Both the position numbers and the translations under genes were made by a program. A model generated the notes under the pieces. That model had not been told where the DNA came from, made no database searches, and was given only the letters and a program-made list of their open reading frames with translations. A stretch of 64,000 nt of DNA, taken from NCBI GenBank assembly GCA_041662565.1, contig JBAZSE010000002.1, positions 155,244-219,243 on the forward strand, given 5' to 3'. Shown here in pieces: positions 1 through 64,000 of the stretch. Source of the DNA: Patescibacteria group bacterium. GTDB taxonomy: Bacteria; Patescibacteriota; Patescibacteriia; UBA1558; UBA10009. Positions within the stretch are counted from its first letter, which is position 1, and every line of letters begins with the position of its first letter.

Positions 1-785
1 CGGAAATTGAATCCAGAATCCGGACAGCTTTGGATTTACTAATTGCTCAAAACTGCAAGCTAACTTGCAGTTTTATTGATGCTTATGAAGCCGTGGGCCA
101 CAAAGCCATTGATGCGGCTAATAAGGTTAAAGAAGAATACAAGGATAAAATCACTTTATTAACCATTACCCAACCCTTGGGCGGCTTGGTTGATACGAAC
201 GCCAGAAAACTATATGAAGAGATCACAGCTAAAGCCGATATTGCCGGCGGCTTGCCTTCTAAAGACAGGCCAAATGACAAAGAAAATTTAGACAACCTTT
301 TTGCCATTGCCAAAAATTTAGGCAAAAAAATCCATGTTCATATTGATCAGGAAAACAATCCCAATGAACGCGATACCGAAACGCTGATTGAATATACCAA
401 AAAATACGGCTACGAAGGCAAGATAACGGCTATTCATGCCATTTCGGTTTCGGCCCAACCCAAAGAATATCGCCAACGGATCTACCAAGAAATGTCTGCG
501 ATCGGTATGAACGTTGTGGTTTGCCCATCAGCGGCTTTGGGCATGAAACAGCTTGATCAATTTAATTCCCCCGTTCATAATTCCATTGCCAATGTGCCGG
601 AAATGCTGTTGGCTGGAGTTAATGTGGGCCTGGGCGTTGATAATGTTTATGATTTTTACCAACCCTTTGTGGACGCAGATATTTACACTGAATTAAGAAT
701 GTTAATGGAGGGTTGCAGGTTTTACGATTTTGACCGTTTAGTGGAAATAGCAACTACAAACGGTAAAAAAATTTTAGAAAATTAA
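1..785 (+). CDS. Cytosine deaminase-like amidohydrolase, 5'-truncated at window edge (C-terminal ~260 aa)
   Basis: The reading frame is open to position 3. Segments HVHIDQENNPNERDTE and GVNVGLGVDNVYDFYQP align to the CodA segments HVHVDEIDDPQSRFVE and GINVCFGHDDVFDPWYP recalled from memory. Confidence 0.55.
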   Translation, partial: EIESRIRTALDLLIAQNCKLTCSFIDAYEAVGHKAIDAANKVKEEYKDKITLLTITQPLGGLVDTNARKLYEEITAKADIAGGLPSKDRPNDKENLDNLFAIAKNLGKKIHVHIDQENNPNERDTETLIEYTKKYGYEGKITAIHAISVSAQPKEYRQRIYQEMSAIGMNVVVCPSAALGMKQLDQFNSPVHNSIANVPEMLLAGVNVGLGVDNVYDFYQPFVDADIYTELRMLMEGCRFYDFDRLVEIATTNGKKILEN

Positions 786-807
786 TTAATAAGCGAGGAC
801 AAGAAAA

Positions 808-905
808 TTTGAGGAATCCGAGCGAGCGGGTCCCCCCGAGCGAGCCCAACCGAACGTAGTGAGAGTTGGGCGAGTTGAGGGAGGGTTCGAGCCGGGTCCG
901 AAAAT
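808..905. repeat. GC-rich block with two direct CCGAGCGAGC copies, in the argH 5' leader
   Basis: CCGAGCGAGC occurs at 818-827 and 836-845, and CCGAACG at 850-856. The block is about 65% GC in an AT-rich genome, and the same motifs recur at 10036-10140. Confidence 0.5.
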
Positions 906-931
906 TTTGCTTGGCCAAGCGTAGTAAAACT

Positions 932-2221
932 ATGCCTAAAATCTGGCAATCCAAATCAACCAAAATCCATCCGCTGGTAGAAAAATACACCGTAGGCAAC
1001 GATTATATATTGGATATGCGCTTGTTGCCTTTTGACGTAGAAGCATCACTAGCCCACGCAACTGCCTTGGCCAAATTAAAAATTTTAACTCCGGATGAAT
1101 TAAAAAAGCTGACTATTGGTCTAAAAGAGATTTTAAAACTCCACGCAGCCGGCAAATTTACCATTAAAATGGAAGATGAGGATTGCCATACGGCCATTGA
1201 AAATTATTTAATTGCCAAACTCGGGCCTTTAGGCAAAAAAATCCATACCGGCAGGAGCAGGAACGATCAAGTATTAGTGGCCACCCGCCTTTACACCAGA
1301 AAAAAACTTAATCAGGTTAGCGCCGAAATGATCAAGCTGGAAAAGGTGTTTTTAAACTTTGCTAAAAAATATCAGTTCGTGCCAATGCCCGGCTACACCC
1401 ATACCAGAAGGGCTATGCCCTCCTCTGTTGGGCACTGGGCGGCCGCTTACTTTGAGGAGCTAACCAACGATTACCAATTATTGCAATCCGCTTACAATTT
1501 AAACGACCAAAATCCTTTAGGCGCGGCCGCCGGCTTTGGCGTTAGTTTTAATTTGGATCGTAGATTAACCAGCAAACTTTTAAAATTCAAAAGAACTCAA
1601 GTTAATTCCATTTACGCCATTAACTCTCGCGGTAAAACCGAATCATTTATTTTAACCGTCTGCACCCAAATTATGATGACTCTGGGCCGTTTGGCTAATG
1701 AAATGATTTGGTTCACCACGCCGGAATTCAATTACTTTAACCTGCCTTGGGAATTTACCACCGGAAGTTCCATTATGCCGCAAAAACGCAATCCCGATGT
1801 GTTTGAAATTATCCGCTCTAATGTTAACGTGATCGTGGCTTTGCAAACACAGGTTAAGGATATTTCTAAAAATTTAATTTCGGGCTATAACCGCGATACC
1901 CAGCTAACCAAAGAACCATTAATTAAGGGCTTGGGAATTACCAGAAGAAGTTTGGAAATCGCCGCACTGGTAATGTCGGCCATTACACCGAATAAAAAGG
2001 ACTTAATGAAATCTTTAACACCGGAATTGTTTGCCAATAACGAAGCCAACCGCTTGGTTATGCAAGGCGTACCGTTTAGGGATGCTTACCAGCAAGTTAA
2101 AGAAAATCTGGATAAGCTAACGGTGCCCGATCCGGTTAAAGCTATTAAGGAAGTTGTTTCTTTGGGTGGCCCTGGAAATTTAAATCTTAAGGGTTACAAA
2201 ATTGATAAACCATTAAAATGA
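932..2221 (+). CDS. argH: Argininosuccinate lyase
   Basis: Fumarate-lyase signatures GRSRNDQV and GSSIMPQKRNPD are present. The ATG at 932 with MPKIWQ is preferred over the TTG at 866. Confidence 0.85.
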   Translation: MPKIWQSKSTKIHPLVEKYTVGNDYILDMRLLPFDVEASLAHATALAKLKILTPDELKKLTIGLKEILKLHAAGKFTIKMEDEDCHTAIENYLIAKLGPLGKKIHTGRSRNDQVLVATRLYTRKKLNQVSAEMIKLEKVFLNFAKKYQFVPMPGYTHTRRAMPSSVGHWAAAYFEELTNDYQLLQSAYNLNDQNPLGAAAGFGVSFNLDRRLTSKLLKFKRTQVNSIYAINSRGKTESFILTVCTQIMMTLGRLANEMIWFTTPEFNYFNLPWEFTTGSSIMPQKRNPDVFEIIRSNVNVIVALQTQVKDISKNLISGYNRDTQLTKEPLIKGLGITRRSLEIAALVMSAITPNKKDLMKSLTPELFANNEANRLVMQGVPFRDAYQQVKENLDKLTVPDPVKAIKEVVSLGGPGNLNLKGYKIDKPLK

Positions 2222-2871
2222 GATTTTTTGAAAAACAACCAAATAGCGACCCTAAGCCTTTCAAACTCGGCAAAAAAATTAAGCCAGAAAGAGGTGGTTA
2301 TTTTTCAGAAACTCCAATACGGTCTAAAAAAAATCCTGATACTTTGGTAAAAAGATTAAAAATAGAGGGTGAATATGTAGACGAAACTTTAGATAATTAT
2401 GACGTTAACACCTTTAAAGAAAGGTATCAAAAAAGTTTGCGTTTACTCGAAACTTATTTGGCAGAGTTTTTACCTAAAATGCAATTAGTATTTGGCCAAG
2501 ATAAGGACCAAAAAAAGACCGGCTATCTATTGGTCCAAGAGATTATTTCGACAAAAATTCCCAAAGAAAATCATCAAGCGACTCAACAATTAAATACTCT
2601 TCTAATAAAAATTATCGAGATGTGGCTGGCGACACAAAAAGAAAGTGACGATAAAATAGGTATAATTCCTGAACTTTCCAATATTGGCGGGAATATTATG
2701 TATGGTCATACTAAAAATGATCAGACAGACAAATTTTATGTAGTGGATATATACCCTTTGGAATATCCTAATAAACGTGAATTAATAGAAATGATGAATG
2801 AATTTTTTTCAATGAACCCAGAAATAGACTTCACCGAAACTAAAAATAAACTTAGAGAATTAGAAATGTAA
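2218..2871 (+). CDS. Hypothetical protein
   Basis: A 217-aa ORF overlaps the argH stop (ATGA) and has no recognisable motifs. The true start may be further downstream. Confidence 0.35.
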   Translation: MRFFEKQPNSDPKPFKLGKKIKPERGGYFSETPIRSKKNPDTLVKRLKIEGEYVDETLDNYDVNTFKERYQKSLRLLETYLAEFLPKMQLVFGQDKDQKKTGYLLVQEIISTKIPKENHQATQQLNTLLIKIIEMWLATQKESDDKIGIIPELSNIGGNIMYGHTKNDQTDKFYVVDIYPLEYPNKRELIEMMNEFFSMNPEIDFTETKNKLRELEM

Positions 2872-2876
2872 CAAAT

Positions 2877-3548
2877 ATGGAAAAATTCCAACAAGAATTT
2901 ATTGAATTCCTAATTACCAATAAAGCTTTGCAGTTTGGCGATTTTACTTTAAAAAGCGGAAGAAAATCCCCATACTTCATTAACACCGCGGTATTTGAAT
3001 CCGGTCAGTCAATTAAACAACTGGGCTACTTTTACGCTTCGTTAATTAAACAGGAATTTGGTTCTGACTTTGAAGTAATTTTTGGTCCGGCCTATAAAGG
3101 TATTCCTTTATGCGTTACTACCGCCATTGCCTTGGCTGATGACTTTAAAATGGACAAGTTCTACGCTTTTAACCGTAAAGAAGTTAAGGATCATGGCGAT
3201 AAAAAAATGATTGTTGGGCATCAGCTTAAAGATAACGAAAGAATTATTTTGATTGATGATGTGGTAACCGATGGCGCCACCAAGTTTGAAACCGTAGAGA
3301 TGTTAAACAATGTTGCTAAAATTAAATATACCGGCTTGATTGTGGCGGTTAACAGAATGGAAAAAACCGCCGAGGGCCTAGATGCTTTTAAAAATATTGA
3401 AGATAAACTTAACTTCCCCGTTAAAGCCATTGTCAGTGTAAGAGAAATAATTGACTATCTGACTGACAAAGAAATTAATGGCCAAATTTATTTAACCGCA
3501 TCCAAATCGCAAGAAATGGAAAATTATTTAAATGAATTTGGAAGATAA
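2877..3548 (+). CDS. pyrE: Orotate phosphoribosyltransferase
   Basis: FGDFTLKSGRKSPYF, FGPAYKGIPL, FNRKEVKDHG and the PRPP-binding LIDDVVTDGAT motif match type I OPRTase. Confidence 0.85.
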   Translation: MEKFQQEFIEFLITNKALQFGDFTLKSGRKSPYFINTAVFESGQSIKQLGYFYASLIKQEFGSDFEVIFGPAYKGIPLCVTTAIALADDFKMDKFYAFNRKEVKDHGDKKMIVGHQLKDNERIILIDDVVTDGATKFETVEMLNNVAKIKYTGLIVAVNRMEKTAEGLDAFKNIEDKLNFPVKAIVSVREIIDYLTDKEINGQIYLTASKSQEMENYLNEFGR

Positions 3549-3604
3549 AAAAGAGGTGTGAATTTTTACATTCACACCTTGCTGTTTTATTACGGTAGAT
3601 TAAA

Positions 3605-4414
3605 CTACCAAAGAAGAGTTAACCCACATTCGGAGCCAAGATCGGTTAAGTTGCCATCCCCCCCATAGAAATCGAATTTGAAGATGTCGTCAAAATACCA
3701 GAACTTAACTGAAAAATAACGGGGATCTTTACTACGAATGGCCGAACAATGAAAATTCGCAGAGAAAGATTTTTCCAAAACATCTGGAAACATTATCGAA
3801 CTAATGGCCATCTCTAGAGGACCGGAAAGAATACAGTTTTCCGGTAAGGATTCCATCTGCTCTTGCCGAGCATTCTCGGAATAACCCTGCAAACTTCCCG
3901 GAAAATAGATTCCCACAACCGGACCATTAGAGACCTTTTCGATCAGCTGTCCGTATCGACTGTTGAGTGTAATTTCAACCTGCCCCGCCAAGTTACTCGG
4001 CTCAATTTCTGACTGCCTATAACTAGGGTCTCGTCGACAATAAGAAGCGGCTGCTACTTTTATAAACTTCTTGGTGGCCTCACCAAGGTCAGCAATATCC
4101 ATCTGCGGTATAACGAACCACAAATAAACACCTTTGAGCAAGTTTTTAATCTTCTTGTCCAGTTTAATGGTCGAAAGAAGACTATTAACACGATCTTCAA
4201 CTACGTCTGGCAAGATGTCAACTGAAAATCCGACCTCCAACAGATGGGCGAGTCGTTCTTGATAGTACGGTTTGTATTGGCTCCACCCTGACTTAACGCT
4301 TGATCTAAATAAGAAATGATTTCTGTATTCAGGATGCTCAATTACAGAATTACTTACCGCCGATTTCAAATCTTGCGGCGGGATCCGACGGCCATACTTG
4401 TCAAAGAGCTGCAT
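3605..4414 (-). CDS. Hypothetical protein (orphan, GC-elevated)
   Basis: A 269-aa ORF with an AAGGAG RBS upstream of its ATG. It has no recognisable domains and interrupts the pyrE-pyrF pair on the opposite strand. Confidence 0.45.
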   Translation of the reverse strand: MQLFDKYGRRIPPQDLKSAVSNSVIEHPEYRNHFLFRSSVKSGWSQYKPYYQERLAHLLEVGFSVDILPDVVEDRVNSLLSTIKLDKKIKNLLKGVYLWFVIPQMDIADLGEATKKFIKVAAASYCRRDPSYRQSEIEPSNLAGQVEITLNSRYGQLIEKVSNGPVVGIYFPGSLQGYSENARQEQMESLPENCILSGPLEMAISSIMFPDVLEKSFSANFHCSAIRSKDPRYFSVKFWYFDDIFKFDFYGGDGNLTDLGSECGLTLLW

Positions 4415-4665
4415 TATTTACTCCTTTTCAAATTGATTCACCTACACCCTAGGCGCGGGATTATTATTTGATTGGTAAATGCCAATGTGTACAATAATAA
4501 TATATTAATATTACAAATTCAACTTTTTGTCAAGATTGACTTTTGATCGCCTAAAACCTAAAATAAACATACAAATATGGTAAAAATTGAATTAAAGAAA
4601 AATCATTTAAATTGAAAACTATTTTAAAAGTCCTTACTACAAAGGGCTTTCTTTAAAAAAAGAAT

Positions 4666-5415
4666 ATGGATTATAAAAAAAGAGCTGAAGCTTCATCAAA
4701 TCCTATAGCTAAAACTTTATTTGAATTAATGGAGAACAAACAAACCAACTTATGCTTGGCGGCTGATTTAACCGATTGGGATGAATTGATTAAATTAATT
4801 GCCACGGTTGGCTCGGAAATATGTGTTTTAAAAACACATATTGATATTATTGAAGATTTACCACCGAACTTTGCGGATAAATTAAACGATCTAAAAGAAA
4901 AATTCAATTTTTTGATTTTTGAAGACCGCAAATTCGCCGATATCGGCAATACGGTTAAAATGCAATACGAAGCCGGTATTTATAAAATCGCCGAGTGGGC
5001 CGATATTGTTAATTGCCACATTGTGCCAGGCCCGGGGATTATTGAGGGCTTGCGTGAAGTTGGCCTGCCAAAAGGCCGCGGTTTGTTACTGCTCGCTGAA
5101 ATGAGTTCACAAGGCAATTTAGCTACCGGCGATTACACTAAAACAGCCATTGAATGGGCTAAAAAATATGATGATTTTGTGATTGGCTTTATTGGCATGA
5201 AAAAATTAATTGATGATTCTAAATTTATCACCATGACTCCGGGCGTACAATTTGCTGCCACCAGCGACAACTTAAAACAACAATATAATTCGCCGGAACA
5301 AGTAATCCAAAATGGTTCGGATATTATAATTGTCGGCCGTGGCATTTATTCTTCAGCTAACCCCCAAGCCGAAGCCCAAAAATACCGTCAAGCCGGCTGG
5401 TCAGCTTTGTTATAA
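4666..5415 (+). CDS. pyrF: Orotidine 5'-phosphate decarboxylase, eukaryote/fungal URA3-like type
   Basis: FEDRKFADIGNTVK, IAEWADI, GLLLLAEMSS.GNLATG, DFVIGFI, GSDIIIVGRG and RYR.AGW are near-identical to the yeast URA3 signature blocks as recalled. Confidence 0.85.
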   Translation: MDYKKRAEASSNPIAKTLFELMENKQTNLCLAADLTDWDELIKLIATVGSEICVLKTHIDIIEDLPPNFADKLNDLKEKFNFLIFEDRKFADIGNTVKMQYEAGIYKIAEWADIVNCHIVPGPGIIEGLREVGLPKGRGLLLLAEMSSQGNLATGDYTKTAIEWAKKYDDFVIGFIGMKKLIDDSKFITMTPGVQFAATSDNLKQQYNSPEQVIQNGSDIIIVGRGIYSSANPQAEAQKYRQAGWSALL

Positions 5416-5516
5416 CGATATAAATAAGTTTAACTAAAAACAACTCTAATTTGAGTTGTTTTTTAATGAAAAAAATAGGTCTTGCGCATCCGATTGGACA
5501 CGCAAGACCTTAGAAG

Positions 5517-6008
5517 CTATTTCGAAGTCAATTGTTTGATTCTCTTTGCCGCCTGCAGAGCGAGCGGTCGAGCATCAAAATAATTGTTGAAACCGATGCT
5601 GGTCTCCCAATTGCCATCGTAACATTTTACGGTAGCAAATCTCCATGACCAGACACCGTCCACGAGCATGAAGGCGTATTCCTCTTTGGTACCGTTATTC
5701 CGGGTAAACCTTATCACCTGGCCACCAGGAATATCGTAAGTCATCCACTGACTTTCGAATCCTTCGAAATCCTGACCTTCTTGCGTATTACTGACAGTTA
5801 CGGATTGCAACTGTCTAACGGAAAGGAGAAACTGTAACCGATCTCGATCGGCGCCTGGGAGAAACATGTTAATAGCGGCTGAATCGCCGTTCACCAACGC
5901 AGACATAGCTGTCTGCTGACGAATGAGCTGGTCATCCACATCCGGATGAACCCAATACCCAATGAGGCCACAAATGACGCAGACTGCGATGCAAAGAACT
6001 ATGCGCAT
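5517..6008 (-). CDS. Hypothetical secreted protein (signal peptide; orphan, GC-elevated)
   Basis: The N-terminus MRIVLCIAVCVICGLIGYW is hydrophobic, and the start context is AGGAGCGCATCATGCGCA. No recognisable domains. Confidence 0.45.
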   Translation of the reverse strand: MRIVLCIAVCVICGLIGYWVHPDVDDQLIRQQTAMSALVNGDSAAINMFLPGADRDRLQFLLSVRQLQSVTVSNTQEGQDFEGFESQWMTYDIPGGQVIRFTRNNGTKEEYAFMLVDGVWSWRFATVKCYDGNWETSIGFNNYFDARPLALQAAKRIKQLTSK

Positions 6009-6237
6009 GATGCGCTCCTAAATTTTGCCGGCTTAAAAGCTGGCAGTGAATGAAATTGGCCTTTTTACGGGCCTATTATTTGATAACTTTGTTCAAATTA
6101 ACCTTTATTTTTAGCATACTTTATCAACTTTGTCAAGGACGCTTTAAAATGTTATAATTGGCAGCGAGAGAGAAAAGAAGGTTTACTTTCTTTTTAAACA
6201 AACGAACCAATTATACAAAGTATAATGTCGTCATTAT

Positions 6238-8874
6238 ATGTATTTACAGAAATTAGAAATTCAGGGCTTTAAATCTTTTGCCGAAAAAACCGTTTTGGAA
6301 TTTAACCGTGATCTAACAGCCGTGGTGGGCCCAAATGGCAGCGGCAAATCCAACATTGCCGATAGTGTACGGTGGGTTTTGGGCGAACAAAGCTTAAAAC
6401 TTTTGCGCGGCAAAAAATCCCAAGATGTAATTTTTGCCGGTTCTACCAATAAAGCTCGGCTGGGTTTTGCCGAAGTGTCTTTGTTTTTGAATAATGAAGA
6501 TGGCAAAGCCCCGATTGATTACCGCGAAATTGTGATAACCAGGAGAATTTACCGCGATGGCGAAACCGAATATTTGATTAATAAAAATAAAGTTCGGCTC
6601 TTAGACGTGCAAATGCTACTTGCTAAAGCCAATTTTGGAGTACGCACTTACGCCATTATTGGCCAAGGCATGATTGATTCCATTTTAACTTCATCCCCAA
6701 CCGAACGCAAAGAATTTTTTGATGAAGCCACCGGCGTTAGGGAATACCAGCTTAAAAAAGATCAGGCCATGCTTAAGCTGGAAAGAAGCAAAGAAAATTT
6801 AACCCAAGCCGAACAGCTATTGCAAGAAATAGAGCCACGGTTGCGTTCCTTAACTCGCCAGGTTAAAAGATTGGAACGCAAAGAGGAATTAACCGCCAAA
6901 TTGCGGGAACTACAAACCGTTTATTACAGCAGGCAACTGACTGTTTTGGATGAACAGCTGGCTAACATTCAAATTCAACTTAAAAATGGCGAAAAAGACC
7001 AAGCAAATTTGGAAACTCAATTGCTTAAAGGCCAGCAGGAGCTTGATCAAGAGCAATTAAACCAAACGCAGGCCCAGGCCTTTAGCTTGCTACAAAACCA
7101 ATACCAAAATTTAAGCACCGAACGCAACCGTTTAAGCCAAGAACTTTCGTTACTTAAAGCCAAGCAGGATTTAGATTTAACCAAAGCTGGAAAAGTTGAT
7201 TTGGTTTGGCTGCAAAATCGCTTGTTGGAAATTAATAATGAACAGCAAAAATTCCTTCAAGAAGAAAACAATTGCCAACAAGAACTTTTTAAATTAGAAA
7301 AATTATTAGCCACCAAAGTTGAAACCCAAAATGGGGTTTTGGCGGAATTTGAAGAGCTGCAAAATAAATTGCTGCAAAACAGGCAAAATGGTCCGGAAAA
7401 TTCCCAAGTTACCTTAAAAAAATTCCAAGAACAATTGCGCCAATTATATCAAAAACAAGCGGCTTTTATCGGGCAAATTGAAAAAATAAGCAATCTTGAA
7501 GAGTTAAAAAACATCAAAGAACTGGCGCAGGAGTTGTTGCAAAACCTTAAGCAAATGTCTGTGGATGTTGATACTGTTGGGCAAGTTTCTTCATCAATTG
7601 ATTTTAACGAACTGCAAAAACAACTGGCTGATTTTATAAAAACCAAAGATTCTTTGGTTAATGAAATTCATGGTTTAAAAATCAAAACCGAAGTAGCCAA
7701 ACAAAAATTAATTCAAACACAAACCGAACAAATCAAACTGAAAACGGAAGAAAAAAAGATTGTTGCCGAACTTTCGACTTATCAAAACCAAGGCAAACAA
7801 ATTGATAACGCTGATTTAAAAAATCGGCAAACGGAACTGGAACAGGCCATGGCCAAAATTGACGGACAAGTTGGCGAACTAAAAATAAAATTGGAAACTT
7901 TTTCGGCCAGCCAAGAACAGGAACGGCATAAATTCATGGAACTGCAACGCGGTTTACGAGAAACGCAAAGCAAGTTAAATTTGGTTAGCGCACAACTTAA
8001 CGGTTTAAAGGTTGAGCTGGCTCGGCTGGAAACCAAAAAAGAAGATTTAGGCAACGAGATCAAAACCGAATTTATCGGAGAATTTGTATTGCAAACAAAT
8101 CCGGAACCGCTCAATTTAAATGAACTTTTGGCCGAAATTAACCGTTACAAAAATCAACTCTCCATTATCGGGGGGATTGATGAAGATGTGGCTAAAGAAT
8201 ATGCCGAAGTGAATGAACGCTACGTTTTCTTAAATGAGCAGGTTACTGATTTACAAGGAGCCATTGAATCGTGCTTACAGATTATTGAAGAATTGGACCA
8301 AAAAATTACCAGCCAGTTTGAAGTAGCTTTTGAAAAAATCAACGAAAAATTTGAACATTATTTTAAAATCCTCTTTAATGGCGGACAAGCTAAGCTGACT
8401 TTGGAAAAGAAAGTTATTACCGAGGAAGTAGTGGAGCAAGAAACTCTTGAATCCAATCCGGTTGCTAAAGCCAAACCCAAAATTGAAGACAAAAGATTAA
8501 AAACCAAAATTGAATTTGGCATTGAAATCCAAGCCACGCCTCCGGGCAAACGGCTAAAATCAATCAATACCCTTTCGGGCGGTGAAAAGGCCTTAACTTC
8601 CATTGCCCTAATTTCCGCCATTATTGCCAACAACCCTTCGCCTTTTGTAATCTTAGATGAGGTAGATGCCGCTTTAGATGAATCCAATTCCATTAGGTTT
8701 GCCAGCATTGTTAAAGAACTTTCCACTCAAGCGCAATTTATCTGTGTGACCCACAACCGCGCCACCATGCATCAGGCCGCTATTTTGTACGGCGTAACCA
8801 TGGGCGCAGATGGCATTTCCAAACTTCTCTCCATTAACTTAACGGAAGCCGAAAAAGTAGCCGAAACCAGCTAA
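6238..8874 (+). CDS. smc: SMC-like chromosome segregation ATPase (878 aa, no recognisable hinge domain)
   Basis: The N-terminus LEIQGFKSF with Walker A GPNGSGKSN, and the C-terminal signature LSGGEKALTS, Walker B ILDEVDAALD and H-loop CVTHN, are all present. The whole middle is coiled coil. Confidence 0.7.
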   Translation: MYLQKLEIQGFKSFAEKTVLEFNRDLTAVVGPNGSGKSNIADSVRWVLGEQSLKLLRGKKSQDVIFAGSTNKARLGFAEVSLFLNNEDGKAPIDYREIVITRRIYRDGETEYLINKNKVRLLDVQMLLAKANFGVRTYAIIGQGMIDSILTSSPTERKEFFDEATGVREYQLKKDQAMLKLERSKENLTQAEQLLQEIEPRLRSLTRQVKRLERKEELTAKLRELQTVYYSRQLTVLDEQLANIQIQLKNGEKDQANLETQLLKGQQELDQEQLNQTQAQAFSLLQNQYQNLSTERNRLSQELSLLKAKQDLDLTKAGKVDLVWLQNRLLEINNEQQKFLQEENNCQQELFKLEKLLATKVETQNGVLAEFEELQNKLLQNRQNGPENSQVTLKKFQEQLRQLYQKQAAFIGQIEKISNLEELKNIKELAQELLQNLKQMSVDVDTVGQVSSSIDFNELQKQLADFIKTKDSLVNEIHGLKIKTEVAKQKLIQTQTEQIKLKTEEKKIVAELSTYQNQGKQIDNADLKNRQTELEQAMAKIDGQVGELKIKLETFSASQEQERHKFMELQRGLRETQSKLNLVSAQLNGLKVELARLETKKEDLGNEIKTEFIGEFVLQTNPEPLNLNELLAEINRYKNQLSIIGGIDEDVAKEYAEVNERYVFLNEQVTDLQGAIESCLQIIEELDQKITSQFEVAFEKINEKFEHYFKILFNGGQAKLTLEKKVITEEVVEQETLESNPVAKAKPKIEDKRLKTKIEFGIEIQATPPGKRLKSINTLSGGEKALTSIALISAIIANNPSPFVILDEVDAALDESNSIRFASIVKELSTQAQFICVTHNRATMHQAAILYGVTMGADGISKLLSINLTEAEKVAETS

Positions 8875-8896
8875 GTAGGCAAGAGCAAGCGGGATC

Positions 8897-8924
8897 TTGA
8901 CAAATACCGGCTTTCCATTATAAT
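8897..8924 (+). promoter_or_regulatory. Sigma70-like promoter upstream of rpsP
   Basis: TTGACA is followed by a 16-nt spacer and TATAAT. Confidence 0.5.
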
Positions 8925-9015
8925 ACCCACTAATGCTGCAGTAGTGCTCTCGCCTTTGCCCCATGAGGGAAAAAACCAACGGCGAAAATTTATAATCATC
9001 ATTTATTAATTTACT

Positions 9016-9486
9016 ATGTTATCAATTAGATTCTCTCGCACAGGCAAGAAAAAACAGCCCTATTTTAGGGTTATTCTTACGGAAAAGCAAAAAGATCCTT
9101 GGGGCAAATATATCGAACTTTTGGGCAACTATAACCCCAGGAGCAAAGAAACCAATTTAAAAACTGACCGTATCAAATACTGGCTTTCGGTTGGCGCTCA
9201 AGCCACTACCAGCATCCATAACTTATTAGTTAAGGTAGGTGCCATAGAAGGCAAAAAGAAAAATCCGGTTAGAGTTTCTAAAGTTAGAAAAGTTAAGTTA
9301 GATGCCAAAAAGAAAGAAACTTCGGATGCTTTGGCTAAAACTGAAAAAGATGCTTTAGACGCTAAAGCCAAGGCGGAACAAGATGCCCAAGATGCTAAAG
9401 CTGCCGCAGAAGCCCCTCAAGAATCAACAGAACAAGTTTCTCCGGTTGTTGAAGAAAAAGCCGATGAACCGGTTGTTACTGCCTAA
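9016..9486 (+). CDS. rpsP: 30S ribosomal protein S16 with Lys/Ala/Asp/Glu-rich C-terminal extension
   Basis: MLSIRFSRTGKKKQPYFRV is the S16 N-terminal signature, and a roughly 70-aa low-complexity charged tail follows. Confidence 0.9.
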   Translation: MLSIRFSRTGKKKQPYFRVILTEKQKDPWGKYIELLGNYNPRSKETNLKTDRIKYWLSVGAQATTSIHNLLVKVGAIEGKKKNPVRVSKVRKVKLDAKKKETSDALAKTEKDALDAKAKAEQDAQDAKAAAEAPQESTEQVSPVVEEKADEPVVTA

Positions 9487-9622
9487 AAAAATTCAGAATT
9501 GACAGGGTAATAACAATAAGCTAATATAATAAAAGTTCTTTAAAAAGACAATTTTCCTTTCAATTTAAGTCCCTGAAGGGAAAACTGAGCTTGTAAGAAT
9601 TTATCATTAACAGTTGAAAAAC

Positions 9623-9970
9623 ATGTCCGACAAAGATCAAGAGTTCCTGGAGTATGTTGTCAAAAATTTAGTTGACACTCCGGATAAAGTCAACGTTGAT
9701 AGAACGGTTGACGAGATGGGAGTCCTATTGACTCTTAAAGTGGATCCATCCGATATGGGTCAAATTATTGGCAGGCAGGGTCAAACCGCCAGAGCCATCC
9801 GCACTTTGTTGCGCGTGGTTGGTGCCAAAAATAACGCCCGCGTTAACTTAAAGATTTTTGAACCAGAAGGTTCTACCAGAGGACCCAGAATGATGAGGAG
9901 CAATGACTCCAATCAAGGTTCCAGAACAGAAGATATTGACACTAGCGTTGTTGATGACTTGAAATTGTAA
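9623..9970 (+). CDS. KH-domain RNA-binding protein (YlqC-like)
   Basis: The KH motif IIGRQGQTARAIRTLL is present and the gene sits canonically between rpsP and trmD. The ATG at 9623 is preferred over the TTG at 9614. Confidence 0.7.
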   Translation: MSDKDQEFLEYVVKNLVDTPDKVNVDRTVDEMGVLLTLKVDPSDMGQIIGRQGQTARAIRTLLRVVGAKNNARVNLKIFEPEGSTRGPRMMRSNDSNQGSRTEDIDTSVVDDLKL

Positions 9971-10035
9971 TTTCAAATTATCTCTATAAAATTTAAGAAC
10001 CTCACTTTTATCGGTGAGGTTCTTATGTTAAGATA

Positions 10036-10140
10036 ATACTGTCATTCCGACCGAACGAAGCGAGTGGAGGAATCCCTTATTCGTTAATTCATTGATAAGG
10101 GATTCCTCGGCTCGCCCCTTTGGGGCTCGCTCGGAATGAC
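10036..10140. repeat. About 105-bp imperfect inverted repeat, GC-rich, between the KH gene and trmD
   Basis: The arms GTCATTCCGACCGAACGAAGCGAGTGGAGGAATCCCTTA and TAAGGGATTCCTCGGCTCGCCCCTTTGGGGCTCGCTCGGAATGAC form a palindrome with 10-14 bp perfect segments. It contains CCGAACG and CGAGCGAGCC (minus strand). Confidence 0.6.
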
Positions 10141-10147
10141 AAAAAAT

Positions 10148-10789
10148 ATGCAATTCAATATAATCACTATTTTCCCGCGTATCTTGGATTCTTACATTAA
10201 TGAATCCATTCTTAAACGCGCCCAAAAGGCCAAACTGATTAAGATTAATTCCCACAATCCTAGAGATTTTACGACCGATAAGCACCACCATGTTGATGAT
10301 TCTCCTTATGGCGGCGGGCCGGGCATGGTAATGATGGTTGAACCGATTGTTAAGGCCTTAAAAAAAATCAAGAAAAAAAAGAAATCATTGGTAATAATGA
10401 TGGATCCGGCCGGCGAGCAATTTAATCAAAAAATGGCTCAAAAATTTTCTAAACTGGATCAAATTATTTTTATCTGCGGCCGGTACGAAGGCATAGATGC
10501 GCGGGTAGATAAATTTATTGATGCCAAAATTTCGGTTGGTCCGTATGTTTTAAGCGGAGGCGAACTGCCGGCTGCTGTTATTGTAGAAGCTGTTTCTCGC
10601 CTACTTCCCGGCGTGCTTGGTAAATTTGAATCTACCCAATACGAAACCTTTGGTGGTGAAAAACAAGATATCGTAGAACATCCTCAATACACTAGGCCTG
10701 AAAAATTTTTAAATATGAAAGTGCCCGATGTATTATTATCCGGCAATCATGCCGAAATTGATAAATGGCGCAGAGCCAAAAAAAAATAA
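10148..10789 (+). CDS. trmD: tRNA (guanine37-N1)-methyltransferase
   Basis: MQFNIITIFPRIL, SPYGGGPGMV and CGRYEGIDARV are TrmD signatures. An alternative start is the ATG at 10136. Confidence 0.85.
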   Translation: MQFNIITIFPRILDSYINESILKRAQKAKLIKINSHNPRDFTTDKHHHVDDSPYGGGPGMVMMVEPIVKALKKIKKKKKSLVIMMDPAGEQFNQKMAQKFSKLDQIIFICGRYEGIDARVDKFIDAKISVGPYVLSGGELPAAVIVEAVSRLLPGVLGKFESTQYETFGGEKQDIVEHPQYTRPEKFLNMKVPDVLLSGNHAEIDKWRRAKKK

Positions 10790-10833
10790 ACTATTTAGTT
10801 TAATATTTTTTAACATTCGGGGTTAATACGAAA

Positions 10834-11370
10834 TTATTGAATTACTGCATAATAATTCATTCCATAAGAGCTATCGCAAGTTGGGCAACAAGTGCCATCG
10901 GTGGCCGTGGCACTCTGATTGATAGTTTCCATCTTTGCGTAAATATAAGTTTTAACAGGCGAACCGCAGCTATACTTCATAAACGCATATCCGGTAGCTG
11001 CGTTGCAGGTTCGGCCGCCCGTGGGATCGATAATTTCAGCCTTAGTATAACCGTTATCAATTAAACATTGAGACATTGATTTGGGATAAGCGCCACCAAC
11101 ATAATTAAACCAGCCATTGCCGTTACCGCTTGAACCGCACCCGCTACCCGTAGTCATCCAATTATTATTATCGTTATAATAAAAAAATAGGGCTTTCCTA
11201 ATACTGGCGATATCATGTTGGCGTTTTGTATCTCTGGCTTTGGCCCTTGCTCCAACAATACTAACCACGGCTGCCGTAGATAATAACCCAATAACAGCTA
11301 TTACCACAAGCAATTCTATCATAGTAAACCCTAAAGGACTTTGCTTTTGACTTTTAAAAACTTTACTCAT
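10834..11370 (-). CDS. Type IV pilin / pseudopilin (prepilin N-terminal cleavage-methylation domain)
   Basis: The N-terminus KQSPLGFTMIELLVVIAVIGLLS fits the G|FT(L/M)IEL class III signal, and the C-terminus is Cys-rich. Confidence 0.7.
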   Translation of the reverse strand: MSKVFKSQKQSPLGFTMIELLVVIAVIGLLSTAAVVSIVGARAKARDTKRQHDIASIRKALFFYYNDNNNWMTTGSGCGSSGNGNGWFNYVGGAYPKSMSQCLIDNGYTKAEIIDPTGGRTCNAATGYAFMKYSCGSPVKTYIYAKMETINQSATATDGTCCPTCDSSYGMNYYAVIQ

Positions 11371-11532
11371 ATTAAAGTTAGCCCGAATTAATAACAGGCA
11401 ATAAATGTCTTACGCAAAAAAAATAAAGCGATTTGCAACATATATTAATTATAGCACAAATCATCAAAAAATATTTTTATAGCCAAAAATAGCGAGTTTT
11501 GCTTATTAATTCTCAGGTAAATTTAATAATAA

Positions 11533-11949
11533 ATGAATATTAAACTTTTTATCGCTACCAAGGCCTTTATTAAATATCGGGGTAAAATCTTGATTATTAA
11601 AGAGTCAAATAAATATACCGAAGGTACTAACGTTGGTAAGTTTGACGTGCCTGGCGGTAGGATAAAGCCCGGTCAAAAATTTGATGAAAGTTTACTGCGA
11701 GAAATTAAAGAAGAAACCGGACTGGAAGTAATTATTGGTCAGCCCTTTTTTGCCAATGAGTGGCGACCAATGGTTAAAGAAGAACAGTGGCAAGTGGTGG
11801 GTATGTTTTTTGAATGCGAAAGCGCGACTGATAAAATCACTTTAAGCAAAGATCATGATGAATATTTATGGATAGACCCGACCAACTATAAAAAATACAA
11901 TTTAATTGCCAATCTTCAACCGGCTTTTGAAGCGTATTTAAAAAAATAA
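11533..11949 (+). CDS. NUDIX hydrolase
   Basis: The Nudix box GGRIKPGQKFDESLLREIKEETGLEV is present, and a hairpin with T-run terminator follows at 11972-11993. Confidence 0.75.
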   Translation: MNIKLFIATKAFIKYRGKILIIKESNKYTEGTNVGKFDVPGGRIKPGQKFDESLLREIKEETGLEVIIGQPFFANEWRPMVKEEQWQVVGMFFECESATDKITLSKDHDEYLWIDPTNYKKYNLIANLQPAFEAYLKK

Positions 11950-12067
11950 TCTTTTTAAAACCTTTAATAAATGCCCTAATTAAGGCATTTTTTATTTGAC
12001 AAACATAACCATAATTGATAGTTTTACATTAATTGATCTTTCGAAAATCTTCACAATAGGAACAAAA

Positions 12068-12379
12068 ATGCCAAAATTAGGTTCTAAAGACAAAGTCTTC
12101 GATAGAGTATCGAACTACTCTATTACCGAGAGAGACATGGCTCTCGCCAGAAAAGCCGCCGGAGGTATTGTATCTGGACGTGAAATCAAACGGCTAAATA
12201 ATTGTCCTTTCTACATAGTGGGATCAATTATTTGTATCTTACTCGCAATATCTTCATTTTTTGGTGGCATCGACATGCCTCTGTTGGCCTCTATACCAAC
12301 GCTGGTAATAGGCTTATTGGTGGGGGTGCCTGCAGTGATCGACTACAGGATACTTAAGAATAAACATTCCAAAGTCTAA
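12068..12379 (+). CDS. Hypothetical small membrane protein
   Basis: Two C-terminal hydrophobic helices. The ATG at 12068 is preferred over the TTG at 11996. Confidence 0.3.
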   Translation: MPKLGSKDKVFDRVSNYSITERDMALARKAAGGIVSGREIKRLNNCPFYIVGSIICILLAISSFFGGIDMPLLASIPTLVIGLLVGVPAVIDYRILKNKHSKV

Positions 12380-12446
12380 AGAAACAACCATTCACAACCG
12401 TTATCATCTGATGACGGTCTTTTTTTATAAGCGACGTAGAGTGAGG

Positions 12447-12478
12447 AGGTGTAAAAGCTTGCTTTTACACCTCCGAGC
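12447..12478 (+). promoter_or_regulatory. Perfect 14-bp-stem hairpin (GGAGGTGTAAAAGC/GCTTTTACACCTCC) in the glpX upstream region
   Basis: A perfect inverted repeat with a 4-nt loop lies downstream of a separate T-run terminator at about 12398-12430. Confidence 0.45.
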
Positions 12479-12562
12479 CGAGGAGCTTATATCTAATAGA
12501 TATTAACTTGAAATAAACCCCTAGAAAACATATAATTACTTCATTATAACCAAATAATTTCT

Positions 12563-13501
12563 ATGGAACGAAACCTAGCTTTGGAATTTGTGCGCGTAAC
12601 CGAGGCAGCAGCCATTGCGGCCGTTAAATGGATGGGCCGTGGAGAAAGAAAAGCAGCCGATGGGGCGGCAGTTGATGCCATGCGTAAAAGCTTTAGCAAA
12701 ATTGTTTTTCATGGCACCATTGTTATCGGGGAAGGTGAAAAAGATAAAGCCCCGGAACTATATATTGGCGAGGAATTAGGCACCAAAAACGGCGAAAAAA
12801 TAGATATTGCCGTTGACCCCTTGGAATGCACCGATAGCGTAGCTAACGGTGTGCCTAATGCCATTTCGGTTATCGCCACCGGCAATGAGGGCTGTTTGTT
12901 CCACGCTCCGGATATGTACATGAATAAAATCGCTTGCGGGCCAAAAGCCAAAGGCGCCATTAATTTGGATGCTTCCGTTAAAGAAAATTTAACCAAGGTG
13001 GCTAAAAAACTGGATAAAGAAATCGCCGAACTGGTAGTAATGGTTTTAAACAGGCCCCGCCACGATGATTTGATTAAAGAACTCCGCGCTTGCGGCGCCA
13101 GGGTCTGTTTAATTTCCGACGGCGATGTAGCCGGGGCCATTGCTCCCTCTTTAAGGGATTCCGGCATTGATTTATTAATGGGCATCGGTGCCAGCGCCGA
13201 AGCGGTTTTAGCCAGTACAGCCATTAAATGTTTGGGTGGAGAATTTCAGGCCAAATTTTGGCCTAAAGATGAGGCGCAAAAAGAACGTTTGCTTAAATTG
13301 GGCTACGCTGATTTAAACAAAATTTTTACTGCCGATGATCTAGCCAAGGGCGATGATTTAACCTTTACCGCTACCGGAGTAATTGACGGCCCCATGCTTA
13401 AAGGCGTACGGATTACAGCCAATCACATAATTACCCATTCCGTAGTTATGAGAGTAAAAACAGGCACAATAAGATTTTTAGAAACACACCATAGAATATA
13501 A
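12563..13501 (+). CDS. glpX: Fructose-1,6-bisphosphatase class II
   Basis: The N-terminus ALEFVRVTEAAAIAA, and full-length similarity to the GlpX family. Confidence 0.85.
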   Translation: MERNLALEFVRVTEAAAIAAVKWMGRGERKAADGAAVDAMRKSFSKIVFHGTIVIGEGEKDKAPELYIGEELGTKNGEKIDIAVDPLECTDSVANGVPNAISVIATGNEGCLFHAPDMYMNKIACGPKAKGAINLDASVKENLTKVAKKLDKEIAELVVMVLNRPRHDDLIKELRACGARVCLISDGDVAGAIAPSLRDSGIDLLMGIGASAEAVLASTAIKCLGGEFQAKFWPKDEAQKERLLKLGYADLNKIFTADDLAKGDDLTFTATGVIDGPMLKGVRITANHIITHSVVMRVKTGTIRFLETHHRI

Positions 13502-13532
13502 TTTTAAATTTTAAGATTAATTAAATAATTTT

Positions 13533-13847
13533 ATGAAAAATTTCAATCCGGAAAACAAGTTACTTACGGAACATGAAACAGTAAGTGATTTTAATGTTAG
13601 TTTATTAAAAGAAATTATACATGATTTCTCCCATCATTCTTTTAACTTTTCAGATGCCGCTGACATATATCATCGCCAAGACACCACACGACATACTGAC
13701 AAAAAAATTGGCGAGGAATCAATTAAAAGATCGCTTGATGCTTTTGTAGAACAAGGAGTTCTTGATTATGATCTTAACACCAAAGAATATAGCGTTAATC
13801 ATACTTCTTCCGACGTAGCAAGAATATCTGAAGAGGAAGATGATTAA
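13533..13847 (+). CDS. Hypothetical acidic protein
   Basis: A 104-aa ORF with an acidic C-terminus. No motifs recognised. Confidence 0.3.
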   Translation: MKNFNPENKLLTEHETVSDFNVSLLKEIIHDFSHHSFNFSDAADIYHRQDTTRHTDKKIGEESIKRSLDAFVEQGVLDYDLNTKEYSVNHTSSDVARISEEEDD

Positions 13848-13877
13848 TTAATAAAATATCAACTATTAAATAAACTT

Positions 13878-14807
13878 ATGATAAAAAAAATAACAGCTTC
13901 AAACGTCATTGTTCCCTTGGATGTTCCTAAAGCTAAAAAGACGGAATATGTAAAAAATTACCTAAAACTAACCCATAATACCGGCCGAATGATGTTATTT
14001 GCCGGCGACCAAAAAGTAGAACATTTAAATGATGATTTTTTTGATGGTGGCAAGGAAATTTCTTTGGAAGATGCCGATCCGGAACACCTTTGGAAAATCG
14101 CTTCTACTTCCCCTATTAGCTGTTTGGCTGTACAAGCCGGTTATGCAGCAAAGTTTGCTCCCAGCTATCCTAAAGTGCCATTACTTATTAAACTTAATTC
14201 CAAATCGCACTTGGTTAAAACCGAGCAAAAGGAGCCGTTAAGCAAAGCTATGACCAGCGTGGCGCAGGTTATGGAATTAAAAAAGAACGGTGCTAATATC
14301 TTAGCAGTGGGCTATACTATTTACCTTTGCAGCGAATTTGAAGACCAGATGATCAGCGAAGCCTCTAACATAATTGCCAACGCTCACCAAAATGGACTAC
14401 TTTCGGTAATTTGGATTTACCCACGTGGCAAAGCTGTTAAAGATGAAAAAGACGGCCACCTAATAGCCGGTGCCACTGGCGTAGCCTGCACCCTGGGTTC
14501 TGATTTTGTTAAGGTTAACTATCCTCAAAAAGAAGGCGTTAAAAGTGAAGAAATTTTTAAAGAAGCAATTGTGGCCGGCGGCCGAACCGGTGTAATTACT
14601 TCCGGAGGCAGTTCCACTGATCCTAAAAAATTCTTAGAAAGATTGCACCAGCAAATTAACATCAGCGGAGCTGTAGGCAGTGCTACCGGCCGGAACATTC
14701 ATCAAAAACCACTGGCTGAAGCCATTAACTTTTGTAAGGCCATTTCGGCCATTACCTTTAATGATTCCACGGTTGATGAGGCCTACCAAATCTATCAAGG
14801 TAAATAA
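13878..14807 (+). CDS. Class I fructose-bisphosphate aldolase, archaeal/DhnA-type (DeoC/FbaB family), tentative
   Basis: A 309-aa TIM-barrel-like sequence with LIKLN and VKVNYP lysine motifs, adjacent to glpX in a gluconeogenic pair. Confidence 0.45.
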   Translation: MIKKITASNVIVPLDVPKAKKTEYVKNYLKLTHNTGRMMLFAGDQKVEHLNDDFFDGGKEISLEDADPEHLWKIASTSPISCLAVQAGYAAKFAPSYPKVPLLIKLNSKSHLVKTEQKEPLSKAMTSVAQVMELKKNGANILAVGYTIYLCSEFEDQMISEASNIIANAHQNGLLSVIWIYPRGKAVKDEKDGHLIAGATGVACTLGSDFVKVNYPQKEGVKSEEIFKEAIVAGGRTGVITSGGSSTDPKKFLERLHQQINISGAVGSATGRNIHQKPLAEAINFCKAISAITFNDSTVDEAYQIYQGK

Positions 14808-14842
14808 GCATTTAACTTGCCTAGACGCTGTATCAAACCGAC

Positions 14843-14871
14843 TTGACAAACAAAGCCCAATGACCTAAAAT
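14843..14871 (+). promoter_or_regulatory. Consensus sigma70 promoter (TTGACA-17-TAAAAT) about 470 bp upstream of 16S rRNA
   Basis: A perfect -35 hexamer with 17-nt spacing to the -10. Confidence 0.55.
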
Positions 14872-15014
14872 AGGGTCACGTTCTTCGATAGTGGCTACAA
14901 ATTATCAACCTAACTGTAAAAAGGCTTCAAAATAACTTAAAATTCAAGCTTTTTTGGAAAACAGAGGACTTTAATGGGCTTCAGGCCAGGTCTGGAAATC
15001 TTGTTAATAACTAT

Positions 15015-15031
15015 ATCGAGATGAGCTCGAC
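15015..15031. repeat. Palindromic repeat family copy (variant ATCGAGATGAGCTCGAC) in the 16S leader
   Basis: It matches the 17-bp palindrome family seen at 23301, 30652, 30948, 42957 and 61842. Confidence 0.5.
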
Positions 15032-15336
15032 GAGATAATCCCCCGGCAAACAGCAATTGAAATCCGCTGTTTTTTGTTTCCACCTCCGCTCCCCGCACCC
15101 TGCCTAACGGCAGTGTACTAAGAGCTACGGCGGACAAGCTCTACGCAATAACATGCTACGGGCAGTAAAAAACAAAAAACAAACAGAACTTTGACAGCTG
15201 AATAAGTGATAGGAAACAATTAATTCCCAACAATTCTTTTAAGGTGGACTAATTACAGCCGTCCATCTTCCCCTTCCTACTCAAGAAAGCGCAAGTTTTC
15301 TTATCTGGAAGATCAAAAAAATAACTGCTGTATCTT

Positions 15337-16820
<1,484 letters not shown>

Positions 16821-17160
16821 CTAGGGAGTATAATCTTCTGACTAAAACATTCGTGTTGAAGTCGAAAGTAGGTCGACCTTGATGTATGGGTTTTATAACC
16901 TATATTTACAAGAGTGGGGATTAATTGCTTTCCTATTACTTTTAAGCTGTTAAAGCGGCTGGGGTAGCCAACCCTAGCCGTTTTTGTTAGAATGATATTT
17001 ATTGAAGGAGATAACTAACTTCAATATAGGTTGTAAAGTCGCAAGGCCGAAGGCCGAGCGCTAAAATTCGCCTTTGGCGAATTTTAAAAGGAAGACATTG
17101 ATTGAAGCTGGAGCGACCGAGTTTACTCGGACGCGTAAGCTGAAAGCGATTGTCTGACGT

Positions 17161-17237
17161 GGGCGATTAGCTCAGTTGGTTAGAGCGCGTCACTGATAAT
17201 GACGAGGTCAATGGTTCGAATCCATTATCGCCCACCA
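17161..17237 (+). tRNA. tRNA-Ile (GAT)
   Basis: Cloverleaf folded by hand. The acceptor is GGGCGAT/ATCGCCC, the anticodon loop CTGATAA, and a CCA end is encoded. Confidence 0.9.
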
Positions 17238-17238
17238 C

Positions 17239-17313
17239 GCCGAGGTAGCTCAGTGGTAGAGCGCATGCCTGAAGAGCATGGCGTCGGCAGTCCGATTCTG
17301 CCCCTCGGCACCA
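17239..17313 (+). tRNA. tRNA-Phe (GAA)
   Basis: The acceptor is GCCGAGG/CCTCGGC, the anticodon stem CATGC/GCATG, the loop CTGAAGA, and CCA is encoded. It occupies the position usually held by tRNA-Ala. Confidence 0.8.
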
Positions 17314-17556
17314 TTCGACTCCCCTGAACCATATGGTTCAGGGTCGCTCATGGTTTACGTCCTCGCTTACGCTCGGACTTCAACCACGGGAATGGAGTCG
17401 AATGGTGCCTTGAGCAAAGCCGAAAGGCACCACTCTTTCAAAGATTGAAAAAACCAAATTATTTTGCTACTATATATTTGCCTTGGGCATTGCGGAGCAA
17501 TGGTGCGAAAGGTCTCATTTAGTTGAGCGCACCCTTGCAGCGAAACAATGTCAATT

Positions 17557-17583
17557 AAAACCGGCTTAATTGCCGGCTTTTAT
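17557..17583 (+). terminator. Intrinsic terminator after the 16S-tRNA unit
   Basis: The AACCGGC/GCCGGCTTTTATTT hairpin and T-run. No 23S follows. Confidence 0.55.
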
Positions 17584-17602
17584 TTATCATTAATTTTTTA
17601 CC

Positions 17603-18523
17603 ATGGAAGTCCAACAAAATCTATTTATTCTTTTCATCGTGATTATCGTAGGTTTTTTAGCGCTGGACTTGGGCTACTTTAACCGCAAAAGCCATAAGAT
17701 TGAAATAGCCGAGGCCTTAAAACAATCTTTGTTTTGGATAGCTATTGCCATAGGATTCGCCTTTTTGATCTTTTTGTTCATGAGCCGCGAACTGGCGGCC
17801 GAATTTATGAGCGCTTATGTAACCGAAAAAATGCTTTCGGTTGATAACCTTTTTGTAATTCTACTGATCTTTAGCTATTTTAAATTGGAAGAAAAATATC
17901 ACCACCGTGCCCTGTTTTGGGGCATTTTAGGTGCGGTAATTTTTAGAGGCATTTTTATTACTGCCGGCGCTTACATTATAGGACAATTTCATTGGGTGCT
18001 GTATATTTTTGGCGCCTTGCTTATTTATACCGGCATAAAACTTTTGCAAGATAAAAAAGAAGAACACATTGATTTTGAAAAAAACCGCATCGTGCGTTTT
18101 GCCCGTAAATATCTGCCTTTTACTGCGAGCCATCATGGTGGAAAATTCTTTGTTAAAGAACACGGTAAATTTTACTTTACCACTTTATTCTTAACCGTTT
18201 TGCTGGTAGAAGCGACCGATATTATATTTGCCGTTGATTCCATTCCGGCGGTTTTTGCCATTTCACAAAACCTGTTTATTGTATTTACTTCCAACATTTT
18301 TGCGGTTATGGGCTTACGGGCGCTCTTCTTTTTGATTGAAAACGTTTTACATCGCTTTCACCATCTGCAAAAAGGGCTTTCGTTTATTCTGCTATTTATC
18401 GGTTTAAAAATGTTATCCGGAATTTTTGATATTCACATCTCTTCTTTACTGTCATTTGGGATTATTATGTTTGCCCTGGCTGCCAGCATAGTTCTTTCGG
18501 TTATTTTTCCTAAAAAAATCTAA
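17603..18523 (+). CDS. TerC-family integral membrane protein
   Basis: Multi-pass membrane protein with the LSVDNLFVI TerC motif. Confidence 0.75.
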   Translation: MEVQQNLFILFIVIIVGFLALDLGYFNRKSHKIEIAEALKQSLFWIAIAIGFAFLIFLFMSRELAAEFMSAYVTEKMLSVDNLFVILLIFSYFKLEEKYHHRALFWGILGAVIFRGIFITAGAYIIGQFHWVLYIFGALLIYTGIKLLQDKKEEHIDFEKNRIVRFARKYLPFTASHHGGKFFVKEHGKFYFTTLFLTVLLVEATDIIFAVDSIPAVFAISQNLFIVFTSNIFAVMGLRALFFLIENVLHRFHHLQKGLSFILLFIGLKMLSGIFDIHISSLLSFGIIMFALAASIVLSVIFPKKI

Positions 18524-18595
18524 ACCAAGGCCTTTTTTGCATAATTGACTTTTAACAAAATAAATGTTATCGTAACCTACGATTTCTTTTTGCTT

Positions 18596-18672
18596 CGGGG
18601 TATAGCGCAGTTGGCTAGCGCGTCTGGTTTGGGACCAGAAGGTCGTCGGTTCAAATCCGACTACCCCGACCA
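18596..18672 (+). tRNA. tRNA-Pro (TGG)
   Basis: The acceptor is CGGGGTA/TACCCCG, the anticodon loop TTTGGGA with G37, and CCA is encoded. Confidence 0.85.
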
Positions 18673-18716
18673 ATTCAAACATTGAACTGGCTTTTACTGT
18701 ATGGTATAATGGTAAT

Positions 18717-19391
18717 ATGAAAAATCATTATACCATTAAAGAAAATGCCTTAAAGCTTAGAGGCCAAGGCTATTCTTACAACTTAATTTCCCAAAAATTA
18801 GGCGTTGCTAAGGGTACCCTAAGTTATTGGTTTAAAGACGTGCCATACACGGCAAATAAGGCGGTTTTAAAAAGAATTAAACTTGGCCCATTTATTTCAG
18901 GCAGAATAAGACATGAGCGCAAGTTAAGTAGTATTGAAGAAATTACAAAAGCGGCCAAAACTGAATTGGGCGTTATATCAGAAAGAGATTTATGGATGCT
19001 AGGGATCGGTTTATATATAGGCGAGGGGTCTAAAAGCTATGAAGATGTAAGGATAATGAATTCCAACCCCGAGATTATCAAATTAGCGGTACACTGGTTT
19101 AAAAAAATTTGCAAGGTTGGTGATAAAAACTTGATTTTAACCCTTCACCTATACCCTGATAATAATTTGAGGCAATCCATGAAATATTGGAGTAATTTAA
19201 CTGGCATTCCTTTAAATCAATTTAGAAAATCTCAAATTGATACCCGCGTAAATAAGTCTTGGAAAAAGAAAAATAAGCTTCCTTATGGCACTGCCAACGT
19301 ATCAGTAAAAACATATGGTAATCCAGAATTTGGCGTAAAATTGCACAGAAGGATAGTGGGTTGGATTGATGGGATTTTTAAAACAATTTAA
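18717..19391 (+). CDS. HTH-domain protein with LAGLIDADG-like motif (putative homing-endonuclease-like)
   Basis: The N-terminal HTH is LISQKLGVAKGTLSYWFK, and MLGIGLYIGEGSK fits the L.G...G(D/E)GS LAGLIDADG pattern. The gene lies between tRNA-Pro and tRNA-Gly. Confidence 0.4.
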   Translation: MKNHYTIKENALKLRGQGYSYNLISQKLGVAKGTLSYWFKDVPYTANKAVLKRIKLGPFISGRIRHERKLSSIEEITKAAKTELGVISERDLWMLGIGLYIGEGSKSYEDVRIMNSNPEIIKLAVHWFKKICKVGDKNLILTLHLYPDNNLRQSMKYWSNLTGIPLNQFRKSQIDTRVNKSWKKKNKLPYGTANVSVKTYGNPEFGVKLHRRIVGWIDGIFKTI

Positions 19392-19395
19392 TTAT

Positions 19396-19469
19396 GCGGG
19401 TATAGTATAACGGTATTACTGTGGCTTTCCAAGCCAAGGACGGGAGTTCGACTCTCCCTACCCGCTCCA
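19396..19469 (+). tRNA. tRNA-Gly (TCC)
   Basis: The acceptor is GCGGGTA/TACCCGC, the anticodon loop TTTCCAA, and CCA is encoded. Confidence 0.8.
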
Positions 19470-19521
19470 TTCTTCTTTAATATCAATTACCCAAATGGGT
19501 ATTTTTTGTTATAATAAATAA

Positions 19522-20229
19522 ATGCACTACCAAAAATTTATCCATCATCAAAAATCCTCAATTATTACCAGCATTAAAGAGGTAATTTTTGGCCTGGAAG
19601 ATGGCATGGTTTCGACCCTTGGGGCCATTTCCGGCATTGCGGCGGGCACTCATAACCAAGCCACGGTTATTTTATCCGGTTTGGTGATTATTGCCGTAGA
19701 ATCCATTTCCATGGGCGTGGGTATTTTTTTATCGGATTCTTCGGCTAAAGATATTGATGATCGGAAAATAAAAGAAGAAGAATTTGAAATAGATAATTTT
19801 TTGGAGCAGGAAAAAGAAGAACTTAAAGGATTTTATGAACAAGATGGCTGGCCCGAAGCACTAGCCGGTCAAATGTCTATCGTAGCCAGCCAAAATAAAA
19901 AACTGCTGTTAAAGGAAATGGCCACCAGGGAATTAAAAATTTTCAATGAACCTTCACAATCCCTTAAAAAGGGCCTGATTATGTTTGCCTCTTACGTTGT
20001 CGGCGGCTTAATTCCACTATTGCCCTATTTTTTCCTGCCTTTGCCCCATGCCACCTATTTATCGGTTAGTTTAACCTTATTGGGCTTATTTAGCTTAGGC
20101 CTTGGTGTAGCCAAATTTTCCTTTAACTTTTGGCTTAAAAGCGCCCTTAAAATGCTAATATTAGGGGGTTTGGCTTTAGGCGTTGGCTTATTAATGAGCC
20201 AAATTTCCCTAAAATTTATCCCCTCATAA
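19522..20229 (+). CDS. VIT1/CCC1-family iron/manganese transporter
   Basis: The motif EVIFGLEDGMVSTLGAISGIAAG and C-terminal TM helices. Confidence 0.75.
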   Translation: MHYQKFIHHQKSSIITSIKEVIFGLEDGMVSTLGAISGIAAGTHNQATVILSGLVIIAVESISMGVGIFLSDSSAKDIDDRKIKEEEFEIDNFLEQEKEELKGFYEQDGWPEALAGQMSIVASQNKKLLLKEMATRELKIFNEPSQSLKKGLIMFASYVVGGLIPLLPYFFLPLPHATYLSVSLTLLGLFSLGLGVAKFSFNFWLKSALKMLILGGLALGVGLLMSQISLKFIPS

Positions 20230-20419
20230 ACAACTAATGGTAGAGAAGTAGTAGTAAACATTGCCAATTAATTAAAATAAGTGTATACTAAAAATGAGGT
20301 CGAAGGGTCTTTAGATTGCCACTATGCCAAATATGGCCAATCCAAGATCTGCTTTTCGCTCCGTCCTTAATTAGGCGGGGTTTTTTATATCTTTTAAAAA
20401 TAATTAACGAACAAATCAT

Positions 20420-22255
20420 ATGAAAATATTCAACAAACTTTCAATAGCCACTTTGGCTGTTATCTTTACCCTTGGATTTTCGGGCATTATCCAAGCCGCG
20501 ACTGCAGTAAGCTTAGGCGTTGCCGATAATTTTGCCGTACTGGCCGGCAGCGGTATTGCCAATACCGGTGCCACCACCATTGTTGGAGACGTTGGCTCGT
20601 ATCCAACTTTAACCCAAACCGGATTTGGTAGCGTTACCTTAACCGGAACCAACCATGCAGGCGATGGCACAACTCAACAAGCCAAAACCGATTTAACTGC
20701 CGCCTATCTTGATGCTGCGGGCCAGGGCGGTGCCTCGGCTATTGTTGCCGATCTTGGCGGCCAAACCTTAACTGCCGGTGTTTACAACTCTGCTTCCTCA
20801 ATCGGACTAACCGGAACACTGACTTTAGATGGCGGAGGCGATGCCAACGCGATTTTCGTTTTCCAAGCCGGCTCCACTTTAACCACGGCCGCGGCCAGCC
20901 ACGTTACTTTAACCAACAGCGCCCAGGCCTGTAATGTTTTTTGGCAAGTTGGCAGTTCGGCCACTTTAGGTACAACTTCGGATTTTAAAGGCAATATTTT
21001 GGCCTTGGCTTCTATTACCGATGACGGGGGCTCTACTATTGCCGGCCGACTTTTAGCCAGAAACGCGGCTGTTACTTTAAACAATACTTCGGTTACCAAA
21101 GCTACTTGCGCGGGCGCTTTGCCAGCTACTCTTAGCGTGGTTAAAACAATAATTAATGATGATGGCGGTAGCAAAGTTGTTGCTAACTTTCCTTTGCTAG
21201 TTGGCGCAACGTCAGTTACTTCCGGCGTCACCAATACATTTGCCCTAGGCACATATGCCGTAACCGAAACCGATTTTTCCGGCTACGCCCAATCATTTTC
21301 CGGTGATTGCGATGCCAGCGGCAACGTTACTTTAGCTTCGGGTGATCATAAATTATGCGTGGTTACTAATAATGACATTGCTACACCGCCAACTTCTTCC
21401 GGCGGCGGCGGTTGGACAGCTTACGCAGTTGTTCCCCCTGTGCCTCCATTAATTGATGTTGTAAAAGTTCCTAGCCCTTTGGCTTTGCCTAACGGTCCTG
21501 GTTTAGTTGAATATACTTTTACCTTAACTAATACTGGAACAGTGCCGGTAACTTCTATAACTCTGATTGACGATACCTGTAGTCCGATTATTTTGACTTC
21601 CGGTGATACCAATGGTGATGCAAAAATGGATCTTACAGAAACTTGGACATACAAATGTTCTGCCGTGCTTGCAGCAACCCACACTAACACGGTAGTGGCT
21701 ACTGGTTGGGCTAACGGCATTAGCGCCGTAGATATTGCCAGTGCCACTGTAGTTGTCAGCTTACCCGTTATTCCACCATTAATTCATGTTACTAAAGTCC
21801 CTACCCCATTAACGCTTTTAGCAGGCGGCGGACCGGCTTTGTACCATTATACGGTTACCAATCCCGGTACCGAACCATTAAGCAATGTTTATATTACCGA
21901 TGATAAATGTACCGGATTACCCGGAAGAGTTTTTGGCCATCCCGGAGACCTTAATAGCAATAACTTGCTAGAAAGCAATGAGTCCTGGTCCTTTAACTGT
22001 CAAACTAACCTAACCCAAACCACCACCAACACAGCCACGGCCAGCGGCGAAGCCAACGGCTTAACGGCTAAGGATTACGCCGTAGCTACGGTTATTGTGG
22101 CCCCAACCGTTGTGCCAATTGTAGTTGCCCCGATTTTGCCAAAAACCGGATTTGCCCCCCAAGAGCAAAATATTTCCTTAAATTTTGTTATCTTGGGAAT
22201 TTTAGCACTCGCTTTAATCTCGGCGATTTTGGTTTTCAAAAAACACAAAGTTTAA
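20420..22255 (+). CDS. LPXTG-anchored surface protein: ice-binding-like (DUF3494) domain plus two DUF11-like repeats
   Basis: A signal peptide is followed by the DUF3494-like FAVLAGSGIANTG...VGDVGSYP region. Two repeats (VKVPSPLALPNG..., VTKVPTPLTLLAGG...) follow. The C-terminus is LPKTG, a hydrophobic helix and KKHKV. Confidence 0.7.
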   Translation: MKIFNKLSIATLAVIFTLGFSGIIQAATAVSLGVADNFAVLAGSGIANTGATTIVGDVGSYPTLTQTGFGSVTLTGTNHAGDGTTQQAKTDLTAAYLDAAGQGGASAIVADLGGQTLTAGVYNSASSIGLTGTLTLDGGGDANAIFVFQAGSTLTTAAASHVTLTNSAQACNVFWQVGSSATLGTTSDFKGNILALASITDDGGSTIAGRLLARNAAVTLNNTSVTKATCAGALPATLSVVKTIINDDGGSKVVANFPLLVGATSVTSGVTNTFALGTYAVTETDFSGYAQSFSGDCDASGNVTLASGDHKLCVVTNNDIATPPTSSGGGGWTAYAVVPPVPPLIDVVKVPSPLALPNGPGLVEYTFTLTNTGTVPVTSITLIDDTCSPIILTSGDTNGDAKMDLTETWTYKCSAVLAATHTNTVVATGWANGISAVDIASATVVVSLPVIPPLIHVTKVPTPLTLLAGGGPALYHYTVTNPGTEPLSNVYITDDKCTGLPGRVFGHPGDLNSNNLLESNESWSFNCQTNLTQTTTNTATASGEANGLTAKDYAVATVIVAPTVVPIVVAPILPKTGFAPQEQNISLNFVILGILALALISAILVFKKHKV

Positions 22256-22290
22256 TTTAAGCACTTCAAATAAAGTTAACAAATAAAAAT

Positions 22291-22431
22291 ATGCTCTTAA
22301 CCATTGGCTTTATCCTTATAGTTTTGTGGCTAGTTGGCTTTATTGGCTTTCATGTAGTTAGCGGATTTATTCATATTCTGCTCGTAGTTGCTATTATCGT
22401 CGTGCTTATTAGAATTATTAAAGGAAAATAA
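22291..22431 (+). CDS. lmo0937-family small membrane protein (46 aa)
   Basis: MLLTIGFILIVLWLVGFIGF...HILLVVAIIVVLIRII matches the conserved pattern of this small-protein family. It is absent from the ORF track because of its size. Confidence 0.5.
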   Translation: MLLTIGFILIVLWLVGFIGFHVVSGFIHILLVVAIIVVLIRIIKGK

Positions 22432-22514
22432 GTTCTGGCTTAAAAATCAAAAAATGATTAAAATTTAAAGGCCTCGTTTAAACGGGGCCTTTACTTTCAT
22501 AAGTAATAAAAGTT

Positions 22515-23198
22515 ATGCCGATAAATATATCATCAAAAGGCACTGGGCTGATTATAACTGTGGTAAGTTTGGCTTTTTTAGCCATGATATTTTCGGGATT
22601 GGCAGCGCAAGAAATAATTTTTCCTGCTGGCTTATTTACCAAGGATCGAGGAAAAAACCAAATTCAAAACGATTTTAGGCAATTAACCAATAATTCTTTA
22701 ACTCCTGTAAAACAAAAACCTTTAGGAAATTCTGTTTTAAATCCAATAATAAGAAAATCCAATCAATTAATAATTCCCTCCATTCATGTTAATGCTATTA
22801 TTGAAAAAGTTGGACTAACTTTAAATGGAGAAATGGCTGTTCCACAAAACTTAAACAACGTTGCTTGGTATAAACTAGGTCCTAAGCCGGGAGAAATTGG
22901 CAGCGCGGTTATGGCCGGGCACTTTGGTTGGAAAAACAACCGGCCATCAACATTTAATAATTTACATAAACTGCGAGCCAGAGATAAAGTGCAATTTAAA
23001 AATGATAAAGGTGTTATAATCACTTTTGTGGTGCGGGAAAGCCGTGAATATGATCCATTATCAGACGCTTTTGAAATTTTTAACTCCAATGATAATAAAG
23101 CCCATCTTAACCTTATTACTTGCCAAGGAATCTGGGATAAAATTTCAAAAAATTACTCAAAACGACTGGTAGTATTTACGGATAAAGAAGAAAAATAG
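22515..23198 (+). CDS. Sortase (transpeptidase)
   Basis: An N-terminal TM helix, a catalytic LITC motif (NLITCQG) and a conserved His (MAGHFGW). The gene is adjacent to the LPKTG substrate. Confidence 0.65.
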   Translation: MPINISSKGTGLIITVVSLAFLAMIFSGLAAQEIIFPAGLFTKDRGKNQIQNDFRQLTNNSLTPVKQKPLGNSVLNPIIRKSNQLIIPSIHVNAIIEKVGLTLNGEMAVPQNLNNVAWYKLGPKPGEIGSAVMAGHFGWKNNRPSTFNNLHKLRARDKVQFKNDKGVIITFVVRESREYDPLSDAFEIFNSNDNKAHLNLITCQGIWDKISKNYSKRLVVFTDKEEK

Positions 23199-23300
23199 AA
23201 ATTGTCCCACTATTGACAAAAATCTAAAAATCTGCTAAGATAGCAAGTTACTAAATGAGATTCTCTAACTATAGAGAATCTTTTAAATTAGTCGAGTTGG

Positions 23301-23317
23301 ATCGAGCTAAGCTCGAT
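23301..23317. repeat. Palindromic repeat family copy (ATCGAGCTAAGCTCGAT) within a compound palindrome at 23291-23326
   Basis: A perfect 17-bp palindrome, flanked by further TCGAG/CTCGA half-sites. Confidence 0.6.
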
Positions 23318-23338
23318 TAGCTCGAAATAGCAGATTAT

Positions 23339-23968
23339 ATGATTATATACGAAATTCTCACTTTAGAAACAAAAAGCTTGCTTTTTCCCTTGTTTTACTC
23401 AAAATTCTTAACTTTTTTGGCTAAAATTAGCCGAAAAATAATTAAGAAAAACCTCTTAGTTTTAGATAAAATCCTGCCGTTTTACTTGTTATTGGTGGTT
23501 TTAAATCTAAATTTGCCCCATGTGCAGGCCGAAGACCTAACCAGCTTAAATGTTCAGCTACCTGTACAAACCGGCAAAATTGAGGTTTTACGGGCTTTTG
23601 ACCCTACCCCTAGCGGCTTACCTTTGGATATTTCCGGCCAACTAAGAGAACCCCGCTTTAAATTAAAGGTCTGGGTTAGCGCTTACAATAGTTTGCCCGG
23701 CCAAACCGATAGCACCCCTTGCATTACCGCTTCCGGCTTGGATGTATGTAAAAGAGCCGAACAAGGCGCGGTAGATGTAATTGCCACCAATCTGATGCAC
23801 TTGCCTTTTGGCACTAAAATAAGGATGCCCGAACTGTTCGGCGATAAGATCTTTTTAGTGGAAGATCGGATGAATCGCCGTTACACTAAAAAAATGGATA
23901 TTTGGATGGCAGATTATGATGAAGCCATTAAATTCGGCCATCAATACACGTCTATAGAAATCTTCTAA
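23339..23968 (+). CDS. 3D-domain protein (putative cell-wall lytic / MltA-like 3D fold), tentative
   Basis: The C-terminal region VWVSAYNSLPGQTDSTPCITASG...DVIAT...LPFGT...VEDRMN resembles the 3D domain. The N-terminus is hydrophobic. Confidence 0.45.
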   Translation: MIIYEILTLETKSLLFPLFYSKFLTFLAKISRKIIKKNLLVLDKILPFYLLLVVLNLNLPHVQAEDLTSLNVQLPVQTGKIEVLRAFDPTPSGLPLDISGQLREPRFKLKVWVSAYNSLPGQTDSTPCITASGLDVCKRAEQGAVDVIATNLMHLPFGTKIRMPELFGDKIFLVEDRMNRRYTKKMDIWMADYDEAIKFGHQYTSIEIF

Positions 23969-24079
23969 AAACATGATTTTAAAAAACACTTTCCAAATCA
24001 GGAAAGTGTTTTTTGGTAAAAAAAATCCTCAGTGGATTCAAAGCGAATCTTGAACCCACTGAGGTGCAGCGATTAAATG

Positions 24080-24808
24080 TCAGGAAACTTCATTGATTCG
24101 TTCAAGCCAGTAAGGATCATCCGGGTTATAGAGCGAAACGTAGTTACTAGTCATTCTCTTCGTACAGCATGAGAAATACCCTTGAACCCTGTTTTCAACA
24201 GATTTTCGAATGGATTGAGGGGTTTCTGACTCCCATTGGAAAAAGAAAGACGCGCTATCTTGTAGAGTTCTGATGACTTTAATTTCCTGGGATGCCTTAA
24301 GAAAGCAGTTGGCTTCTTGAATAGCTTCTTTTGCTTCAGGGTTTGCATATGGACCCGAGGTGCAAAACGGTATAGATAGATGCTGATCAGTTATGCAAAA
24401 TATTTCGCAGGTATTTGCAGGAATCCCTGGATCTTTTAAAAAATCCATTGGATGTTTTATTAGTAGTTCTAAGGCCAGCTCTTTTTTAACAAGACCAGAA
24501 AGACCTTTCTCAAGACTTGGACGCAAGACCCTATTCCTAAGACTGCCCCGGATTTGAAGATGAAAAATGAAAGCCCTTGCACACCTTGAATATTCGTAAC
24601 TTTTCAGAGTTACGCCAAGAGGTAGAGCTTCCAACCACTCTTTTACCTTATTTGATCCCCATTCGTATTCCAGTGAATCCAAATGTTTATCAAAGTGGGG
24701 CGAAGTAAGGGTGAACTCTGTCGACCCTTTTGATGAATACAATTGTCCAATACCATTTAAAAGTATTGGCCAAAATTCAGTAGACCAACGAACAGATTGC
24801 TTTGCCAT
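24080..24808 (-). CDS. Hypothetical protein (orphan)
   Basis: A 242-aa ORF with an AGGAGG RBS before the ATG. No motifs recognised. Confidence 0.4.
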   Translation of the reverse strand: MAKQSVRWSTEFWPILLNGIGQLYSSKGSTEFTLTSPHFDKHLDSLEYEWGSNKVKEWLEALPLGVTLKSYEYSRCARAFIFHLQIRGSLRNRVLRPSLEKGLSGLVKKELALELLIKHPMDFLKDPGIPANTCEIFCITDQHLSIPFCTSGPYANPEAKEAIQEANCFLKASQEIKVIRTLQDSASFFFQWESETPQSIRKSVENRVQGYFSCCTKRMTSNYVSLYNPDDPYWLERINEVS

Positions 24809-25075
24809 GATATCCTCCTATCTATGGCGGTTGACGAAATGAAAGGTACGTACATTTATACTGATATATCTTGTTAATAAAGTCAAGCTAACGATTAACT
24901 CCTGATACATTTTCCAAATAAGTATTAATTCGACTGTACTGAATATTTTAAAAAACCCCAGCCGCCACACCGCGTAAAGTCTCATATCATTCAGTTTATG
25001 CGTGACAAGCTAAACAGAACTAAATAAATTTTATTCTGGAAGCAAGCTCGGAAAAATTAAAATAATTAGATTGAT

Positions 25076-25150
25076 TGGAGGCCACGACCGGATTCGAACC
25101 GGTGAATAAGGGTTTTGCAGACCCTTGCCTTACCACTTGGCTACGTGGCC
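25076..25150 (-). tRNA. tRNA-Cys (GCA)
   Basis: The reverse complement folds with acceptor GGCCACG/CGTGGCC and anticodon loop CTGCAAA, and CCA is encoded. Confidence 0.85.
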
Positions 25151-25330
25151 ATTAAGGAATACTTTGATTTGAATTGTGGCATATTTAAGCCACCAACTCT
25201 TTTAATAGCCCTCTCGTCCCCTTTAGGGGATACGTGGCCAATTTAGAAAATGCTGATATAAATTGTTAGCACATTTAAGCCACCAACTCTTTTAATAGCC
25301 CTCTCGTCCCCTTTAGGGGATACGTGGCCA
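25151..25330. repeat. About 90-bp tandem duplication (2 units; 58-bp identical cores) abutting the tRNA-Cys 5' end
   Basis: Identical cores lie at 25183-25240 and 25273-25330. TACGTGGCCA, which matches the tRNA 5' terminus, occurs three times (25142, 25231, 25321). Each core contains the CCCCTTTAGGGG palindrome. Confidence 0.7.
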
Positions 25331-25450
25331 TTAAGGAGATATGTAGCTAAACTTCATTTAAAATAACAGAATATCCTTAAAAAATCAAGGTTGCTTTATC
25401 GCCGTCTAACAGGTAAAATAACCCTATATTATTATACTTACCTTGCCATG

Positions 25451-25942
25451 AAAACCGCTTTATTAATCGTTGATGTCCAAAATTTCTTTATCAATAAATG
25501 GACGCAACATGTGCCAAAAAATATTGTTAAGTTGATTGAAAACAGTGATTTTTCTGCTATTGTTTTTAGCCAATTTATCAATACGGCCAATAGCAACTTT
25601 GTTAAGCAACTTAATTACACCGGTTGCACAAAACCACCGTATACCGATATCGTTATTGATCTAAAACCCTGGGTTAAAAAAGATAACATTTTTAGCAAAT
25701 GCTCTTTTTCGGTTTTTACCAATCCTAATTTTGAAAAATATTTAAGAGAAAAAAAGATTGAAGAATTAACTATTGTTGGCCTGGATACTGATTATTGCGT
25801 CTTAGCCGATTGTTTTAACGCTTTTGATCAGGGCTATAAAATTACGGTAATCGCAAATTGTTGCGCCAGCTCTACCAATGGCCCGGATGGACACGTAGCG
25901 GCTTTAAAAATTATCGCTAACAATTTTGGCACAGTAATTTAA
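25451..25942 (+). CDS. Isochorismatase-family cysteine hydrolase (nicotinamidase-like)
   Basis: ALLIVDVQNFF and LTIVGLDTDYCVL are family motifs. The ATG at 25451 is preferred. Confidence 0.7.
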   Translation, partial: KTALLIVDVQNFFINKWTQHVPKNIVKLIENSDFSAIVFSQFINTANSNFVKQLNYTGCTKPPYTDIVIDLKPWVKKDNIFSKCSFSVFTNPNFEKYLREKKIEELTIVGLDTDYCVLADCFNAFDQGYKITVIANCCASSTNGPDGHVAALKIIANNFGTVI

Positions 25943-26023
25943 TGGATAAACAGGAAATCCTTCAGTCGCGTGTGCTCCTTCAGGATGACAGCAAAGAATT
26001 AACATTTTAACTAATTGTTAACA

Positions 26024-28840
26024 ATGAACAAAGGTAACGAGAAATTCATAATCATTGACGGCAATGCCCTGTTGCACCGCGCTTGGCACGCTTTGCCGCC
26101 CATGACTTTAAAAGACGGAACTATGGTTAATGCCGCTTACGGCTTTACTTCCATCTTATTAAAAATAATCAAAGAGCTTAAGCCGAATTATATTTGCTCG
26201 GCCTTTGACCGCAAGGGCGTTTCCAAACGGACCGAAATGTTTACTTCGTATAAAGCCCAGCGCGTTAAACAGCCCGACGAGCTTTACGCCCAAATCCCGA
26301 TTATTGAACAAATTCTCAAGGCCTTTAACATCCCAGTGGTTGATGCCCAGGAAGAGGGTTATGAGGCCGATGATGTGATCGGCACCATTATTACTCATCT
26401 TAAAAAAACCCAACCCGAGTTGCATAAATTTATTGTCACCGGCGATTTGGACGCTTTGCAATTGGTTGATCAACAAACCGAGGTCTTTACTTTAAAAAAA
26501 GGCATTTCCGAAACCTTTACCTATAATATCAATGCGGTTAAAGATCGCTATGGCCTAACCCCGGATCAATTAATCGATTTTAAGGCGTTAAGAGGTGATC
26601 CTTCGGATAATATTCCGGGCGTTAAAGGTATTGGCGAAAAATCCGCCACCCAACTGATTCAACAGTTCGGCTCGCTGGAAAAACTTTATGAAAAATTAGA
26701 ACAATCCAAGGTTAAAGATCGGCTTAAAGAACTGTTAATCACCCAAAAAAAAGATGCCCTTTTAAGCAAAGAATTGGTGACAATCAAAACCGATCTTAAA
26801 ACCAACTTTAAATTGGCCGAAACCAAAATTCAGGGCTTTGATGTTAATGAGGTGATAAAAATTTTTACCCATCTGGAATTTAAAAGCTTAATGAATAAAA
26901 TTCCTTCTGAATTATCCGGCAAGATGGAAACAAAAAATATCCAGGAAGCGGATGCAAAACCAACAACCGAGCAATCAAATACAGGGGGGCAGGGCGCGAT
27001 GGATTTTATGTCCATTACTAAAGCGCCTTCCTCTGAATTTTTTGATTATCGCCTGGTAAATACCAACGAAAAATTTCAAAAATTTTTAACTGAATTAAAA
27101 AATCAAACCGAATTCGCTTTGGATAGCGAAACTACCGGCCTAAACGTTTGGCAGGCAAAAATTTTAGGGCTAAGTTTTTCTTGGAAACCAGGTTTGGCCT
27201 ATTACTTGGATATTGCATCTAATTTGCCTTGGCTAAATGAACTTAAACCGATTTTGGAAAATCCCAACATTAAAAAAATCGGTCACAATTTAAAATACGA
27301 TTATGAAATGCTGATGCAAAACGGCATTATCATGGCCGGCTTGGATTTTGACACCATGCTCGGCGCTTATTTGCTTACCTCCGGCAACCGCAATTTGGAT
27401 TTGGACAGTTTGGTTTTTTCGGAACTTGGCCACCAAATGCAACCCATTACCGATTTAATCGGACCAAAAGGCAAGGATCAATTAAATATGTCGGCGGTAG
27501 CCGTGGAACGAGTATCCTGGTATGCGGCCGAAGATGCGGATTTTACTCTGCGGTTGGCTAAAAAATTAAAACCGGAGTTGGAAAAAATTTCCGACTTAGG
27601 CGCGTCCCGAGCGGAGTCGAGGGGCCTGATGGAAAAAATTGAAATGCCCCTAATTGCCGTGTTGGCTAAAATGGAGCAAACCGGCATTAAAATCGACCAG
27701 GAATTTTTAAAACAACTAAATCAAAAATTTACCGGGGAAATTAAATCAATTGAAAATAAAGTTTACGAAATAGCCGGCCAAGAGTTCAACATCGCTTCGC
27801 CTCTACAGCTCAAAGAAATTTTGTTTGACCGTTTAAAAATCGATATCAAGGGTTTAAAAAAAATAAAAACCGGCATTTCCACCGCTGCCGGCGAGCTTGA
27901 AAAATTAAAAGATCGGCATCCGATTATCCCTTACATCAGCAATTTTAGGGAATATTCCAAACTGCAAAACACTTATACCCAAACCTTGCCTTTGCAGGCC
28001 GATAAACATGATAGAATCCATACCAGCTTTAACCAAACCATTGCCGCAACCGGCCGGCTTTCTTCATCCGATCCTAATTTGCAAAATATTCCCATTAGAA
28101 CAGAGCTAGGGCGCGAAATCCGCAAAGCTTTTATTGCGGAGAAAGGAAATTTATTGATTTCGGCCGACTATTCGCAAATAGAACTAAGAGTTATCGCCTC
28201 ATTAGCCAGTGATGAAAAAATGATCGCCTATTTTAACAACAATGAAGACATCCATGCCCGAACAGCCGCCGATATAAATAAATTGCCAATTTCTGAAGTT
28301 ACCAAAGATATGCGCCGGGCGGCTAAAGAAGTTAATTTTGGCGTTATCTATGGCCTGGGCTATGTTGGCTTAGCTGCGCGCACCGGCATTACTCGCGAAG
28401 AAGCCAAAAGCTTTATTGCCCGCTACTTTGAATTGTATCCGCAAATTAAAAACTGGTTAGTTGAAACCAAAGAATTAGCGGCTAAACACGGTTATGTAGA
28501 AACGCTTTTGGGTAGAAGAAGATATTTGCCGGAAATTCACTCCGGCGTACCCATGATCCGCGCCAGCGCGGAACGCATGGCCATTAATGCCCCTATCCAG
28601 GGCACAGCCGCCGATTTACTAAAAATGGCGATGATTGCTATTCACCAAGAATTGCCAAAAATCTGTTTGAATGCCAAGCTGTTGTTAACCGTCCACGATG
28701 AACTGGTATTGGAAGCACCGGAAAACGAAGCCCAAAAAGTGGCCGACTTTGTAAAAAACAAAATGGAAAATATTTACTCTCTTAAAGTGCCTATTGTGGC
28801 CGAAGTGCATTTGGGCCATAATTGGGGAGAAACAAAATAA
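26024..28840 (+). CDS. polA: DNA polymerase I
   Basis: The 5'-3' exonuclease N-terminus (IIDGNALLHRAWHA), a 3'-5' exonuclease domain, and the polymerase motifs DYSQIELR and HDELVLE are all present. Confidence 0.9.
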   Translation: MNKGNEKFIIIDGNALLHRAWHALPPMTLKDGTMVNAAYGFTSILLKIIKELKPNYICSAFDRKGVSKRTEMFTSYKAQRVKQPDELYAQIPIIEQILKAFNIPVVDAQEEGYEADDVIGTIITHLKKTQPELHKFIVTGDLDALQLVDQQTEVFTLKKGISETFTYNINAVKDRYGLTPDQLIDFKALRGDPSDNIPGVKGIGEKSATQLIQQFGSLEKLYEKLEQSKVKDRLKELLITQKKDALLSKELVTIKTDLKTNFKLAETKIQGFDVNEVIKIFTHLEFKSLMNKIPSELSGKMETKNIQEADAKPTTEQSNTGGQGAMDFMSITKAPSSEFFDYRLVNTNEKFQKFLTELKNQTEFALDSETTGLNVWQAKILGLSFSWKPGLAYYLDIASNLPWLNELKPILENPNIKKIGHNLKYDYEMLMQNGIIMAGLDFDTMLGAYLLTSGNRNLDLDSLVFSELGHQMQPITDLIGPKGKDQLNMSAVAVERVSWYAAEDADFTLRLAKKLKPELEKISDLGASRAESRGLMEKIEMPLIAVLAKMEQTGIKIDQEFLKQLNQKFTGEIKSIENKVYEIAGQEFNIASPLQLKEILFDRLKIDIKGLKKIKTGISTAAGELEKLKDRHPIIPYISNFREYSKLQNTYTQTLPLQADKHDRIHTSFNQTIAATGRLSSSDPNLQNIPIRTELGREIRKAFIAEKGNLLISADYSQIELRVIASLASDEKMIAYFNNNEDIHARTAADINKLPISEVTKDMRRAAKEVNFGVIYGLGYVGLAARTGITREEAKSFIARYFELYPQIKNWLVETKELAAKHGYVETLLGRRRYLPEIHSGVPMIRASAERMAINAPIQGTAADLLKMAMIAIHQELPKICLNAKLLLTVHDELVLEAPENEAQKVADFVKNKMENIYSLKVPIVAEVHLGHNWGETK
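27604..27629. repeat. GC-rich motif CCCGAGCGGAGTCGAGGGGCCTGAT embedded in frame in polA
   Basis: It is near-identical to 35753-35778 in femAB and encodes the residues SRAESRGLM. Confidence 0.6.
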
Positions 28841-28842
28841 CT

Positions 28843-29793
28843 ATGATATTTTTTCTTTACGGCCAGGATTCTTATCGGGCTCATCAAAAATTGCTGAAAA
28901 TTAAGGAAAAATTTAAAAAAGAAATCGACCCTTCGGGCATTAATACCATTACCTTTTCGGGCGAAGATTTTGATTTGGGCAAATTTAATTCGGCTTCGAT
29001 GCAAGCCGGTTTTTTAGTGCCCAAGCGCCTGGTAATTATTAAAAATTTATTACTGGCCAAACCAATTAAAAATGTTGCTGAACAGCTCTCTGAAATGCTT
29101 TTGCGCCTTAAAAAAAGCGATAACATTTTTGTTTTTTACGAAGCCGGCGAACCGGATAAAAGAAGCGCCTTATTTAAAACCTTATCAACTGATAAAAAAT
29201 TAAGCCAGAATTTTGAAGCCCTGGATAATGCCAAGCTGAATGATTGGGCTAAAAATTATGCTCAAGAAAAAAACGGAAAAATAAACGCCCGCGCCCTTTT
29301 GCTTTTAACCTCGTTTGTCGGCAATAATTTGTGGCTTTTATCCGGCGAGTTGAATAAGCTGATTGCTTACAAAAACGGTAGGGAAATTTTAGAAGAAGAT
29401 GTTAAAACTTTTGTAAATGCCAAAATTACCGAAAATATTTTTGGTTTAACCGATGCGGTGGCCTCCGCTAACCAAGCTAGCGCCCTTAAATTGCTAGAAG
29501 AACAGCTATCTCTTGGGTTAAATGAAATTTATCTGCTAACCATGATTATCAGGCAATTTAGGATTTTGTTGCAAATTAAACCTTTGTTGGATAAAAAAAT
29601 GTTGGAAAAACAAATTGCCGAAGCAACCGGTCTTCATCCTTTTGTGATTAAAAAAAGCGCGCCTTTGGCCAAAAAATTTACTTTGGAAAAACTTAAAAAA
29701 ATTTATCTGCACTTGGCCCAGTTGGATAAACAATTTAAATCCACTGCTTTGCCGCCCAAAACCTTGCTGGATCTTTTAATAATGAAGGTTTAA
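28843..29793 (+). CDS. holA: DNA polymerase III delta subunit
   Basis: The N-terminus FLYGQDSY and its length fit HolA, and the gene directly follows polA. Confidence 0.6.
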   Translation: MIFFLYGQDSYRAHQKLLKIKEKFKKEIDPSGINTITFSGEDFDLGKFNSASMQAGFLVPKRLVIIKNLLLAKPIKNVAEQLSEMLLRLKKSDNIFVFYEAGEPDKRSALFKTLSTDKKLSQNFEALDNAKLNDWAKNYAQEKNGKINARALLLLTSFVGNNLWLLSGELNKLIAYKNGREILEEDVKTFVNAKITENIFGLTDAVASANQASALKLLEEQLSLGLNEIYLLTMIIRQFRILLQIKPLLDKKMLEKQIAEATGLHPFVIKKSAPLAKKFTLEKLKKIYLHLAQLDKQFKSTALPPKTLLDLLIMKV

Positions 29794-29840
29794 ACAAATT
29801 AAAAAACCGCCTGGATAACCAAACGGTTTTTTTAATTCAA

Positions 29841-30110
29841 TTATTTTTTTAAGGCCTTGGTGATACTGGCTGCCAAACGTGATTTTTTGCGTCCAGCCGT
29901 ATTTTTTTTCAACCAACCGGTTTTAACTGCCTTATCAACTGTTTTTTGAAACTGCCTCATTAAATCATTAATTTTGGCGGTTTCTTTTTCGGCAATTGAT
30001 TTGGCGATTTTTTTAGCTAAATCCTTGATATTCTTGCGTTCACGGAAATTTTTAAGAGCCAGTTTTTTGGACTTGCGCAAATATTTTTCCGCTGCTTTTT
30101 TATTAGGCAT
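29841..30110 (-). CDS. rpsT: 30S ribosomal protein S20
   Basis: MPNKKAAEKYLRKSKK and a basic, all-helical 89-aa protein. Confidence 0.85.
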   Translation of the reverse strand: MPNKKAAEKYLRKSKKLALKNFRERKNIKDLAKKIAKSIAEKETAKINDLMRQFQKTVDKAVKTGWLKKNTAGRKKSRLAASITKALKK

Positions 30111-30200
30111 AGTAAATTAAACGATTAATAGATAAATTGAACAATTGTTTAGTGTGAGAGTTAGGAAAATACTAACATAAATACCCAAAATAATCAAGCC

Positions 30201-31379
30201 CTATCTTAAAAACCCCTCCAAATACCCTTGATTAATAACCTTTAAGGCCTCCAAAGGTATAATTAAATTTTGTCCAAAATTATTGTTAGTTAATTGGTCT
30301 AATTTAATTGCCTGTTCTAAATTAAAAGACCCAATAGCTGTTCTTTTTAACTCCCAGAGAACCGCGCCAACACCCAATTTTTGCCCAAGATCATAAGCTA
30401 AAGTTCTAATATAAGTACCGGACGAACATTTAACTTTAATATTAAAAATATCATCTTTTAAGCCCAAAAATTCAATCTTATAAATTTCAATCTCATTTGG
30501 CTTTCTTTCTATTTCTTTGCCTTGCCTGGCCAAATCATATAATTTTTTACCCCCAACCTTTTTTGCCGAATACATTGGCGGAATCTGTAATTGCTTGCCG
30601 ATAAAACTACTTAGTATTTCTTTTAATTGATTGACATCGGTTTTAAGCTTTATCGAGCTGAGCTCGATTAAGTTTTGAGCTTTAAGTTGTCCGGTTCTAT
30701 CATAAGTATCCGAAATAATTCCCAATTTGATAGTGGCTTCATATGTCTTAGGTAATAAATCAAACATCCCCACCATTTTAGTGGCATTGCCAATAGCGCA
30801 AATTAACAAACCAGTAGCAAAGGGATCTAGCGTGCCAGTGTGCCCTATTTGTTTTATTTTGGTGATGGATCTAAGTTTGGCCACCACATCATGCGAAGTC
30901 CAGTTGGATTCTTTATCCAGCAATAAAAATCCGGTCTTATCATCTTCATCGAGCTGAGCTCGATCAATGGCTTTGCGAAGATTCTTACCTTTGCAAAAAT
31001 CTTCTTTAAACGAAACTAATCTTTTAATATCAAAATGAAGTTTTGAATTTGCCCTTAAATCAATCAAACCTTCAACAAAGGCCTGTTGATCGTAACCTAA
31101 AGCAATAATATCCGGTTTTTCTTGAATAATCATTTTATACGGATCAACTACATCGCCTAAAATAACTTTATCAACCAAACCAAGTTTTTTTAAATTCTCC
31201 ACCCGATCCGCTTCATTAAAATATGATTCTCGGCCTTTAACTTTAATTACATTTTGGTCGCGGGCAATTATAGCAACAATAAAATCCCCTAGCTCTTTTG
31301 CTTGTTTTATTAAATTCAAATGGCCAGGATGGATAATATCAAAAGTTCCTGTAATTAATACTTTAGTCATTATTGACAA
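30201..31379 (-). CDS. truB: Fusion protein: RibL/FAD-synthetase-like cytidylyltransferase-fold domain (N-terminal) plus tRNA pseudouridine55 synthase TruB (C-terminal)
   Basis: The N-terminus GTFDIIHPGHLNLIKQAKELGD is the HxGH nucleotidyltransferase motif. The C-terminus DKESNWTSHDVVAKLR...GHTGTLDPFATGLL is the TruB catalytic region. Two palindromic repeat copies lie in frame. Confidence 0.75.
   Translation of the reverse strand: MSIMTKVLITGTFDIIHPGHLNLIKQAKELGDFIVAIIARDQNVIKVKGRESYFNEADRVENLKKLGLVDKVILGDVVDPYKMIIQEKPDIIALGYDQQAFVEGLIDLRANSKLHFDIKRLVSFKEDFCKGKNLRKAIDRAQLDEDDKTGFLLLDKESNWTSHDVVAKLRSITKIKQIGHTGTLDPFATGLLICAIGNATKMVGMFDLLPKTYEATIKLGIISDTYDRTGQLKAQNLIELSSIKLKTDVNQLKEILSSFIGKQLQIPPMYSAKKVGGKKLYDLARQGKEIERKPNEIEIYKIEFLGLKDDIFNIKVKCSSGTYIRTLAYDLGQKLGVGAVLWELKRTAIGSFNLEQAIKLDQLTNNNFGQNLIIPLEALKVINQGYLEGFLR
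30652..30668. repeat. Palindromic repeat copy (ATCGAGCTGAGCTCGAT) in frame in the TruB domain
   Basis: A perfect 17-bp palindrome that encodes IELSS. Confidence 0.65.
30948..30964. repeat. Palindromic repeat copy (ATCGAGCTGAGCTCGAT) in frame in the RibL-TruB linker
   Basis: A perfect 17-bp palindrome that encodes IDRAQLDE. Confidence 0.65.
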
Positions 31380-31439
31380 AACTCAATTATAAAGTAAAAT
31401 AACTAAGAATCGTAACAAATACACAAACTGGGGGCATCC

Positions 31440-31763
31440 ATGAGTACTTTATTGCTCTTTGCGCTAATCATCAAATACCTCAAAAAAAGGAAACTGATCA
31501 GCGCTGTGCAAAATCCAAAATGGAAAATGATCTCTCCCTTTTACCAAGGGGTTTTCTGTTTCACCATGGGATTTGCATTTCTCATTTTCGTCACTGGCGT
31601 GATCTTTCTCGCTGGTCACGAGGCTTTTGCGGGCTGGTTGATAAACTGCCTAATACTTGGCCAAGTACTATTGGCCTTGATCTGTTGGATCTATCCGAAA
31701 CCGATATTTAACATGTTCACCCGTCTCGGCCAAACCTGGCTCATGCTCAGATATGACTCATAA
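31440..31763 (+). CDS. Hypothetical small membrane protein
   Basis: Two or three hydrophobic helices. A hairpin with T-run terminator lies at 31783-31832. Confidence 0.35.
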   Translation: MSTLLLFALIIKYLKKRKLISAVQNPKWKMISPFYQGVFCFTMGFAFLIFVTGVIFLAGHEAFAGWLINCLILGQVLLALICWIYPKPIFNMFTRLGQTWLMLRYDS

Positions 31764-31829
31764 AGTCGGCTGACTATCACCTTGTCCGTCCTGCATCAAC
31801 TTAATGTTAATGTAGCTGACGGACTTTTT

Positions 31830-33929
31830 TTATTTTCTTTTTCTCAACAATTTTATTTCATCCCTTAATTTAGCCGCCAGTTCAAAATTTAAATTATCAG
31901 CAGCCATAATCATTTGCGCTTCCAAATCTTCCAACAAATGCTTTGCTTCTTCTTTGGGCAAACTCTTCAAATCTTTAATTTTTTGCAGATGATCTTCAAC
32001 AACCTTGCTTCTTAATTCCCCTTCTCTTACCGCTTTAATAATGGTCTGGGGCGTAATGCCATGTTTTTTGTTATAAGCGGTTTGAATCACCCGGCGACGT
32101 TCCACTTCGGCAATCGCGCGTTTCATGGAACCCGTAATATTATCGGCATACATAATTACCCGGCCATCCAAATGCCTAGCCGCCCGACCCATAATTTGGA
32201 TTAACGAAGTTTCACTTCTTAAAAAACCTTCTTTATCAGCATCCAATATAGCCACCAGCGTGACCTCCGGCAAATCCAAACCTTCACGCAATAAGTTGAT
32301 ACCGACCAAAACATCAAACTTGCCCAAACGTAAATCGCGCAAAATATCCAACCGATCTAAGGTTTCCACTTCGGAATGCAGATAAGCCACCTTAATTTTT
32401 TTCTCTTCCATGTATTCGGCAATTTCTTCAGCCAAACGCTTGGTTAAAGTGGTTACCAAAACCCGCTGTTTTTTCTTAACGGTTTTTTCTATTTCACCAA
32501 TCAAATCTTCCAACTGGGCCTTGGTTTTCCTTAACTCAATTACCGGCTCAATTAAACCTGTTGGCCTAATCACCTGTTGCGCGACAGCGGAATCGGGCAG
32601 ATCAATTACCTCTTTTAAATCCTGGTAATCAACCACTTCTTTTTCTAAAGCGCCAACCATTTTTTTGGTTGTTTTAACCCCGCTTTGACGGTATTCATAA
32701 GCCGCCGGGGTGGCCGAAACATAAATCGCCTGATTAATATGTTTTTCAAATTCCTTAAACTTTAAAGGCCTATTATCCAAAGCCGAAGGCAATCTAAAGC
32801 CAAAATCAACCAGTGTTTGCTTACGCGCCTTATCGCCATTGTACATACCATTGATTTGCGGAATGGTCATGTGCGATTCATCCACAAACATCAAAAAATC
32901 ATCCGGATAATAATCCAACAACGTGGCCGGTTGTTCGCCGGGCTCGCGATTGGTTAAATAGCGGGAATAATTTTCTATGCCGTTGCAATAGCCAGTTTCT
33001 TCAATCATTTCCAAATCATAATTGGTACGCTGTTCAATCCGCTGAGCTTCCAAAAGTAAATTTTTCTTTTTCAACTCCACTACCCTAGTTTCCATTTCTT
33101 CCCTAATTTTCCCAATGGCCTTTTTTAATTTATCTTCTGGAGTAACAAAATGTTTTGCAGGAAATATTTGAAAAGTTTTTAGTTTTAAGTTTTTAGTTTT
33201 GACTTCATTACCCGTTAAATAATCCACCGTTGATATTTTCTCAACCGTATCACCGTAAAATTCCACCCTTACAACCTCGCTTTTGGCTTCAATGGGAAAA
33301 ATTTCTACCGTATCGCCTTTAACTCTAAATTTACCGCGATAAAAATCAATGTCATTTCTTTGATACTGCAAATCGGTTAATTGCCTTAACAGTTTATCGC
33401 GCTTGCGGGTTTCGCCTTCGGTAATGGTAATTTTCATACCCTCGTAATCCGTTGGTGAACCCAAACCGTAAATACAAGAAACAGAGGCCACGATGATGGT
33501 ATCACGCCGAGTTAAGAGCGCATTGGTAGAAGCATGGCGCAAACGATCAATTTCTTCATTAATCTGCGTTTCCTTTTCTATATATAAATCCCTTTGCGGC
33601 ACATACGCTTCGGGTTGATAGTAATCGTAATAGCTAACAAAATAATGAACCGAGTTATTTGGGAAAAACTCTCTAAATTCACTAGCCAACTGGGCGGCCA
33701 AGGTTTTGTTATGAGAAATAATAAGAGTAGGCCGCTGTAATTGCTGAATTACATTAGCCATAGTAAAAGTTTTACCACTGCCAGTCACGCCTAAAAGCGT
33801 TTGGTGTTGATAACCGGATTTAAGGCCCCTGACTAATTTATCAATGGCCTGAGGTTGATCGCCGGTAGGCGAAAATTTTGATTTTAATTGAAAATCCATA
33901 GGTGATAATGGTAAATTGGATAATACCAT
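31830..33929 (-). CDS. uvrB: Excinuclease ABC subunit B
   Basis: PTGDQPQAI, Walker [11 protein letters not shown], and the C-terminal [10 protein letters not shown] UvrC-interaction helix. The start may be the ATG at 33899. Confidence 0.9.
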
Positions 33930-34082
33930 TTTATTTAGATAATTTCAATCATTGAATTATTTTAAAAATATAAAAAAACCCACTGGACCAGATAAAAATG
34001 TTCTTTGAAAACACCTTATATCTAGTCCAGCAGGTCGGAAGTGTCTGAGAATCTAAGGATCTGAAGATCCTGGTCTCAAGAA

Positions 34083-34571
34083 CTATACTGGAGGAAGAGC
34101 GAAAACAACTCGGTCTTCGGGTTGAAGCTGGTGTTCAGGAAGGCCACTGGTGACATTGAGCACAGGGCCTTCGGCATCGCACTTGAGAGAGAATATGCCT
34201 TTGCATTCTTCGTCCAAGTCGAAAATTGGAACCATGGCGATGTGAACAGTCTCCCCGATTGGCTGATCCAAATACTGCAAACGCAGTTTAAGACCAGCTT
34301 CTGCTGGACATAGCAACAGACGGAGCTCATTGCCTCGCCTGTAAACATGTTCCAGCGGTGTTCTCTGAATGAAACCAAGTTCAGCCACTGTCGGGGCAGT
34401 CAGCCGAATCTTCTTCTTGGACGAAACTGTGAAAGCCGGGTGGCGGATCATCTCTTCGGCCCATGTCTCGATTCTGACACCGGCTTTTCGAAGAGCGACA
34501 ATGAAATCGTTGGCGATAGTTAGATTAGTGCCAAGTTCCACTGTTTGCCAAATCTTCAGTGATTCGAACAT
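34083..34571 (-). CDS. Hypothetical protein (orphan, about 50% GC)
   Basis: A 162-aa ORF with a GGAG RBS. No motifs recognised. A long hairpin follows downstream at 33970-34024. Confidence 0.4.
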   Translation of the reverse strand: MFESLKIWQTVELGTNLTIANDFIVALRKAGVRIETWAEEMIRHPAFTVSSKKKIRLTAPTVAELGFIQRTPLEHVYRRGNELRLLLCPAEAGLKLRLQYLDQPIGETVHIAMVPIFDLDEECKGIFSLKCDAEGPVLNVTSGLPEHQLQPEDRVVFALPPV

Positions 34572-34793
34572 TAATAACTCCAATTGGTTGTTTGCTAACT
34601 AGCTACTCTGTAGCCATAGCCAATAAACCTCAATGTTTAAGATCTTTTGGCTATGGCTACTTAAAAATTGCCAATAAAATTAAAAGAACTATTTTAATAA
34701 ATCAAAATATCATATTATTAATCATTTGTCAAGAATATCCAAAATTACTTTTAGTATGTATAATACTATTAACTAAATAACCTATTTGCTTAA

Positions 34794-35375
34794 ATGATCT
34801 CCTACCTCAAAGGCACAATCTTTGTTAAAAAGTCCAAATACCTGATTCTTTTAGTTAACAACATTGGCTATGAAGTTTTTGCCAGTGAAAAAACTTTGTC
34901 ATTGTTAAACGAATCGGCCGAGGTCTCATTATATATTCATCATCACATTTCCGAAACATCACAAGATCTTTACGGATTCATAAACCAGCCCGAATTGGAA
35001 ATGTTTAAAAACTTAATTAGCATCTCGGGTGTTGGCCCTAAAAGCGCTCTTGGCGTAATGGCCAGTGCCAGCGTGGAAGATATTATCCAGGCCATTTTAT
35101 CGGAAGACCCTGCATTGCTTAGAACCGTTTCCGGCATTGGCCCCAAAACCGCCGAACGCATTGTAGTGGAGTTAAAATCCAAAATTGGTAAATTAGGAAA
35201 AGAAATGAATATTCAAGACGCTTCTGTGGCGCCCAGGGATATTGAAACCATAGAAGCTTTAATCGGCCTTGGCTATTCCCGTAAAGAAGTTATGGAAGTT
35301 ATCAGACAAGTGTCTGCGGAAATTACAGATACTTCCGGCAGAATTAAAGGTGCGTTAAAATTACTGGCCAAATAA
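34794..35375 (+). CDS. ruvA: Holliday junction branch-migration protein RuvA
   Basis: The N-terminus MISYLKG and two HhH motifs (ISGVGPKSAL, VSGIGPKTAERI). Confidence 0.85.
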   Translation: MISYLKGTIFVKKSKYLILLVNNIGYEVFASEKTLSLLNESAEVSLYIHHHISETSQDLYGFINQPELEMFKNLISISGVGPKSALGVMASASVEDIIQAILSEDPALLRTVSGIGPKTAERIVVELKSKIGKLGKEMNIQDASVAPRDIETIEALIGLGYSRKEVMEVIRQVSAEITDTSGRIKGALKLLAK

Positions 35376-36404
35376 ATGGAACTTAAATTAATCAGCCAAC
35401 AAGAGTTGAATAACTTTGTTGCTACCCAGCCACACTCTCAATTACTCCAATCTTACTCTTGGGGCGAATTTAACAAAACTCTTGATCACCATCTTTGGCG
35501 CCTAGGGATTTTTAACAATGAACAAATAGTTGCTTGCGCTACGATTATTAATAATAAATTGCCTTTGCAAAAAAGCTATCTTTATTGCCCGCGCGGACCG
35601 ATTTTTAGCCAAGAACTTAATGAAGCAAAAAAAGAAACAGCTTTAAAATTAATTTTCAGCAAAACCCGCGATATTACCATTGCCACCCGCAAGAGCGAAG
35701 AAATTTTTTTCCGTTTTGAACCGATTTTTGAATTACAAAATTCAAAAATCGCCCCGAGCGAAGTCGAGGGGTCTCGATTAATCAAAACGAAATCCATTCA
35801 ACCACCTAACACTCTGATACTGGATTTAAGCCAATCGACCGAATCGCTCTTGGCCAGCTTTCATTCCAAAACCCGCTACAACATCAAATTGGCGGAAAAG
35901 CACGGACTAACCATCAGTAAACTAACGGCTGATGATTTTACCAAATGCTGGCCACTGTTCAAACAAACCAGTGAACGAGACACTTTTGGCCTGCATTCAC
36001 AAAGCTATTATCAGACCATGTTGACTACAGTGCCGGAAGTAGAACTCTGGGTTGCCAGAAACCAAAATAATGCTATAATAGCCGCAAATCTAATGAGTTT
36101 TTACGGTGATACGGTTACTTATCTGCATGGCGCCTCCGACTATCAAAATCGCAATTTGATGGCACCCTACCTCTTACACTGGACGCTGATTCAAGAAGCG
36201 CAAAGTAGGGGCTTTAAATATTATGACTGGCACGGCATTGCGCCAGAAAGCGAAACCAACCATCCCTGGGCCGGAGTAACCAGATTTAAAAAAGGTTTTG
36301 GCGGAGAACCAACAACTTACGCCGGTACTTATGATTTTATTTACGAAACTGGTTGGTACAAATTGTATAAAGTTTTCAGAAAAATAAACCGAATTATTAA
36401 ATAA
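35376..36404 (+). CDS. FemAB-family peptidoglycan interpeptide-bridge aminoacyltransferase
   Basis: The length and fold signature (LQSYSWGEF, two GNAT-like halves) fit the family. It contains an in-frame GC-rich motif. Confidence 0.65.
   Translation: MELKLISQQELNNFVATQPHSQLLQSYSWGEFNKTLDHHLWRLGIFNNEQIVACATIINNKLPLQKSYLYCPRGPIFSQELNEAKKETALKLIFSKTRDITIATRKSEEIFFRFEPIFELQNSKIAPSEVEGSRLIKTKSIQPPNTLILDLSQSTESLLASFHSKTRYNIKLAEKHGLTISKLTADDFTKCWPLFKQTSERDTFGLHSQSYYQTMLTTVPEVELWVARNQNNAIIAANLMSFYGDTVTYLHGASDYQNRNLMAPYLLHWTLIQEAQSRGFKYYDWHGIAPESETNHPWAGVTRFKKGFGGEPTTYAGTYDFIYETGWYKLYKVFRKINRIIK
35753..35778. repeat. GC-rich motif CCCGAGCGAAGTCGAGGGGTCTCGAT embedded in frame in femAB
   Basis: It matches the polA copy at 22 of 25 positions and encodes PSEVEGSRL. 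Confidence 0.6.
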
Positions 36405-36405
36405 C

Positions 36406-36507
36406 TACGAATTACGAATCTTTACGAATATACGAATCGACAGTTTGGGTAAATTAATGGTTAAACAAAGATTCAATCCCATATTCATATATTCGTACTT
36501 ATTCGTA
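36406..36507. repeat. Heptamer array: 4 direct TACGAAT copies and 2-3 inverted ATTCGTA copies in the femAB-downstream intergenic region
   Basis: TACGAAT occurs at 36406, 36413, 36423 and 36431, and ATTCGTA at 36491 and 36501. Confidence 0.65.
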
Positions 36508-36523
36508 CATTAGTAGTAAATAT

Positions 36524-37246
36524 ATGTTAAACAAAGTAGTGGTAGCGGCGGCCGGTAGAGGCACGCGCATGCTTCATTTATCACAAGAAAAACCCAAGCA
36601 CCTGATTGAAATCAACGGCCATCCTTTTTTGTATTACCTGTTAAATAATTTAAAGGCCGCCGGTTTTACCGAAATTATCATGGTCATTGGTTACAAAAAA
36701 GAGATCATGGAAAAATTTTTAAACACCTATGCCGGCGAATTTAAAATCACCATTGTTAACCAGTTTGATATGCTGGGCGATAAATACGGCACCCTTTGCC
36801 CCATTGAATGCGTTAAGGATTTGATTAAAACAGATGAAAGTTTTATCACGGTTTACGGCGATAACTTATATTCAATCAATGATTTAAAAAAGTTTTTTAT
36901 TGATGATGAATTTAATTATATTTCCGGCCTCAAGCATCCCGAACCCCAAAAATACGGCGTCTTAATTCGTGACGGTGAGGATTATCTGGATCGGATTATT
37001 GAAAAGCCAACGACTTTTGTAGGTGATTTAATTAATACCGGCCTCTACAAATTTACGCCAAGCATTTTTAAAAAACTACCATTAATCCAAAAATCTCCCC
37101 GAGGCGAATTTGAACTAACCGATGCCATTAATCTTTTGGCTAAAGAAAAAAGAGTAAAGATTAAAGAAATTGAAGATTACTGGCTGGATTTTGGCAAACC
37201 CGAAGATGTTCAAACCATTAGTGAATTTTTAAATCACGCTCAATAA
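36524..37246 (+). CDS. Sugar-phosphate nucleotidyltransferase (NTP-transferase family)
   Basis: The N-terminus VVAAAGRGTRM is the G.G.R motif of sugar-1-P nucleotidyltransferases. Confidence 0.65.
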   Translation: MLNKVVVAAAGRGTRMLHLSQEKPKHLIEINGHPFLYYLLNNLKAAGFTEIIMVIGYKKEIMEKFLNTYAGEFKITIVNQFDMLGDKYGTLCPIECVKDLIKTDESFITVYGDNLYSINDLKKFFIDDEFNYISGLKHPEPQKYGVLIRDGEDYLDRIIEKPTTFVGDLINTGLYKFTPSIFKKLPLIQKSPRGEFELTDAINLLAKEKRVKIKEIEDYWLDFGKPEDVQTISEFLNHAQ

Positions 37247-38541
37247 TGAAGTCGCTGCTCAAAAAACTTCTCCCCTCTTTTATGATCAGCTGGTACCATC
37301 AGGTACTGGCTATTTTAGCGATGATTGTTTACGGCAATCCTTCGGCCAAAATGATTGTGATTGGCGTTACCGGCACCAACGGCAAATCTACAACCGTTAA
37401 TTTAATCGGAAAAATTTTAGAAACCGCTGACAATAAAGTTGGCTGGACAACCACAGCTAACTTTAAAGTAGCGGATCAGGAATGGTTTAATGATCAAAAA
37501 ATGACTATGCTGGGGCGACTTAAAACCCAAAAACTATTATCCGATATGGTTAAAAAGGGCTGTAAATACGCAATTATTGAAACCTCTTCCGAGGGCATTA
37601 AGCAATTTAGGCACATAGGGATTAATTATGACATTGCGTTGTTTACCAACTTAACGCCGGAACATTTGGAGGCACATGGCGGTTTTGAAAATTATAAAAA
37701 AGCTAAAGGCCAATTATTTAAACATTTAACTAATCGTCCTCATAAAATTATCAACGAGCACAAGATAGATAAAACTATTGTCGCCAATGTTGATGATGAG
37801 CAGGCAGATTATTTTTTAAATTTTAAAGCTGATAAAAAAATCACTTACTCTATCAATAAAGTTTCCGATTTTCATGCGACTGATATTATATTAAAACCCG
37901 ATTCCTCGGTCTTTAGTCTTTTGTCTTCAGTTATTAATATTAATCTTATTGGCCAAGTAAACATCTACAATGCGCTGGCGGCCATTGCCGTTGCCAAATC
38001 ACAAGGCATAAGTGATCAAATAATTAAAAAGGCTTTAGTTGAATTTAAAATCATGCCAGGCAGGTTTGAATGGATTAATGAGGGTCAACAATTCAAAGTC
38101 ATGGTTGATTACGCGCCCGAGCCGGAATCAATGAAAAAATTACAAGAAACCTTGGCCATGTTTAAATTTAATAAAATAATTCATGTGCTTGGCTCATGCG
38201 GCGGCGGGCGCGATAAAGCGCGCCAACCAATCATGGGCACACTTGCCGCTAGAAAAGCCGATTACGTTATTATAACCAACGAGGATCCGTATGATGATGA
38301 TCCAATGATGATAATAAATAATGTGGCTCAAGGCGCTCTTGATGAAGGAAAAATCTTAAACCAAAATTTATTTAAAATTTTAGATAGGCGCGAAGCAATT
38401 AAAAAAGCTCTATCTTTAGCGCAAGCCGATGACTTGGTGCTTATAACCGGCAAAGCCAACGAACAATACATTTGCGTTGCCCGCGGTCAAAAAATTCCTT
38501 GGGATGATAGAATGGTTGTCAGGGCATTACTCAAAAAATAA
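37246..38541 (+). CDS. Mur ligase family protein (MurE-like UDP-MurNAc-tripeptide synthetase)
   Basis: The ATP-binding motif VTGTNGKSTT and the central and C-terminal Mur ligase domains. It is clustered with femAB. Confidence 0.7.
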   Translation: MKSLLKKLLPSFMISWYHQVLAILAMIVYGNPSAKMIVIGVTGTNGKSTTVNLIGKILETADNKVGWTTTANFKVADQEWFNDQKMTMLGRLKTQKLLSDMVKKGCKYAIIETSSEGIKQFRHIGINYDIALFTNLTPEHLEAHGGFENYKKAKGQLFKHLTNRPHKIINEHKIDKTIVANVDDEQADYFLNFKADKKITYSINKVSDFHATDIILKPDSSVFSLLSSVININLIGQVNIYNALAAIAVAKSQGISDQIIKKALVEFKIMPGRFEWINEGQQFKVMVDYAPEPESMKKLQETLAMFKFNKIIHVLGSCGGGRDKARQPIMGTLAARKADYVIITNEDPYDDDPMMIINNVAQGALDEGKILNQNLFKILDRREAIKKALSLAQADDLVLITGKANEQYICVARGQKIPWDDRMVVRALLKK

Positions 38542-38630
38542 ATTTAAAAATCATCAAAAAAAATTCCCGGACCAATAACTTAGGTCCGGGTTTTAGTTAC
38601 CATTGATATGGCAACTACGATTATGAAAAG

Positions 38631-39110
38631 TTACATCCTGCGGCGATCTTCGTTGCCATTATGATTGCAAGATCTGCCATCGTCCTGGCAAGTGTAATGT
38701 CCGCTTGGCGAAAACTTTTTTGTCCGACAGCATAAGGGGCAAAGCATGTAAGCTTTTTCGTAACCCCGCCGAACAACAAGCCAGTAGTAGGCCAAGCCAA
38801 TCAAGGCGATTGCTCCACTGATCATCAGCTGCTGTTCTTGATCGGGCAAGAATAGCGGCCATATTTTGCTCAAATTGAGCGTTGGTATCAGGTAGCTCAA
38901 AACCATGATGGCACAAGCCAATAGGATGTTTCTGTGGATGTTGAGAAACTTCCTAAAAAACTTATTGCCGTTCCAGGTGTTGCTGAACCACCTAGGCACA
39001 TTGACCAAGGCGGTCAACAACAAAAACAACCCGATCAATACCGGAGCATCCGAGGCCTTAGCCCAAATGGCAAATAACCCCAGAAGGCAGAAGTAAAGTA
39101 ACGTGCGCAT
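38631..39110 (-). CDS. Hypothetical membrane protein with Cys-rich C-terminus (orphan, GC-elevated)
   Basis: The start context AAGGAGCGCTTCATGCGCA resembles that of the gene at 6008. It has three or four TM helices and a CPLCC...C tail. Confidence 0.4.
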   Translation of the reverse strand: MRTLLYFCLLGLFAIWAKASDAPVLIGLFLLLTALVNVPRWFSNTWNGNKFFRKFLNIHRNILLACAIMVLSYLIPTLNLSKIWPLFLPDQEQQLMISGAIALIGLAYYWLVVRRGYEKAYMLCPLCCRTKKFSPSGHYTCQDDGRSCNHNGNEDRRRM

Positions 39111-39405
39111 GAAGCGCTCCTTAAATGGTGGACGAAAAATGAACAATTTAACCTACTCTAATACAAAACAAGCACTTTGTTAAGCCCTAAATATTTACAA
39201 ATAGCTAAAATAATGTTGTAATATAGCATTACTGTGGATAACTTCTTAATAACCCTCTTTTTTTGAAGGCAATTTTCCGCTAGATTCAGCGGTAAATTCT
39301 GTTTTTTAATTTCAAAATTTGACAAATTTTTTTTATCTATATAATGCGTTTTTCGCTAACTTTAGCACTAAAAAGGATAAAATGGTGCAATGCACTCGCT
39401 TTATC

Positions 39406-39434
39406 TTGACAAAAGTATTTAATTAAGGTATCAT
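39406..39434 (+). promoter_or_regulatory. Sigma70-like promoter (TTGACA-17-TATCAT) upstream of rpoB
   Basis: A perfect -35 hexamer with 17-nt spacing. Confidence 0.5.
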
Positions 39435-39550
39435 CCGCCTATGTTTTGTTCTCTGGCTGTGTAAAAAAAGCCGTTCATACCAACCCTTGATAGACCTAAG
39501 GGTTATATTTTTGTCTAAATTTAATTATTTTTCATAAATAACGATAATTT

Positions 39551-42500
39551 ATGTCTTTAAAAATGCCAGAACGCAAGTATTTTGTGTCTTCCAAGGTCGC
39601 CCTGCCCTTACCCGACCTAATTGAAGTGCAAAAAAGGTCTTACCAATGGTTCTTTGAGCATGGCTTAAAAGAACTGTTTGAAGAAATTTCGCCGATCAAA
39701 GATTTTATCGGCCGAAATTTAGAACTCTATTTTGAAGATTTTTATCTGGACGAACCCAAATTCCACGAAAGGGTAGCCAGAGCCAAAAACATCACTTACG
39801 AAGCGCCGCTTCGCGTTAAATCCCGTTTGGTTAACGAAAGAACAGGCGAAGTTAAAGAACAAGAAATTTATCTGGGTGATTTTCCCCTCATGACCAACAG
39901 GGGTACTTTTGTGATTAACGGCGTAGAAAGAGTTGTGGTTTCGCAGTTAATCCGCAGTGCCGGCGTATTTTTTACCTCCGACAATTTAAGAGGCAAACGC
40001 ATTTACGGCGCAAAAATCATTCCTAACCGCGGGGCCTGGCTGGAACTGGAAACCGATGCCAACCATGTTATCTATGTTAAAATTGACCGCAAAAGAAAAG
40101 TCGCTGTAACTGCTTTACTGCGCGCTTTTGGCGTTGGCACCGATGAAAAAATCAGGGAACTATTTGCCGATGCCGAAACTTTGCCCGATGTTAACTATAT
40201 TGAAAGCACACTGGCTAAGGATTCTTCCAAAACTGAAAATGAAGGCTTAATTGAGGTCTACAAAAGAATCAGGCCGGGTGATTTAGCCACTCCGGATAAC
40301 GCCAAATCGTTAATCCACGCCATGTTCTTTAATTTTGATCGCTATGACTTTGGCGTAGTTGGCCGCTACAAATTAAATAAAAAATTCAATTTAAACTTAC
40401 CGATTAATAAAGAAACCAGAATTTTAAGAATGGATGATTTGGTGAAAATTATTAAAGAAATCATCCGCTTAAATATCACCCAAGATCAACCCGATGATAT
40501 CGATCACTTGGGCAACAGACGCATTAGAGCCATTGGCGAATTGGTGCAGAACAAATGCCGCATCGGCTTGGCTAGAATGGAACGCATTATTAAAGATAGG
40601 ATGAGCACTCTGGATATTAATTCCGTTACCCCTAACCAATTGATTAATGCCCGTCCGGTTATCGGCTCCATTAAAGAATTTTTCATGAGCTCGCAATTAT
40701 CCCAGTTTATGGACCAAACAAATCCTTTGGCCGAGCTGGAACACAAGCGCCGCGTTTCGGCCATGGGCCCTGGCGGACTTTCGCGCGAGCGCGCGGGTTT
40801 TGAAGTTAGAGACGTGCATCGCACCCACTACGGCCGTATTTGTCCGATTGCTACTCCCGAAGGCCCGAACATCGGCTTGGTTGGCCACTTGGCTTCTTAC
40901 GCCAGAGTTAACGATTATGGTTTTATAGAAACCCCTTATAGAGTGGTTTTGCATGATATTGCCAATGATCCTAAAATTTCCACTGGCAAAATCGCCCGCC
41001 AAAATATTATTGATCCCGAAACCCAAAAGGTTTTAGCTAAAGAAGGCGAAACCATAACCGAAAGCAAAGCTAAAGAGCTTCACTCCCATAAAAATATTTT
41101 AAAACTTCCCATTAAGCCCGTGGTGACCAATGAAATTGTTTATTTGGATGCTTTTACCGAAGAAAGATTCAACACCGCGGCCGCCACTACACCGATTGAC
41201 GAAAAAACCAATTACTTTATCAAAGATTACGCCGAAATGAGAGTCCACGGCAAACCATCGTTTGCCCATGTTTCTACTATTGATTATTTGGATGTGGCGC
41301 CTAATCAAATTGTTTCCATTGCCACGGCCATGATTCCTTTCTTGGAACATGATGACGCCGTTCGTGCTTTGATGGGTACCAACATGCAACGTCAGGCAGT
41401 ATCTTTAGTTAAACCCGAGGCGCCAATTATCGGCACCGGTATTGAATTTAGAGCAGCCAAAGATTCGGGCCAAGTAATTGTAGCCGAAGAAGATGGTGTA
41501 GTTAGTTTGGTTCAAAGCAACAAAATCGTGGTGACAGATAAAGAAGGTGTTGATCATGAATACGTTTTGGGCAAATTTATGCGCTCCAACGCCTCTACCT
41601 GTATGAACCATCACCCGTTGGTTTCCAAGGGCGAAAAAATCCAAAAAGGCGATGTTATGGCTGATGGCGCCGCTACCGACCAAGGCGAACTGGCTTTAGG
41701 CCAAAACGTTTTAGTGGCTTTTATGTCTTGGGAAGGCGGCAACTACGAAGACGCCATTTTGATTTCCGAAAAAATCGTCCAGCGCGATTGCTTAAGCTCT
41801 ATCCATATTGAAGATTATTCCATTGATATCAGGGATACCAAGCTCGGGCCCGAAGTGGTTACCCAGGATATTCCTAATGTTAGTGAAGAAAAATTAAAGG
41901 ACTTGGACGAAGAAGGCGTTATTCATATCGGCGCCCAAGTTAAGGCCGGCGATATCTTGGTTGGTAAAATTACTCCTAAAGGTGAAACCGAACTATCGGC
42001 CGAAGAAAAATTATTGCGTGCCATTTTTGGTGAAAAAGCCAAAGACGTGCGCGATAGTTCGTTGTATTTAGAGCACGGCGAACACGGTAAAGTTATTGAT
42101 ATTAAAATTTTCTCCCGCAAAGCCGGCGATAAACTTCCGGCCGGAGTTATCAAGAGCATCCAAGTTACCATTGCCCAGTTAAGAAAAGTCCAACCCGGTG
42201 ATAAGCTAGCCGGCCGGCACGGCAATAAGGGTGTTATTTCCCGCATTGTACCGGTTCAGGATATGCCTTTCTTAGAAGACGGTACGCCGGTGGATATTAT
42301 TTTAAATCCTTTGGGCGTTATTTCTCGTATGAACTTAGGCCAGCTGTTAGAAACCCACTTGGGTATGGCGGCTAAAACCTTAAATTACAAAGTTGCTTCC
42401 CCTGCCTTAAACGGTGTGCCGATCGAAAACATTCGGGAAGAACTTAAAAATGCCGGTTTGCCTCAAGACGGCAAAATCCAGCTTTATCACGGCCGAACCG

Positions 42501-42931
42501 GTGAACCATTCAATAAAAAAACCACCGTCGGCGTGATTTACATGCTTAAGTTAAATCACTTGGTGGAAGATAAAATCCACCAACGTTCCATTGGGCCTTA
42601 CTCGCTGGTTACTCAGCAGCCATTGGGCGGTAAAGCGCAAGGCGGTGGACAAAGATTTGGTGAAATGGAAGTTTGGGCCTTGGAGGCCTATGGCGCCGCT
42701 CATGCTTTGCAGGAAATCTTAACCATCAAATCCGATGATATTCCTGGTAGAAGCAAGGCCTACGAATCAATTATTAAAGGTGAACCGGTTACCAAGCTTA
42801 ATATCCCCGAATCATTCAACGTGCTTGTTAGGGAACTTAAAGGTTTGGCTTTGGAGGTGGAACTATTAAAAGATGATAAACCCATTGCTAAAAATTTGAA
42901 GTCGGAAGAAGTTATAGAAGAAAAAGAATAA
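39551..42931 (+). CDS. rpoB: DNA-directed RNA polymerase subunit beta
   Basis: An 1126-aa protein with conserved beta-subunit blocks across its full length. Confidence 0.95.
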   Translation: MSLKMPERKYFVSSKVALPLPDLIEVQKRSYQWFFEHGLKELFEEISPIKDFIGRNLELYFEDFYLDEPKFHERVARAKNITYEAPLRVKSRLVNERTGEVKEQEIYLGDFPLMTNRGTFVINGVERVVVSQLIRSAGVFFTSDNLRGKRIYGAKIIPNRGAWLELETDANHVIYVKIDRKRKVAVTALLRAFGVGTDEKIRELFADAETLPDVNYIESTLAKDSSKTENEGLIEVYKRIRPGDLATPDNAKSLIHAMFFNFDRYDFGVVGRYKLNKKFNLNLPINKETRILRMDDLVKIIKEIIRLNITQDQPDDIDHLGNRRIRAIGELVQNKCRIGLARMERIIKDRMSTLDINSVTPNQLINARPVIGSIKEFFMSSQLSQFMDQTNPLAELEHKRRVSAMGPGGLSRERAGFEVRDVHRTHYGRICPIATPEGPNIGLVGHLASYARVNDYGFIETPYRVVLHDIANDPKISTGKIARQNIIDPETQKVLAKEGETITESKAKELHSHKNILKLPIKPVVTNEIVYLDAFTEERFNTAAATTPIDEKTNYFIKDYAEMRVHGKPSFAHVSTIDYLDVAPNQIVSIATAMIPFLEHDDAVRALMGTNMQRQAVSLVKPEAPIIGTGIEFRAAKDSGQVIVAEEDGVVSLVQSNKIVVTDKEGVDHEYVLGKFMRSNASTCMNHHPLVSKGEKIQKGDVMADGAATDQGELALGQNVLVAFMSWEGGNYEDAILISEKIVQRDCLSSIHIEDYSIDIRDTKLGPEVVTQDIPNVSEEKLKDLDEEGVIHIGAQVKAGDILVGKITPKGETELSAEEKLLRAIFGEKAKDVRDSSLYLEHGEHGKVIDIKIFSRKAGDKLPAGVIKSIQVTIAQLRKVQPGDKLAGRHGNKGVISRIVPVQDMPFLEDGTPVDIILNPLGVISRMNLGQLLETHLGMAAKTLNYKVASPALNGVPIENIREELKNAGLPQDGKIQLYHGRTGEPFNKKTTVGVIYMLKLNHLVEDKIHQRSIGPYSLVTQQPLGGKAQGGGQRFGEMEVWALEAYGAAHALQEILTIKSDDIPGRSKAYESIIKGEPVTKLNIPESFNVLVRELKGLALEVELLKDDKPIAKNLKSEEVIEEKE

Positions 42932-42956
42932 CCTATCAATTCTACTTCATCAGACA

Positions 42957-42973
42957 ATCGAGCTGAGCTCGAC
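42957..42973. repeat. Palindromic repeat copy (ATCGAGCTGAGCTCGAC) in the rpoB-rpoC intergenic region
   Basis: A 16/17 palindrome with a partial extra half-site at 42990. Confidence 0.6.
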
Positions 42974-43025
42974 ATCATTTATCATTCAATCGAGTTAACA
43001 CTCAAAATAATTCAAAATTGAACAT

Positions 43026-46000
43026 ATGCCTAATCCATCTTCCAGCAAAACCTCTTTCATGGCCGATAACAATGCTCCGGCCGCCGATTTTAACGGCATC
43101 CGCTTGCATCTGGCTTCAGCCAAAGAAATTTTGGACTGGTCTTACGGCGAGGTTTTAAAGCCCGAGACCATTAATTATCGCACCCAAAAACCGGAAAAAG
43201 ACGGTTTGTTTTGCGAACGCATTTTTGGACCCAGCAAAGATTGGGAATGCTACTGCGGCAAATACAAACGCATCCGCTATAAAGGCATTACTTGTGACAA
43301 ATGTGGCGTAGAAGTTACCCGCTCGGTTGTTAGGCGCGAACGCATGGGTCACATTGCCTTGGCCGCCCCTGTTTCACATATTTGGTTTTTACGGGGCATC
43401 CCATCAAAGATCGGTTTGATTTTGGATTTATCCATTCAAGAATTGGAAAAGGTCATTTACTTCGCTTCTTTTATTATTTTGCATGTTGATGAAGATTTAA
43501 GAGAGCAGACCTTGGAACAGATTAAAGGAGAACTTAAAAGCAAACGCAAGGCCATTGAACGCGAGTTTGAGCTTAAAGTGACTGAACTGAATCAAAAAAA
43601 GCAAAGCTCTTCGTTAACCGAAAATGCTTTTGTTAAAGAACAAAATATTTTAAACGGCTTAAAAGATAGTAAGCTAGAAACCCTAGAACACGCGGCCGAA
43701 GTTGCTAAAAAAGAACTTAAAGATTTAAAACCCTTAAAAATTATTTCCGAAAGCGCTTTTCAGGATCTTTCCTTAAAGTACGGCCATGTGTTTGAAGCCG
43801 GTATCGGCAGCGAAGCCATCCGCAAACTTTTAGTGGGCATTGATTTGGAGGCCGTAGCCAAACGGTTAGATCAAGAAATTACCCAAGTTATTCCTTCCAA
43901 AAAGAAACGCTTAATTAGAAGATCCAAGTTGGTAAAAAATTTATTGGTTAACTCCATCAGACCGGAATCCATGATCTTAACCATGGTGCCGGTTATTCCT
44001 CCGGATCTGCGTCCGATTGTTCAACTTGATGGCGGCCGTTTTGCCACTTCGGATTTAAATGATTTATACCGCCGAGTTATCAACCGCAACAACCGCTTAA
44101 AGCGCTTACAAGAATTAAACGCTCCGGAAGTTATTCAAAGAAACGAAAAAAGAATGTTGCAGGAAGCAGTAGATGCTTTAATTGATAACAGCGCCCGCAG
44201 AGGCAAAACCGTTACGGCTTCCACCGGCCAAAAGCGCATGCTTAAAAGCATTGCCGATATTTTAAAAGGTAAGCAAGGTCGTTTTAGACAAAACTTGTTG
44301 GGCAAGCGTATCGACTACTCCGGACGTTCCGTTATCGTCATCGGACCTAAATTGGAAATGCACCAATGCGGTTTGCCAAAAACCATGGCCTTGGAACTGT
44401 TCCGCCCGTTTGTTATTTCCGAATTGATCAAAGGCGAAATGGTCCACAATGTTAGAAGCGCCAACCGTTATATAGAACAAGATCACGAAGAGGTTTGGGC
44501 CATTTTGGAACAGATTACCCAAAAAGCCCATGTCTTTTTAAACCGTGCCCCAACCTTGCACCGCTTGGGCATTCAGGCCTTCCAACCGATTTTAATTGAA
44601 GGCAAGGCCATTCAAATTCATCCTATGGTGTGTAAGGCCTTTAACGCCGACTTTGATGGTGACCAAATGGCCGTTCATGTGCCGATTACCGAAGAAGCCA
44701 AGCGCGAAGCCGCTGAAATCATGCTTTCCAGCAAAAATTTGCTCAAACCGGCTACCGGCGAACCAGTGGCTTCGCCCGACCAAGATGTTGTTTGGGGTTG
44801 TTACTATTTAACCTTCATTAATCCGGCTCAAGCCAAACCGGTTAAATATTTCTCCAATGCCGAAGAAGCCAAAACCGCCCACAACTTAAACAAGCTTAAA
44901 CTGCATGACCGCATCGGTTTGTATCTTAAAGGCGAAATGGTTGAAACTACCGTTGGACGTTTGATTTTTAATGAAATTATTCCCGATAAATTACAGTTTG
45001 TTAACGAAGAAATGAATTCCCGAACCTTAAAACAATTGGTGGCTCGCGCTTTAGATATTTACGATCGCGAATACACCGCTGTTTTCTTGGATCAATTAAA
45101 AACTATCGGCTACCAAACCATTACCGCTTCCGGCCTTTCCTGGGGCATGAATGATATTCCAACGTTAAAAGAAAAACCGGAAATTATTAAAAAGGGTGAA
45201 AAGCTGGTAGAACAAATCCAAGAACATTATGAAGGCGGTTTGTTAACCAACAAAGAACGCTATGTTAAAGTGGTTGAAGTTTGGAGCGGGGTTAAAGAAG
45301 AAATTACCGAACTTTCCAAAACTTCTTTTGACTCCGGCAGTTCCCTCTTCTCCATTATCAATTCCGGTGCTCGTGGTTCTTGGGCCCAGATGATTCAGAT
45401 TATGGGTATTAAGGGCTTGGTAATTAACCCCTCCGGTGAAATTATTGAACTGCCGATTAAGGCCAACTTCCAAGAGGGCTTGGATGTATTGGAATATTTC
45501 ATCTCCACTCATGGTACTAGAAAGGGTCTTTCGGATACCGCTTTAAGAACTGCCAATGCCGGTTACTTAACCAGACGTTTGGTGGATGTGGCACAGGATT
45601 TAGTAATTATGGAAGAAGATTGCCAGGATACCGAGGGCTTTACTATCTCTCAAGCCGATTCCGAAAAAATGGGCGAAACCATTCCTAACTTAATTTGGGG
45701 CCGCACCACTATGAGGGATATTGTTCATCCCAAAACCAAAAAAGTTATTGTTAAAGAAGGTGAAATCGTTACCAAGGAACATCTTAAAAAACTGGAAGGC
45801 CACGATTTAGCCGAAGTAAAAATCCGTTCCAATATTACCTGTAAGGCCATTAGGGGCTTATGTCAAAAATGCTACGGCTTTGATCTGGGTTATAACAAAC
45901 CGGTAGAACTGGGCACAGCGGCCGGCGTAATTGCCGCTCAATCAATCGGCGAACCAGGCACCCAGTTAACTATGAGAACTTTCCACACCGGCGGTGTTGC

Positions 46001-46916
46001 CGGTGCCGACATTACCCAAGGTTTGCCTAGGGTAGAAGAATTATTTGAAGCCCGACCGCCCAAAAAGAAAGCCATTATTGCTGATGTTCATGGCCAAGTT
46101 ACTATTGATAAAAATATGGCCGGCGGCACCCGTAGCCAAAGAGTTATTCAAATCAAGTACAACGGCGAGGTGGAAGAAAATATTGCCTTAAACGAAGATT
46201 TTGATTTACTGGTTAAAAACGGCGCCTTGGTTAACCCGGGAGATGTTTTGATGAAACACAAAGAAAACGCCAAAAAGGTTATTAAAACCACTCATACCGG
46301 CATTGTGGAACTAGGCAAAGAAACTCTTAAAATCATTTCCAACACCGAATCAATTAAAGAAGAAATTATTCCGGCCGGCTATGCCCTTTGGGTTAAAGAT
46401 GGTGATTTGGTTAATCCTGGTGATGCCTTAACCGAAGGCAGCATGGATTTGCATGAACTGCACCAATTTAAAGGCCAGTTGGAAGTTCAAAAATATATCA
46501 TCAAAGAAATTCTTTATATTTATTCTTCGCAGGGCCAAAAACTTAATGCCAAGCATATTGAAATTATCGTTAGGCAAATGTTCTCACGCTTGATAGTTAA
46601 AGAAGCCGGCGATACTAATTTACTGCCGGGCGAAACCGTAACCCAATCTTTGCTTTCCGAAGAAAACAATAAAGCCAAAAAGTTAAAGGGTAAAGAAGCT
46701 ACAGCTGAAGTGATGCTCTTAGGTCTGATTAAGGCCTCGCTTTCCACTGATTCTTTCCTCTCGGCCGCTTCGTTCCAAGAAACCGCCAGGGTCTTAATTG
46801 ATGCCGCTATTACCGGCAAGATTGACCATTTGCGTGGCTTAAAAGAAAACGTTATTATCGGCCGCCTGATTCCGGCCGGTACCGGTTACAAGCACGTGGC
46901 TACTAAAAAGAAATAA
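43026..46916 (+). CDS. rpoC: DNA-directed RNA polymerase subunit beta'
   Basis: The zinc-binding CX2C...CX2C N-terminus, the catalytic NADFDGD motif, and a full-length 1296 aa. Confidence 0.95.
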
Positions 46917-46992
46917 ACTCGTAAAGTAATTTAGAAAAACATCGGGGAGCAGTCCTCGATGTTTTTTGTTTATAATTATTTAACTGTTTTAA

Positions 46993-47733
46993 CTAATTTG
47001 TTCTTATTGTTTCCGCGCCGAGCCAAGATAATTTATAAACTTGTTTCATAGCCTCGGCAATGGCCGGTGATTCAATGATGATCGACATTTTTTCTGCGTA
47101 ATTTAAAAATGCCACATTGTTATTATAAATATTTATTTCAACACCCGGCCAAAATTTATCCTTGGGCACAATTAACGTGTCCGCCAATTCTGACGCGTCT
47201 TTAAAACGATGCTTGCTATCCCACATTGAACCAACGCCGGCAATTCTTTTGGCGCCAATACCGGCAGCCACTCTTTTTTGAATATAATTTTTATCAACCT
47301 CGGGATATTCAAAATAAGCATTGGTATTCCATTCCAAAATTTCCTTGGGCTTTTCCCGCAAAGTATCATCATAAATTTCCTGAATTGATTTTGCGCCCTC
47401 ATAAAACAAAATCTTGGGTTTGTTTTCTTTTTGATTATACAAGGCCTCAAATTCAGGCAAAGATCTTTTTACCCGATCGTTTAAGGTATTGGCTAAAGCC
47501 AAAAGCTTATCTGGCGGTTCAGCTAAAAACCGTGTTTTGCCTTTTTCTTTGGATTTAGCCACCAAACCTTTTTCCGTTAATACTTTTAAAACCGAATAGG
47601 TGGTGGTACGTTGTAAAACGGCCTCTTTAGCGATATTTTGAGCTGAATTTAGTCCTGTTTTAAGGGCTGATAAGTACACCTTGGCTTCGTTTTGACTAAA
47701 TCCTAATTGTTCTAAAAGCTTGTCTAAGGCCAT
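46993..47733 (-). CDS. TrmB-family HTH transcriptional regulator
   Basis: The N-terminal wHTH (LGFSQNEAKVYLSALKTGLNSAQNIA) and a TrmB-like C-terminal domain. Confidence 0.55.
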   Translation of the reverse strand: MALDKLLEQLGFSQNEAKVYLSALKTGLNSAQNIAKEAVLQRTTTYSVLKVLTEKGLVAKSKEKGKTRFLAEPPDKLLALANTLNDRVKRSLPEFEALYNQKENKPKILFYEGAKSIQEIYDDTLREKPKEILEWNTNAYFEYPEVDKNYIQKRVAAGIGAKRIAGVGSMWDSKHRFKDASELADTLIVPKDKFWPGVEINIYNNNVAFLNYAEKMSIIIESPAIAEAMKQVYKLSWLGAETIRTN

Positions 47734-47854
47734 ATTTTTAAAAATTATTTTAATAATGACGAACTATCTTTAGTCATTTTAGCATAGATTTTTAGCTAAG
47801 TCAAAGGATAATTGAATAATTATAAAAAATACTCGTCAATTCTGACGAAAAGTA

Positions 47855-47883
47855 TTGACAATATGCATTCTAGATTGTATTAT
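47855..47883 (+). promoter_or_regulatory. Consensus-like promoter (TTGACA-17-TATTAT) for the small-peptide gene, overlapped by the palindrome CGTCAATTCTGACG
   Basis: A perfect -35 hexamer and a good -10. The CGTCA...TGACG inverted repeat lies immediately upstream. Confidence 0.5.
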
Positions 47884-47912
47884 GAATTGAAAACCATAAT
47901 TCAGGAGAGGTG

Positions 47913-48071
47913 ATGAAAAAAGACATTTACCCGCCAACAGTCCCTGGCGGCGCAGCCCCTGGTTCCCAAAAACCAGAAAAAAACAGTACCTGGGGAGACA
48001 AATTCCCCGGATCAACCCCAAGTGGAATTGCCCCAGGGTCACAGGATCAGCCACTTCCATTAATGAAGTAA
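47913..48071 (+). CDS. Small Pro/Gly-rich peptide (52 aa), hypothetical
   Basis: An AGGAGAGGTG RBS 5 nt before the ATG, the strong promoter upstream, and a GC hairpin with T-run terminator at about 48079-48133. The product is MKKDIYPPTVPGGAAPGSQKPEKNSTWGDKFPGSTPSGIAPGSQDQPLPLMK. Confidence 0.4.
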   Translation: MKKDIYPPTVPGGAAPGSQKPEKNSTWGDKFPGSTPSGIAPGSQDQPLPLMK

Positions 48072-48225
48072 AGTTGACCTCCCCGCTCCGCTGTTATCTC
48101 AATAGATGACAGTTGGGGCGGGGATCTTTTTTTTAAATTTGACAATATTTTTGGTTATGTTATTATCAAATCAAACGAGAGCGGCGACAAATCCCCGTAG
48201 GGAAAGGCCTGATAAATAATCAGAT

Positions 48226-48783
48226 CTAGCCGAAATTCTGACCACCCCTAATTAGGGTGGTTATTTTATTTCTCGCCATTTCATACAACTGCTGTGCTTC
48301 TTTTTTTAAAGGTTCTTCGTAATAAGCCCTGATTAAACCAGCAAATAAATCTGCCACTCTCAAACCCGGAAATGACAGATCATTAGCTGTTTTAACTTTT
48401 TTTACTAGCATACCATTCTTGCGAAAAAACTGTTTCAACAACAAATGATAACGTCTGGACTTTTTGCCATCAATTATTATTTGTTTAATTTTTTCGTTAG
48501 CCACAAGATTGATAACAGCTTTATGGAAATCCATTTCAATAAATGGATTACGCAATAACGCGGCTTTGACTAAAAAATCTTCACCAGACAATCTTTCTAG
48601 AAATAATTTTCTAATTTTCCAAATTTGTTTATTCCAATGGAATGCATCAATGCGCAAAAACTTCTCTGTTTCTACAATAGCATTGTTCAATTTATCTAAA
48701 TTTTCTACCTCAATATAAACCAAAGCAACAGCTGATTTACCTGAAGGTTTATGGATTCCTGATTCATCAATGAAAATATACAT
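48226..48783 (-). CDS. DUF3800-family protein
   Basis: The N-terminus MYIFIDESG is characteristic of DUF3800. Confidence 0.5.
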   Translation of the reverse strand: MYIFIDESGIHKPSGKSAVALVYIEVENLDKLNNAIVETEKFLRIDAFHWNKQIWKIRKLFLERLSGEDFLVKAALLRNPFIEMDFHKAVINLVANEKIKQIIIDGKKSRRYHLLLKQFFRKNGMLVKKVKTANDLSFPGLRVADLFAGLIRAYYEEPLKKEAQQLYEMARNKITTLIRGGQNFG

Positions 48784-48946
48784 ATTTTAATTTTAAATAA
48801 TAAAAACAGGGCCATGCCTATATAGGCATTTTGACCCTGCTATTTCCTATATCTTAGAAAATTATTGACGACATGTCAAATGACCTCAACCTACTTCCCC
48901 AAACCCGCAAAAAATGCTAAAATAACTACCGTTATACACTTTATTT

Positions 48947-51316
48947 ATGCCTAAAAATTCCAAGAAAAAAAACAAACGGGATAAGGAAATTGAAGAAGAA
49001 GCCGAGGCCTCGCCGCTTTTAGCCACCGAGACCAAAAAAAGCATTTTAATTATTATCATCTTTGTTTTGGCCGCCCTTTCCATCCTGTCGTTTTTTGATT
49101 TAGCCGGCCAATTGGGCAACCTGTTACACGAAGCATTAAACTCTCTTTTGGGCTGGGGCGCCATTACCTTGCCCCTTGTTTTACTGCTCTGGGGCTATTT
49201 TTTGCTCTTGCCGGAAAAATACGCTATTTCTACCAGCAACTATGTGGGCTTATTCTTTTTGGTTTTGGGCTATTCGGGCATTTTACAATTCATTAAAGAT
49301 GCCGGCCAAGCAACTACCTGGGAAAGTGGTTTAGGTGGTGGGTATGTTGGCTACTTTATTTATCTGCCTTTGGAAAAATTCATGGGTTCACTGGCCTCAT
49401 TCTTGGTTTTAACGGCTATTTTTTTAATTGCTTTGCTTTTGTCTTTTAATACCACTTTGGCCAGCTTGCTGAAAAAAATCAATATCTTTAATTTATTTAA
49501 AGGCAAAATCAGCCGTGATCAAGAAGAAACCGATTGGCAAAACGATCAAGAAGATTGGATTGAAGGAGAAGAAACAATTGAAGACGAAAGTGTCCAAAAT
49601 TTACCTGATGAAGAAGCAACTGCAGGCGAAGTATTTAACAAGAAAAAAATTCCAGCCACAGCAGTTGCCAACCAAGTAAAAGATGTTTCCGATATTAAAG
49701 TTACTTTTTCTAAAAATCGCCCGAGAAGGGTAGAAGTTCCTCTAACTTTATTGGATGGCCGAACAGGCAAACCAACTTCCGGCGACATTACTGCCAATGC
49801 CCAAATTATCAGTTCCACTTTGGAAAATTTCGGTATTCCGGTAGAAATGGGTGAAATAAATGTTGGTCCTACCGTTACTCAATTTACCCTAAAACCCAGC
49901 GAGGGTATTAAGCTTTCGCGCATTACTGCCCTGCAAAACGATCTAGCTTTGGCATTAGCCGCTCATCCAATCAGAATTGAAGCTCCAATCCCAGGCAAAT
50001 CATTAGTTGGCGTAGAAGTGCCCAACCAAAAAATCGCCATTGTTAAGCTTAAAGATATTATTTCGAGCCCGGAATTTCAAACCAAACGCGGACATTTAAA
50101 AATCGCTCTGGGCGAAGATGTTTCCGGCAAATCCTGGGTGGTCAGTTTATCTTCTATGCCCCATTTGCTGATTGCCGGTGCTACCGGTTCGGGCAAATCC
50201 GTTTGCATTAACAATGTAATTATCAGCTTGCTCTACCAATACACGCCCGATCAATTAAAAATGGTTATTGTCGACCCCAAGCAGGTGGAGTTAACCAACT
50301 ACAACGGCATCCCTCATTTGCTAACACCGGTTATTACCGAAGTTGATAAAACCATTAACGCGCTTAGATGGGTGGTTAAGGAAATGGATGAACGATTCAA
50401 GGTTTTAAATAAAGCCGGCAAAAGAAATATCGAGGCCTACAACGAATCGGTTTTGGTTAATCGCCTGCCTTTTATCGTGGTAATTTTGGATGAGTTGGCC
50501 GACTTAATGGCCGTAGCTGCCAGAGATGTAGAAGGGGCAGTGGTTAGGTTAGCCCAAATGGCGCGGGCCGTGGGCATTCATTTGGTGGTAGCCACCCAAC
50601 GACCTTCGGTTAACGTTATCACAGGTTTGATTAAAGCCAATATTCCGGCCCGCATTGCTTTTGCCGTGGCCAGCCAAGTTGATTCCAGAACCATTTTGGA
50701 TTCCTCGGGCGCCGAAAAACTTTTAGGCAAAGGCGATTTGCTGTTTACTTCGGCCGAAGTTTCTAAACCTCGTCGCATCCAAGGCGCGTACTTAACTGAT
50801 CCGGAAATAGAAAGGGTAATTGATTTTTGGAAAGAACAAGGCCAACCCGAATACAACGATTCCATTACCGAAAGCCAAGGCCATAGCAGTATTCCGGGCG
50901 TTGGCGTTTCCAGCGACAGCGATGAACTGTTTGAAGAAGCCAAAGATATCGTTATTCGCGCCGGCAAGGCCTCGGCTTCGCTGTTGCAAAGGCGTTTGCG
51001 TGTTGGCTATGCCAGAGCAGCCCGCCTTTTGGATCTGTTGGAAGAACAAGGCATTATTGGCCCGGGCGATGGCGCCAAATCCCGAGAAATTTTAGTTAAT
51101 GATAACGATTATTTGCATATTCCTGCCGAAACAACTTCAAAATATGTTGTTGATGAACCGGAGGAAGTTGAAGAAGAAGAAACAAATAGCGAGGATGAAG
51201 AAGCATCCGATGAAACAGAAGAAGAAACGGAAGTTGATGAAGAAGAAATCGAAGAAAGTAATGAGGAAAAAGTAACAGAAGAAGAGGAAAAAGAAATTGA
51301 AAACAAAAACTCATGA
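48947..51316 (+). CDS. ftsK: DNA translocase FtsK/SpoIIIE
   Basis: N-terminal TM helices, Walker A GATGSGKS, a gamma winged-helix domain (LLQRRLRVGYARAARLLDLLEE) and an acidic tail. Confidence 0.85.
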   Translation: MPKNSKKKNKRDKEIEEEAEASPLLATETKKSILIIIIFVLAALSILSFFDLAGQLGNLLHEALNSLLGWGAITLPLVLLLWGYFLLLPEKYAISTSNYVGLFFLVLGYSGILQFIKDAGQATTWESGLGGGYVGYFIYLPLEKFMGSLASFLVLTAIFLIALLLSFNTTLASLLKKINIFNLFKGKISRDQEETDWQNDQEDWIEGEETIEDESVQNLPDEEATAGEVFNKKKIPATAVANQVKDVSDIKVTFSKNRPRRVEVPLTLLDGRTGKPTSGDITANAQIISSTLENFGIPVEMGEINVGPTVTQFTLKPSEGIKLSRITALQNDLALALAAHPIRIEAPIPGKSLVGVEVPNQKIAIVKLKDIISSPEFQTKRGHLKIALGEDVSGKSWVVSLSSMPHLLIAGATGSGKSVCINNVIISLLYQYTPDQLKMVIVDPKQVELTNYNGIPHLLTPVITEVDKTINALRWVVKEMDERFKVLNKAGKRNIEAYNESVLVNRLPFIVVILDELADLMAVAARDVEGAVVRLAQMARAVGIHLVVATQRPSVNVITGLIKANIPARIAFAVASQVDSRTILDSSGAEKLLGKGDLLFTSAEVSKPRRIQGAYLTDPEIERVIDFWKEQGQPEYNDSITESQGHSSIPGVGVSSDSDELFEEAKDIVIRAGKASASLLQRRLRVGYARAARLLDLLEEQGIIGPGDGAKSREILVNDNDYLHIPAETTSKYVVDEPEEVEEEETNSEDEEASDETEEETEVDEEEIEESNEEKVTEEEEKEIENKNS

Positions 51317-52026
51317 CCAGTTTTATTGCCAAAAAATTATCCGCCCAAAAAAACTTGCCCGAAGTGCTTAAGGCCGAAAGGCAAAAAAGCAATTTAACTT
51401 TGGATGAATTATCATTGCAAACCCAGGTTTCGGTTAAATATTTAGAAGCCCTGGAAAACGGCGATTATCATTTATTACCCGGCGATATTTACACTCATGA
51501 ATTCTTAAAAAAAATCAGCAAATATTTTCATTTAAACGAAAAATCCCTTTACCAAATTTACCAAGCCGAAAAAAACAGCCAATTGGTTTTGCCCACTTTT
51601 AGAATTCAAACCAATTCTTCGCTCAACGGTCATTGGTTGTCGGTAAAAAATTTCAGAACTTTGCTGGCGATTTTGGTTTTAATGGCGTTAACCGGCTATT
51701 TTGGTTGGGAAATAAAAAATATCTATACCCCGCCGGCTTTGATTGTTTCTTCTCCGGCTAGCGAAACAGTTACTACGAATTCCACCATGGAAATTACCGG
51801 CCAAACCGAACCCGAAGCAGCCATAGCCATTAACCAGGAAAAAATATTGGCTTCTCCCGATGGCAGTTTTAACCAAACAGTAAATTTAACAGTTGGCTTG
51901 AATGTTTTTAAAATTTCTACCAGTAAAAAACACAGCAAAGAAAACAGCGTGACTATTTCCATTCTTCGTGAAAGCACTGTTTCCGGCGATCTTAACCGCC
52001 AAGACCAAACCCTAACCGTTTTTTAG
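51313..52026 (+). CDS. RodZ-like HTH membrane protein, tentative
   Basis: An N-terminal HTH (LTLDELSLQTQVSVKYLEALE) and a single TM helix. Its start overlaps the ftsK stop. Confidence 0.45.
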   Translation: MTSFIAKKLSAQKNLPEVLKAERQKSNLTLDELSLQTQVSVKYLEALENGDYHLLPGDIYTHEFLKKISKYFHLNEKSLYQIYQAEKNSQLVLPTFRIQTNSSLNGHWLSVKNFRTLLAILVLMALTGYFGWEIKNIYTPPALIVSSPASETVTTNSTMEITGQTEPEAAIAINQEKILASPDGSFNQTVNLTVGLNVFKISTSKKHSKENSVTISILRESTVSGDLNRQDQTLTVF

Positions 52027-52117
52027 ATTAAACTTCTCCAACTTGCTTTTTTAGACGATACCTGGTATTAAATATAGGTCAGGGTCTCTTTATAATTAAG
52101 AGGGTCAAAAGGATAAT

Positions 52118-53173
52118 ATGCCAAAAGAAAAAAAAGAGAAAGAAAGCGAGGAGGAACAAAGGTATCCTTCCCGGGCCGACCAAACTACGGCCGAAAAATC
52201 AACCGCCGCTACTCAGGCGATTGACCAAATCCGCTCGCGTTTTGGCGAGGGTTCAATTATGAAGCTGGGCGAAGCCAAGCAAATGCAGGTAGAAGCCATT
52301 CCTACCGGCTGTTTATCGCTGGATATCGCACTTGGCGTGGGCGGGGTGCCCAGGGGCAGGATTATTGAAATCTACGGGCCAGAGGCCTCGGGTAAAACAA
52401 CTCTAACCCAGCACATTATTGCCGAAGTCCAAAAACTGGGTGGCACAGCGGCGTTTATTGATGCCGAACATGCCTTGGATCCGGAATACGCCAAAAAAAT
52501 CGGCGTTAAAATAGATGATTTGTTAATTGCCCAGCCCGATACCGGCGAACAAGCCTTGGAAATTGCCGAAACTTTGGTTAGATCCAATGCCGTTGATGTG
52601 GTGGTAATTGACTCTGTGGCGGCTCTTGTTCCTAAGGCGGAAATTGAAGGCGACATGGGCGATTCGCACATGGGCTTGCAAGCTCGGCTAATGAGCCAGG
52701 CCTTGCGCAAGCTTTCGGGTATTGTTTCCAAAACCAATACCGTGGTTATTTTCATTAACCAGATTAGAATGAAAATCGGCGTCTTTTTCGGCAACCCGGA
52801 AACAACCACCGGTGGCATGGCCTTAAAATTCTACTCTTCAGTTCGAATTGAAGTGCGTAGAGCCGCGCAAATTAAAAAAGGCGAAGAAATAATCGGCAAC
52901 CGAGTTAACTGCAAAGTAGTTAAAAACAAAGTCGCCGCGCCGTTTAAGAGCACCCAGTTTGATATTATGTATAACGAAGGCATCAGCGTTTCGGGTGATA
53001 CTTTGGATACCGGCATTCAGTTTGGCATTATAGAAAAATCCGGCAACACCCACTCGTTTGGTGAAATCAAATTAGGCGTTGGCCGCGAAACCGCCAAAGA
53101 ATTCTTAAGAGATAACCCCAAGCTAATCAAGGAAATTAAAAAGAAGGTTTGGGAAAAGGTAAAAACCAGTTAA
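52118..53173 (+). CDS. recA: Recombinase RecA
   Basis: [28 protein letters not shown] and the L1/L2 loops. Confidence 0.95.
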
Positions 53174-53218
53174 AATGATTTGCGTAAAAATTTAGATATC
53201 GCTATTAAAAGCGAACGT

Positions 53219-53246
53219 AGGGGCTGGTTTAAAACCAGCCCTTTTG
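53219..53246 (+). terminator. Intrinsic terminator of recA
   Basis: GGGGCTGGTTTAAAACCAGCCC followed by TTTT. Confidence 0.6.
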
Positions 53247-53321
53247 TGAAATTTATTTTATTTACAAAATAAAAAATTCCCCGCTCCAAGGTTTGCCAAG
53301 AAGCGGGGTTTTGAAATATAT

Positions 53322-54206
53322 TTACCAGGAGAAGGTAAGGCCTAAACCTTGCGGGGTTGGGCCAACCGAATAGCTGGGAGTACAGACAGCACTGTTCGGA
53401 AAGAACAGCACTTCATATACAATAACTCCAGTGAGAGATAAGGCGCCAACCCCGATATCACCATCACGGAATCCGTTCGCGCCCCAAAACGGAACATCGC
53501 CTGAGCGCAAATAGCCGTTCATTTCCTCCCAGGCAACCAGCGTGGCAGTAATGCCCAACACCCTCCAGCCCAGATGCATATAAGGCCTAAGATGAGCGTT
53601 CATCCACCAAGGCCCGATAAAGGAAACCTCCCCGTTAAAATCAGAGAGGACGTGTTGAACCCCGCCTTGTTTGCCAGGAATTTTTACCCACTCGCCGGAG
53701 TGATTTGGAAAGGCCTCGCCTTCAACAAGAAAATTGTAAGACATGCACAAACCAACCCAGCTGACTCCGATTACGACGGCGGTTTCCACTTTAGGCCACA
53801 ATTCTTTTAGGGGCCTAGCGCAGTATATGCCGTTTCTAATCGTTGGATCTTCCGGAAACCATAAGGTCCAGCCAATCCCAACGCAATCAGCGCCCAGATC
53901 CCACCAGCTCCAGCCGTCGCCTCCGGCCATGCCATGAGTTTCCCATGGATAATAAGCATCTTTGACTTCATTTAAGATGCCAACACCCAAAGAAATACCG
54001 GCACCTGCCCACTTGTTTTTGAGAATGTCTGTCCATTCTCGGGCTAACCACGAATAGAACAAAGCGTGGGTAAGTTTGTCGGTGGTGCGCCAGTCATCCT
54101 GAGCCCACCTAAACTTGCCGGTTTCCGGCTTTAAGCCAAGATCGCCGGCTTGGCCAAGATTAGTGCAAAAGAGCACCAACACCACAAGTACCATTATCCT
54201 TCTCAT
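53322..54206 (-). CDS. Hypothetical Trp-rich secreted protein (orphan, about 55% GC)
   Basis: The signal peptide is MRRIMVLVVLVLF and the protein has 20 or more Trp residues. A GC hairpin with T-run terminator lies at 53279-53308. Confidence 0.45.
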   Translation of the reverse strand: MRRIMVLVVLVLFCTNLGQAGDLGLKPETGKFRWAQDDWRTTDKLTHALFYSWLAREWTDILKNKWAGAGISLGVGILNEVKDAYYPWETHGMAGGDGWSWWDLGADCVGIGWTLWFPEDPTIRNGIYCARPLKELWPKVETAVVIGVSWVGLCMSYNFLVEGEAFPNHSGEWVKIPGKQGGVQHVLSDFNGEVSFIGPWWMNAHLRPYMHLGWRVLGITATLVAWEEMNGYLRSGDVPFWGANGFRDGDIGVGALSLTGVIVYEVLFFPNSAVCTPSYSVGPTPQGLGLTFSW

Positions 54207-54311
54207 TTTCTTCTCCAGAATTTTTGATGTAAATGATGCAAATTAATATAATTTACTCAAAATTAAACCATTTGTCAAGACACGATAAACAAGGTAAAAT
54301 GGCTATAATAT

Positions 54312-55727
54312 ATGCAAAACTTAACCAAATCTATTGCCAGCAACACTTTTTGGCAGATTTTAGGCAAGATTGTAGGCACAATAATTGGCCTGGCAACCAT
54401 AGGCTTACTAACCCGCTACTTGGGCAGCGAGGGTTTTGGCTACTACACTATGGCCTTGGCCTTTATGCAGTTTTTTGGCGTCTTGGTTGATTTGGGCTTG
54501 TATTTGATTTGCTTAAAAGAAATGGCCGCCAATCCCCAAAACGAACAGAAAATTTTTAATAATATTTTTACTTTACGAATTATTTCCGCCATTATTTTGC
54601 TAGGAGGCGGTTGTTTATTAATTTTTGCTTTTCCTTATCCAACACAAGTTAAGTGGGCCGCCGTGATTGTTTCTTTATCTTTCTTTTTTGCTTCTTTAGT
54701 TCAAACCTTAACCACGGTTTTCCAAAAATACTTAAAAATGGGGTTGGTGGCGTTGGCCGAAGTTTTGGGTCGACTGGTTTTTTTCTTAGCCACGATTTGG
54801 TTTATTTTTTATCAGGCCGATTTAATTACCTTAATGTGGGGCAATGTTTTAAATACTCTGGTTTATTTTTTAATTTTGTGGATTTTAATAAAAAAATATA
54901 TCAAAATTACCTGGGCCTTTGATTTTAGTTATTGGAAAATAATCTTACAAAAAACCTGGCCCATTGCTTTAGGTATTGCTTTCAACTTGGTTTATTTTAG
55001 GGCCGATACGATTATTTTATCTTTATTTAAACCAGCTCTTGATGTGGGAATTTACGGCGCGCCCTACAAAATTTTAGAAATTATTACCACATTTCCGCAC
55101 ATGTTTATGGGTTTAATTATGCCCCTCTTAACCGCAGCTTGGATCAGCCAAAACTTGGAACGCTTTAAAAACGTAATGCAAAAAACCTTTGATTTTTTTA
55201 TCATCTTAGCCGTGCCTATGGTTTTGGGTACCATTCCCTTGAGCAACAAAATTATGACCCTAATTGCCGGGCCGGAATTTATTGCTTCCGGAGCCGTACT
55301 ACCTGCGCTCATGCTAGCAACAGGGATTATTTTTATGGGTATTTTGTTTACTTACTGCCTGGTAATTTTGGATAAGCAAAAAAACATGCTCAAATACTAC
55401 TTTTCCGCTGCTGTTTTGGCCTTAATCGGCTACTTTATCTTTATACCACGCTATTCCTACTTTGGTGCTGCCTGGGTAACAGTGATTATTGAACTGTTTA
55501 TCGCCTTAAGCGCTTTTGCTTTAACTTATAAATTTTCCCGCGTTTCCTTATCCTTTAATATTTTTTGGAAAGCACTCTTGGCTTCAATAATTATGTTGGT
55601 ATGTCTGAATTTGTTAATCAATTGGCCGATTATCTGGCTGGTTTTAACAGGCATAATTGTTTACACTTTAGTAATGATGGCGATAAAAGGCATTAATAAA
55701 CAATTATTAGGTAGCATTTTAAAATAA
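54312..55727 (+). CDS. Polysaccharide flippase (Wzx/MOP superfamily)
   Basis: Twelve or more TM helices and an N-terminus typical of O-unit flippases. Confidence 0.7.
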   Translation: MQNLTKSIASNTFWQILGKIVGTIIGLATIGLLTRYLGSEGFGYYTMALAFMQFFGVLVDLGLYLICLKEMAANPQNEQKIFNNIFTLRIISAIILLGGGCLLIFAFPYPTQVKWAAVIVSLSFFFASLVQTLTTVFQKYLKMGLVALAEVLGRLVFFLATIWFIFYQADLITLMWGNVLNTLVYFLILWILIKKYIKITWAFDFSYWKIILQKTWPIALGIAFNLVYFRADTIILSLFKPALDVGIYGAPYKILEIITTFPHMFMGLIMPLLTAAWISQNLERFKNVMQKTFDFFIILAVPMVLGTIPLSNKIMTLIAGPEFIASGAVLPALMLATGIIFMGILFTYCLVILDKQKNMLKYYFSAAVLALIGYFIFIPRYSYFGAAWVTVIIELFIALSAFALTYKFSRVSLSFNIFWKALLASIIMLVCLNLLINWPIIWLVLTGIIVYTLVMMAIKGINKQLLGSILK

Positions 55728-55733
55728 AATATC

Positions 55734-57056
55734 GTGATGCTTTATTATTTCTTAATTATTTTATTCTATCTTTGCTTTATTTATCTTGGCTTTAAAAATT
55801 TTAAATTAGGCATTTATTTAGTTTGTTCTCTTTTGCCAACTTATTTAATCCGTTTTGCCGTTTTTGGCTTGCCAATGACTCTACTTGAAGGCATGATAAT
55901 AATTTTATTTTTTACTTGGTTGATAAAAGAAAAAGTCAGTTGGAATCCCTTGGTTTGGCTTAAAAATATTAAAGAACAAAAACTAAAGATTGAAGATCAC
56001 AATGTAATTCCCAAAATTTTACGCTGGCCGATTATTTTACTCTTGGTCGCCTCAACTATTTCTGTTTTTGTGGCACCAAACTTTGAACCTGCGCTCGGTA
56101 TTTGGAAGGCCTATTTTATCGAGCCGATCATGTTTTTCTTGATTTTTGTTTACAATATTAAAACCAGGGCGGAAATTAAAAATGTTATTCGTGCTTTAGG
56201 TATCACGGTTGTGGCTATCGGAATTTTTGCCATAATCCAAAAACTTACCGGCAGTTTGATCCCCAATCCTTTTTGGGCGGCGGAAGAAACCAGACGCATA
56301 ACAACTTTTTTTGGTTATCCTAATGCCAATGCTTTATTTGTTTTACCTATGATTTTTTTAACCTTATATAATCTGTTGACTGATAAAAAATTTTGGCTGA
56401 TTTGTTTTAATGTTTTGATTATAATTTTGGGGATTTTAACCGTCATTTGGACCGCTTCAACCGGCGCGCTTATTGGACTAGCCGTAGGACTATTTGCCTT
56501 GCTTTTGTTCTATAAAAAAACCCGCTTGCCAATATTGATTTCTTGTTTTCTTGTTTTCTTGTTTTTTGGCTTTACTCCCGCCATTCAAAATAAAATCAAC
56601 AATTCACTCTACCTCGCCTCTCAAACCAAACTGCCGTTAGTGCCAACCGATTTACAAATGCGTTCACAAATGTGGCGCGAGACCTTATCCATGCTAGCTG
56701 ACCGTCCGCTGACTGGCGCTGGGCTATCTGGCTATCAAACTACTGTTTCACCTTTTCATGTAAACCAACATATTGAAATTTATCTGTATCCTCACAACTT
56801 CTTTCTAAACTTTTGGACAGAAACCGGTTTGCTGGGGTTAGTTGCTATTACCTGGCTCTTAATCGCTTTCTTTACATTAAGCGCTAAAAAGCCAGATTCA
56901 TTGACTTTTATAGCTATTTCTGGTATGATAACTCTTCTGATTCATGGTTTGGTTGATGTTCCTTACTTTAAAAACGATTTAGCAATTTTATTTTGGATCA
57001 TTGTTGGAATAGCAATTGTTTTATATAATCAAAAAGATTTTGGAAGGGTCGCATAG
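55734..57056 (+). CDS. O-antigen ligase/polymerase-like (Wzy/WaaL family) membrane protein
   Basis: Multi-TM with a large periplasmic loop. Its 3' end overlaps tRNA-Ser by about 15 nt. Confidence 0.55.
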   Translation: MMLYYFLIILFYLCFIYLGFKNFKLGIYLVCSLLPTYLIRFAVFGLPMTLLEGMIIILFFTWLIKEKVSWNPLVWLKNIKEQKLKIEDHNVIPKILRWPIILLLVASTISVFVAPNFEPALGIWKAYFIEPIMFFLIFVYNIKTRAEIKNVIRALGITVVAIGIFAIIQKLTGSLIPNPFWAAEETRRITTFFGYPNANALFVLPMIFLTLYNLLTDKKFWLICFNVLIIILGILTVIWTASTGALIGLAVGLFALLLFYKKTRLPILISCFLVFLFFGFTPAIQNKINNSLYLASQTKLPLVPTDLQMRSQMWRETLSMLADRPLTGAGLSGYQTTVSPFHVNQHIEIYLYPHNFFLNFWTETGLLGLVAITWLLIAFFTLSAKKPDSLTFIAISGMITLLIHGLVDVPYFKNDLAILFWIIVGIAIVLYNQKDFGRVA

Positions 57057-57132
57057 TTGGTCGAGTGCGGTGCTCTCGAAAAGCACTAGATCCGAAAGGA
57101 TCTCGTGGGTTCGAATCCCACCCCTTCCGCCA
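57042..57132 (+). tRNA. tRNA-Ser (CGA) with long variable arm
   Basis: The acceptor is GGAAGGG/CCCTTCC, the anticodon loop CTCGAAA, and the variable arm AGATCCGAAAGGATCT. CCA is encoded. Confidence 0.85.
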
Positions 57133-57220
57133 TCGCCACGCTGAAGCGTGGCTAAGGCGTGACGAAGTCCGCCGTAGCCATGCGAAAGCGGACATGTAAT
57201 AAAATAAGAAAAGCGATAAT

Positions 57221-57466
57221 ATGTTTTTTGTTTACAGCTTAAAATGCAAAGATGGATTTTACATAGGTTGCACTAATAACCTAAAAGACCGGCTAGAAAG
57301 ACATCGTCGAGGCAACGTACCGGCAACAGCAGAACGCTTGCCTGTAAAACTTGAATTTTATTTGGCAATTACTGATAAATATAAGGCCTTTGAATTTGAA
57401 AAATACTTAAAATCGGGATCTGGTCGCGCATTCACAAACAAACACTTAGCACAATTGCTAAAATAA
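57221..57466 (+). CDS. GIY-YIG nuclease-domain small protein
   Basis: FFVYSLKCKDGFYIGCTNNLKDRLERH is a GIY-YIG motif. Confidence 0.7.
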   Translation: MFFVYSLKCKDGFYIGCTNNLKDRLERHRRGNVPATAERLPVKLEFYLAITDKYKAFEFEKYLKSGSGRAFTNKHLAQLLK

Positions 57467-57470
57467 TTAT

Positions 57471-57722
57471 ATGGCCAAAAAGAGAATCCTCGCCGGAACC
57501 ATACACAAACTCCCAATGGACTTACAAAAAGCCCTTATGGCCACGCCTGTAGCGCAAACAACTTGGCAAGATATCACGCCGCTTTCGCGCAATGAATGGA
57601 TTTGCTGGATTACCTCCGGGAAAAAAGAAGAAACAAGAAATATACGTATCCAAAAAGCACTATCAAAGCTTGCAGGAGGCATGCGTCGGCCTTGTTGCTG
57701 GCCCGGCTGCCCGCATCGGTAA
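57471..57722 (+). CDS. YdeI/OmpD-associated family protein, tentative
   Basis: The pattern LPxDLxxAL...W.TSGKKEETRNIRIQKAL resembles that family. Confidence 0.45.
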   Translation: MAKKRILAGTIHKLPMDLQKALMATPVAQTTWQDITPLSRNEWICWITSGKKEETRNIRIQKALSKLAGGMRRPCCWPGCPHR

Positions 57723-57729
57723 AATATTT

Positions 57730-58497
57730 ATGACAAAAATCAACCCTTATTACCGCTATTTTTCTAAAGATGGAATTAGAGCCGAAATTCTAAAAAAAGT
57801 TATTTCTTCAATCCCTGCTAAAACAAAGATTTATGTTATTGGCGGCGGCGCCAGAAATGCTATTTATTATGAATTATTTAAAAAATCTTTGCCTCAAAGG
57901 GATTTTGATTTGTTGCTGATCGGCGACTTAAAAAAGTTTACCGATACGCTCAGGAAAAAATACGGTTTTACTTACGGCAAAATTAACAGAAAACATGATG
58001 TTGTTTTAAAAAAGAAATTAATACCAAAACCAAAAATAGTTACCGATTATCTTGTTTTGGACATTCATCAAAATACCGAGCCGAGTATTTTAAAAAATTT
58101 ACAAGACAACGCCGCTTTCAGCATTAATGGCTTTGCTATTCCTTTAAAAAACTATTTGGATAAAAAGATCAAAAAACATCTTATTGCCTTACCGCGAGCC
58201 ATTAATGATTTAAGAAATCATCGCTTGCGTTTAAATTCAATTAAATTCCAAAAGCACCCCGGCAATCTTTTTGCTTGTTTGCGATTTATGTCACTTAATT
58301 TTACTCCCCCACCTAAAAAAGAAGTTGCCCTATTGCTGGAGCAATTGCCGCATTTGGAAAAGTGGCGCTTCGCTAGAAATGTTAAAAAGGTTTTTAATTA
58401 TGTCGGCGGAGAAAAAAGAGCCAGACAACTTGTTAAAAAACTCGGAATTAAAATTGATATTTTTGATTTTAATAAATTAAAAGTTTTGAAAAAATGA
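57730..58497 (+). CDS. Pol-beta-superfamily nucleotidyltransferase (CCA-adding-head-like), uncharacterised
   Basis: The motif GGGARN...RDFDLLLIGD is present. The ATG at 57730 is preferred over the out-of-context upstream start. Confidence 0.4.
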   Translation: MTKINPYYRYFSKDGIRAEILKKVISSIPAKTKIYVIGGGARNAIYYELFKKSLPQRDFDLLLIGDLKKFTDTLRKKYGFTYGKINRKHDVVLKKKLIPKPKIVTDYLVLDIHQNTEPSILKNLQDNAAFSINGFAIPLKNYLDKKIKKHLIALPRAINDLRNHRLRLNSIKFQKHPGNLFACLRFMSLNFTPPPKKEVALLLEQLPHLEKWRFARNVKKVFNYVGGEKRARQLVKKLGIKIDIFDFNKLKVLKK

Positions 58498-59132
58498 AGT
58501 TATTTTTATTCGGCGGGGCGGAAACATCTTTAAATCAAGTCGGACCGGAAATAAAGCTGATTGGCCAAGTTATAAAAAAACTTAAAGTTAAACAGGTTTT
58601 ACATATTCCTTTTGCCAGAACCACCACCAAAGAGCACTCCTGGAGTGGTGATTGGTTTCATAGAAATATTAAACTAAAAGGTGTAACTTATTTAAACGCC
58701 AAAAACGAAACAGATATTGCCAAAGCTAAAAGGCCTTTAATTTTTGTTAGCGGTGGCAGTGAGCATGTTAATTTGTTGAATCAAATAAATTCCAACCCCA
58801 AACTTTTAAAACTTATTAAAAACGCTCGCTACTATATTGGTGAATCAGCCGGTTCCATGATTGCAGGCACATATCAAAGATCCGGACGCCTGGACGGACG
58901 CCGGAGAATAATTAAAGGCCTTAACCTAGTAAAGAATACCATTATTGCCGTACATTATACCGAAAGAAAAATGCAACCTATATTAACTCGTAACATGAAA
59001 AAAACCAAGGTTAAATATGGTATTGGCATCGATTGTGTAACTGCACTGGAATTTGAGTTAAAAGATTGGCCTAAAAAATTCAACACTATCGGCAACGGCA
59101 TGGTAGAAATTATAACAAAATCCAAAAAATAA
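58494..59132 (+). CDS. Peptidase S51 family (dipeptidase E / cyanophycinase-like)
   Basis: LIFVSGGSEH and the nucleophile motif GESAGSMIAG. The start overlaps the preceding stop. Confidence 0.55.
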   Translation: MKLFLFGGAETSLNQVGPEIKLIGQVIKKLKVKQVLHIPFARTTTKEHSWSGDWFHRNIKLKGVTYLNAKNETDIAKAKRPLIFVSGGSEHVNLLNQINSNPKLLKLIKNARYYIGESAGSMIAGTYQRSGRLDGRRRIIKGLNLVKNTIIAVHYTERKMQPILTRNMKKTKVKYGIGIDCVTALEFELKDWPKKFNTIGNGMVEIITKSKK

Positions 59133-59149
59133 TTTATTTAATATTTTTT

Positions 59150-59899
59150 ATGCCTCAAATTTGGCTTTATTCTTTAACCAGCGTTTTGCTGGTGAGCTTG
59201 GTTTCCTTAGCCGGCATTATTACTTTATCCTTATCTTTGGATCGGCTTAAAAAAGTTTTAATTTTTTTGGTTAGCTTTTCGGCCGGCGCCATGCTGGGCG
59301 ATTTGTTTTTTCATCTTTTGCCCGAAATTGCCGAAACCCAAGGGTTTGGCGGGCTTACGCCGGTTTTATTTATCGGCGGAATGCTGTTATTTTTTATTTT
59401 AGAAAAATACATCCATTGGACTCACTGCCACGAACCTCTTTCGGACCAACATCCACATCATTTGGCCACCATGAACTTATTTGGCGATGGTTTGCATAAT
59501 TTTATTGACGGCTTAATGATTGCCGCAAGCTACATTATTTCCTTGCCTTTGGGCATTGCCACCACCTTAGCCATTGTTTTCCATGAAATTCCTCAAGAAA
59601 TTGGAGAGTTTGGCGTGCTTTTGCATGCCGGTTTTAGCAAAGGCAAGGCCATTTTTTATAATTTAATCTCGGCCGGCATGGCTATTATCGGCACTTTGAT
59701 CGGCCTGATGCTAGCCGAAAAATCTGACGCCTTTGCGGCTGCTATTTTACCTATTACTGCCGCCAGTTTTATTTATATTGCCACGGCCGACTTGATTCCG
59801 GAGCTTCATAAAGAAACCAAAATGACCAGGTCCTTTATCCAGCTTATCAGCTTGATTTTAGGTGCCGTAGCCATGTATTTATTGACATTCATGGAGTAA
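59150..59899 (+). CDS. zupT: ZIP-family zinc transporter
   Basis: HNFIDGLMIAASY and HEIPQEIGEFGVLL are ZIP motifs. Confidence 0.8.
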   Translation: MPQIWLYSLTSVLLVSLVSLAGIITLSLSLDRLKKVLIFLVSFSAGAMLGDLFFHLLPEIAETQGFGGLTPVLFIGGMLLFFILEKYIHWTHCHEPLSDQHPHHLATMNLFGDGLHNFIDGLMIAASYIISLPLGIATTLAIVFHEIPQEIGEFGVLLHAGFSKGKAIFYNLISAGMAIIGTLIGLMLAEKSDAFAAAILPITAASFIYIATADLIPELHKETKMTRSFIQLISLILGAVAMYLLTFME

Positions 59900-60000
59900 T
59901 CCATGGTTTTTTCTCAATATTGCTTTACAAATCTCGGGTCTAATGTTAGCCCTTAAAAAGGTACTGTAGTGGCGGGTTTTAAACCCCCCACTACTTCAGC

Positions 60001-60029
60001 TTGACAAAATTTAAATAGTTTGATATAAT
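60001..60029 (+). promoter_or_regulatory. Consensus sigma70 promoter (TTGACA-17-TATAAT)
   Basis: Both hexamers are perfect. It lies downstream of a GTAGTGG...CCACTAC hairpin and is followed by an ATCAAG...CTTGAT palindrome. Confidence 0.55.
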
Positions 60030-60081
60030 TTTAAATCAAGTTATCTTCTCTTGATAAATCTTGATCTATAATAAGCAAAAA

Positions 60082-60528
60082 ATGCTTAAATACCTTGTTT
60101 TATTAGGCGGAACCGTTCAATTGATTGGTATTGCCTACTACATCAAAGAGACCGTCCGTGGCAACATTCAGCCGAATAAAGCCAGTTGGCTTTTATGGGC
60201 GATTGCTCCAATGATAACGACCTTAGCCGCGCTATCTAAAGGTGTAACCTGGGCAGTAATTCCCACTTTTTTAGCCGGTTTGGGGCCGTTATTGGTATTT
60301 ATCGCATCATTTATTAATCATAAGGCCTACTGGAAACTGGGAAAATTTGATTATTTATGTGCCTTATTTTCCATTTTGGCTTTAATGCTCTGGGGAATTA
60401 CCAGTGATCCTCATATTGCGATATTATTTGCCATCTTAAGTGATACTTTTGCCGGCATACCGATCGTAGTAAAATCTGCATTACCCGGAAACGGAAAAAA
60501 TTACCCCCTACTCTTCCGGCTTATTTAG
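60082..60528 (+). CDS. Hypothetical membrane protein
   Basis: Four TM helices. The ATG at 60082 is preferred over the TTG at 60061. Confidence 0.35.
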   Translation: MLKYLVLLGGTVQLIGIAYYIKETVRGNIQPNKASWLLWAIAPMITTLAALSKGVTWAVIPTFLAGLGPLLVFIASFINHKAYWKLGKFDYLCALFSILALMLWGITSDPHIAILFAILSDTFAGIPIVVKSALPGNGKNYPLLFRLI

Positions 60529-60674
60529 TTCTATTACCAGTTTTTTTGCCATTAGCACTTGGAATTTTTCCTCCCTTGCTTTCCCAATTTACCTGGTAAT
60601 AATGAACGTATCTATAATTACCGCTTTAACTAAAAATAAATTTAAGAAAAACCTAAACTCTAAATCAAATATTC

Positions 60675-62012
60675 ATGACTAAAGAACCTCAAAATATCAC
60701 TACTGACTTTTCCGGACTAGGCATTGCGCCCAGTATTTTGGAAATGTTGGTTAAATTAAAAATTTTAACTCCAACGCCGATTCAAAAACAGGCCATTCCC
60801 ATTGCCATTCAAGGTAAAGATGTCATGGGCGTGGCACAAACCGGCACTGGCAAAACTTTTGCTTTTGGCATTCCTATGATCCAACGCTTGCACCAGATCA
60901 ATGGCCGGGGCTTGGTAATTTTACCTACCCGTGAACTAGCCCTGCAAGTAGATGAGGCCTTGCGCAAAATCGGCCGTAGCGTAAATTTAAAAACCACCGT
61001 GTTAATCGGTGGCATGCCCATGCATCCGCAATTGCGTGCGCTGGCATCGGACCCGCATATTGTTATCGGCACACCCGGCAGAATCAACGATCACTTAGTT
61101 CAAAAAAGTTTACGGTTGGAAAATACCAAAATTGTTGTGTTGGATGAAGCCGATCGCATGCTGGATATGGGATTTGCTCCGCAAATTAAAGAAATCTTTA
61201 AAAACTTGCCAGCCGATAGGCAAACTATGCTTTTTTCGGCTACCATGCCACCGGTAATTATCCGTATGGCCACAGCTTTAATGAAATTGCCAATAAGGAT
61301 TGAGGTGGCGCCAACCGGCACCACGGCTGATAATGTTACCCAAGAAATTTTTATTCTGCCTAAAGACGCTAAAGTGCGGATGGTGGAAAAATTATTAGCC
61401 CAATACTTAGGGCCGGTATTAATTTTTAGCCGAACCAAGCATGGCGCCAAACGCTTAAGCCAAATGATCCATGATTTTGGCCATACGGCAGCCGAACTGC
61501 ACTCCAACCGCTCACTCGGACAAAGGCGCGAGGCCCTGGATGGCTTTAAATCCGGGCGTTTCCGCGTTTTAATCGCAACGGATATTGCCTCTCGTGGCAT
61601 TGATGTAATTGGCATTGAATTGGTGTTAAACTTTGATTTACCTGCTAATGCCGAGGATTATGTTCATCGGATCGGTCGAACTGCTCGAGCTGGTTCAGGC
61701 GGACATGCTATTTCTCTAGTAACTCCCGATCAAAGAGGCGAACTAAGGGATATAGAAAGATTAGTCAAAAAAAATCTGCCTATTTCCAAAGTACCCGATC
61801 TGCCCCCGGCCAGAAACCATACCTTTACTAATAGCACCGGATCGAGCTCAGCTCGATCAAGTCGGCCACCTAGATCATCGAGTTCAGCTAGATTTAGCAG
61901 GACAATTAGCTCGGGTAAGCTTTCTTCACACAGACCATTTAGTTCAAGCAGACCAAGCTTTATGCCACGCCCTTACAAAGGGCCGGGCACTTTTAGACGC
62001 CGCCGACCATAA
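60675..62012 (+). CDS. DEAD-box ATP-dependent RNA helicase with Ser/Arg-rich C-terminal tail
   Basis: The Q motif, AQTGTGKT, DEAD, SAT and HRIGRTAR are present. Part of the tail is encoded by the palindromic repeats. Confidence 0.85.
   Translation: MTKEPQNITTDFSGLGIAPSILEMLVKLKILTPTPIQKQAIPIAIQGKDVMGVAQTGTGKTFAFGIPMIQRLHQINGRGLVILPTRELALQVDEALRKIGRSVNLKTTVLIGGMPMHPQLRALASDPHIVIGTPGRINDHLVQKSLRLENTKIVVLDEADRMLDMGFAPQIKEIFKNLPADRQTMLFSATMPPVIIRMATALMKLPIRIEVAPTGTTADNVTQEIFILPKDAKVRMVEKLLAQYLGPVLIFSRTKHGAKRLSQMIHDFGHTAAELHSNRSLGQRREALDGFKSGRFRVLIATDIASRGIDVIGIELVLNFDLPANAEDYVHRIGRTARAGSGGHAISLVTPDQRGELRDIERLVKKNLPISKVPDLPPARNHTFTNSTGSSSARSSRPPRSSSSARFSRTISSGKLSSHRPFSSSRPSFMPRPYKGPGTFRRRRP
61842..61858. 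repeat. Palindromic repeat copy (ATCGAGCTCAGCTCGAT) in frame in the helicase tail
   Basis: A perfect 17-bp palindrome that encodes GSSSARS. Confidence 0.65.
61878..61894. repeat. Degenerate palindromic repeat copy (ATCGAGTTCAGCTAGAT) in the helicase tail
   Basis: 14 of 17 positions match the family consensus, 20 bp after the previous copy. Confidence 0.45.
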
Positions 62013-62050
62013 CCTTGAAAAAATTAAGATTAGTTTTAATCAACAAAACT

Positions 62051-62320
62051 ATGTCTGACCCAATTCAAGAATTAAATAAAGAAATTGAAATCATCAAAGC
62101 TCGTAATAAAAAAGTCGAAGCTGATAAGGCCTGGGAAACAAGCTGGGGCAGAACCTTAAGCATTTCCCTAATTACCTATATTACGGCATCGGCTTTTTTA
62201 TATTTTAGCGGGGCAAAAAACTTTTTACTTAATGCCCTAGTGCCAACAATCGGCTATTTTTTATCAACCAGATCATTGCCTATGATTAAAAAATGGTGGC
62301 TAAAAAAATTTTGGCAATAA
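62051..62320 (+). CDS. Hypothetical small membrane protein
   Basis: The ATG at 62051 is preferred, and the protein has two TM helices. Confidence 0.3.
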   Translation: MSDPIQELNKEIEIIKARNKKVEADKAWETSWGRTLSISLITYITASAFLYFSGAKNFLLNALVPTIGYFLSTRSLPMIKKWWLKKFWQ

Positions 62321-62387
62321 AAAATTTATCTTAATTGCCAGATACAAATAAAAATTGTATAATAATAACAATTCTCTACGCAATTTT

Positions 62388-63260
62388 ATGCATAAAATCC
62401 GCAAAGCAATTATTCCTGTCGCCGGGTTTGGCACCCGCTTTTTACCGGCCACCAAAGCCCAGCCCAAAGAAATGCTACCGGTGGTTGATAAACCAACCAT
62501 CCAATACATTGTCGAGGCCTGCGCCCAAGCGGGCATTACCGAAATTATCATTGTTACGAGCGGTAACAAACGGGCGGTAGAAGATCATTTTGATAAAACG
62601 CCGGAACTGGAAAATTGGCTAATTAAAAGCAAAAATGAAACTCAATTAAAAGAACTGCGCTTAATCCCTCGCATGGCCAACTTTATTTATATTCGCCAAA
62701 AAGGCGGTTATGGCAATGGCACGCCGGTTTTAAACGCCGAACCTCTAATCGGCAACGAGCCCTTTGCCGTTTTGTGGGGCGATGAATTTTTTACCAATAA
62801 AACCGGAAAAAATTGGATTCAACAGATGATCGCCACTTACGAAAAATACCAAGATCCTGTTTTATCGGTTATTGAAGTAAGTAAAGAAGATACCAAGCGT
62901 TACGGTATTGTTGAAGGCGTAAAAGTGGAACCCAATATTTTTCAAGTTAAAGGTTTTGAAGAAAAGCCAGGCCCACAAAAAGCCAAATCCAATCTGGCAT
63001 TGGTGGGCGGCTACATTTTAACTCCGGAAATCTTTGGCATTCTTAAAAAAACCAAAATCGGTAAAGGCGGAGAGTTGTGGCTAGCCGATGCCATTAGCGC
63101 CCTGTTAAAAAAACGCTCCTTTTACGCCCGTAAAATTGAGGGCAAGCTGTACGATGCCGGCACCATTGGCGGCTGGCTTAAAGCCAATGTGGAACTGGCT
63201 TTGGAAAATCCTAAAGTTAATAAAGAGTTTAGAGCGTATTTAAAAAAATTGAAAGTTTGA
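62388..63260 (+). CDS. galU: UTP--glucose-1-phosphate uridylyltransferase
   Basis: AIIPVAGFGTRFLPATKAQPKEMLPVVDKP is the GalU signature. Confidence 0.85.
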   Translation: MHKIRKAIIPVAGFGTRFLPATKAQPKEMLPVVDKPTIQYIVEACAQAGITEIIIVTSGNKRAVEDHFDKTPELENWLIKSKNETQLKELRLIPRMANFIYIRQKGGYGNGTPVLNAEPLIGNEPFAVLWGDEFFTNKTGKNWIQQMIATYEKYQDPVLSVIEVSKEDTKRYGIVEGVKVEPNIFQVKGFEEKPGPQKAKSNLALVGGYILTPEIFGILKKTKIGKGGELWLADAISALLKKRSFYARKIEGKLYDAGTIGGWLKANVELALENPKVNKEFRAYLKKLKV

Positions 63261-63279
63261 AAAAGTAAACAAAAGCAAA

Positions 63280-64000
63280 ATGAAAAATTCAAATTCTAAA
63301 ATCAAATTTAAAATTCTTTTCTTATTGATTCTAGGAGTTTTTATATCCACCAGCGGTTTTTCTTGCAAACTTTTCCCCAAAACTGCCGTTCCGCAAACTT
63401 TAACCAAAACAACCGAGCTTAGCTATTGGGGAGTCTGGGATGAACCAAGTTTTGTTCAACCGTTAATTAACGATTTTCAGGCCCTACATCCCAACGTTAA
63501 AATAAAATACAGCCGTTTTAGATTTTCCGAATACAAGCAAAAGCTGTTAGAGGCCTGGGCAGCCGATCGCGGTCCCGATATTTACAGTATTCCTGCCAGC
63601 TGGCTTAAGGAATACCAAAATTTTATTACCCCCCAACCGGCCGAAATCAAGTTGGCTTTTGAGCAAATTACCAAAACACTGGGCAAGGAAGAAAAAACCA
63701 CCGTAGTTAAAAGCGTGCCGATTTTTAAAACGACCGATATTAAAAACAAATTTGTAGACCAGGTTGCAAGCGACGTGATTATTAATAATAAAATTTACGG
63801 CTTGCCCTACTCTTTGGATTCTTTAGCCCTATTTTACAATCGCGATTTACTGGATAAAGCGGGCATTGCCACGCCTCCGGTTACCTGGGATGATGTGGCC
63901 TCGGCTGCCAGCAAAATCAGCAAAATAGATTTAAATAACAATCCGGTAGAAGCCGGCATCTCACTGGGCACCGCCGAAAACATCAATAATGCAGGGGATA
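63280..64000 (+). CDS. ABC transporter extracellular solute-binding protein (family 1, sugar-type), 3'-truncated by window end
   Basis: The lipoprotein-like signal (ILGVFISTSGFSC) and conserved segments of SBP family 1. Confidence 0.6.
   Translation, partial: MKNSNSKIKFKILFLLILGVFISTSGFSCKLFPKTAVPQTLTKTTELSYWGVWDEPSFVQPLINDFQALHPNVKIKYSRFRFSEYKQKLLEAWAADRGPDIYSIPASWLKEYQNFITPQPAEIKLAFEQITKTLGKEEKTTVVKSVPIFKTTDIKNKFVDQVASDVIINNKIYGLPYSLDSLALFYNRDLLDKAGIATPPVTWDDVASAASKISKIDLNNNPVEAGISLGTAENINNAGD

Follow-up and report, generated by a model that had tools for sequence, protein, structure and literature searches.

The 64,000-nt window analyzed here, taken from the genome of a Patescibacteria group bacterium, contains two copies of a short GC-rich repeat unit in unrelated protein-coding genes. 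The first, GCGTC-CCGAGCGGAGTCGAGGGG-C, lies in polA at positions 27602-27625 of the plus strand, where it supplies codons 530-537 of ORF 26015-28840 (residues ASRAESRG); GGC on both flanks leaves 3 nt of ambiguity in its boundary. The second, GCC-CCGAGCGAAGTCGAGGGG-TCT, lies in a FemAB-family gene at 35751-35774, also on the plus strand, where it supplies codons 126-133 of ORF 35376-36404 (residues APSEVEGS); its boundaries are reliable to ~3 nt. An earlier note on this DNA described a likeness of 22 out of 25 nt between the two genes, a count that holds in the register 27603-27627 versus 35750-35774, although the positions given for it were 1-3 nt off. The contrast it drew between GC-rich units and surroundings of ~40% GC is borne out (~79% versus 40.1% for the window). 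Is this likeness of two GC-rich coding segments a matter of chance, or maybe an artefact of assembly or contamination? GC-rich 24-nt islands are indeed common in the window's conserved genes, but the 22-mer CCCGAGCGRAGTCGAGGGGYCT occurs exactly twice in the window, both times on the plus strand (27606-27627 and 35753-35774; 0 expected), and 100 dinucleotide shuffles produced no match to it, even with three mismatches permitted. The same unit also recurs, at orthologous as well as new sites, in assemblies made independently from different samples, and the reading frames are intact; chance and artefact are thus effectively refuted. Counting against a repeat element, these are the only two strict copies within the 64-kb window of the 809-kb genome.

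Both units are clean insertions. Where an insertion of 8-9 codons had been proposed, alignment to orthologs reveals exactly 8 codons (24 nt), in frame, in PolA and in FemAB alike. Of the 120 PolA orthologs listed, the one encoded in this window alone has the insertion, and the empty site is visible in the relative L123, in which AATTTAGGG is followed directly by CTGTTA. The FemAB insertion is missing from most orthologs; a matching unit is found in L121 and L122, and the site is empty in L123 and L125. In L123, in turn, UvrB holds this 24-nt unit, again in frame; the window and L125 lack it there. Together with the further copies described below, these insertions uphold the proposal of a small repeat family that enters proteins without breaking the frame. 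No evident target-site duplication or common target sequence was seen at the polA, femAB and L123 uvrB insertion sites. In AlphaFold models that are otherwise confident, the PolA insertion lies in a loop between two helices and is the sole internal segment with pLDDT <50, and in FemAB, pLDDT falls below 50 at residues 127-131 only, in coil. The copies are not all read in one frame (SRAE[S/P]RG versus PSEVEG, the latter in FemAB), and the element therefore acts at the DNA/RNA level. Its 18-mer is stop-free in all six frames, bar one frame when the variable base N is T, as read from the sequence. One could nevertheless imagine that the added residues are an adaptive protein feature, e.g. that they give PolA and FemAB a novel surface epitope or regulatory loop, given that the insertions are in frame and have been kept and that Di Nocera et al. 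speculated that REP insertions might modify repair proteins (PMC3733652). Frames and peptides that differ between genes, predicted disorder of the inserted loops, the lack of insertions in nearly all orthologs, and the pattern of substitution in femAB considered next make this explanation very improbable.

All eight third codon positions of the femAB unit are invariant over three lineages, compared with 51-55% gene-wide, and its substitutions are exclusively non-synonymous and fall at the positions that vary within the family, N and the bulged T. In other words, the two FemAB orthologs that share this segment carry the same DNA motif rather than a conserved peptide. The longest identical DNA run between these carriers, L121 and L122, is 40 nt (the next longest is 20) and covers the motif start along with an adjoining AT-rich palindrome. 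In the window, this palindrome, ATTTTTGAATT-ACAA-AATTCAAAAAT (35724-35749, plus strand), is perfect over 11 bp and lies directly 5' of the unit; L121 and L122 retain it, apart from one compensatory double change, and it may be a target-site mark or part of a composite hairpin. The frozen third positions and the 40-nt run are easier to reconcile with a functional element or with recombination than with passive junk. In a simple neighbor-joining tree, the FemAB motif carriers are not monophyletic, which counts against a repeat insertion, and in L124 the same loop is occupied by a different 24-nt GC palindrome; such repeated occupation points to a hot spot specific to this site.

The motif also occurs outside the source genome, and the worry that no further copies would exist can be set aside, copies being abundant in other genomes. 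A genome scan located the 18-mer in at least 120 loci from many phyla, in genomes of 33 to 74% GC, and in 48 viral contigs. The motif consensus reaches 5' to G-Y-T-Y-R-Y-C, and many copies have a 5' TGTC or CGTC tag (CGTC in polA and TGTC in L123 uvrB; the femAB leader is CGCC). At the center is a 12-nt core, GAGCGNAG(T)CGA, and the short stem of 4-5 bp that closes this core covaries. Among 44 distinct copies, for which stems were not a selection criterion, pairing over the five flanking pairs is 89%, a value reached by 0 of 500 shuffles, for which the figure is 72%; double-sided changes number 62 versus 23 in shuffles, and sliding the partner by 1-3 columns lowers pairing to 32-48%. A structure check gives a covarying stem but no matching Rfam family.

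Does the hairpin serve the genes that harbor it? A cis-acting RNA or single-stranded DNA hairpin, selected within mRNAs rather than spread as a selfish or neutral repeat, might act in processing or stability, make ribosomes pause, or be bound by a conserved host factor. The covarying stem around a conserved core, the invariant femAB third positions and the 40-nt identity with its compensated palindrome all speak for such a role, as do the CPR genic copies (PolA, FemAB, UvrB), which are all on the sense strand, and some phage contigs, in which 5-6 copies lie on one strand throughout. However, the great majority of PolA, FemAB and UvrB orthologs, close relatives included, do without the motif, which is therefore dispensable for these genes, and antisense genic copies are present in L001 and L053. 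The consistent orientation that had been considered does not extend to intergenic copies: those in low-GC genomes show no preference relative to flanking genes (between co-directional genes, 10 are sense and 7 antisense; another 8 lie between convergent and 6 between divergent genes). With the lack of an Rfam match and a loop more typical of DNA also weighing against it, we regard a cis-acting hairpin as unlikely.

That loop resembles a known structure. The family members that lack the extra T (GAGCGAAGCGA) have exactly the GCGNAGC of the mini-hairpin d(GCGNAGC)/d(GCGNNAGC) of Hirao and colleagues (PMC13037366), the copy at 17359-17378 on the minus strand has GCGTAAGC, of the GCGNNAGC form, and in the polA and femAB copies one extra T makes this GCGNAG-T-C. 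N is free in both the motif and the mini-hairpin, and its frequency order in motif copies, A>G>C>T, equals the order of mini-hairpin stability (Tm) (PMC13037366). The GNA triloop is a hallmark of DNA, not RNA, stability, and standard thermodynamic parameters fail for, or underestimate, the stability of d(GCGNAGC) (PMC13037366). By standard nearest-neighbor folding, the 24-nt unit does not come out as stable (z = +0.7 for the polA copy), which counts against the repeat-element reading; the family covariance model gives this copy E = 1e-7, with the copy itself in the model's training set. The mini-hairpin is, of course, a structural motif and not a repeat family or mobile element.

Relatives of the motif are found elsewhere in the window. 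The inverted repeat previously noticed upstream of trmD is real: it spans ~102 nt (10040-10141), with a folding energy of -32 to -34 kcal/mol and z from -7.7 to -8.4. Its left unit, TGTC-ATTCC-GACCGAACGAAGCGAGTGGA-GGAAT-CCC (10040-10076, plus strand), is a TGTC-tagged motif relative that the covariance model finds at 10039-10078 (E ~0.04), and with the inverted right unit TGTCATTCCGAGCGAGCCCCAAAGGGGCGAGCCGAGGAATCCC (10099-10141, minus strand) it makes a head-to-head dimer with 11-bp terminal inverted repeats TGTCATTCCGA. The ATGACA end of the right unit gives trmD a spurious upstream ATG at 10136. The element is missing from the closest relatives, L126 and L128, and a similar one occupies the same place in L133; there is good evidence for its kinship to the motif family. 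Another TGTC-tagged unit, TGTCATCCTGAAGGAGCACACGCGACTGAAGGATTTCC (25953-25990, minus strand), sits in the spacer upstream of polA and is found by the model at 25952-25991 (E ~0.04). Just past tRNA-Phe, the family-like hairpin GTCC-GA-GC-GTAA-GC-GA-GGAC (17359-17378, minus strand; z = -2.7 on the minus and -1.0 on the plus strand), with its GCGNNAGC core, is nested in a longer hairpin (~17349-17389), and a hairpin with a core-like loop, GGTGCCTT-GAGCAAAGCCGA-AAGGCACC, follows at 17404-17431 on the plus strand (z = -2.4; model hit at 17402-17433, E ~0.1). Between argH and the ORF before it, which stops at 785, lies the GC-rich block at 813-900 (plus strand). It reads as an imperfect, nested hairpin around GCCCAAC-CGAACGTAGTGAGA-GTTGGGC with two CCGAGCGAGC words; we obtained no significant fold for it (z = 0.14) and no detection by the model over 808-905. 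The proposed kinship of the two leader blocks is therefore kept for trmD, but for argH it is weak and only loose. As for the modules said to link them, TCCGAGCGAGC is common to 817 (plus) and 10125 (minus) (2 found versus 0.01 expected), and TGTCAT[TC]C[CT]GA (3 versus 0.04) and the core CGA[AG]CG.AG (6 versus 1.3) are in excess, but CCGAACG (5 versus 4.8) and GGAATCC (11 versus 7.7) are not enriched in the window.

We consider it probable that the polA and femAB motifs are copies of a mobile 24-nt REP-type interspersed palindromic repeat that survive in tolerant loops. The unit would consist of a 5-6-nt leader, often YGTC, and an 18-nt hairpin in which the 12-nt core is held inside a short Watson-Crick stem (CCC/GGG here); the core would comprise tandem G.A pairs, a 2-bp GC stem and a GNA triloop, i.e. 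the d(GCGNAGC) mini-hairpin plus one T, such that d/r(CCCGAGCGGAGTCGAGGGG) would form a hairpin. The chromosome would have received its copies over time and not all at once, the polA copy probably being recent and lineage-private and the femAB copy older or recurrent. The intragenic survivors would be those that add a whole number of codons, free of stops, to tolerant surface loops, so that the proteins end up "decorated" with 8 more residues, in a sequence set by the frame hit. The most likely route of spread would be a single-stranded DNA hairpin on which an enzyme of the host or of a mobile element acts in trans, with a Y1/HUH (RAYT-like) transposase as the leading candidate. RAYT-like Y1 transposase genes are present in two related CPR contigs, L124 and L133, the L124 protein scoring 48.6 bits, below the 80-bit NCBIfam cutoff for REP_Tyr_transpos. 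We found no transposase in the window or beside any of the 120 motif-centred loci listed, and no RAYT gene flanked by motif units.

Perhaps, then, there was no transposition at all. Templated patch repair, in which a short hairpin is copied from another genomic copy into break or hairpin-prone sites, gene conversion, template switching, or convergence on an optimal mini-hairpin might produce the same pattern. The missing target-site duplications, conserved target and linked transposase fit such a scenario, as do a femAB loop occupied by the motif in three non-sister lineages and by another palindrome in L124, the short palindromes that adjoin insertion points, an N preference that parallels hairpin stability, and the half-stem tandem expansions of phage copies, which are typical of slippage. 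However, identity over 18-24 nt across phyla, unpaired leader and extra T included, is hard to reach by convergence, and all three independent genic events share the discrete 24-nt unit length. Nor is an established bacterial precedent known for a mechanism of the patch-repair type. Taken jointly, patch repair and convergence seem improbable to us, if a shade less so than a cis-acting role.

Among described repeats, those closest to the mobile repeat that we favor are the CGTC/TGTC-tagged REPs of Di Nocera, De Gregorio & Rocco (2013, BMC Genomics 14:522; PMC3733652), a class that takes in Rickettsia RPE-4 and RPE-6 and Neisseria dRS3. Where one of their units lies alone within a gene, it adds 8-9 aa to the protein, prominent hosts being DNA polymerase I, UvrA/B/C and TruB, and the class has no dedicated transposase (PMC3733652), which counts against the proposed mobilization. 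The shared features are short GC-rich hairpin units of ~24-27 nt, an unpaired 5' tag of CGTC or TGTC/CCTC (for example, TGTC-AT... in the trmD element), head-to-head dimers (the trmD element; Sphingomonas-type pairs), mainly intergenic location with occasional in-frame single units of 8-9 aa, host genes for DNA polymerase I, UvrB and TruB, no adjacent transposase, and occurrence in several phyla. Published CGTC REPs, however, have 8-9-bp perfect stems starting A-T and T-A, 4-5-nt loops and a CCA tail, whereas in the units here no more than 3-5 Watson-Crick pairs enclose the conserved 12-nt core, which contains G.A mismatches, a GNA triloop and an extra T; neither the polA nor the femAB copy has the AT pairs or the CCA tail, the femAB leader departs from the tag, and none of the published intragenic CGTC peptides matches this core. 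The taxa described for the class do not include CPR/Patescibacteria (PMC3733652). GTAG-type REPs/REPINs, which have RAYT (TnpA-REP, Y1 HUH) transposases and are known to insert in frame even within tnpA-REP genes (Nunvar 2010, PMC2817692; Quentin 2018, PMC6006769), likewise have a conserved unpaired 5' tetranucleotide, an imperfect hairpin and inverted dimers. The units here lack the GT[AG]G tag, and GTAG REP sequences are species-specific, whereas the present core is common to several phyla. The mobile GC clusters of yeast mitochondria are also short GC-rich palindromes in an AT-rich genome, sometimes in frame in coding sequences, but they belong to a eukaryotic organelle, are 30-50 bp long and unrelated in sequence, and are proposed to insert in another way. 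The classic "selfish DNA in protein-coding genes" is the RPE-1 type of Rickettsia palindromic elements, to which PMC3733652 refers. As attributed to Ogata et al. in 2000, these elements reportedly lie in frame in housekeeping genes of a small AT-rich genome at tolerated surface-exposed sites; these palindromes are said to be 100-150 bp long (30-50 aa), restricted to the genus and not comparably GC-rich. The unit here, in contrast, adds 24 nt (8 aa), with a core common to several phyla. Intragenic REP-like palindromic repeats have thus already been described elsewhere in bacteria; what is new here is the lineage, a CPR bacterium, and the sequence type.

Two copies of a 24-nt GC-rich unit lie within genes of the window, one in polA (27602–27625, plus strand) and one in a gene of the FemAB family (35751–35774, plus strand). 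The 22-mer CCCGAGCGRAGTCGAGGGGYCT has exactly two copies here (27606–27627 and 35753–35774, both on the plus strand), with zero matches in 100 dinucleotide-preserving shuffles when three mismatches are tolerated; in the register of 27603–27627 versus 35750–35774, the polA and femAB copies are identical at 22 of 25 nt. The window's PolA and FemAB are 100% identical to proteins of a Komeilibacteria-like metagenome-assembled genome of the Patescibacteria (CPR). The genic units are ∼79% GC versus 40.1% for the window, and their reading frames differ: tCC CGA GCG GAG TCG AGG GG in polA (SRAESRG) and CCG AGC GAA GTC GAG GGG in the FemAB-family gene (PSEVEG). By direct reading, the 18-mer CCGAGCGNAGTCGAGGGG is free of stops in all six frames, with the sole exception that NAG becomes TAG, in one frame, when N = T.

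An earlier note on this DNA had proposed a repeat family that inserts into proteins without breaking the frame, and ortholog alignments uphold this proposal: PolA, FemAB, and a UvrB from a related genome each have an in-frame addition of eight codons (24 nt), which is absent in nearly all PolA and most FemAB orthologs. Among the best 120 PolA homologues aligned (52–100% identity), the eight residues ASRAESRG are present only in the window PolA, and nearly all of the others read ungapped through ...L(x)G LL.K.E.PL.... The empty site of the relative L123 (GCA_026396575.1) is AAT TTA GGG / CTG TTA, and the filled site of the window is GAC TTA GGC [GCGTCCCGAGCGGAGTCGAGGGGC] CTG ATG, a clean 24-nt addition at 27602–27625 whose boundary is ambiguous by the flanking GGC. 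In FemAB, APSEVEGS (35751–35774) falls in a length-variable region. Two orthologs from other genomes, L121 and L122 (63% and 58% identical by BLASTP, ∼64% when aligned), have the DNA unit at the same codon as the window, as GTCGCCCCGAGCGGAGCCGAGGGGCC and GTCGCCCCGAGCGAAGTCAAGGGGCC, respectively; the site is empty in L123 and in another relative, L125, and in the CPR contig L124 (FemAB at 2463–3479), a different 24-nt GC palindrome, TGCCTGCCGGCAGGCACGGCGCGA, sits in frame at the same place. The UvrB of L123 holds the unit as AAA ACC [TTG TCC CGA GCG GAG CCG AGG GGG] GGC AAA, which adds LSRAEPRG and is absent in the UvrB of the window and of L125. In total, three housekeeping genes (polA, femAB and uvrB) have one 24-nt addition each, on the sense strand. 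A PolA homologue of 1342 aa (P0027) has intein/LAGLIDADG domains (PF14528, PF14890); thus, another kind of in-frame selfish insertion occurs in the PolA gene family.

AlphaFold2 models were obtained for FemAB (mean pLDDT of 93) and for an exonuclease-plus-polymerase fragment of PolA (mean pLDDT of 90). In the FemAB model, the sole internal segment with pLDDT <50 is residues 127–131, within a coil (115–134), and coincides with the insertion; in the PolA fragment, the sole such segment is 198–204, between helices 168–198 and 205–227, and the insert occupies 201–208. This coincidence of low-confidence segments with both inserts points to additions that are predicted to lie in exposed loops.

The unit is by no means particular to this genome. 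A scan for CCGAGCGNAGTCGAGGGG, taking one genome per species, returned at least 120 loci across many phyla, and a scan of viral contigs for the same 18-mer returned 48 more; with these further copies, the repeat is real and the main interpretation of the earlier note is right. Among the matches listed are Bacteroidota, Acidobacteriota, Sphingomonadales, Myxococcota, Planctomycetota, Ignavibacteriota and Spirochaetota, as well as other CPR lineages (Doudna-, Vogel- and Terrybacteria), with host genome GC contents of 33 to 74%. Two viral contigs have 5–6 copies of the 18-mer each, on a single strand: IMGVR_UViG_2731639222_000001 (loci L231 and L213) and IMGVR_UViG_3300036393_000033 (loci L210 and L250). 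On the former, both halves of the stem have expanded in tandem next to the copies, the left as (CGTTCCCCG)n and the right as (AGGAGTCGAGGGG)n. Among the matches listed, 123 copies give a 5' consensus extension of G-Y-T-Y-R-Y-C, intergenic copies have no orientation bias relative to flanking genes, and genic copies are sense in nine cases versus antisense in three, a difference that is not significant and that includes several doubtful N-terminal cases. At the listed loci, the flanks of the unit are often mutually complementary, or an inverted copy faces the unit 20–60 nt away; the 875 kb that these motif-centred loci comprise contain ∼82 extra core-bearing copies, and inverted pairs are numerous. 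An association with GIY-YIG nuclease genes was considered and dropped, such genes being nearby in only two of the ∼120 loci listed. These are L083, where a tandem array of 27-nt units (AATGTCACCCCGAGCGTAGTCGAGGGG) at ∼6240–6320 lies ∼350 nt from a GIY-YIG nuclease-like ORF, and L076, where the unit is 48 nt upstream of another GIY-YIG ORF.

What kind of structure would such a unit adopt? The extra-T form of the family is CCCGAGCGGAGTCGAGGGG, and a T-less variant also exists. For an analysis of covariation, we used matches to the 12-nt core GAGCGNAGTCGA only and left out copies of the scan pattern, such that the stems were unselected; 44 distinct sequences resulted. Five flanking positions are paired in 89% of cells versus 72% in shuffles (none of 500 shuffles reaches 89%), double-sided changes number 62 (shuffles, 23), and covariation scores 0.51 (shuffles, 0.20). 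When the partner is slid by 1–3 columns, pairing in these 44 copies falls to 32–48%. The covariation supports four to five flanking pairs and no more, with stem types that include CCC/GGG, CCT/AGG, GTC/GAC, GCC/GGC and GGT/ACC; a frequent arrangement is TGTC-AT-CCC-GAGCGNAGTCGA-GGG-AT-C. Since the stem covaries around a constant core, the unit reads from its sequence as a hairpin whose closing stem varies and whose core is conserved; the outer, covarying stem is the part shown. Nearest-neighbour folding of isolated 24-nt units gives energies no different from those of shuffles (z = +0.7 for polA), so the argument for a hairpin rests on covariation and not on energy. Rfam 15 at the gathering threshold has no family at the motif, the argH block or the trmD element in the whole window, a scan of 600–10400 (the argH and trmD blocks) at a permissive E-value gave chance-level matches only, and across 8 million papers, the literal motif strings gave no match.

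The core itself, GA-GC-GNA-G(T)C-GA, would comprise tandem G·A pairs, two G–C pairs and a GNA triloop; in other words, it may be read as a d(GCGNAGC) 'mini-hairpin' with one extra T. In the d(GCGNAGC)/d(GCGNNAGC) mini-hairpin, the loop is GNA or GNNA, with a sheared G·A pair, and two G–C pairs close it. T-less family copies are exactly GCGNAGC, and the copy at 17359–17378 on the minus strand contains the exact motif as GCGTAAGC, whereas the polA and femAB copies are GCGNAG-T-C, with the extra T. GNA loops alone form the d(GCGNAGC) mini-hairpin structure, its melting temperature is highest with N = A and declines through G and C to T, and standard parameters are unable to account for its stability (PMC13037366). 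Usage of N follows the same order as these published melting temperatures, both in genome copies among the matches listed (A 89, G 51, C 42, T 20) and in viral contigs (A 36, G 33, C 18, T 7). Additionally, that nearest-neighbour folding does not rate isolated units as stable is consistent with the reviewed failure of standard parameters (PMC13037366).

Within the window, the family extends beyond the two genic copies. A regular expression for the core matches four sites versus 0.8 expected (10053 and 27609 and 35756 on the plus strand, 17363 on the minus strand). A covariance model built from the 44 copies gives E = 1e-8 to 1e-7 for the two genic copies, both of which belong to the training set, and further matches at 10039–10078 (the left arm of the trmD element; E about 0.04), 25952–25991 on the minus strand (E about 0.04) and 17402–17433 (E about 0.1); a coding match at 35825–35859 on the minus strand is probably fortuitous. 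The tally for 64 kb is two strict copies and four to five relatives, with one head-to-head dimer (10040–10141). This dimer, upstream of trmD, folds into a strong hairpin (−32 to −34 kcal/mol, z about −8); both of its units bear the tag TGTCATTCCGA, and it has 11-bp terminal inverted repeats, TGTCATTCCGA, with no evident duplication of flanking bases. At the same position, the closest relatives have a plain terminator hairpin only, and a more distant CPR contig, L133, has an element of similar form (TGTCAT...ATGACA). The right end of the window element (…GGAATGACA) supplies an ATG at 10136 that makes the trmD ORF four codons longer (MTKN; 10136–10150); since the TrmD of relatives starts at the equivalent of ATG 10148 (MQF…), the start as annotated is probably spurious and due to the repeat. 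The GC-rich block upstream of argH (813–900) was also proposed to be related, and here the case is divided. It has an 11-mer in common with the trmD element (TCCGAGCGAGC, found twice versus 0.01 expected) and holds a core-like CGAACGTAG, but it has no significant fold and is missed by the covariance model that finds the trmD arm. The short modules CCGAACG and GGAATCC, from which both blocks were said to be built, occur at chance frequency in the window and are not enriched.

Other repeats and RNA genes are also of note in this stretch. A separate family of perfect palindromes, TCGAGCTGAGCTCGA, presumably the first family of the earlier note, has six copies with at most one mismatch (15016–15030, 23302–23316, 30653–30667, 30949–30963, 42958–42972 and 61842–61856). 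Two of these fall in a CTP-transferase/TruB fusion gene (30201–31379, minus strand): compared with L123 and L125, the one at 30949 cleanly adds 18 nt in frame (DRAQLD), and the one at 30653 (IELSSI) lies in a variable loop. In the same variable loop, the TruB-fusion gene of L123 (5889–7049) has a TGTC-tagged GC palindrome, TTGTCCTCCGAAGCTCGGAGAGCGAAGGGGG, in frame; judging by these sequences, the TruB and FemAB variable loops look like hot spots for palindromes. The region 15335–17313 contains a 16S rRNA gene and, after it, tRNA-Ile and tRNA-Phe. The window has neither 23S nor 5S, an unlinked rRNA arrangement; a perfect palindrome, CCCTGAACCATATGGTTCAGGG (17322–17343), and two family-like hairpins lie downstream of these tRNAs. 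Four further tRNAs are present, and one Rfam sRNA, DUF3800-II (RF02961; 48172–48243), scores 50.2 bits versus a gathering threshold of 43.2. Directly next to the 5' end of tRNA-Cys (25076–25150, minus strand) is a 90-bp tandem repeat (25165–25330; 1.9 copies, 93% matches). The last bases of each repeat unit, (G)ATACGTGGCCA, are similar to those with which tRNA-Cys begins (GGCTACGTGGCC), and the repeat could have been left by an integration or a duplication at this tRNA. Cumulative GC skew climbs until ∼20 kb, where it peaks, and declines steadily over the rest of the window; the turn at ∼20000 may mark a replication terminus or an origin-type switch, or may be an effect of gene orientation.

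The femAB copies raise the question of whether the unit is constrained as protein or as nucleic acid. Gene-wide, the three carriers are identical at 51–55% of third positions, whereas all eight third positions of the unit (8/8) are identical, and the substitutions within the unit are all non-synonymous, mostly at the family-variable sites N and the extra T; this pattern argues against protein-level selection. L121 and L122 are identical over a 40-nt run that takes in an AT-rich palindrome of 11 bp and reaches into the beginning of the unit; their next longest identical run is 20 nt, and those of all other ortholog pairs are 14–27 nt. In this palindrome, the window differs from L121 and L122 by one compensatory double change. 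The carriers are not sisters in a neighbour-joining tree that is star-like and has no bootstrap, so that a single ancient gain with losses and repeated gains are not separable. As judged from these alignments, three explanations may account for the conservation in femAB: selection on the nucleotide sequence, recombination, or a hot spot at which the unit has inserted repeatedly.

How might the unit move? No transposase is found in the window, either among the top 25 Pfam families listed (55 ORFs) or by tblastn with the L124 protein described below, and tblastn with this protein finds no Y1 transposase at the 120 motif loci listed. No target-site duplication or common target sequence was found at the insertions, and the 24-nt genic units have no terminal inverted repeats or duplications, bar the ambiguous GGC...GGC in polA. 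RAYT-like Y1 (IS200-like) transposase genes are present in two related CPR contigs, L124 (281–859, minus strand) and L133 (2243–2788, minus strand). Against Pfam Y1_Tnp, the L124 protein reaches 29.4 bits and passes the cutoff of 23 bits; its 48.6 bits against NCBIfam REP_Tyr_transpos fall short of the 80 bits required there. A tblastn search with this protein gives matches in L124 and L133 only, with 1e-30 for the L133 homologue. The unit is absent from the flanks of both genes; because REPs are dispersed, we count this missing co-localisation as uninformative rather than negative. The L124 gene is 1.6 kb from ruvA-femAB, and the L133 gene is 1.5 kb from the trmD-upstream element that resembles that of the window. 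On the most economical reading, the unit is a hairpin repeat of REP type that is non-autonomous and would move in trans by way of single-stranded intermediates, where we infer both the enzyme and the intermediate; genic insertions would then be filtered by selection through their length of 24 nt, openness in all frames and loop location. A more far-reaching alternative is that the core GAGCGNAG(T)CGA and its covarying stem form a pan-bacterial, phage-borne module, under nucleotide-level purifying selection even in coding sequence and recognised by a conserved factor that processes single-stranded nucleic acid, such that its recurrence in polA, uvrB and truB in unrelated phyla, ultra-small CPR genomes now among them, would reflect a mechanistic link to replication and repair and not simply loop tolerance. 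We raise this possibility because femAB synonymous sites are frozen and a 40-nt identical tract is found between diverged carriers, and we hold it to be rather unlikely; if true, the unit might, for example, insert where repair exposes single-stranded DNA, or regulate polA, uvrB and truB.

Patescibacteria/CPR have genomes of <1 Mb and are usually thought to be repeat-poor. Intragenic REP-like repeats occur in them too, and no description of REPs in CPR was found in the searchable literature; the one paper there that names both REPs and the Candidate Phyla Radiation has, judging by title and abstract, another subject. On the practical side, annotation and alignment of CPR genomes are affected, because the units introduce eight-residue indels into marker proteins and supply false start codons, as for trmD. 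Interest is added by the mini-hairpin core common to phyla and phages, by the recurrence in polA, uvrB and truB, and by the unexplained nucleotide-level conservation in femAB.

Among known systems, the Rickettsia RPE-1 is a palindromic element of 100–150 bp restricted to Rickettsia, and only its in-frame behaviour is like that of the present 24-nt unit of many phyla. MITEs are IS-derived and have terminal inverted repeats and target-site duplications; the trmD element has the former without an evident duplication. REPs have been sorted into two superfamilies, GTAG- and CGTC-tagged (Di Nocera et al. 2013, PMC3733652). Unlike the GTAG REP/REPIN-RAYT system, the units have no 5' GT[AG]G guide tetranucleotide in the consensus of the listed copies and no cognate RAYT gene flanked by units in the window, at the 120 motif loci listed, or in L124 and L133. 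CGTC REPs have a CGTC (also TGTC or CCTC) tag, an 8–9-bp stem starting with AT, a 4–5-nt loop and a CCA tail; a genome has many dispersed copies, most of them intergenic, and head-to-head dimers are the predominant form. Five phyla are represented, the RPE-4 and RPE-6 of Rickettsia and the dRS3 of Neisseria belong to the class, and its members 'apparently lack a dedicated transposase' (PMC3733652). Their intragenic single units encode 8–9 aa, e.g. VIPAKAGI, and conspicuous hosts are DNA polymerase I, UvrA/B/C, UvrD, RecBCD, DnaE2 and TruB, of which the polA, uvrB and truB classes were flagged as puzzling targets in Proteobacteria, Verrucomicrobia and Rickettsia (PMC3733652). Independent recurrence in these three classes in a distant lineage sharpens the question: is it mechanism or mere tolerance?

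The units resemble CGTC REPs in size, dimers, intragenic behaviour, host-gene classes, the lack of a linked transposase and, in some copies, the tag. The 8-aa insertions in PolA and FemAB of the window and UvrB of L123 match the 8–9 aa of CGTC units, and the TruB-fusion genes of the window and L123 also have short palindromic in-frame inserts. As for the tag, polA has gCGTC and L123 uvrB tTGTC before CCGAG, the trmD element and 25990 (minus strand) have TGTC-AT, and the femAB copies have CGCC; among the matches listed, from many phyla, positions −4 to −1 have the consensus Y-R-Y-C, only 34 of 123 copies have T at −2, and YGTC lies at most 10 nt upstream in 74 of 202. The differences are in stem length, loop and tail. 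Instead of 8–9 bp with A–T and T–A as first pairs, the polA/femAB stem is CCC/GGG, then tandem G·A, then two GC pairs and the extra T; an AT start is seen in the trmD element, at 25953–25990 (minus strand) and in many copies elsewhere, and is absent from both genic copies. The apical loop is GNA (3 nt), or 11–12 nt with the core counted as loop, rather than 4–5 nt, and the tails are CCT (polA), TCT (femAB) and GGG (L123 uvrB) rather than CCA; position +1 is C or T in 100 of 123 copies among the matches listed, with no CCA consensus. None of the published CGTC peptides (PMC3733652) corresponds to the present core. The core GAGCGNAG(T)CGA with its covarying stem is compact, searchable, and common to phyla and phages, and it offers a handle on the mobilisation of 'transposase-less' CGTC-type REPs. 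Given likenesses in tag, size, dimers and genic behaviour and differences in stem, loop and tail, we class the units, from their sequences, as REP-like; the CGTC superfamily is the closest, and formal membership in it is unproven. Both the lineage and the sequence family are new for the known phenomenon of intragenic REP-like repeats.

Follow-up and report, generated by a model that had tools for sequence, protein, structure and literature searches.

Six compositionally atypical minus-strand genes at operon boundaries of a Komeilibacteria-like CPR genome, a set of probably mixed origin and age

The stretch of DNA analysed here, called the window, comprises 64 kb of the 809-kb genome of a Komeilibacteria-like CPR bacterium, whose small chromosome is streamlined and strongly co-oriented. 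An earlier note had described six minus-strand open reading frames wedged singly between housekeeping genes, and all six were present as claimed. They are numbered below as orphans 1 to 6, with their adjoining signals and one further reading frame.

3554–3579, both strands: bidirectional terminator hairpin of orphan 1 and the convergent pyrE-like gene (10–11 bp stem, T-runs on both strands)
3605–4414, minus: orphan 1, soluble protein of 269 aa, diverged and solitary representative of a family of DGR variable (target) proteins, between the pyrE-like gene and pyrF
5436–5464, plus: terminator of pyrF, separate from that of orphan 2
5477–5510, minus: intrinsic terminator of orphan 2 (15-bp stem with 8 GC pairs, then a T7 run)
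5517–6008, minus: orphan 2, 163 aa, N-terminal TM anchor (residues 1–24 hydrophobic), between pyrF and smc, very fast-evolving
24027–24064, minus: terminator of orphan 3
24080–24808, minus: orphan 3, soluble protein of 242 aa, 3' of tRNA-Cys and co-oriented with it
31440–31763, plus: open reading frame of 107 aa, no domain, between two minus-strand genes (a truB fusion and uvrB)
34083–34571, minus: orphan 4, 162 aa, from an uncharacterised family of small-domain proteins that is widespread, on the strand of uvrB and transcribed away from ruvA
38566–38590, minus: terminator of orphan 5
38631–39110, minus: orphan 5, 159 aa, three or more TM segments, C-terminal tail rich in Cys, between a Mur ligase gene and rpoB
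53279–53308, minus: terminator of orphan 6 (hairpin and T-run)
53322–54206, minus: orphan 6, Trp/Gly-rich protein of 294 aa, signal peptide, two hydrophobic segments, between recA and wzx
54278–54250, minus: promoter-like TTGACA-N17-TAAATT of orphan 6

The flanking genes were confirmed as a PRTase/pyrE-like gene, pyrF, smc, uvrB, ruvA, a Mur ligase gene, rpoB, recA, a wzx-like gene and tRNA-Cys. Opposite orientation, which had been stated for each insertion, does not hold on both sides for orphan 4, since uvrB is also on the minus strand, and orphan 3 lies on the strand of tRNA-Cys. A GGAG-type ribosome binding site is situated 6–9 nt 5' of the ATG in 6/6 cases, AGGAG-like in four of them and GGAG only in the other two. 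Five of the reading frames have their own terminator, in which a G+C-rich hairpin and then a T-run lie immediately 3' of the gene; downstream of orphan 4 hairpins are present but the T-run is absent. Promoters were recognisable for some of the six. None of them had a match in Pfam, NCBIfam, PHROG or PADLOC, in agreement with the absence of recognisable domains noted before, and N-terminal signal/anchor sequences or TM segments occur, as expected, in three (orphans 2, 5 and 6). Reading frames of such lengths should be improbable by chance at 40–51% GC, judging from stop-codon frequencies; together with the ribosome binding sites, the terminators, the confidently modelled families of orphans 1 and 4 and the purifying selection in the orphan-6 family (see below), this argues for real genes. 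With their own ribosome binding sites (6/6), terminators (5/6) and some promoters, the layout resembles that of phage morons.

Composition was evaluated for the 53 genes of the window (mean GC 39.8%), using the coordinates listed above; longer calls for orphans 4 and 5 (34083–34583 and 38631–39146) give 49.1% and 47.1%. A range of 45–57% GC had been estimated by eye, which was overstated: the values are 43.2, 48.0, 40.5, 49.7, 47.5 and 51.1% in positional order. Ranks 1–4 are all held by four of the six (orphan 4 is second, orphan 2 third), and orphan 5 has the highest GC3 of the window, 0.61. Orphan 1 is modestly elevated at rank 11/53, yet exceeds its 1-kb flanks (about 35%) by about 8 points; no elevation was found for orphan 3 (rank 23/53), the codon usage of which is nonetheless atypical. 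Taken together, the six stand apart from the remaining 47 genes both in GC (Mann-Whitney p = 0.0002) and in GC3 (p = 0.007).

Codon-usage fit, a test independent of the way in which the reading frames had been selected, placed all six within the nine most atypical genes, with z ranging from −2.9 to −8.4 when all genes served as reference and from −5.8 to −10.2 with the annotated minus-strand genes as a strand-matched one. The respective pairs are −8.4/−9.4 for orphan 1, −6.5/−7.2 for orphan 2, −5.9/−6.3 for orphan 3, −6.9/−10.2 for orphan 4 and −4.0/−6.4 for orphan 5; the minus-strand reference genes themselves gave leave-one-out values of −0.8 to −2.0. The minus strand is enriched in atypical genes (6/10 atypical versus 5/43 typical, Fisher p = 0.003), and the codon shift of the six does not follow the one seen in recA/rpoBC/polA (r = 0.12). 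The foreign-looking composition is neither a strand effect nor a native high-expression bias. Amino acid composition accounts for part of the GC excess, the family members being intrinsically richer in G/A/R/P, which explains part of GC1 and GC2; synonymous usage is still atypical once amino acids and strand are controlled. Plus-strand reading frames without domains in the same window are GC-poor, and thus lineage-specific status alone does not yield high GC. The codon reference covers 64 kb of the 809-kb genome, so that a second native codon class could perhaps exist.

The plus-strand reading frame at 31440–31763, which had not been on the earlier list, is a mirror-image wedge; it has a GC3 of 0.546, a codon-fit z of −6.0 and no Pfam match.

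Homologues were sought exhaustively with a chimeric query. This gave 2696 matches at E ≤ 0.001, the best 150 of which were examined, so that for orphans 2, 3 and 5 any homologue with a match poorer than about E = 4e-18 would have escaped notice. Among these 150 there are at least 73 homologues each for orphan 1 (28–41% identity) and orphan 4 (35–42%), a self-match only for orphan 3, and none for orphan 5. With five homologues of orphan 6 (48–60% identity), the label "orphan" is wrong for three of the six.

The junction between pyrE and pyrF, where orphan 1 lies, is a hot spot. In relatives L091, L092 and L093 it carries DGR and/or toxin-antitoxin genes and unrelated GC-rich reverse genes, in L095 a toxin-antitoxin pair only, and in L094 it is empty; the DGR cassettes of sister genomes comprise RT, Avd, TR and target. 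One of the genes there, L093 8275–9189, is a homologue of orphan 1 in the same slot and on the same strand (40% identity), with a VR, made up of the C-terminal ~41 codons, to which a TR corresponds. In the TR/VR pairs of both L093 and L091, 14/14 mismatches fall on template adenines and 0 of 93–95 positions elsewhere; by this pattern the L093 gene is a proven DGR variable-protein gene. The unrelated GC-rich reverse gene that L091 has at this site is likewise a proven target. Orphan 1 (AF2 model with pLDDT 87) thus resembles DGR targets of the CPR clade in its homology to a VR-bearing gene, in the shared slot, and in lacking a recognisable domain or TM segment. It differs from them in that no RT, Avd or TR lies within the 64 kb, in a C-terminal scaffold that has diverged from the family consensus, and in the lack of a demonstrable C-type-lectin fold. 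Orphan 1 is as distant from its same-slot homologue (40% identity) as from family members in unrelated genomes (39–40%), although the flanking PyrE and PyrF are 75–80% identical to those of L093. This family and that of orphan 4 are dispersed across distant phyla, plasmids and viral contigs; one orphan-1 family member with 62% GC stands alone and reverse-oriented in a neighbourhood of 36–46% GC, and a cluster-mate of it at ≥ 90% identity is labelled Gemmatimonadaceae.

Synteny of the next junction also varies: L091, L092 and L095 have no gene in pyrF|smc, so that both sites are differently filled or empty in relatives with 72–83% identical PyrF. The sole relative of orphan 2 that was seen, L093 10846–11334, agrees with it in slot, strand and length, at 24% identity (pairwise E = 8e-7). 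The site of orphan 5 is vacant in L034 and L012, two relatives at a greater distance, and holds a different gene, a plus-strand H+-PPase-like one, in a third (L011), which supports the proposed insertion as far as such distant relatives allow. For orphan 3, no plasmid or viral relatives were found.

The orphan-4 family is spread over distant phyla, plasmids of Bacillota and Alphaproteobacteria, and viral contigs. Relatives adjoin IS110 transposases on Bradyrhizobium and Bacillus plasmids and occur on two IMG/VR contigs of 60% GC. The AF2 model has a confident fold (pLDDT 95.5), for which the PDB offered no more than weak C-type-lectin-like matches.

Orphan 6 behaves differently. In three relatives (L003, L005, L007) the recA|wzx slot, the orientation and the GC excess are all kept (54–55% GC in the relatives), and the family, which is confined to its own lineage, has 97 invariant alignment columns and a dN/dS of ~0.07–0.14, indicating purifying selection. 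Its divergence is about equal to that of wzx (59–61% versus 64–75%). The same gene at the same position in relatives is what the earlier note had named as speaking against acquisition, and orphan 6 is at best an old acquisition; synteny and constraint would fit a native gene equally well.

Other accessory elements offer themselves for comparison. Phage morons, according to Hendrix and colleagues, are reportedly single genes of deviant GC with their own promoter and terminator between conserved genes, and the six are likewise single genes with own expression signals and deviant composition between conserved syntenic genes; in contrast to morons, they are not part of a prophage but stand between the housekeeping operons of a cell's chromosome, without a match in PHROG and without phage genes in their vicinity. 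Hot spots of horizontal gene transfer in chromosomes, or flexible genomic islets between core genes, are said to have been described by Oliveira et al. in 2017; the accessory content of pyrE|pyrF (toxin-antitoxin modules, a retroelement) differs similarly from relative to relative while core synteny is otherwise kept, but here each islet is a single gene, and neither an integrase nor any further mobility gene was found in the window. The cassettes of integrons usually lack a promoter, share one orientation, stand in arrays beside an integrase and are bounded by attC sites. The six share with them the single-gene unit and the foreign-looking composition, but none of those traits. In the window, no direct or inverted repeats, target-site duplications, shared boundaries, integrase, attC-like site or phage genes flank any of the six; mechanistically they are not the "cassettes" that they had been called earlier. 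No RT, Avd, TR or toxin-antitoxin remnants were found in the window.

Four other explanations were considered. The genes could be native, vertically inherited, fast-evolving and lineage-specific envelope or ligand-binding genes, with amino acids and weak or different codon selection behind their composition and with losses behind the empty slots in relatives. Conservation of orphan 6 at a wzx-like pace, the collinear positional orthologue of orphan 2, the G/A/R/P enrichment and the absence of insertion scars are in favour of this; it appears rather unlikely, however, in view of the synonymous usage after amino acid and strand control, the GC-poor plus-strand frames, the equal distances of orphan 1 to its homologues and the plasmid-borne relatives of orphan 4. 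That the genes came from a higher-GC host or partner of an episymbiont, as had been suggested, would agree with the direction of the GC and codon shift and with the one orphan-1 family gene that looks freshly imported from a high-GC donor into another low-GC genome. Among the best 150 of 2696 matches, even the nearest homologues that orphans 1 and 4 have are only about 40% identical and stem from AT-rich as well as GC-rich organisms, and orphan 6 is limited to its own lineage; such a source is highly improbable.

The variable (target) proteins of a DGR clade restricted to CPR are reportedly treated also by Paul et al. in 2017. Several or all of the six might be DGR targets, orphaned or served remotely by a DGR elsewhere in the 809-kb genome, and their GC-rich, adenine-poor, reverse-oriented appearance would then be the signature of a class. 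CPR genomes are enriched in DGRs, remote targets are known, and CPR targets have been described as lacking known domains (Roux et al. 2021, PMC8144416). The targets in L093 and L091 and the weak lectin-like matches of orphan 4 point in the same direction, as does a sense-strand depletion of A3 with T3 retained, common to the proven targets, L092_u245 and orphans 2, 5 and 6; this asymmetry is, however, explicable by a rise in GC3 and a strand flip. No orphan sequence is repeated above chance in the window, the families of orphans 1, 4 and 6 are mutually unrelated, the scaffold of orphan 1 has diverged, and no TR/VR pair lies close to the members of the orphan-1 and orphan-4 families in L008, L099, L010, L097 and L098. 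A DGR link was demonstrated for the orphan-1 family but for none of the other five, and we regard the wider version as improbable. It is also highly improbable that orphans 2, 3 and 5 are chance reading frames in GC-richer non-coding or RNA-encoding DNA. Clear homologues were not seen in the best 150 matches or the plasmid and viral searches, the codon usage is atypical, and orphan 5 differs in length between NCBI (last 80 aa only) and JGI; but strong, correctly spaced ribosome binding sites, own terminators, coherent TM or signal features in orphans 2 and 5, the positional orthologue of orphan 2, the absence of Rfam matches and the very low chance expectation for 159–242 codons at 40–48% GC all argue for coding.

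The reading preferred here, with a probability of about 0.6, is that the six are real, separately transcribed, moron-like accessory genes at operon boundaries, acquired at different times. Repeated acquisition of foreign genes, as proposed before, agrees with the composition, the variable slots and the dispersed families of orphans 1 and 4, but not with orphan 6, conserved in place; around the six, the window showed no sign of mobility, and the analysis did not trace them to a donor lineage. Most of the six were probably acquired horizontally, orphan 6 earliest. Each would occupy the gap between one terminator and the next promoter, and reverse genes may persist at such junctions because convergent or divergent placement shares terminators or promoter regions and leaves the flanking operons undisturbed. 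Orphan 1 would be a diverged, solitary representative of a DGR variable-protein family, in a junction that in sister genomes is used by DGR and toxin-antitoxin modules, orphan 4 a member of a dispersed small-protein family carried by plasmids and viral contigs, orphan 6 an envelope protein that has become fixed in a genus-level clade, orphan 2 a membrane-anchored protein diverging fast, and orphans 3 and 5 probably lineage-restricted. The six are thus a mixed set in origin and age, not one system, and the phenomenon is ordinary flexible-genome biology rather than a new type of cassette system.

The window belongs to an 809-kb contig of a metagenome-assembled genome of the Patescibacteria (CPR). 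Its GC content is 40.1%, 42 of its 53 sizeable ORFs lie on the plus strand, and a 16S rRNA gene and six tRNAs are present. The nearest relatives by PyrF carry the label Candidatus Komeilibacteria. At 90% identity, even RecA, PyrF and RuvA of the source genome are singletons. Sampling of the lineage is therefore sparse, and the lack of a close homologue tells little by itself. An earlier note had described six GC-elevated, minus-strand single-gene cassettes, considered foreign and perhaps derived from a host or partner organism. All six ORFs were found at their coordinates and are referred to as orphans 1-6:

Orphan 1: 3605-4414, minus strand, between pyrE and pyrF
Orphan 2: 5517-6008, minus strand, between pyrF and smc
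Orphan 3: 24080-24808, minus strand, near tRNA-Cys
Orphan 4: 34083-34571, minus strand, between uvrB and ruvA
Orphan 5: 38631-39110, minus strand, between a mur ligase gene and rpoB
Orphan 6: 53322-54206, minus strand, between recA and wzx

None of the six has a match in Pfam, NCBIfam, PHROG or PADLOC, and signal/anchor or transmembrane segments are present in three (orphans 2, 5 and 6), both as described before. A ribosome binding site precedes all six, and a hairpin with T-run terminator was found in five of the six, not in each. The flanking housekeeping genes are as claimed, with the exception of uvrB, which is also a minus-strand gene; the ORF at 35376-36404 is a FemAB-family gene and was rejected as ruvB. 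The right-hand plus-strand neighbour of each orphan has its own promoter-like TTGTCA-N17-TAnAAT motif and the left-hand neighbour ends in a terminator; the orphans are therefore located exactly at operon boundaries. Hidden structured RNAs were rejected as an explanation, since no Rfam match was obtained at the six loci with gathering or permissive thresholds.

The GC content had been put at 45-57%. This was overstated, since the values for orphans 1-6 are 43.2, 48.0, 40.5, 49.7, 47.5 and 51.1% (with slightly longer ORF calls, 49.1% for orphan 4 and 47.1% for orphan 5), at a mean gene GC in the window of 39.8% (sd 4.6). Orphans 6, 4, 2 and 5 hold ranks 1-4 of the 53 genes; orphan 1 ranks 11th, yet lies about 8 points over its flanks, and orphan 3 is unremarkable. 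As a group, the six differ from all other window genes in GC (Mann-Whitney p=0.0002) and GC3 (p=0.007). The rise is even across the body of each gene, with sharp edges, and is supplied in part by amino acid composition, orphans 4 and 6 being rich in G, A, R and P. The nine plus-strand ORFs which likewise lack a Pfam domain have a low GC content (mean 36.4%), so that a high value is not general to hypothetical genes here.

With amino acids controlled for, orphans 2, 4, 5 and 6 show a GC3 excess (z 2.3-4.5) which is not above that of recA, rpoB and rpoC. High-expression codon bias was nevertheless rejected as the cause: expressed native genes prefer GCC, GGC, CGC, TCC and ACC, and the orphans are enriched in AAG, CAG, CTC, GTC and TTC and depleted in TTA, CAA and AAA, and their shift is uncorrelated with that of recA, rpoBC and polA (r=0.12; -0.27 among G/C-ending codons). 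The fit of each gene was further expressed as its likelihood under the codon usage of the 64-kb window, with a null obtained by simulation. The nine genes of poorest fit included all six orphans (z -8.4 to -2.9), all annotated genes scored above -2.3, and the minus strand was enriched in atypical genes (Fisher p=0.003). Third positions of all window genes show a mild strand asymmetry (C3>G3 on the plus strand, G3>C3 in annotated minus-strand genes). Because of the latter, the calculation was repeated with annotated minus-strand genes alone as reference; z was -5.8 to -10.2 for the orphans, against -0.8 to -2.0 for the controls, and a strand artefact was rejected, the annotated minus-strand genes being typical. 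Non-native codon usage was thus present in all six after control for amino acids and strand, relative to the window.

Atypical codon usage was also seen in ORFs without a domain on the plus strand, namely 2218-2871 (z -3.1), 11996-12379 (z -7.1) and 31440-31763 (z -6.0, GC3 0.546). The first is GC-poor (31%); the same position holds pyrD and pyrK in the comparison loci L093 and L094 and nothing in L092 and L095. The last, of 107 aa, is a mirror-image case between minus-strand uvrB and a minus-strand ORF (30201-31379) in which a cytidylyltransferase-like domain, similar to the N-terminal part of FAD synthetase, is fused to TruB pseudouridine synthase.

The designation as orphans does not hold for all six. 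A chimera of orphans 1-5 served as query in an exhaustive HMMER search, which gave 2696 matches at E<=0.001; the best 150 of these contained 73 members each of the orphan 1 and orphan 4 families (28-45% identity), both of which thus have at least 73 homologues, and only self-matches of orphans 2, 3 and 5. Orphan 6 has five homologues, with 48-60% identity, and orphan 2 one weak positional orthologue. A common origin of the families of orphans 1, 4 and 6 was rejected by hhalign, which found them mutually unrelated. For the orphan 1 and orphan 4 families there is no Pfam model and no relative with solved structure; their AF2 models are confident (pLDDT 87 and 95.5, respectively) and had no significant structural neighbour, with weak C-type-lectin-like matches for orphan 4. 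The amino acid make-up of members of both families ranges over AT-rich to GC-rich hosts, so that no donor can be named.

In relatives with PyrF 72-83% identical, the contents of the junctions on both sides of pyrF vary, and the presence of orphans 1 and 2 among them is patchy, as the earlier note would have it. Several of these loci hold toxin-antitoxin (TA) modules or the RT and Avd genes of diversity-generating retroelements (DGRs).

Contents of the pyrE/pyrF and pyrF/smc junctions in five related loci
L091: pyrE/pyrF with truncated RT, bAvd, a 192-aa GC-rich reverse gene, DUF7387 and HicA
L092: pyrE/pyrF with a 245-aa GC-rich reverse gene, DUF7387 and MNT/HepT
L093: pyrE/pyrF with RT, bAvd, a 304-aa reverse gene and MNT/HepT; pyrF/smc with a 162-aa reverse gene
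L094: both junctions without reverse-strand gene; pyrE-pyrF gap of 149 nt, 62-aa plus-strand ORF in pyrF/smc
L095: pyrE/pyrF with an MNT/HepT toxin-antitoxin pair and nothing else

At 53-55%, the pyrE/pyrF reverse genes of L091, L092 and L093 exceed their neighbours (about 44%) in GC content, in contrast to the TA and DGR genes of the slot, which are GC-poor. Among these three, a homologue of orphan 1 is found only in L093 (8275-9189). The two are 40% identical over 260 aa (E=1e-48), and this identity is no higher than that with family members of unrelated genomes, at 75-80% identity of PyrE and PyrF. Orphan 2 gave a collinear alignment with the 162-aa gene of L093 (24% identity, pairwise E=8e-7). 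The pyrE/pyrF junction is read as a hot spot which has held DGR/TA islets of varying completeness.

Mismatches between template repeat (TR) and variable repeat (VR) which are restricted to adenines of the template are the defining signature of DGRs. The 3' end of the orphan 1 homologue of L093 (8272-8397) is 89% identical to a repeat of 126 nt which lies directly downstream of bAvd (7740-7865); 14/14 of the mismatches are at TR adenines and the 95 other bases show none. The L091 counterpart is a 124-nt repeat (882-1005) paired with the 3' end of the 192-aa gene (1320-1443). In each of the two pairs, template adenines account for 14/14 mismatches and the remaining 93-95 positions for none. These adenine-only mismatches in the L093 homologue mark the orphan 1 family as a DGR variable-protein family. 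A DGR clade restricted to CPR has been described whose targets lack recognisable domains (PMC8144416), an account which the domain-less orphan 1 family fits. The two pairs are bona fide and diversify the C-termini of two unrelated GC-rich reverse genes in the same slot, and A->G accounts for 21/28 of their mismatches. The RT of L093 (6241-7123, minus strand) is split in two frames at a (GA)n tract coding for ERERERER and that of L091 is shortened to 108 aa; these could be pseudogenes, assembly errors or slippage-prone phase variation.

In the window itself, no remnants of TR, RT, Avd or TA were detected. A cognate TR for orphan 1 was not detected, since the best non-self 90-nt match to any part of the gene was 50% identical, which is chance level; there was no repeat family beyond one unrelated 62-nt pair, no RVT_1 or bAvd match in any ORF, and tblastn with the RT and Avd proteins of L091 and L093 gave chance matches only. 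DGR remnants inside the window were thus rejected. The C-terminal scaffold of orphan 1 has drifted from the family consensus (…ECGLTLLW versus …SGGLLLLG), and family members in two further loci, L008 and L099, have no nearby TR/VR pair. Orphan 1 is read as a stand-alone target, which may be orphaned or may depend on a DGR at another site of the genome.

The family member of L099, a locus in another genome (8001-8927), is a single gene in reverse orientation, flanked by a PGI-like gene and uvrC; it has 62% GC and 78% GC3, versus 42-43% GC for its flanks, and the sequence with which it clusters at >=90% identity carries the label Gemmatimonadaceae. Either this gene was imported recently from a donor of high GC or it was wrongly binned. 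The same locus contains a reversed 88-aa ORF with 53% GC (10682-10948) and REP-like GC-rich repeats at 6662-6761, 9103-9206 and 13137-13223. On Bacillus and Bradyrhizobium plasmids (L100:4196-6504 and L101:2331-6519), relatives of orphan 4 are small genes which stand by themselves, a few hundred bases downstream of IS110-family transposases. Further relatives occur on two IMG/VR contigs with 60% GC, and another CPR-like genome has the domain in tandem duplicates. The Bacillus plasmid relative (176 aa) is annotated as "helicase", which looks like a mis-annotation.

At the slot of orphan 5, the mur ligase gene and rpoB are adjacent in two relatives (RpoB 68-70% identical), and a third relative carries an H+-pyrophosphatase-like gene between them; the expected empty slot was thus found, at deep scale only. 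For orphan 6, the suggestion of a patchy insertion failed: a homologue is present in the identical slot between recA and wzx, and in the same reverse orientation, in three relatives (RecA 82-92%, Wzx 64-75% and orphan 6 59-61% identical), in each of which it is the most GC-rich gene of its locus (54-55%). The family has 97 invariant columns and a dN/dS of about 0.1. Orphan 6 is fixed in the clade.

Further features of the window were recorded. The 16S rRNA gene is followed by tRNA-Ile, tRNA-Phe and a TerC gene (15335-17313); no 23S rRNA was found across the 64 kb, and the rRNA operon is therefore unlinked. An ice-binding-like surface protein of 611 aa with LPXTG anchor motif (20420-22255, plus strand, 47% GC) adjoins a sortase gene (22515-23198, plus strand), and the two are predicted to form a cell-wall-anchored surface protein pair in this CPR genome. 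Between tRNA-Cys and an isochorismatase gene, a 62-nt direct repeat (25179-25240 and 25269-25330, 98% identical, 90-nt spacing) has a predicted RNA fold with z=-4.2 and no Rfam match. A DUF3800-II RNA motif (RF02961, 50.2 bits; 48172-48243, plus strand) overlaps the start of a DUF3800 gene (48226-48783, minus strand); L095 also has a DUF3800 gene, as a lone reverse gene.

The term cassette, in the sense of integrons or transposons, does not apply: no k-mers >12 nt except AT-rich or promoter motifs are common to the six boundaries, no attC-like ends were seen, and no integrase domain, including that of integrons, is present in the window. Terminal inverted repeats, target-site duplications and phage genes were absent around all six. 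Orphan 3 was rejected as a tRNA-linked genomic island, having no integrase and only a 12-nt AT-rich direct repeat which is not tRNA-derived; such an island, if one, would consist of a single gene. Prophage morons were rejected as well, the neighbours being housekeeping genes and orphans 1 and 4 having no matches in phage records; the empty PHROG, PADLOC and NCBIfam searches argue against membership in any prophage, defence system or named family.

The compositional and architectural pattern is real, although the six are not one phenomenon as had been proposed. They are accessory genes at operon junctions which come from several families and differ in age. A DGR pedigree is clear for one, another is from a mobile family present on plasmids and viral contigs, a further one is clade-fixed, and for three, little or no kin was detectable. 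The account best supported is that of horizontal acquisition at different times, with a probability of about 0.6; a native, fast-evolving origin is possible, especially for orphan 6. A more far-reaching scheme appears improbable to us. Fixed operon junctions of this CPR lineage, such as pyrE/pyrF, would be exchange sites for DGR cassettes with unrelated variable-protein genes, the six reverse, GC-rich, adenine-poor genes would largely be surviving orphaned or remote targets of one compositionally recognisable ligand-binding or envelope class, and the adenine depletion of their sense strand would be a trace of past adenine-directed mutagenesis or linked selection. The GC excess of the reverse genes and of proven DGR targets is almost wholly a loss of sense-strand adenine, with thymine kept; this is most simply explained by a GC3 rise together with the strand flip, adenine-specific depletion as a DGR footprint being the less simple reading.

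The finding reveals no new mechanism of gene acquisition; all observations are within known biology, i.e., hot spots of horizontal gene transfer, the presence of DGRs in CPR genomes, and gene units which resemble morons. The two large, confidently folded and unannotated families of orphans 1 and 4 are targets for study, as is orphan 6, a lineage-conserved Trp-rich envelope protein. CPR genomes are tiny and highly syntenic, and differences between close relatives likely include genes for host attachment and defence. The window locates such variation at operon junctions, in the form of single self-contained genes, and one junction, between pyrE and pyrF, is a recurrent home of diversity-generating retroelements and toxin-antitoxin modules.
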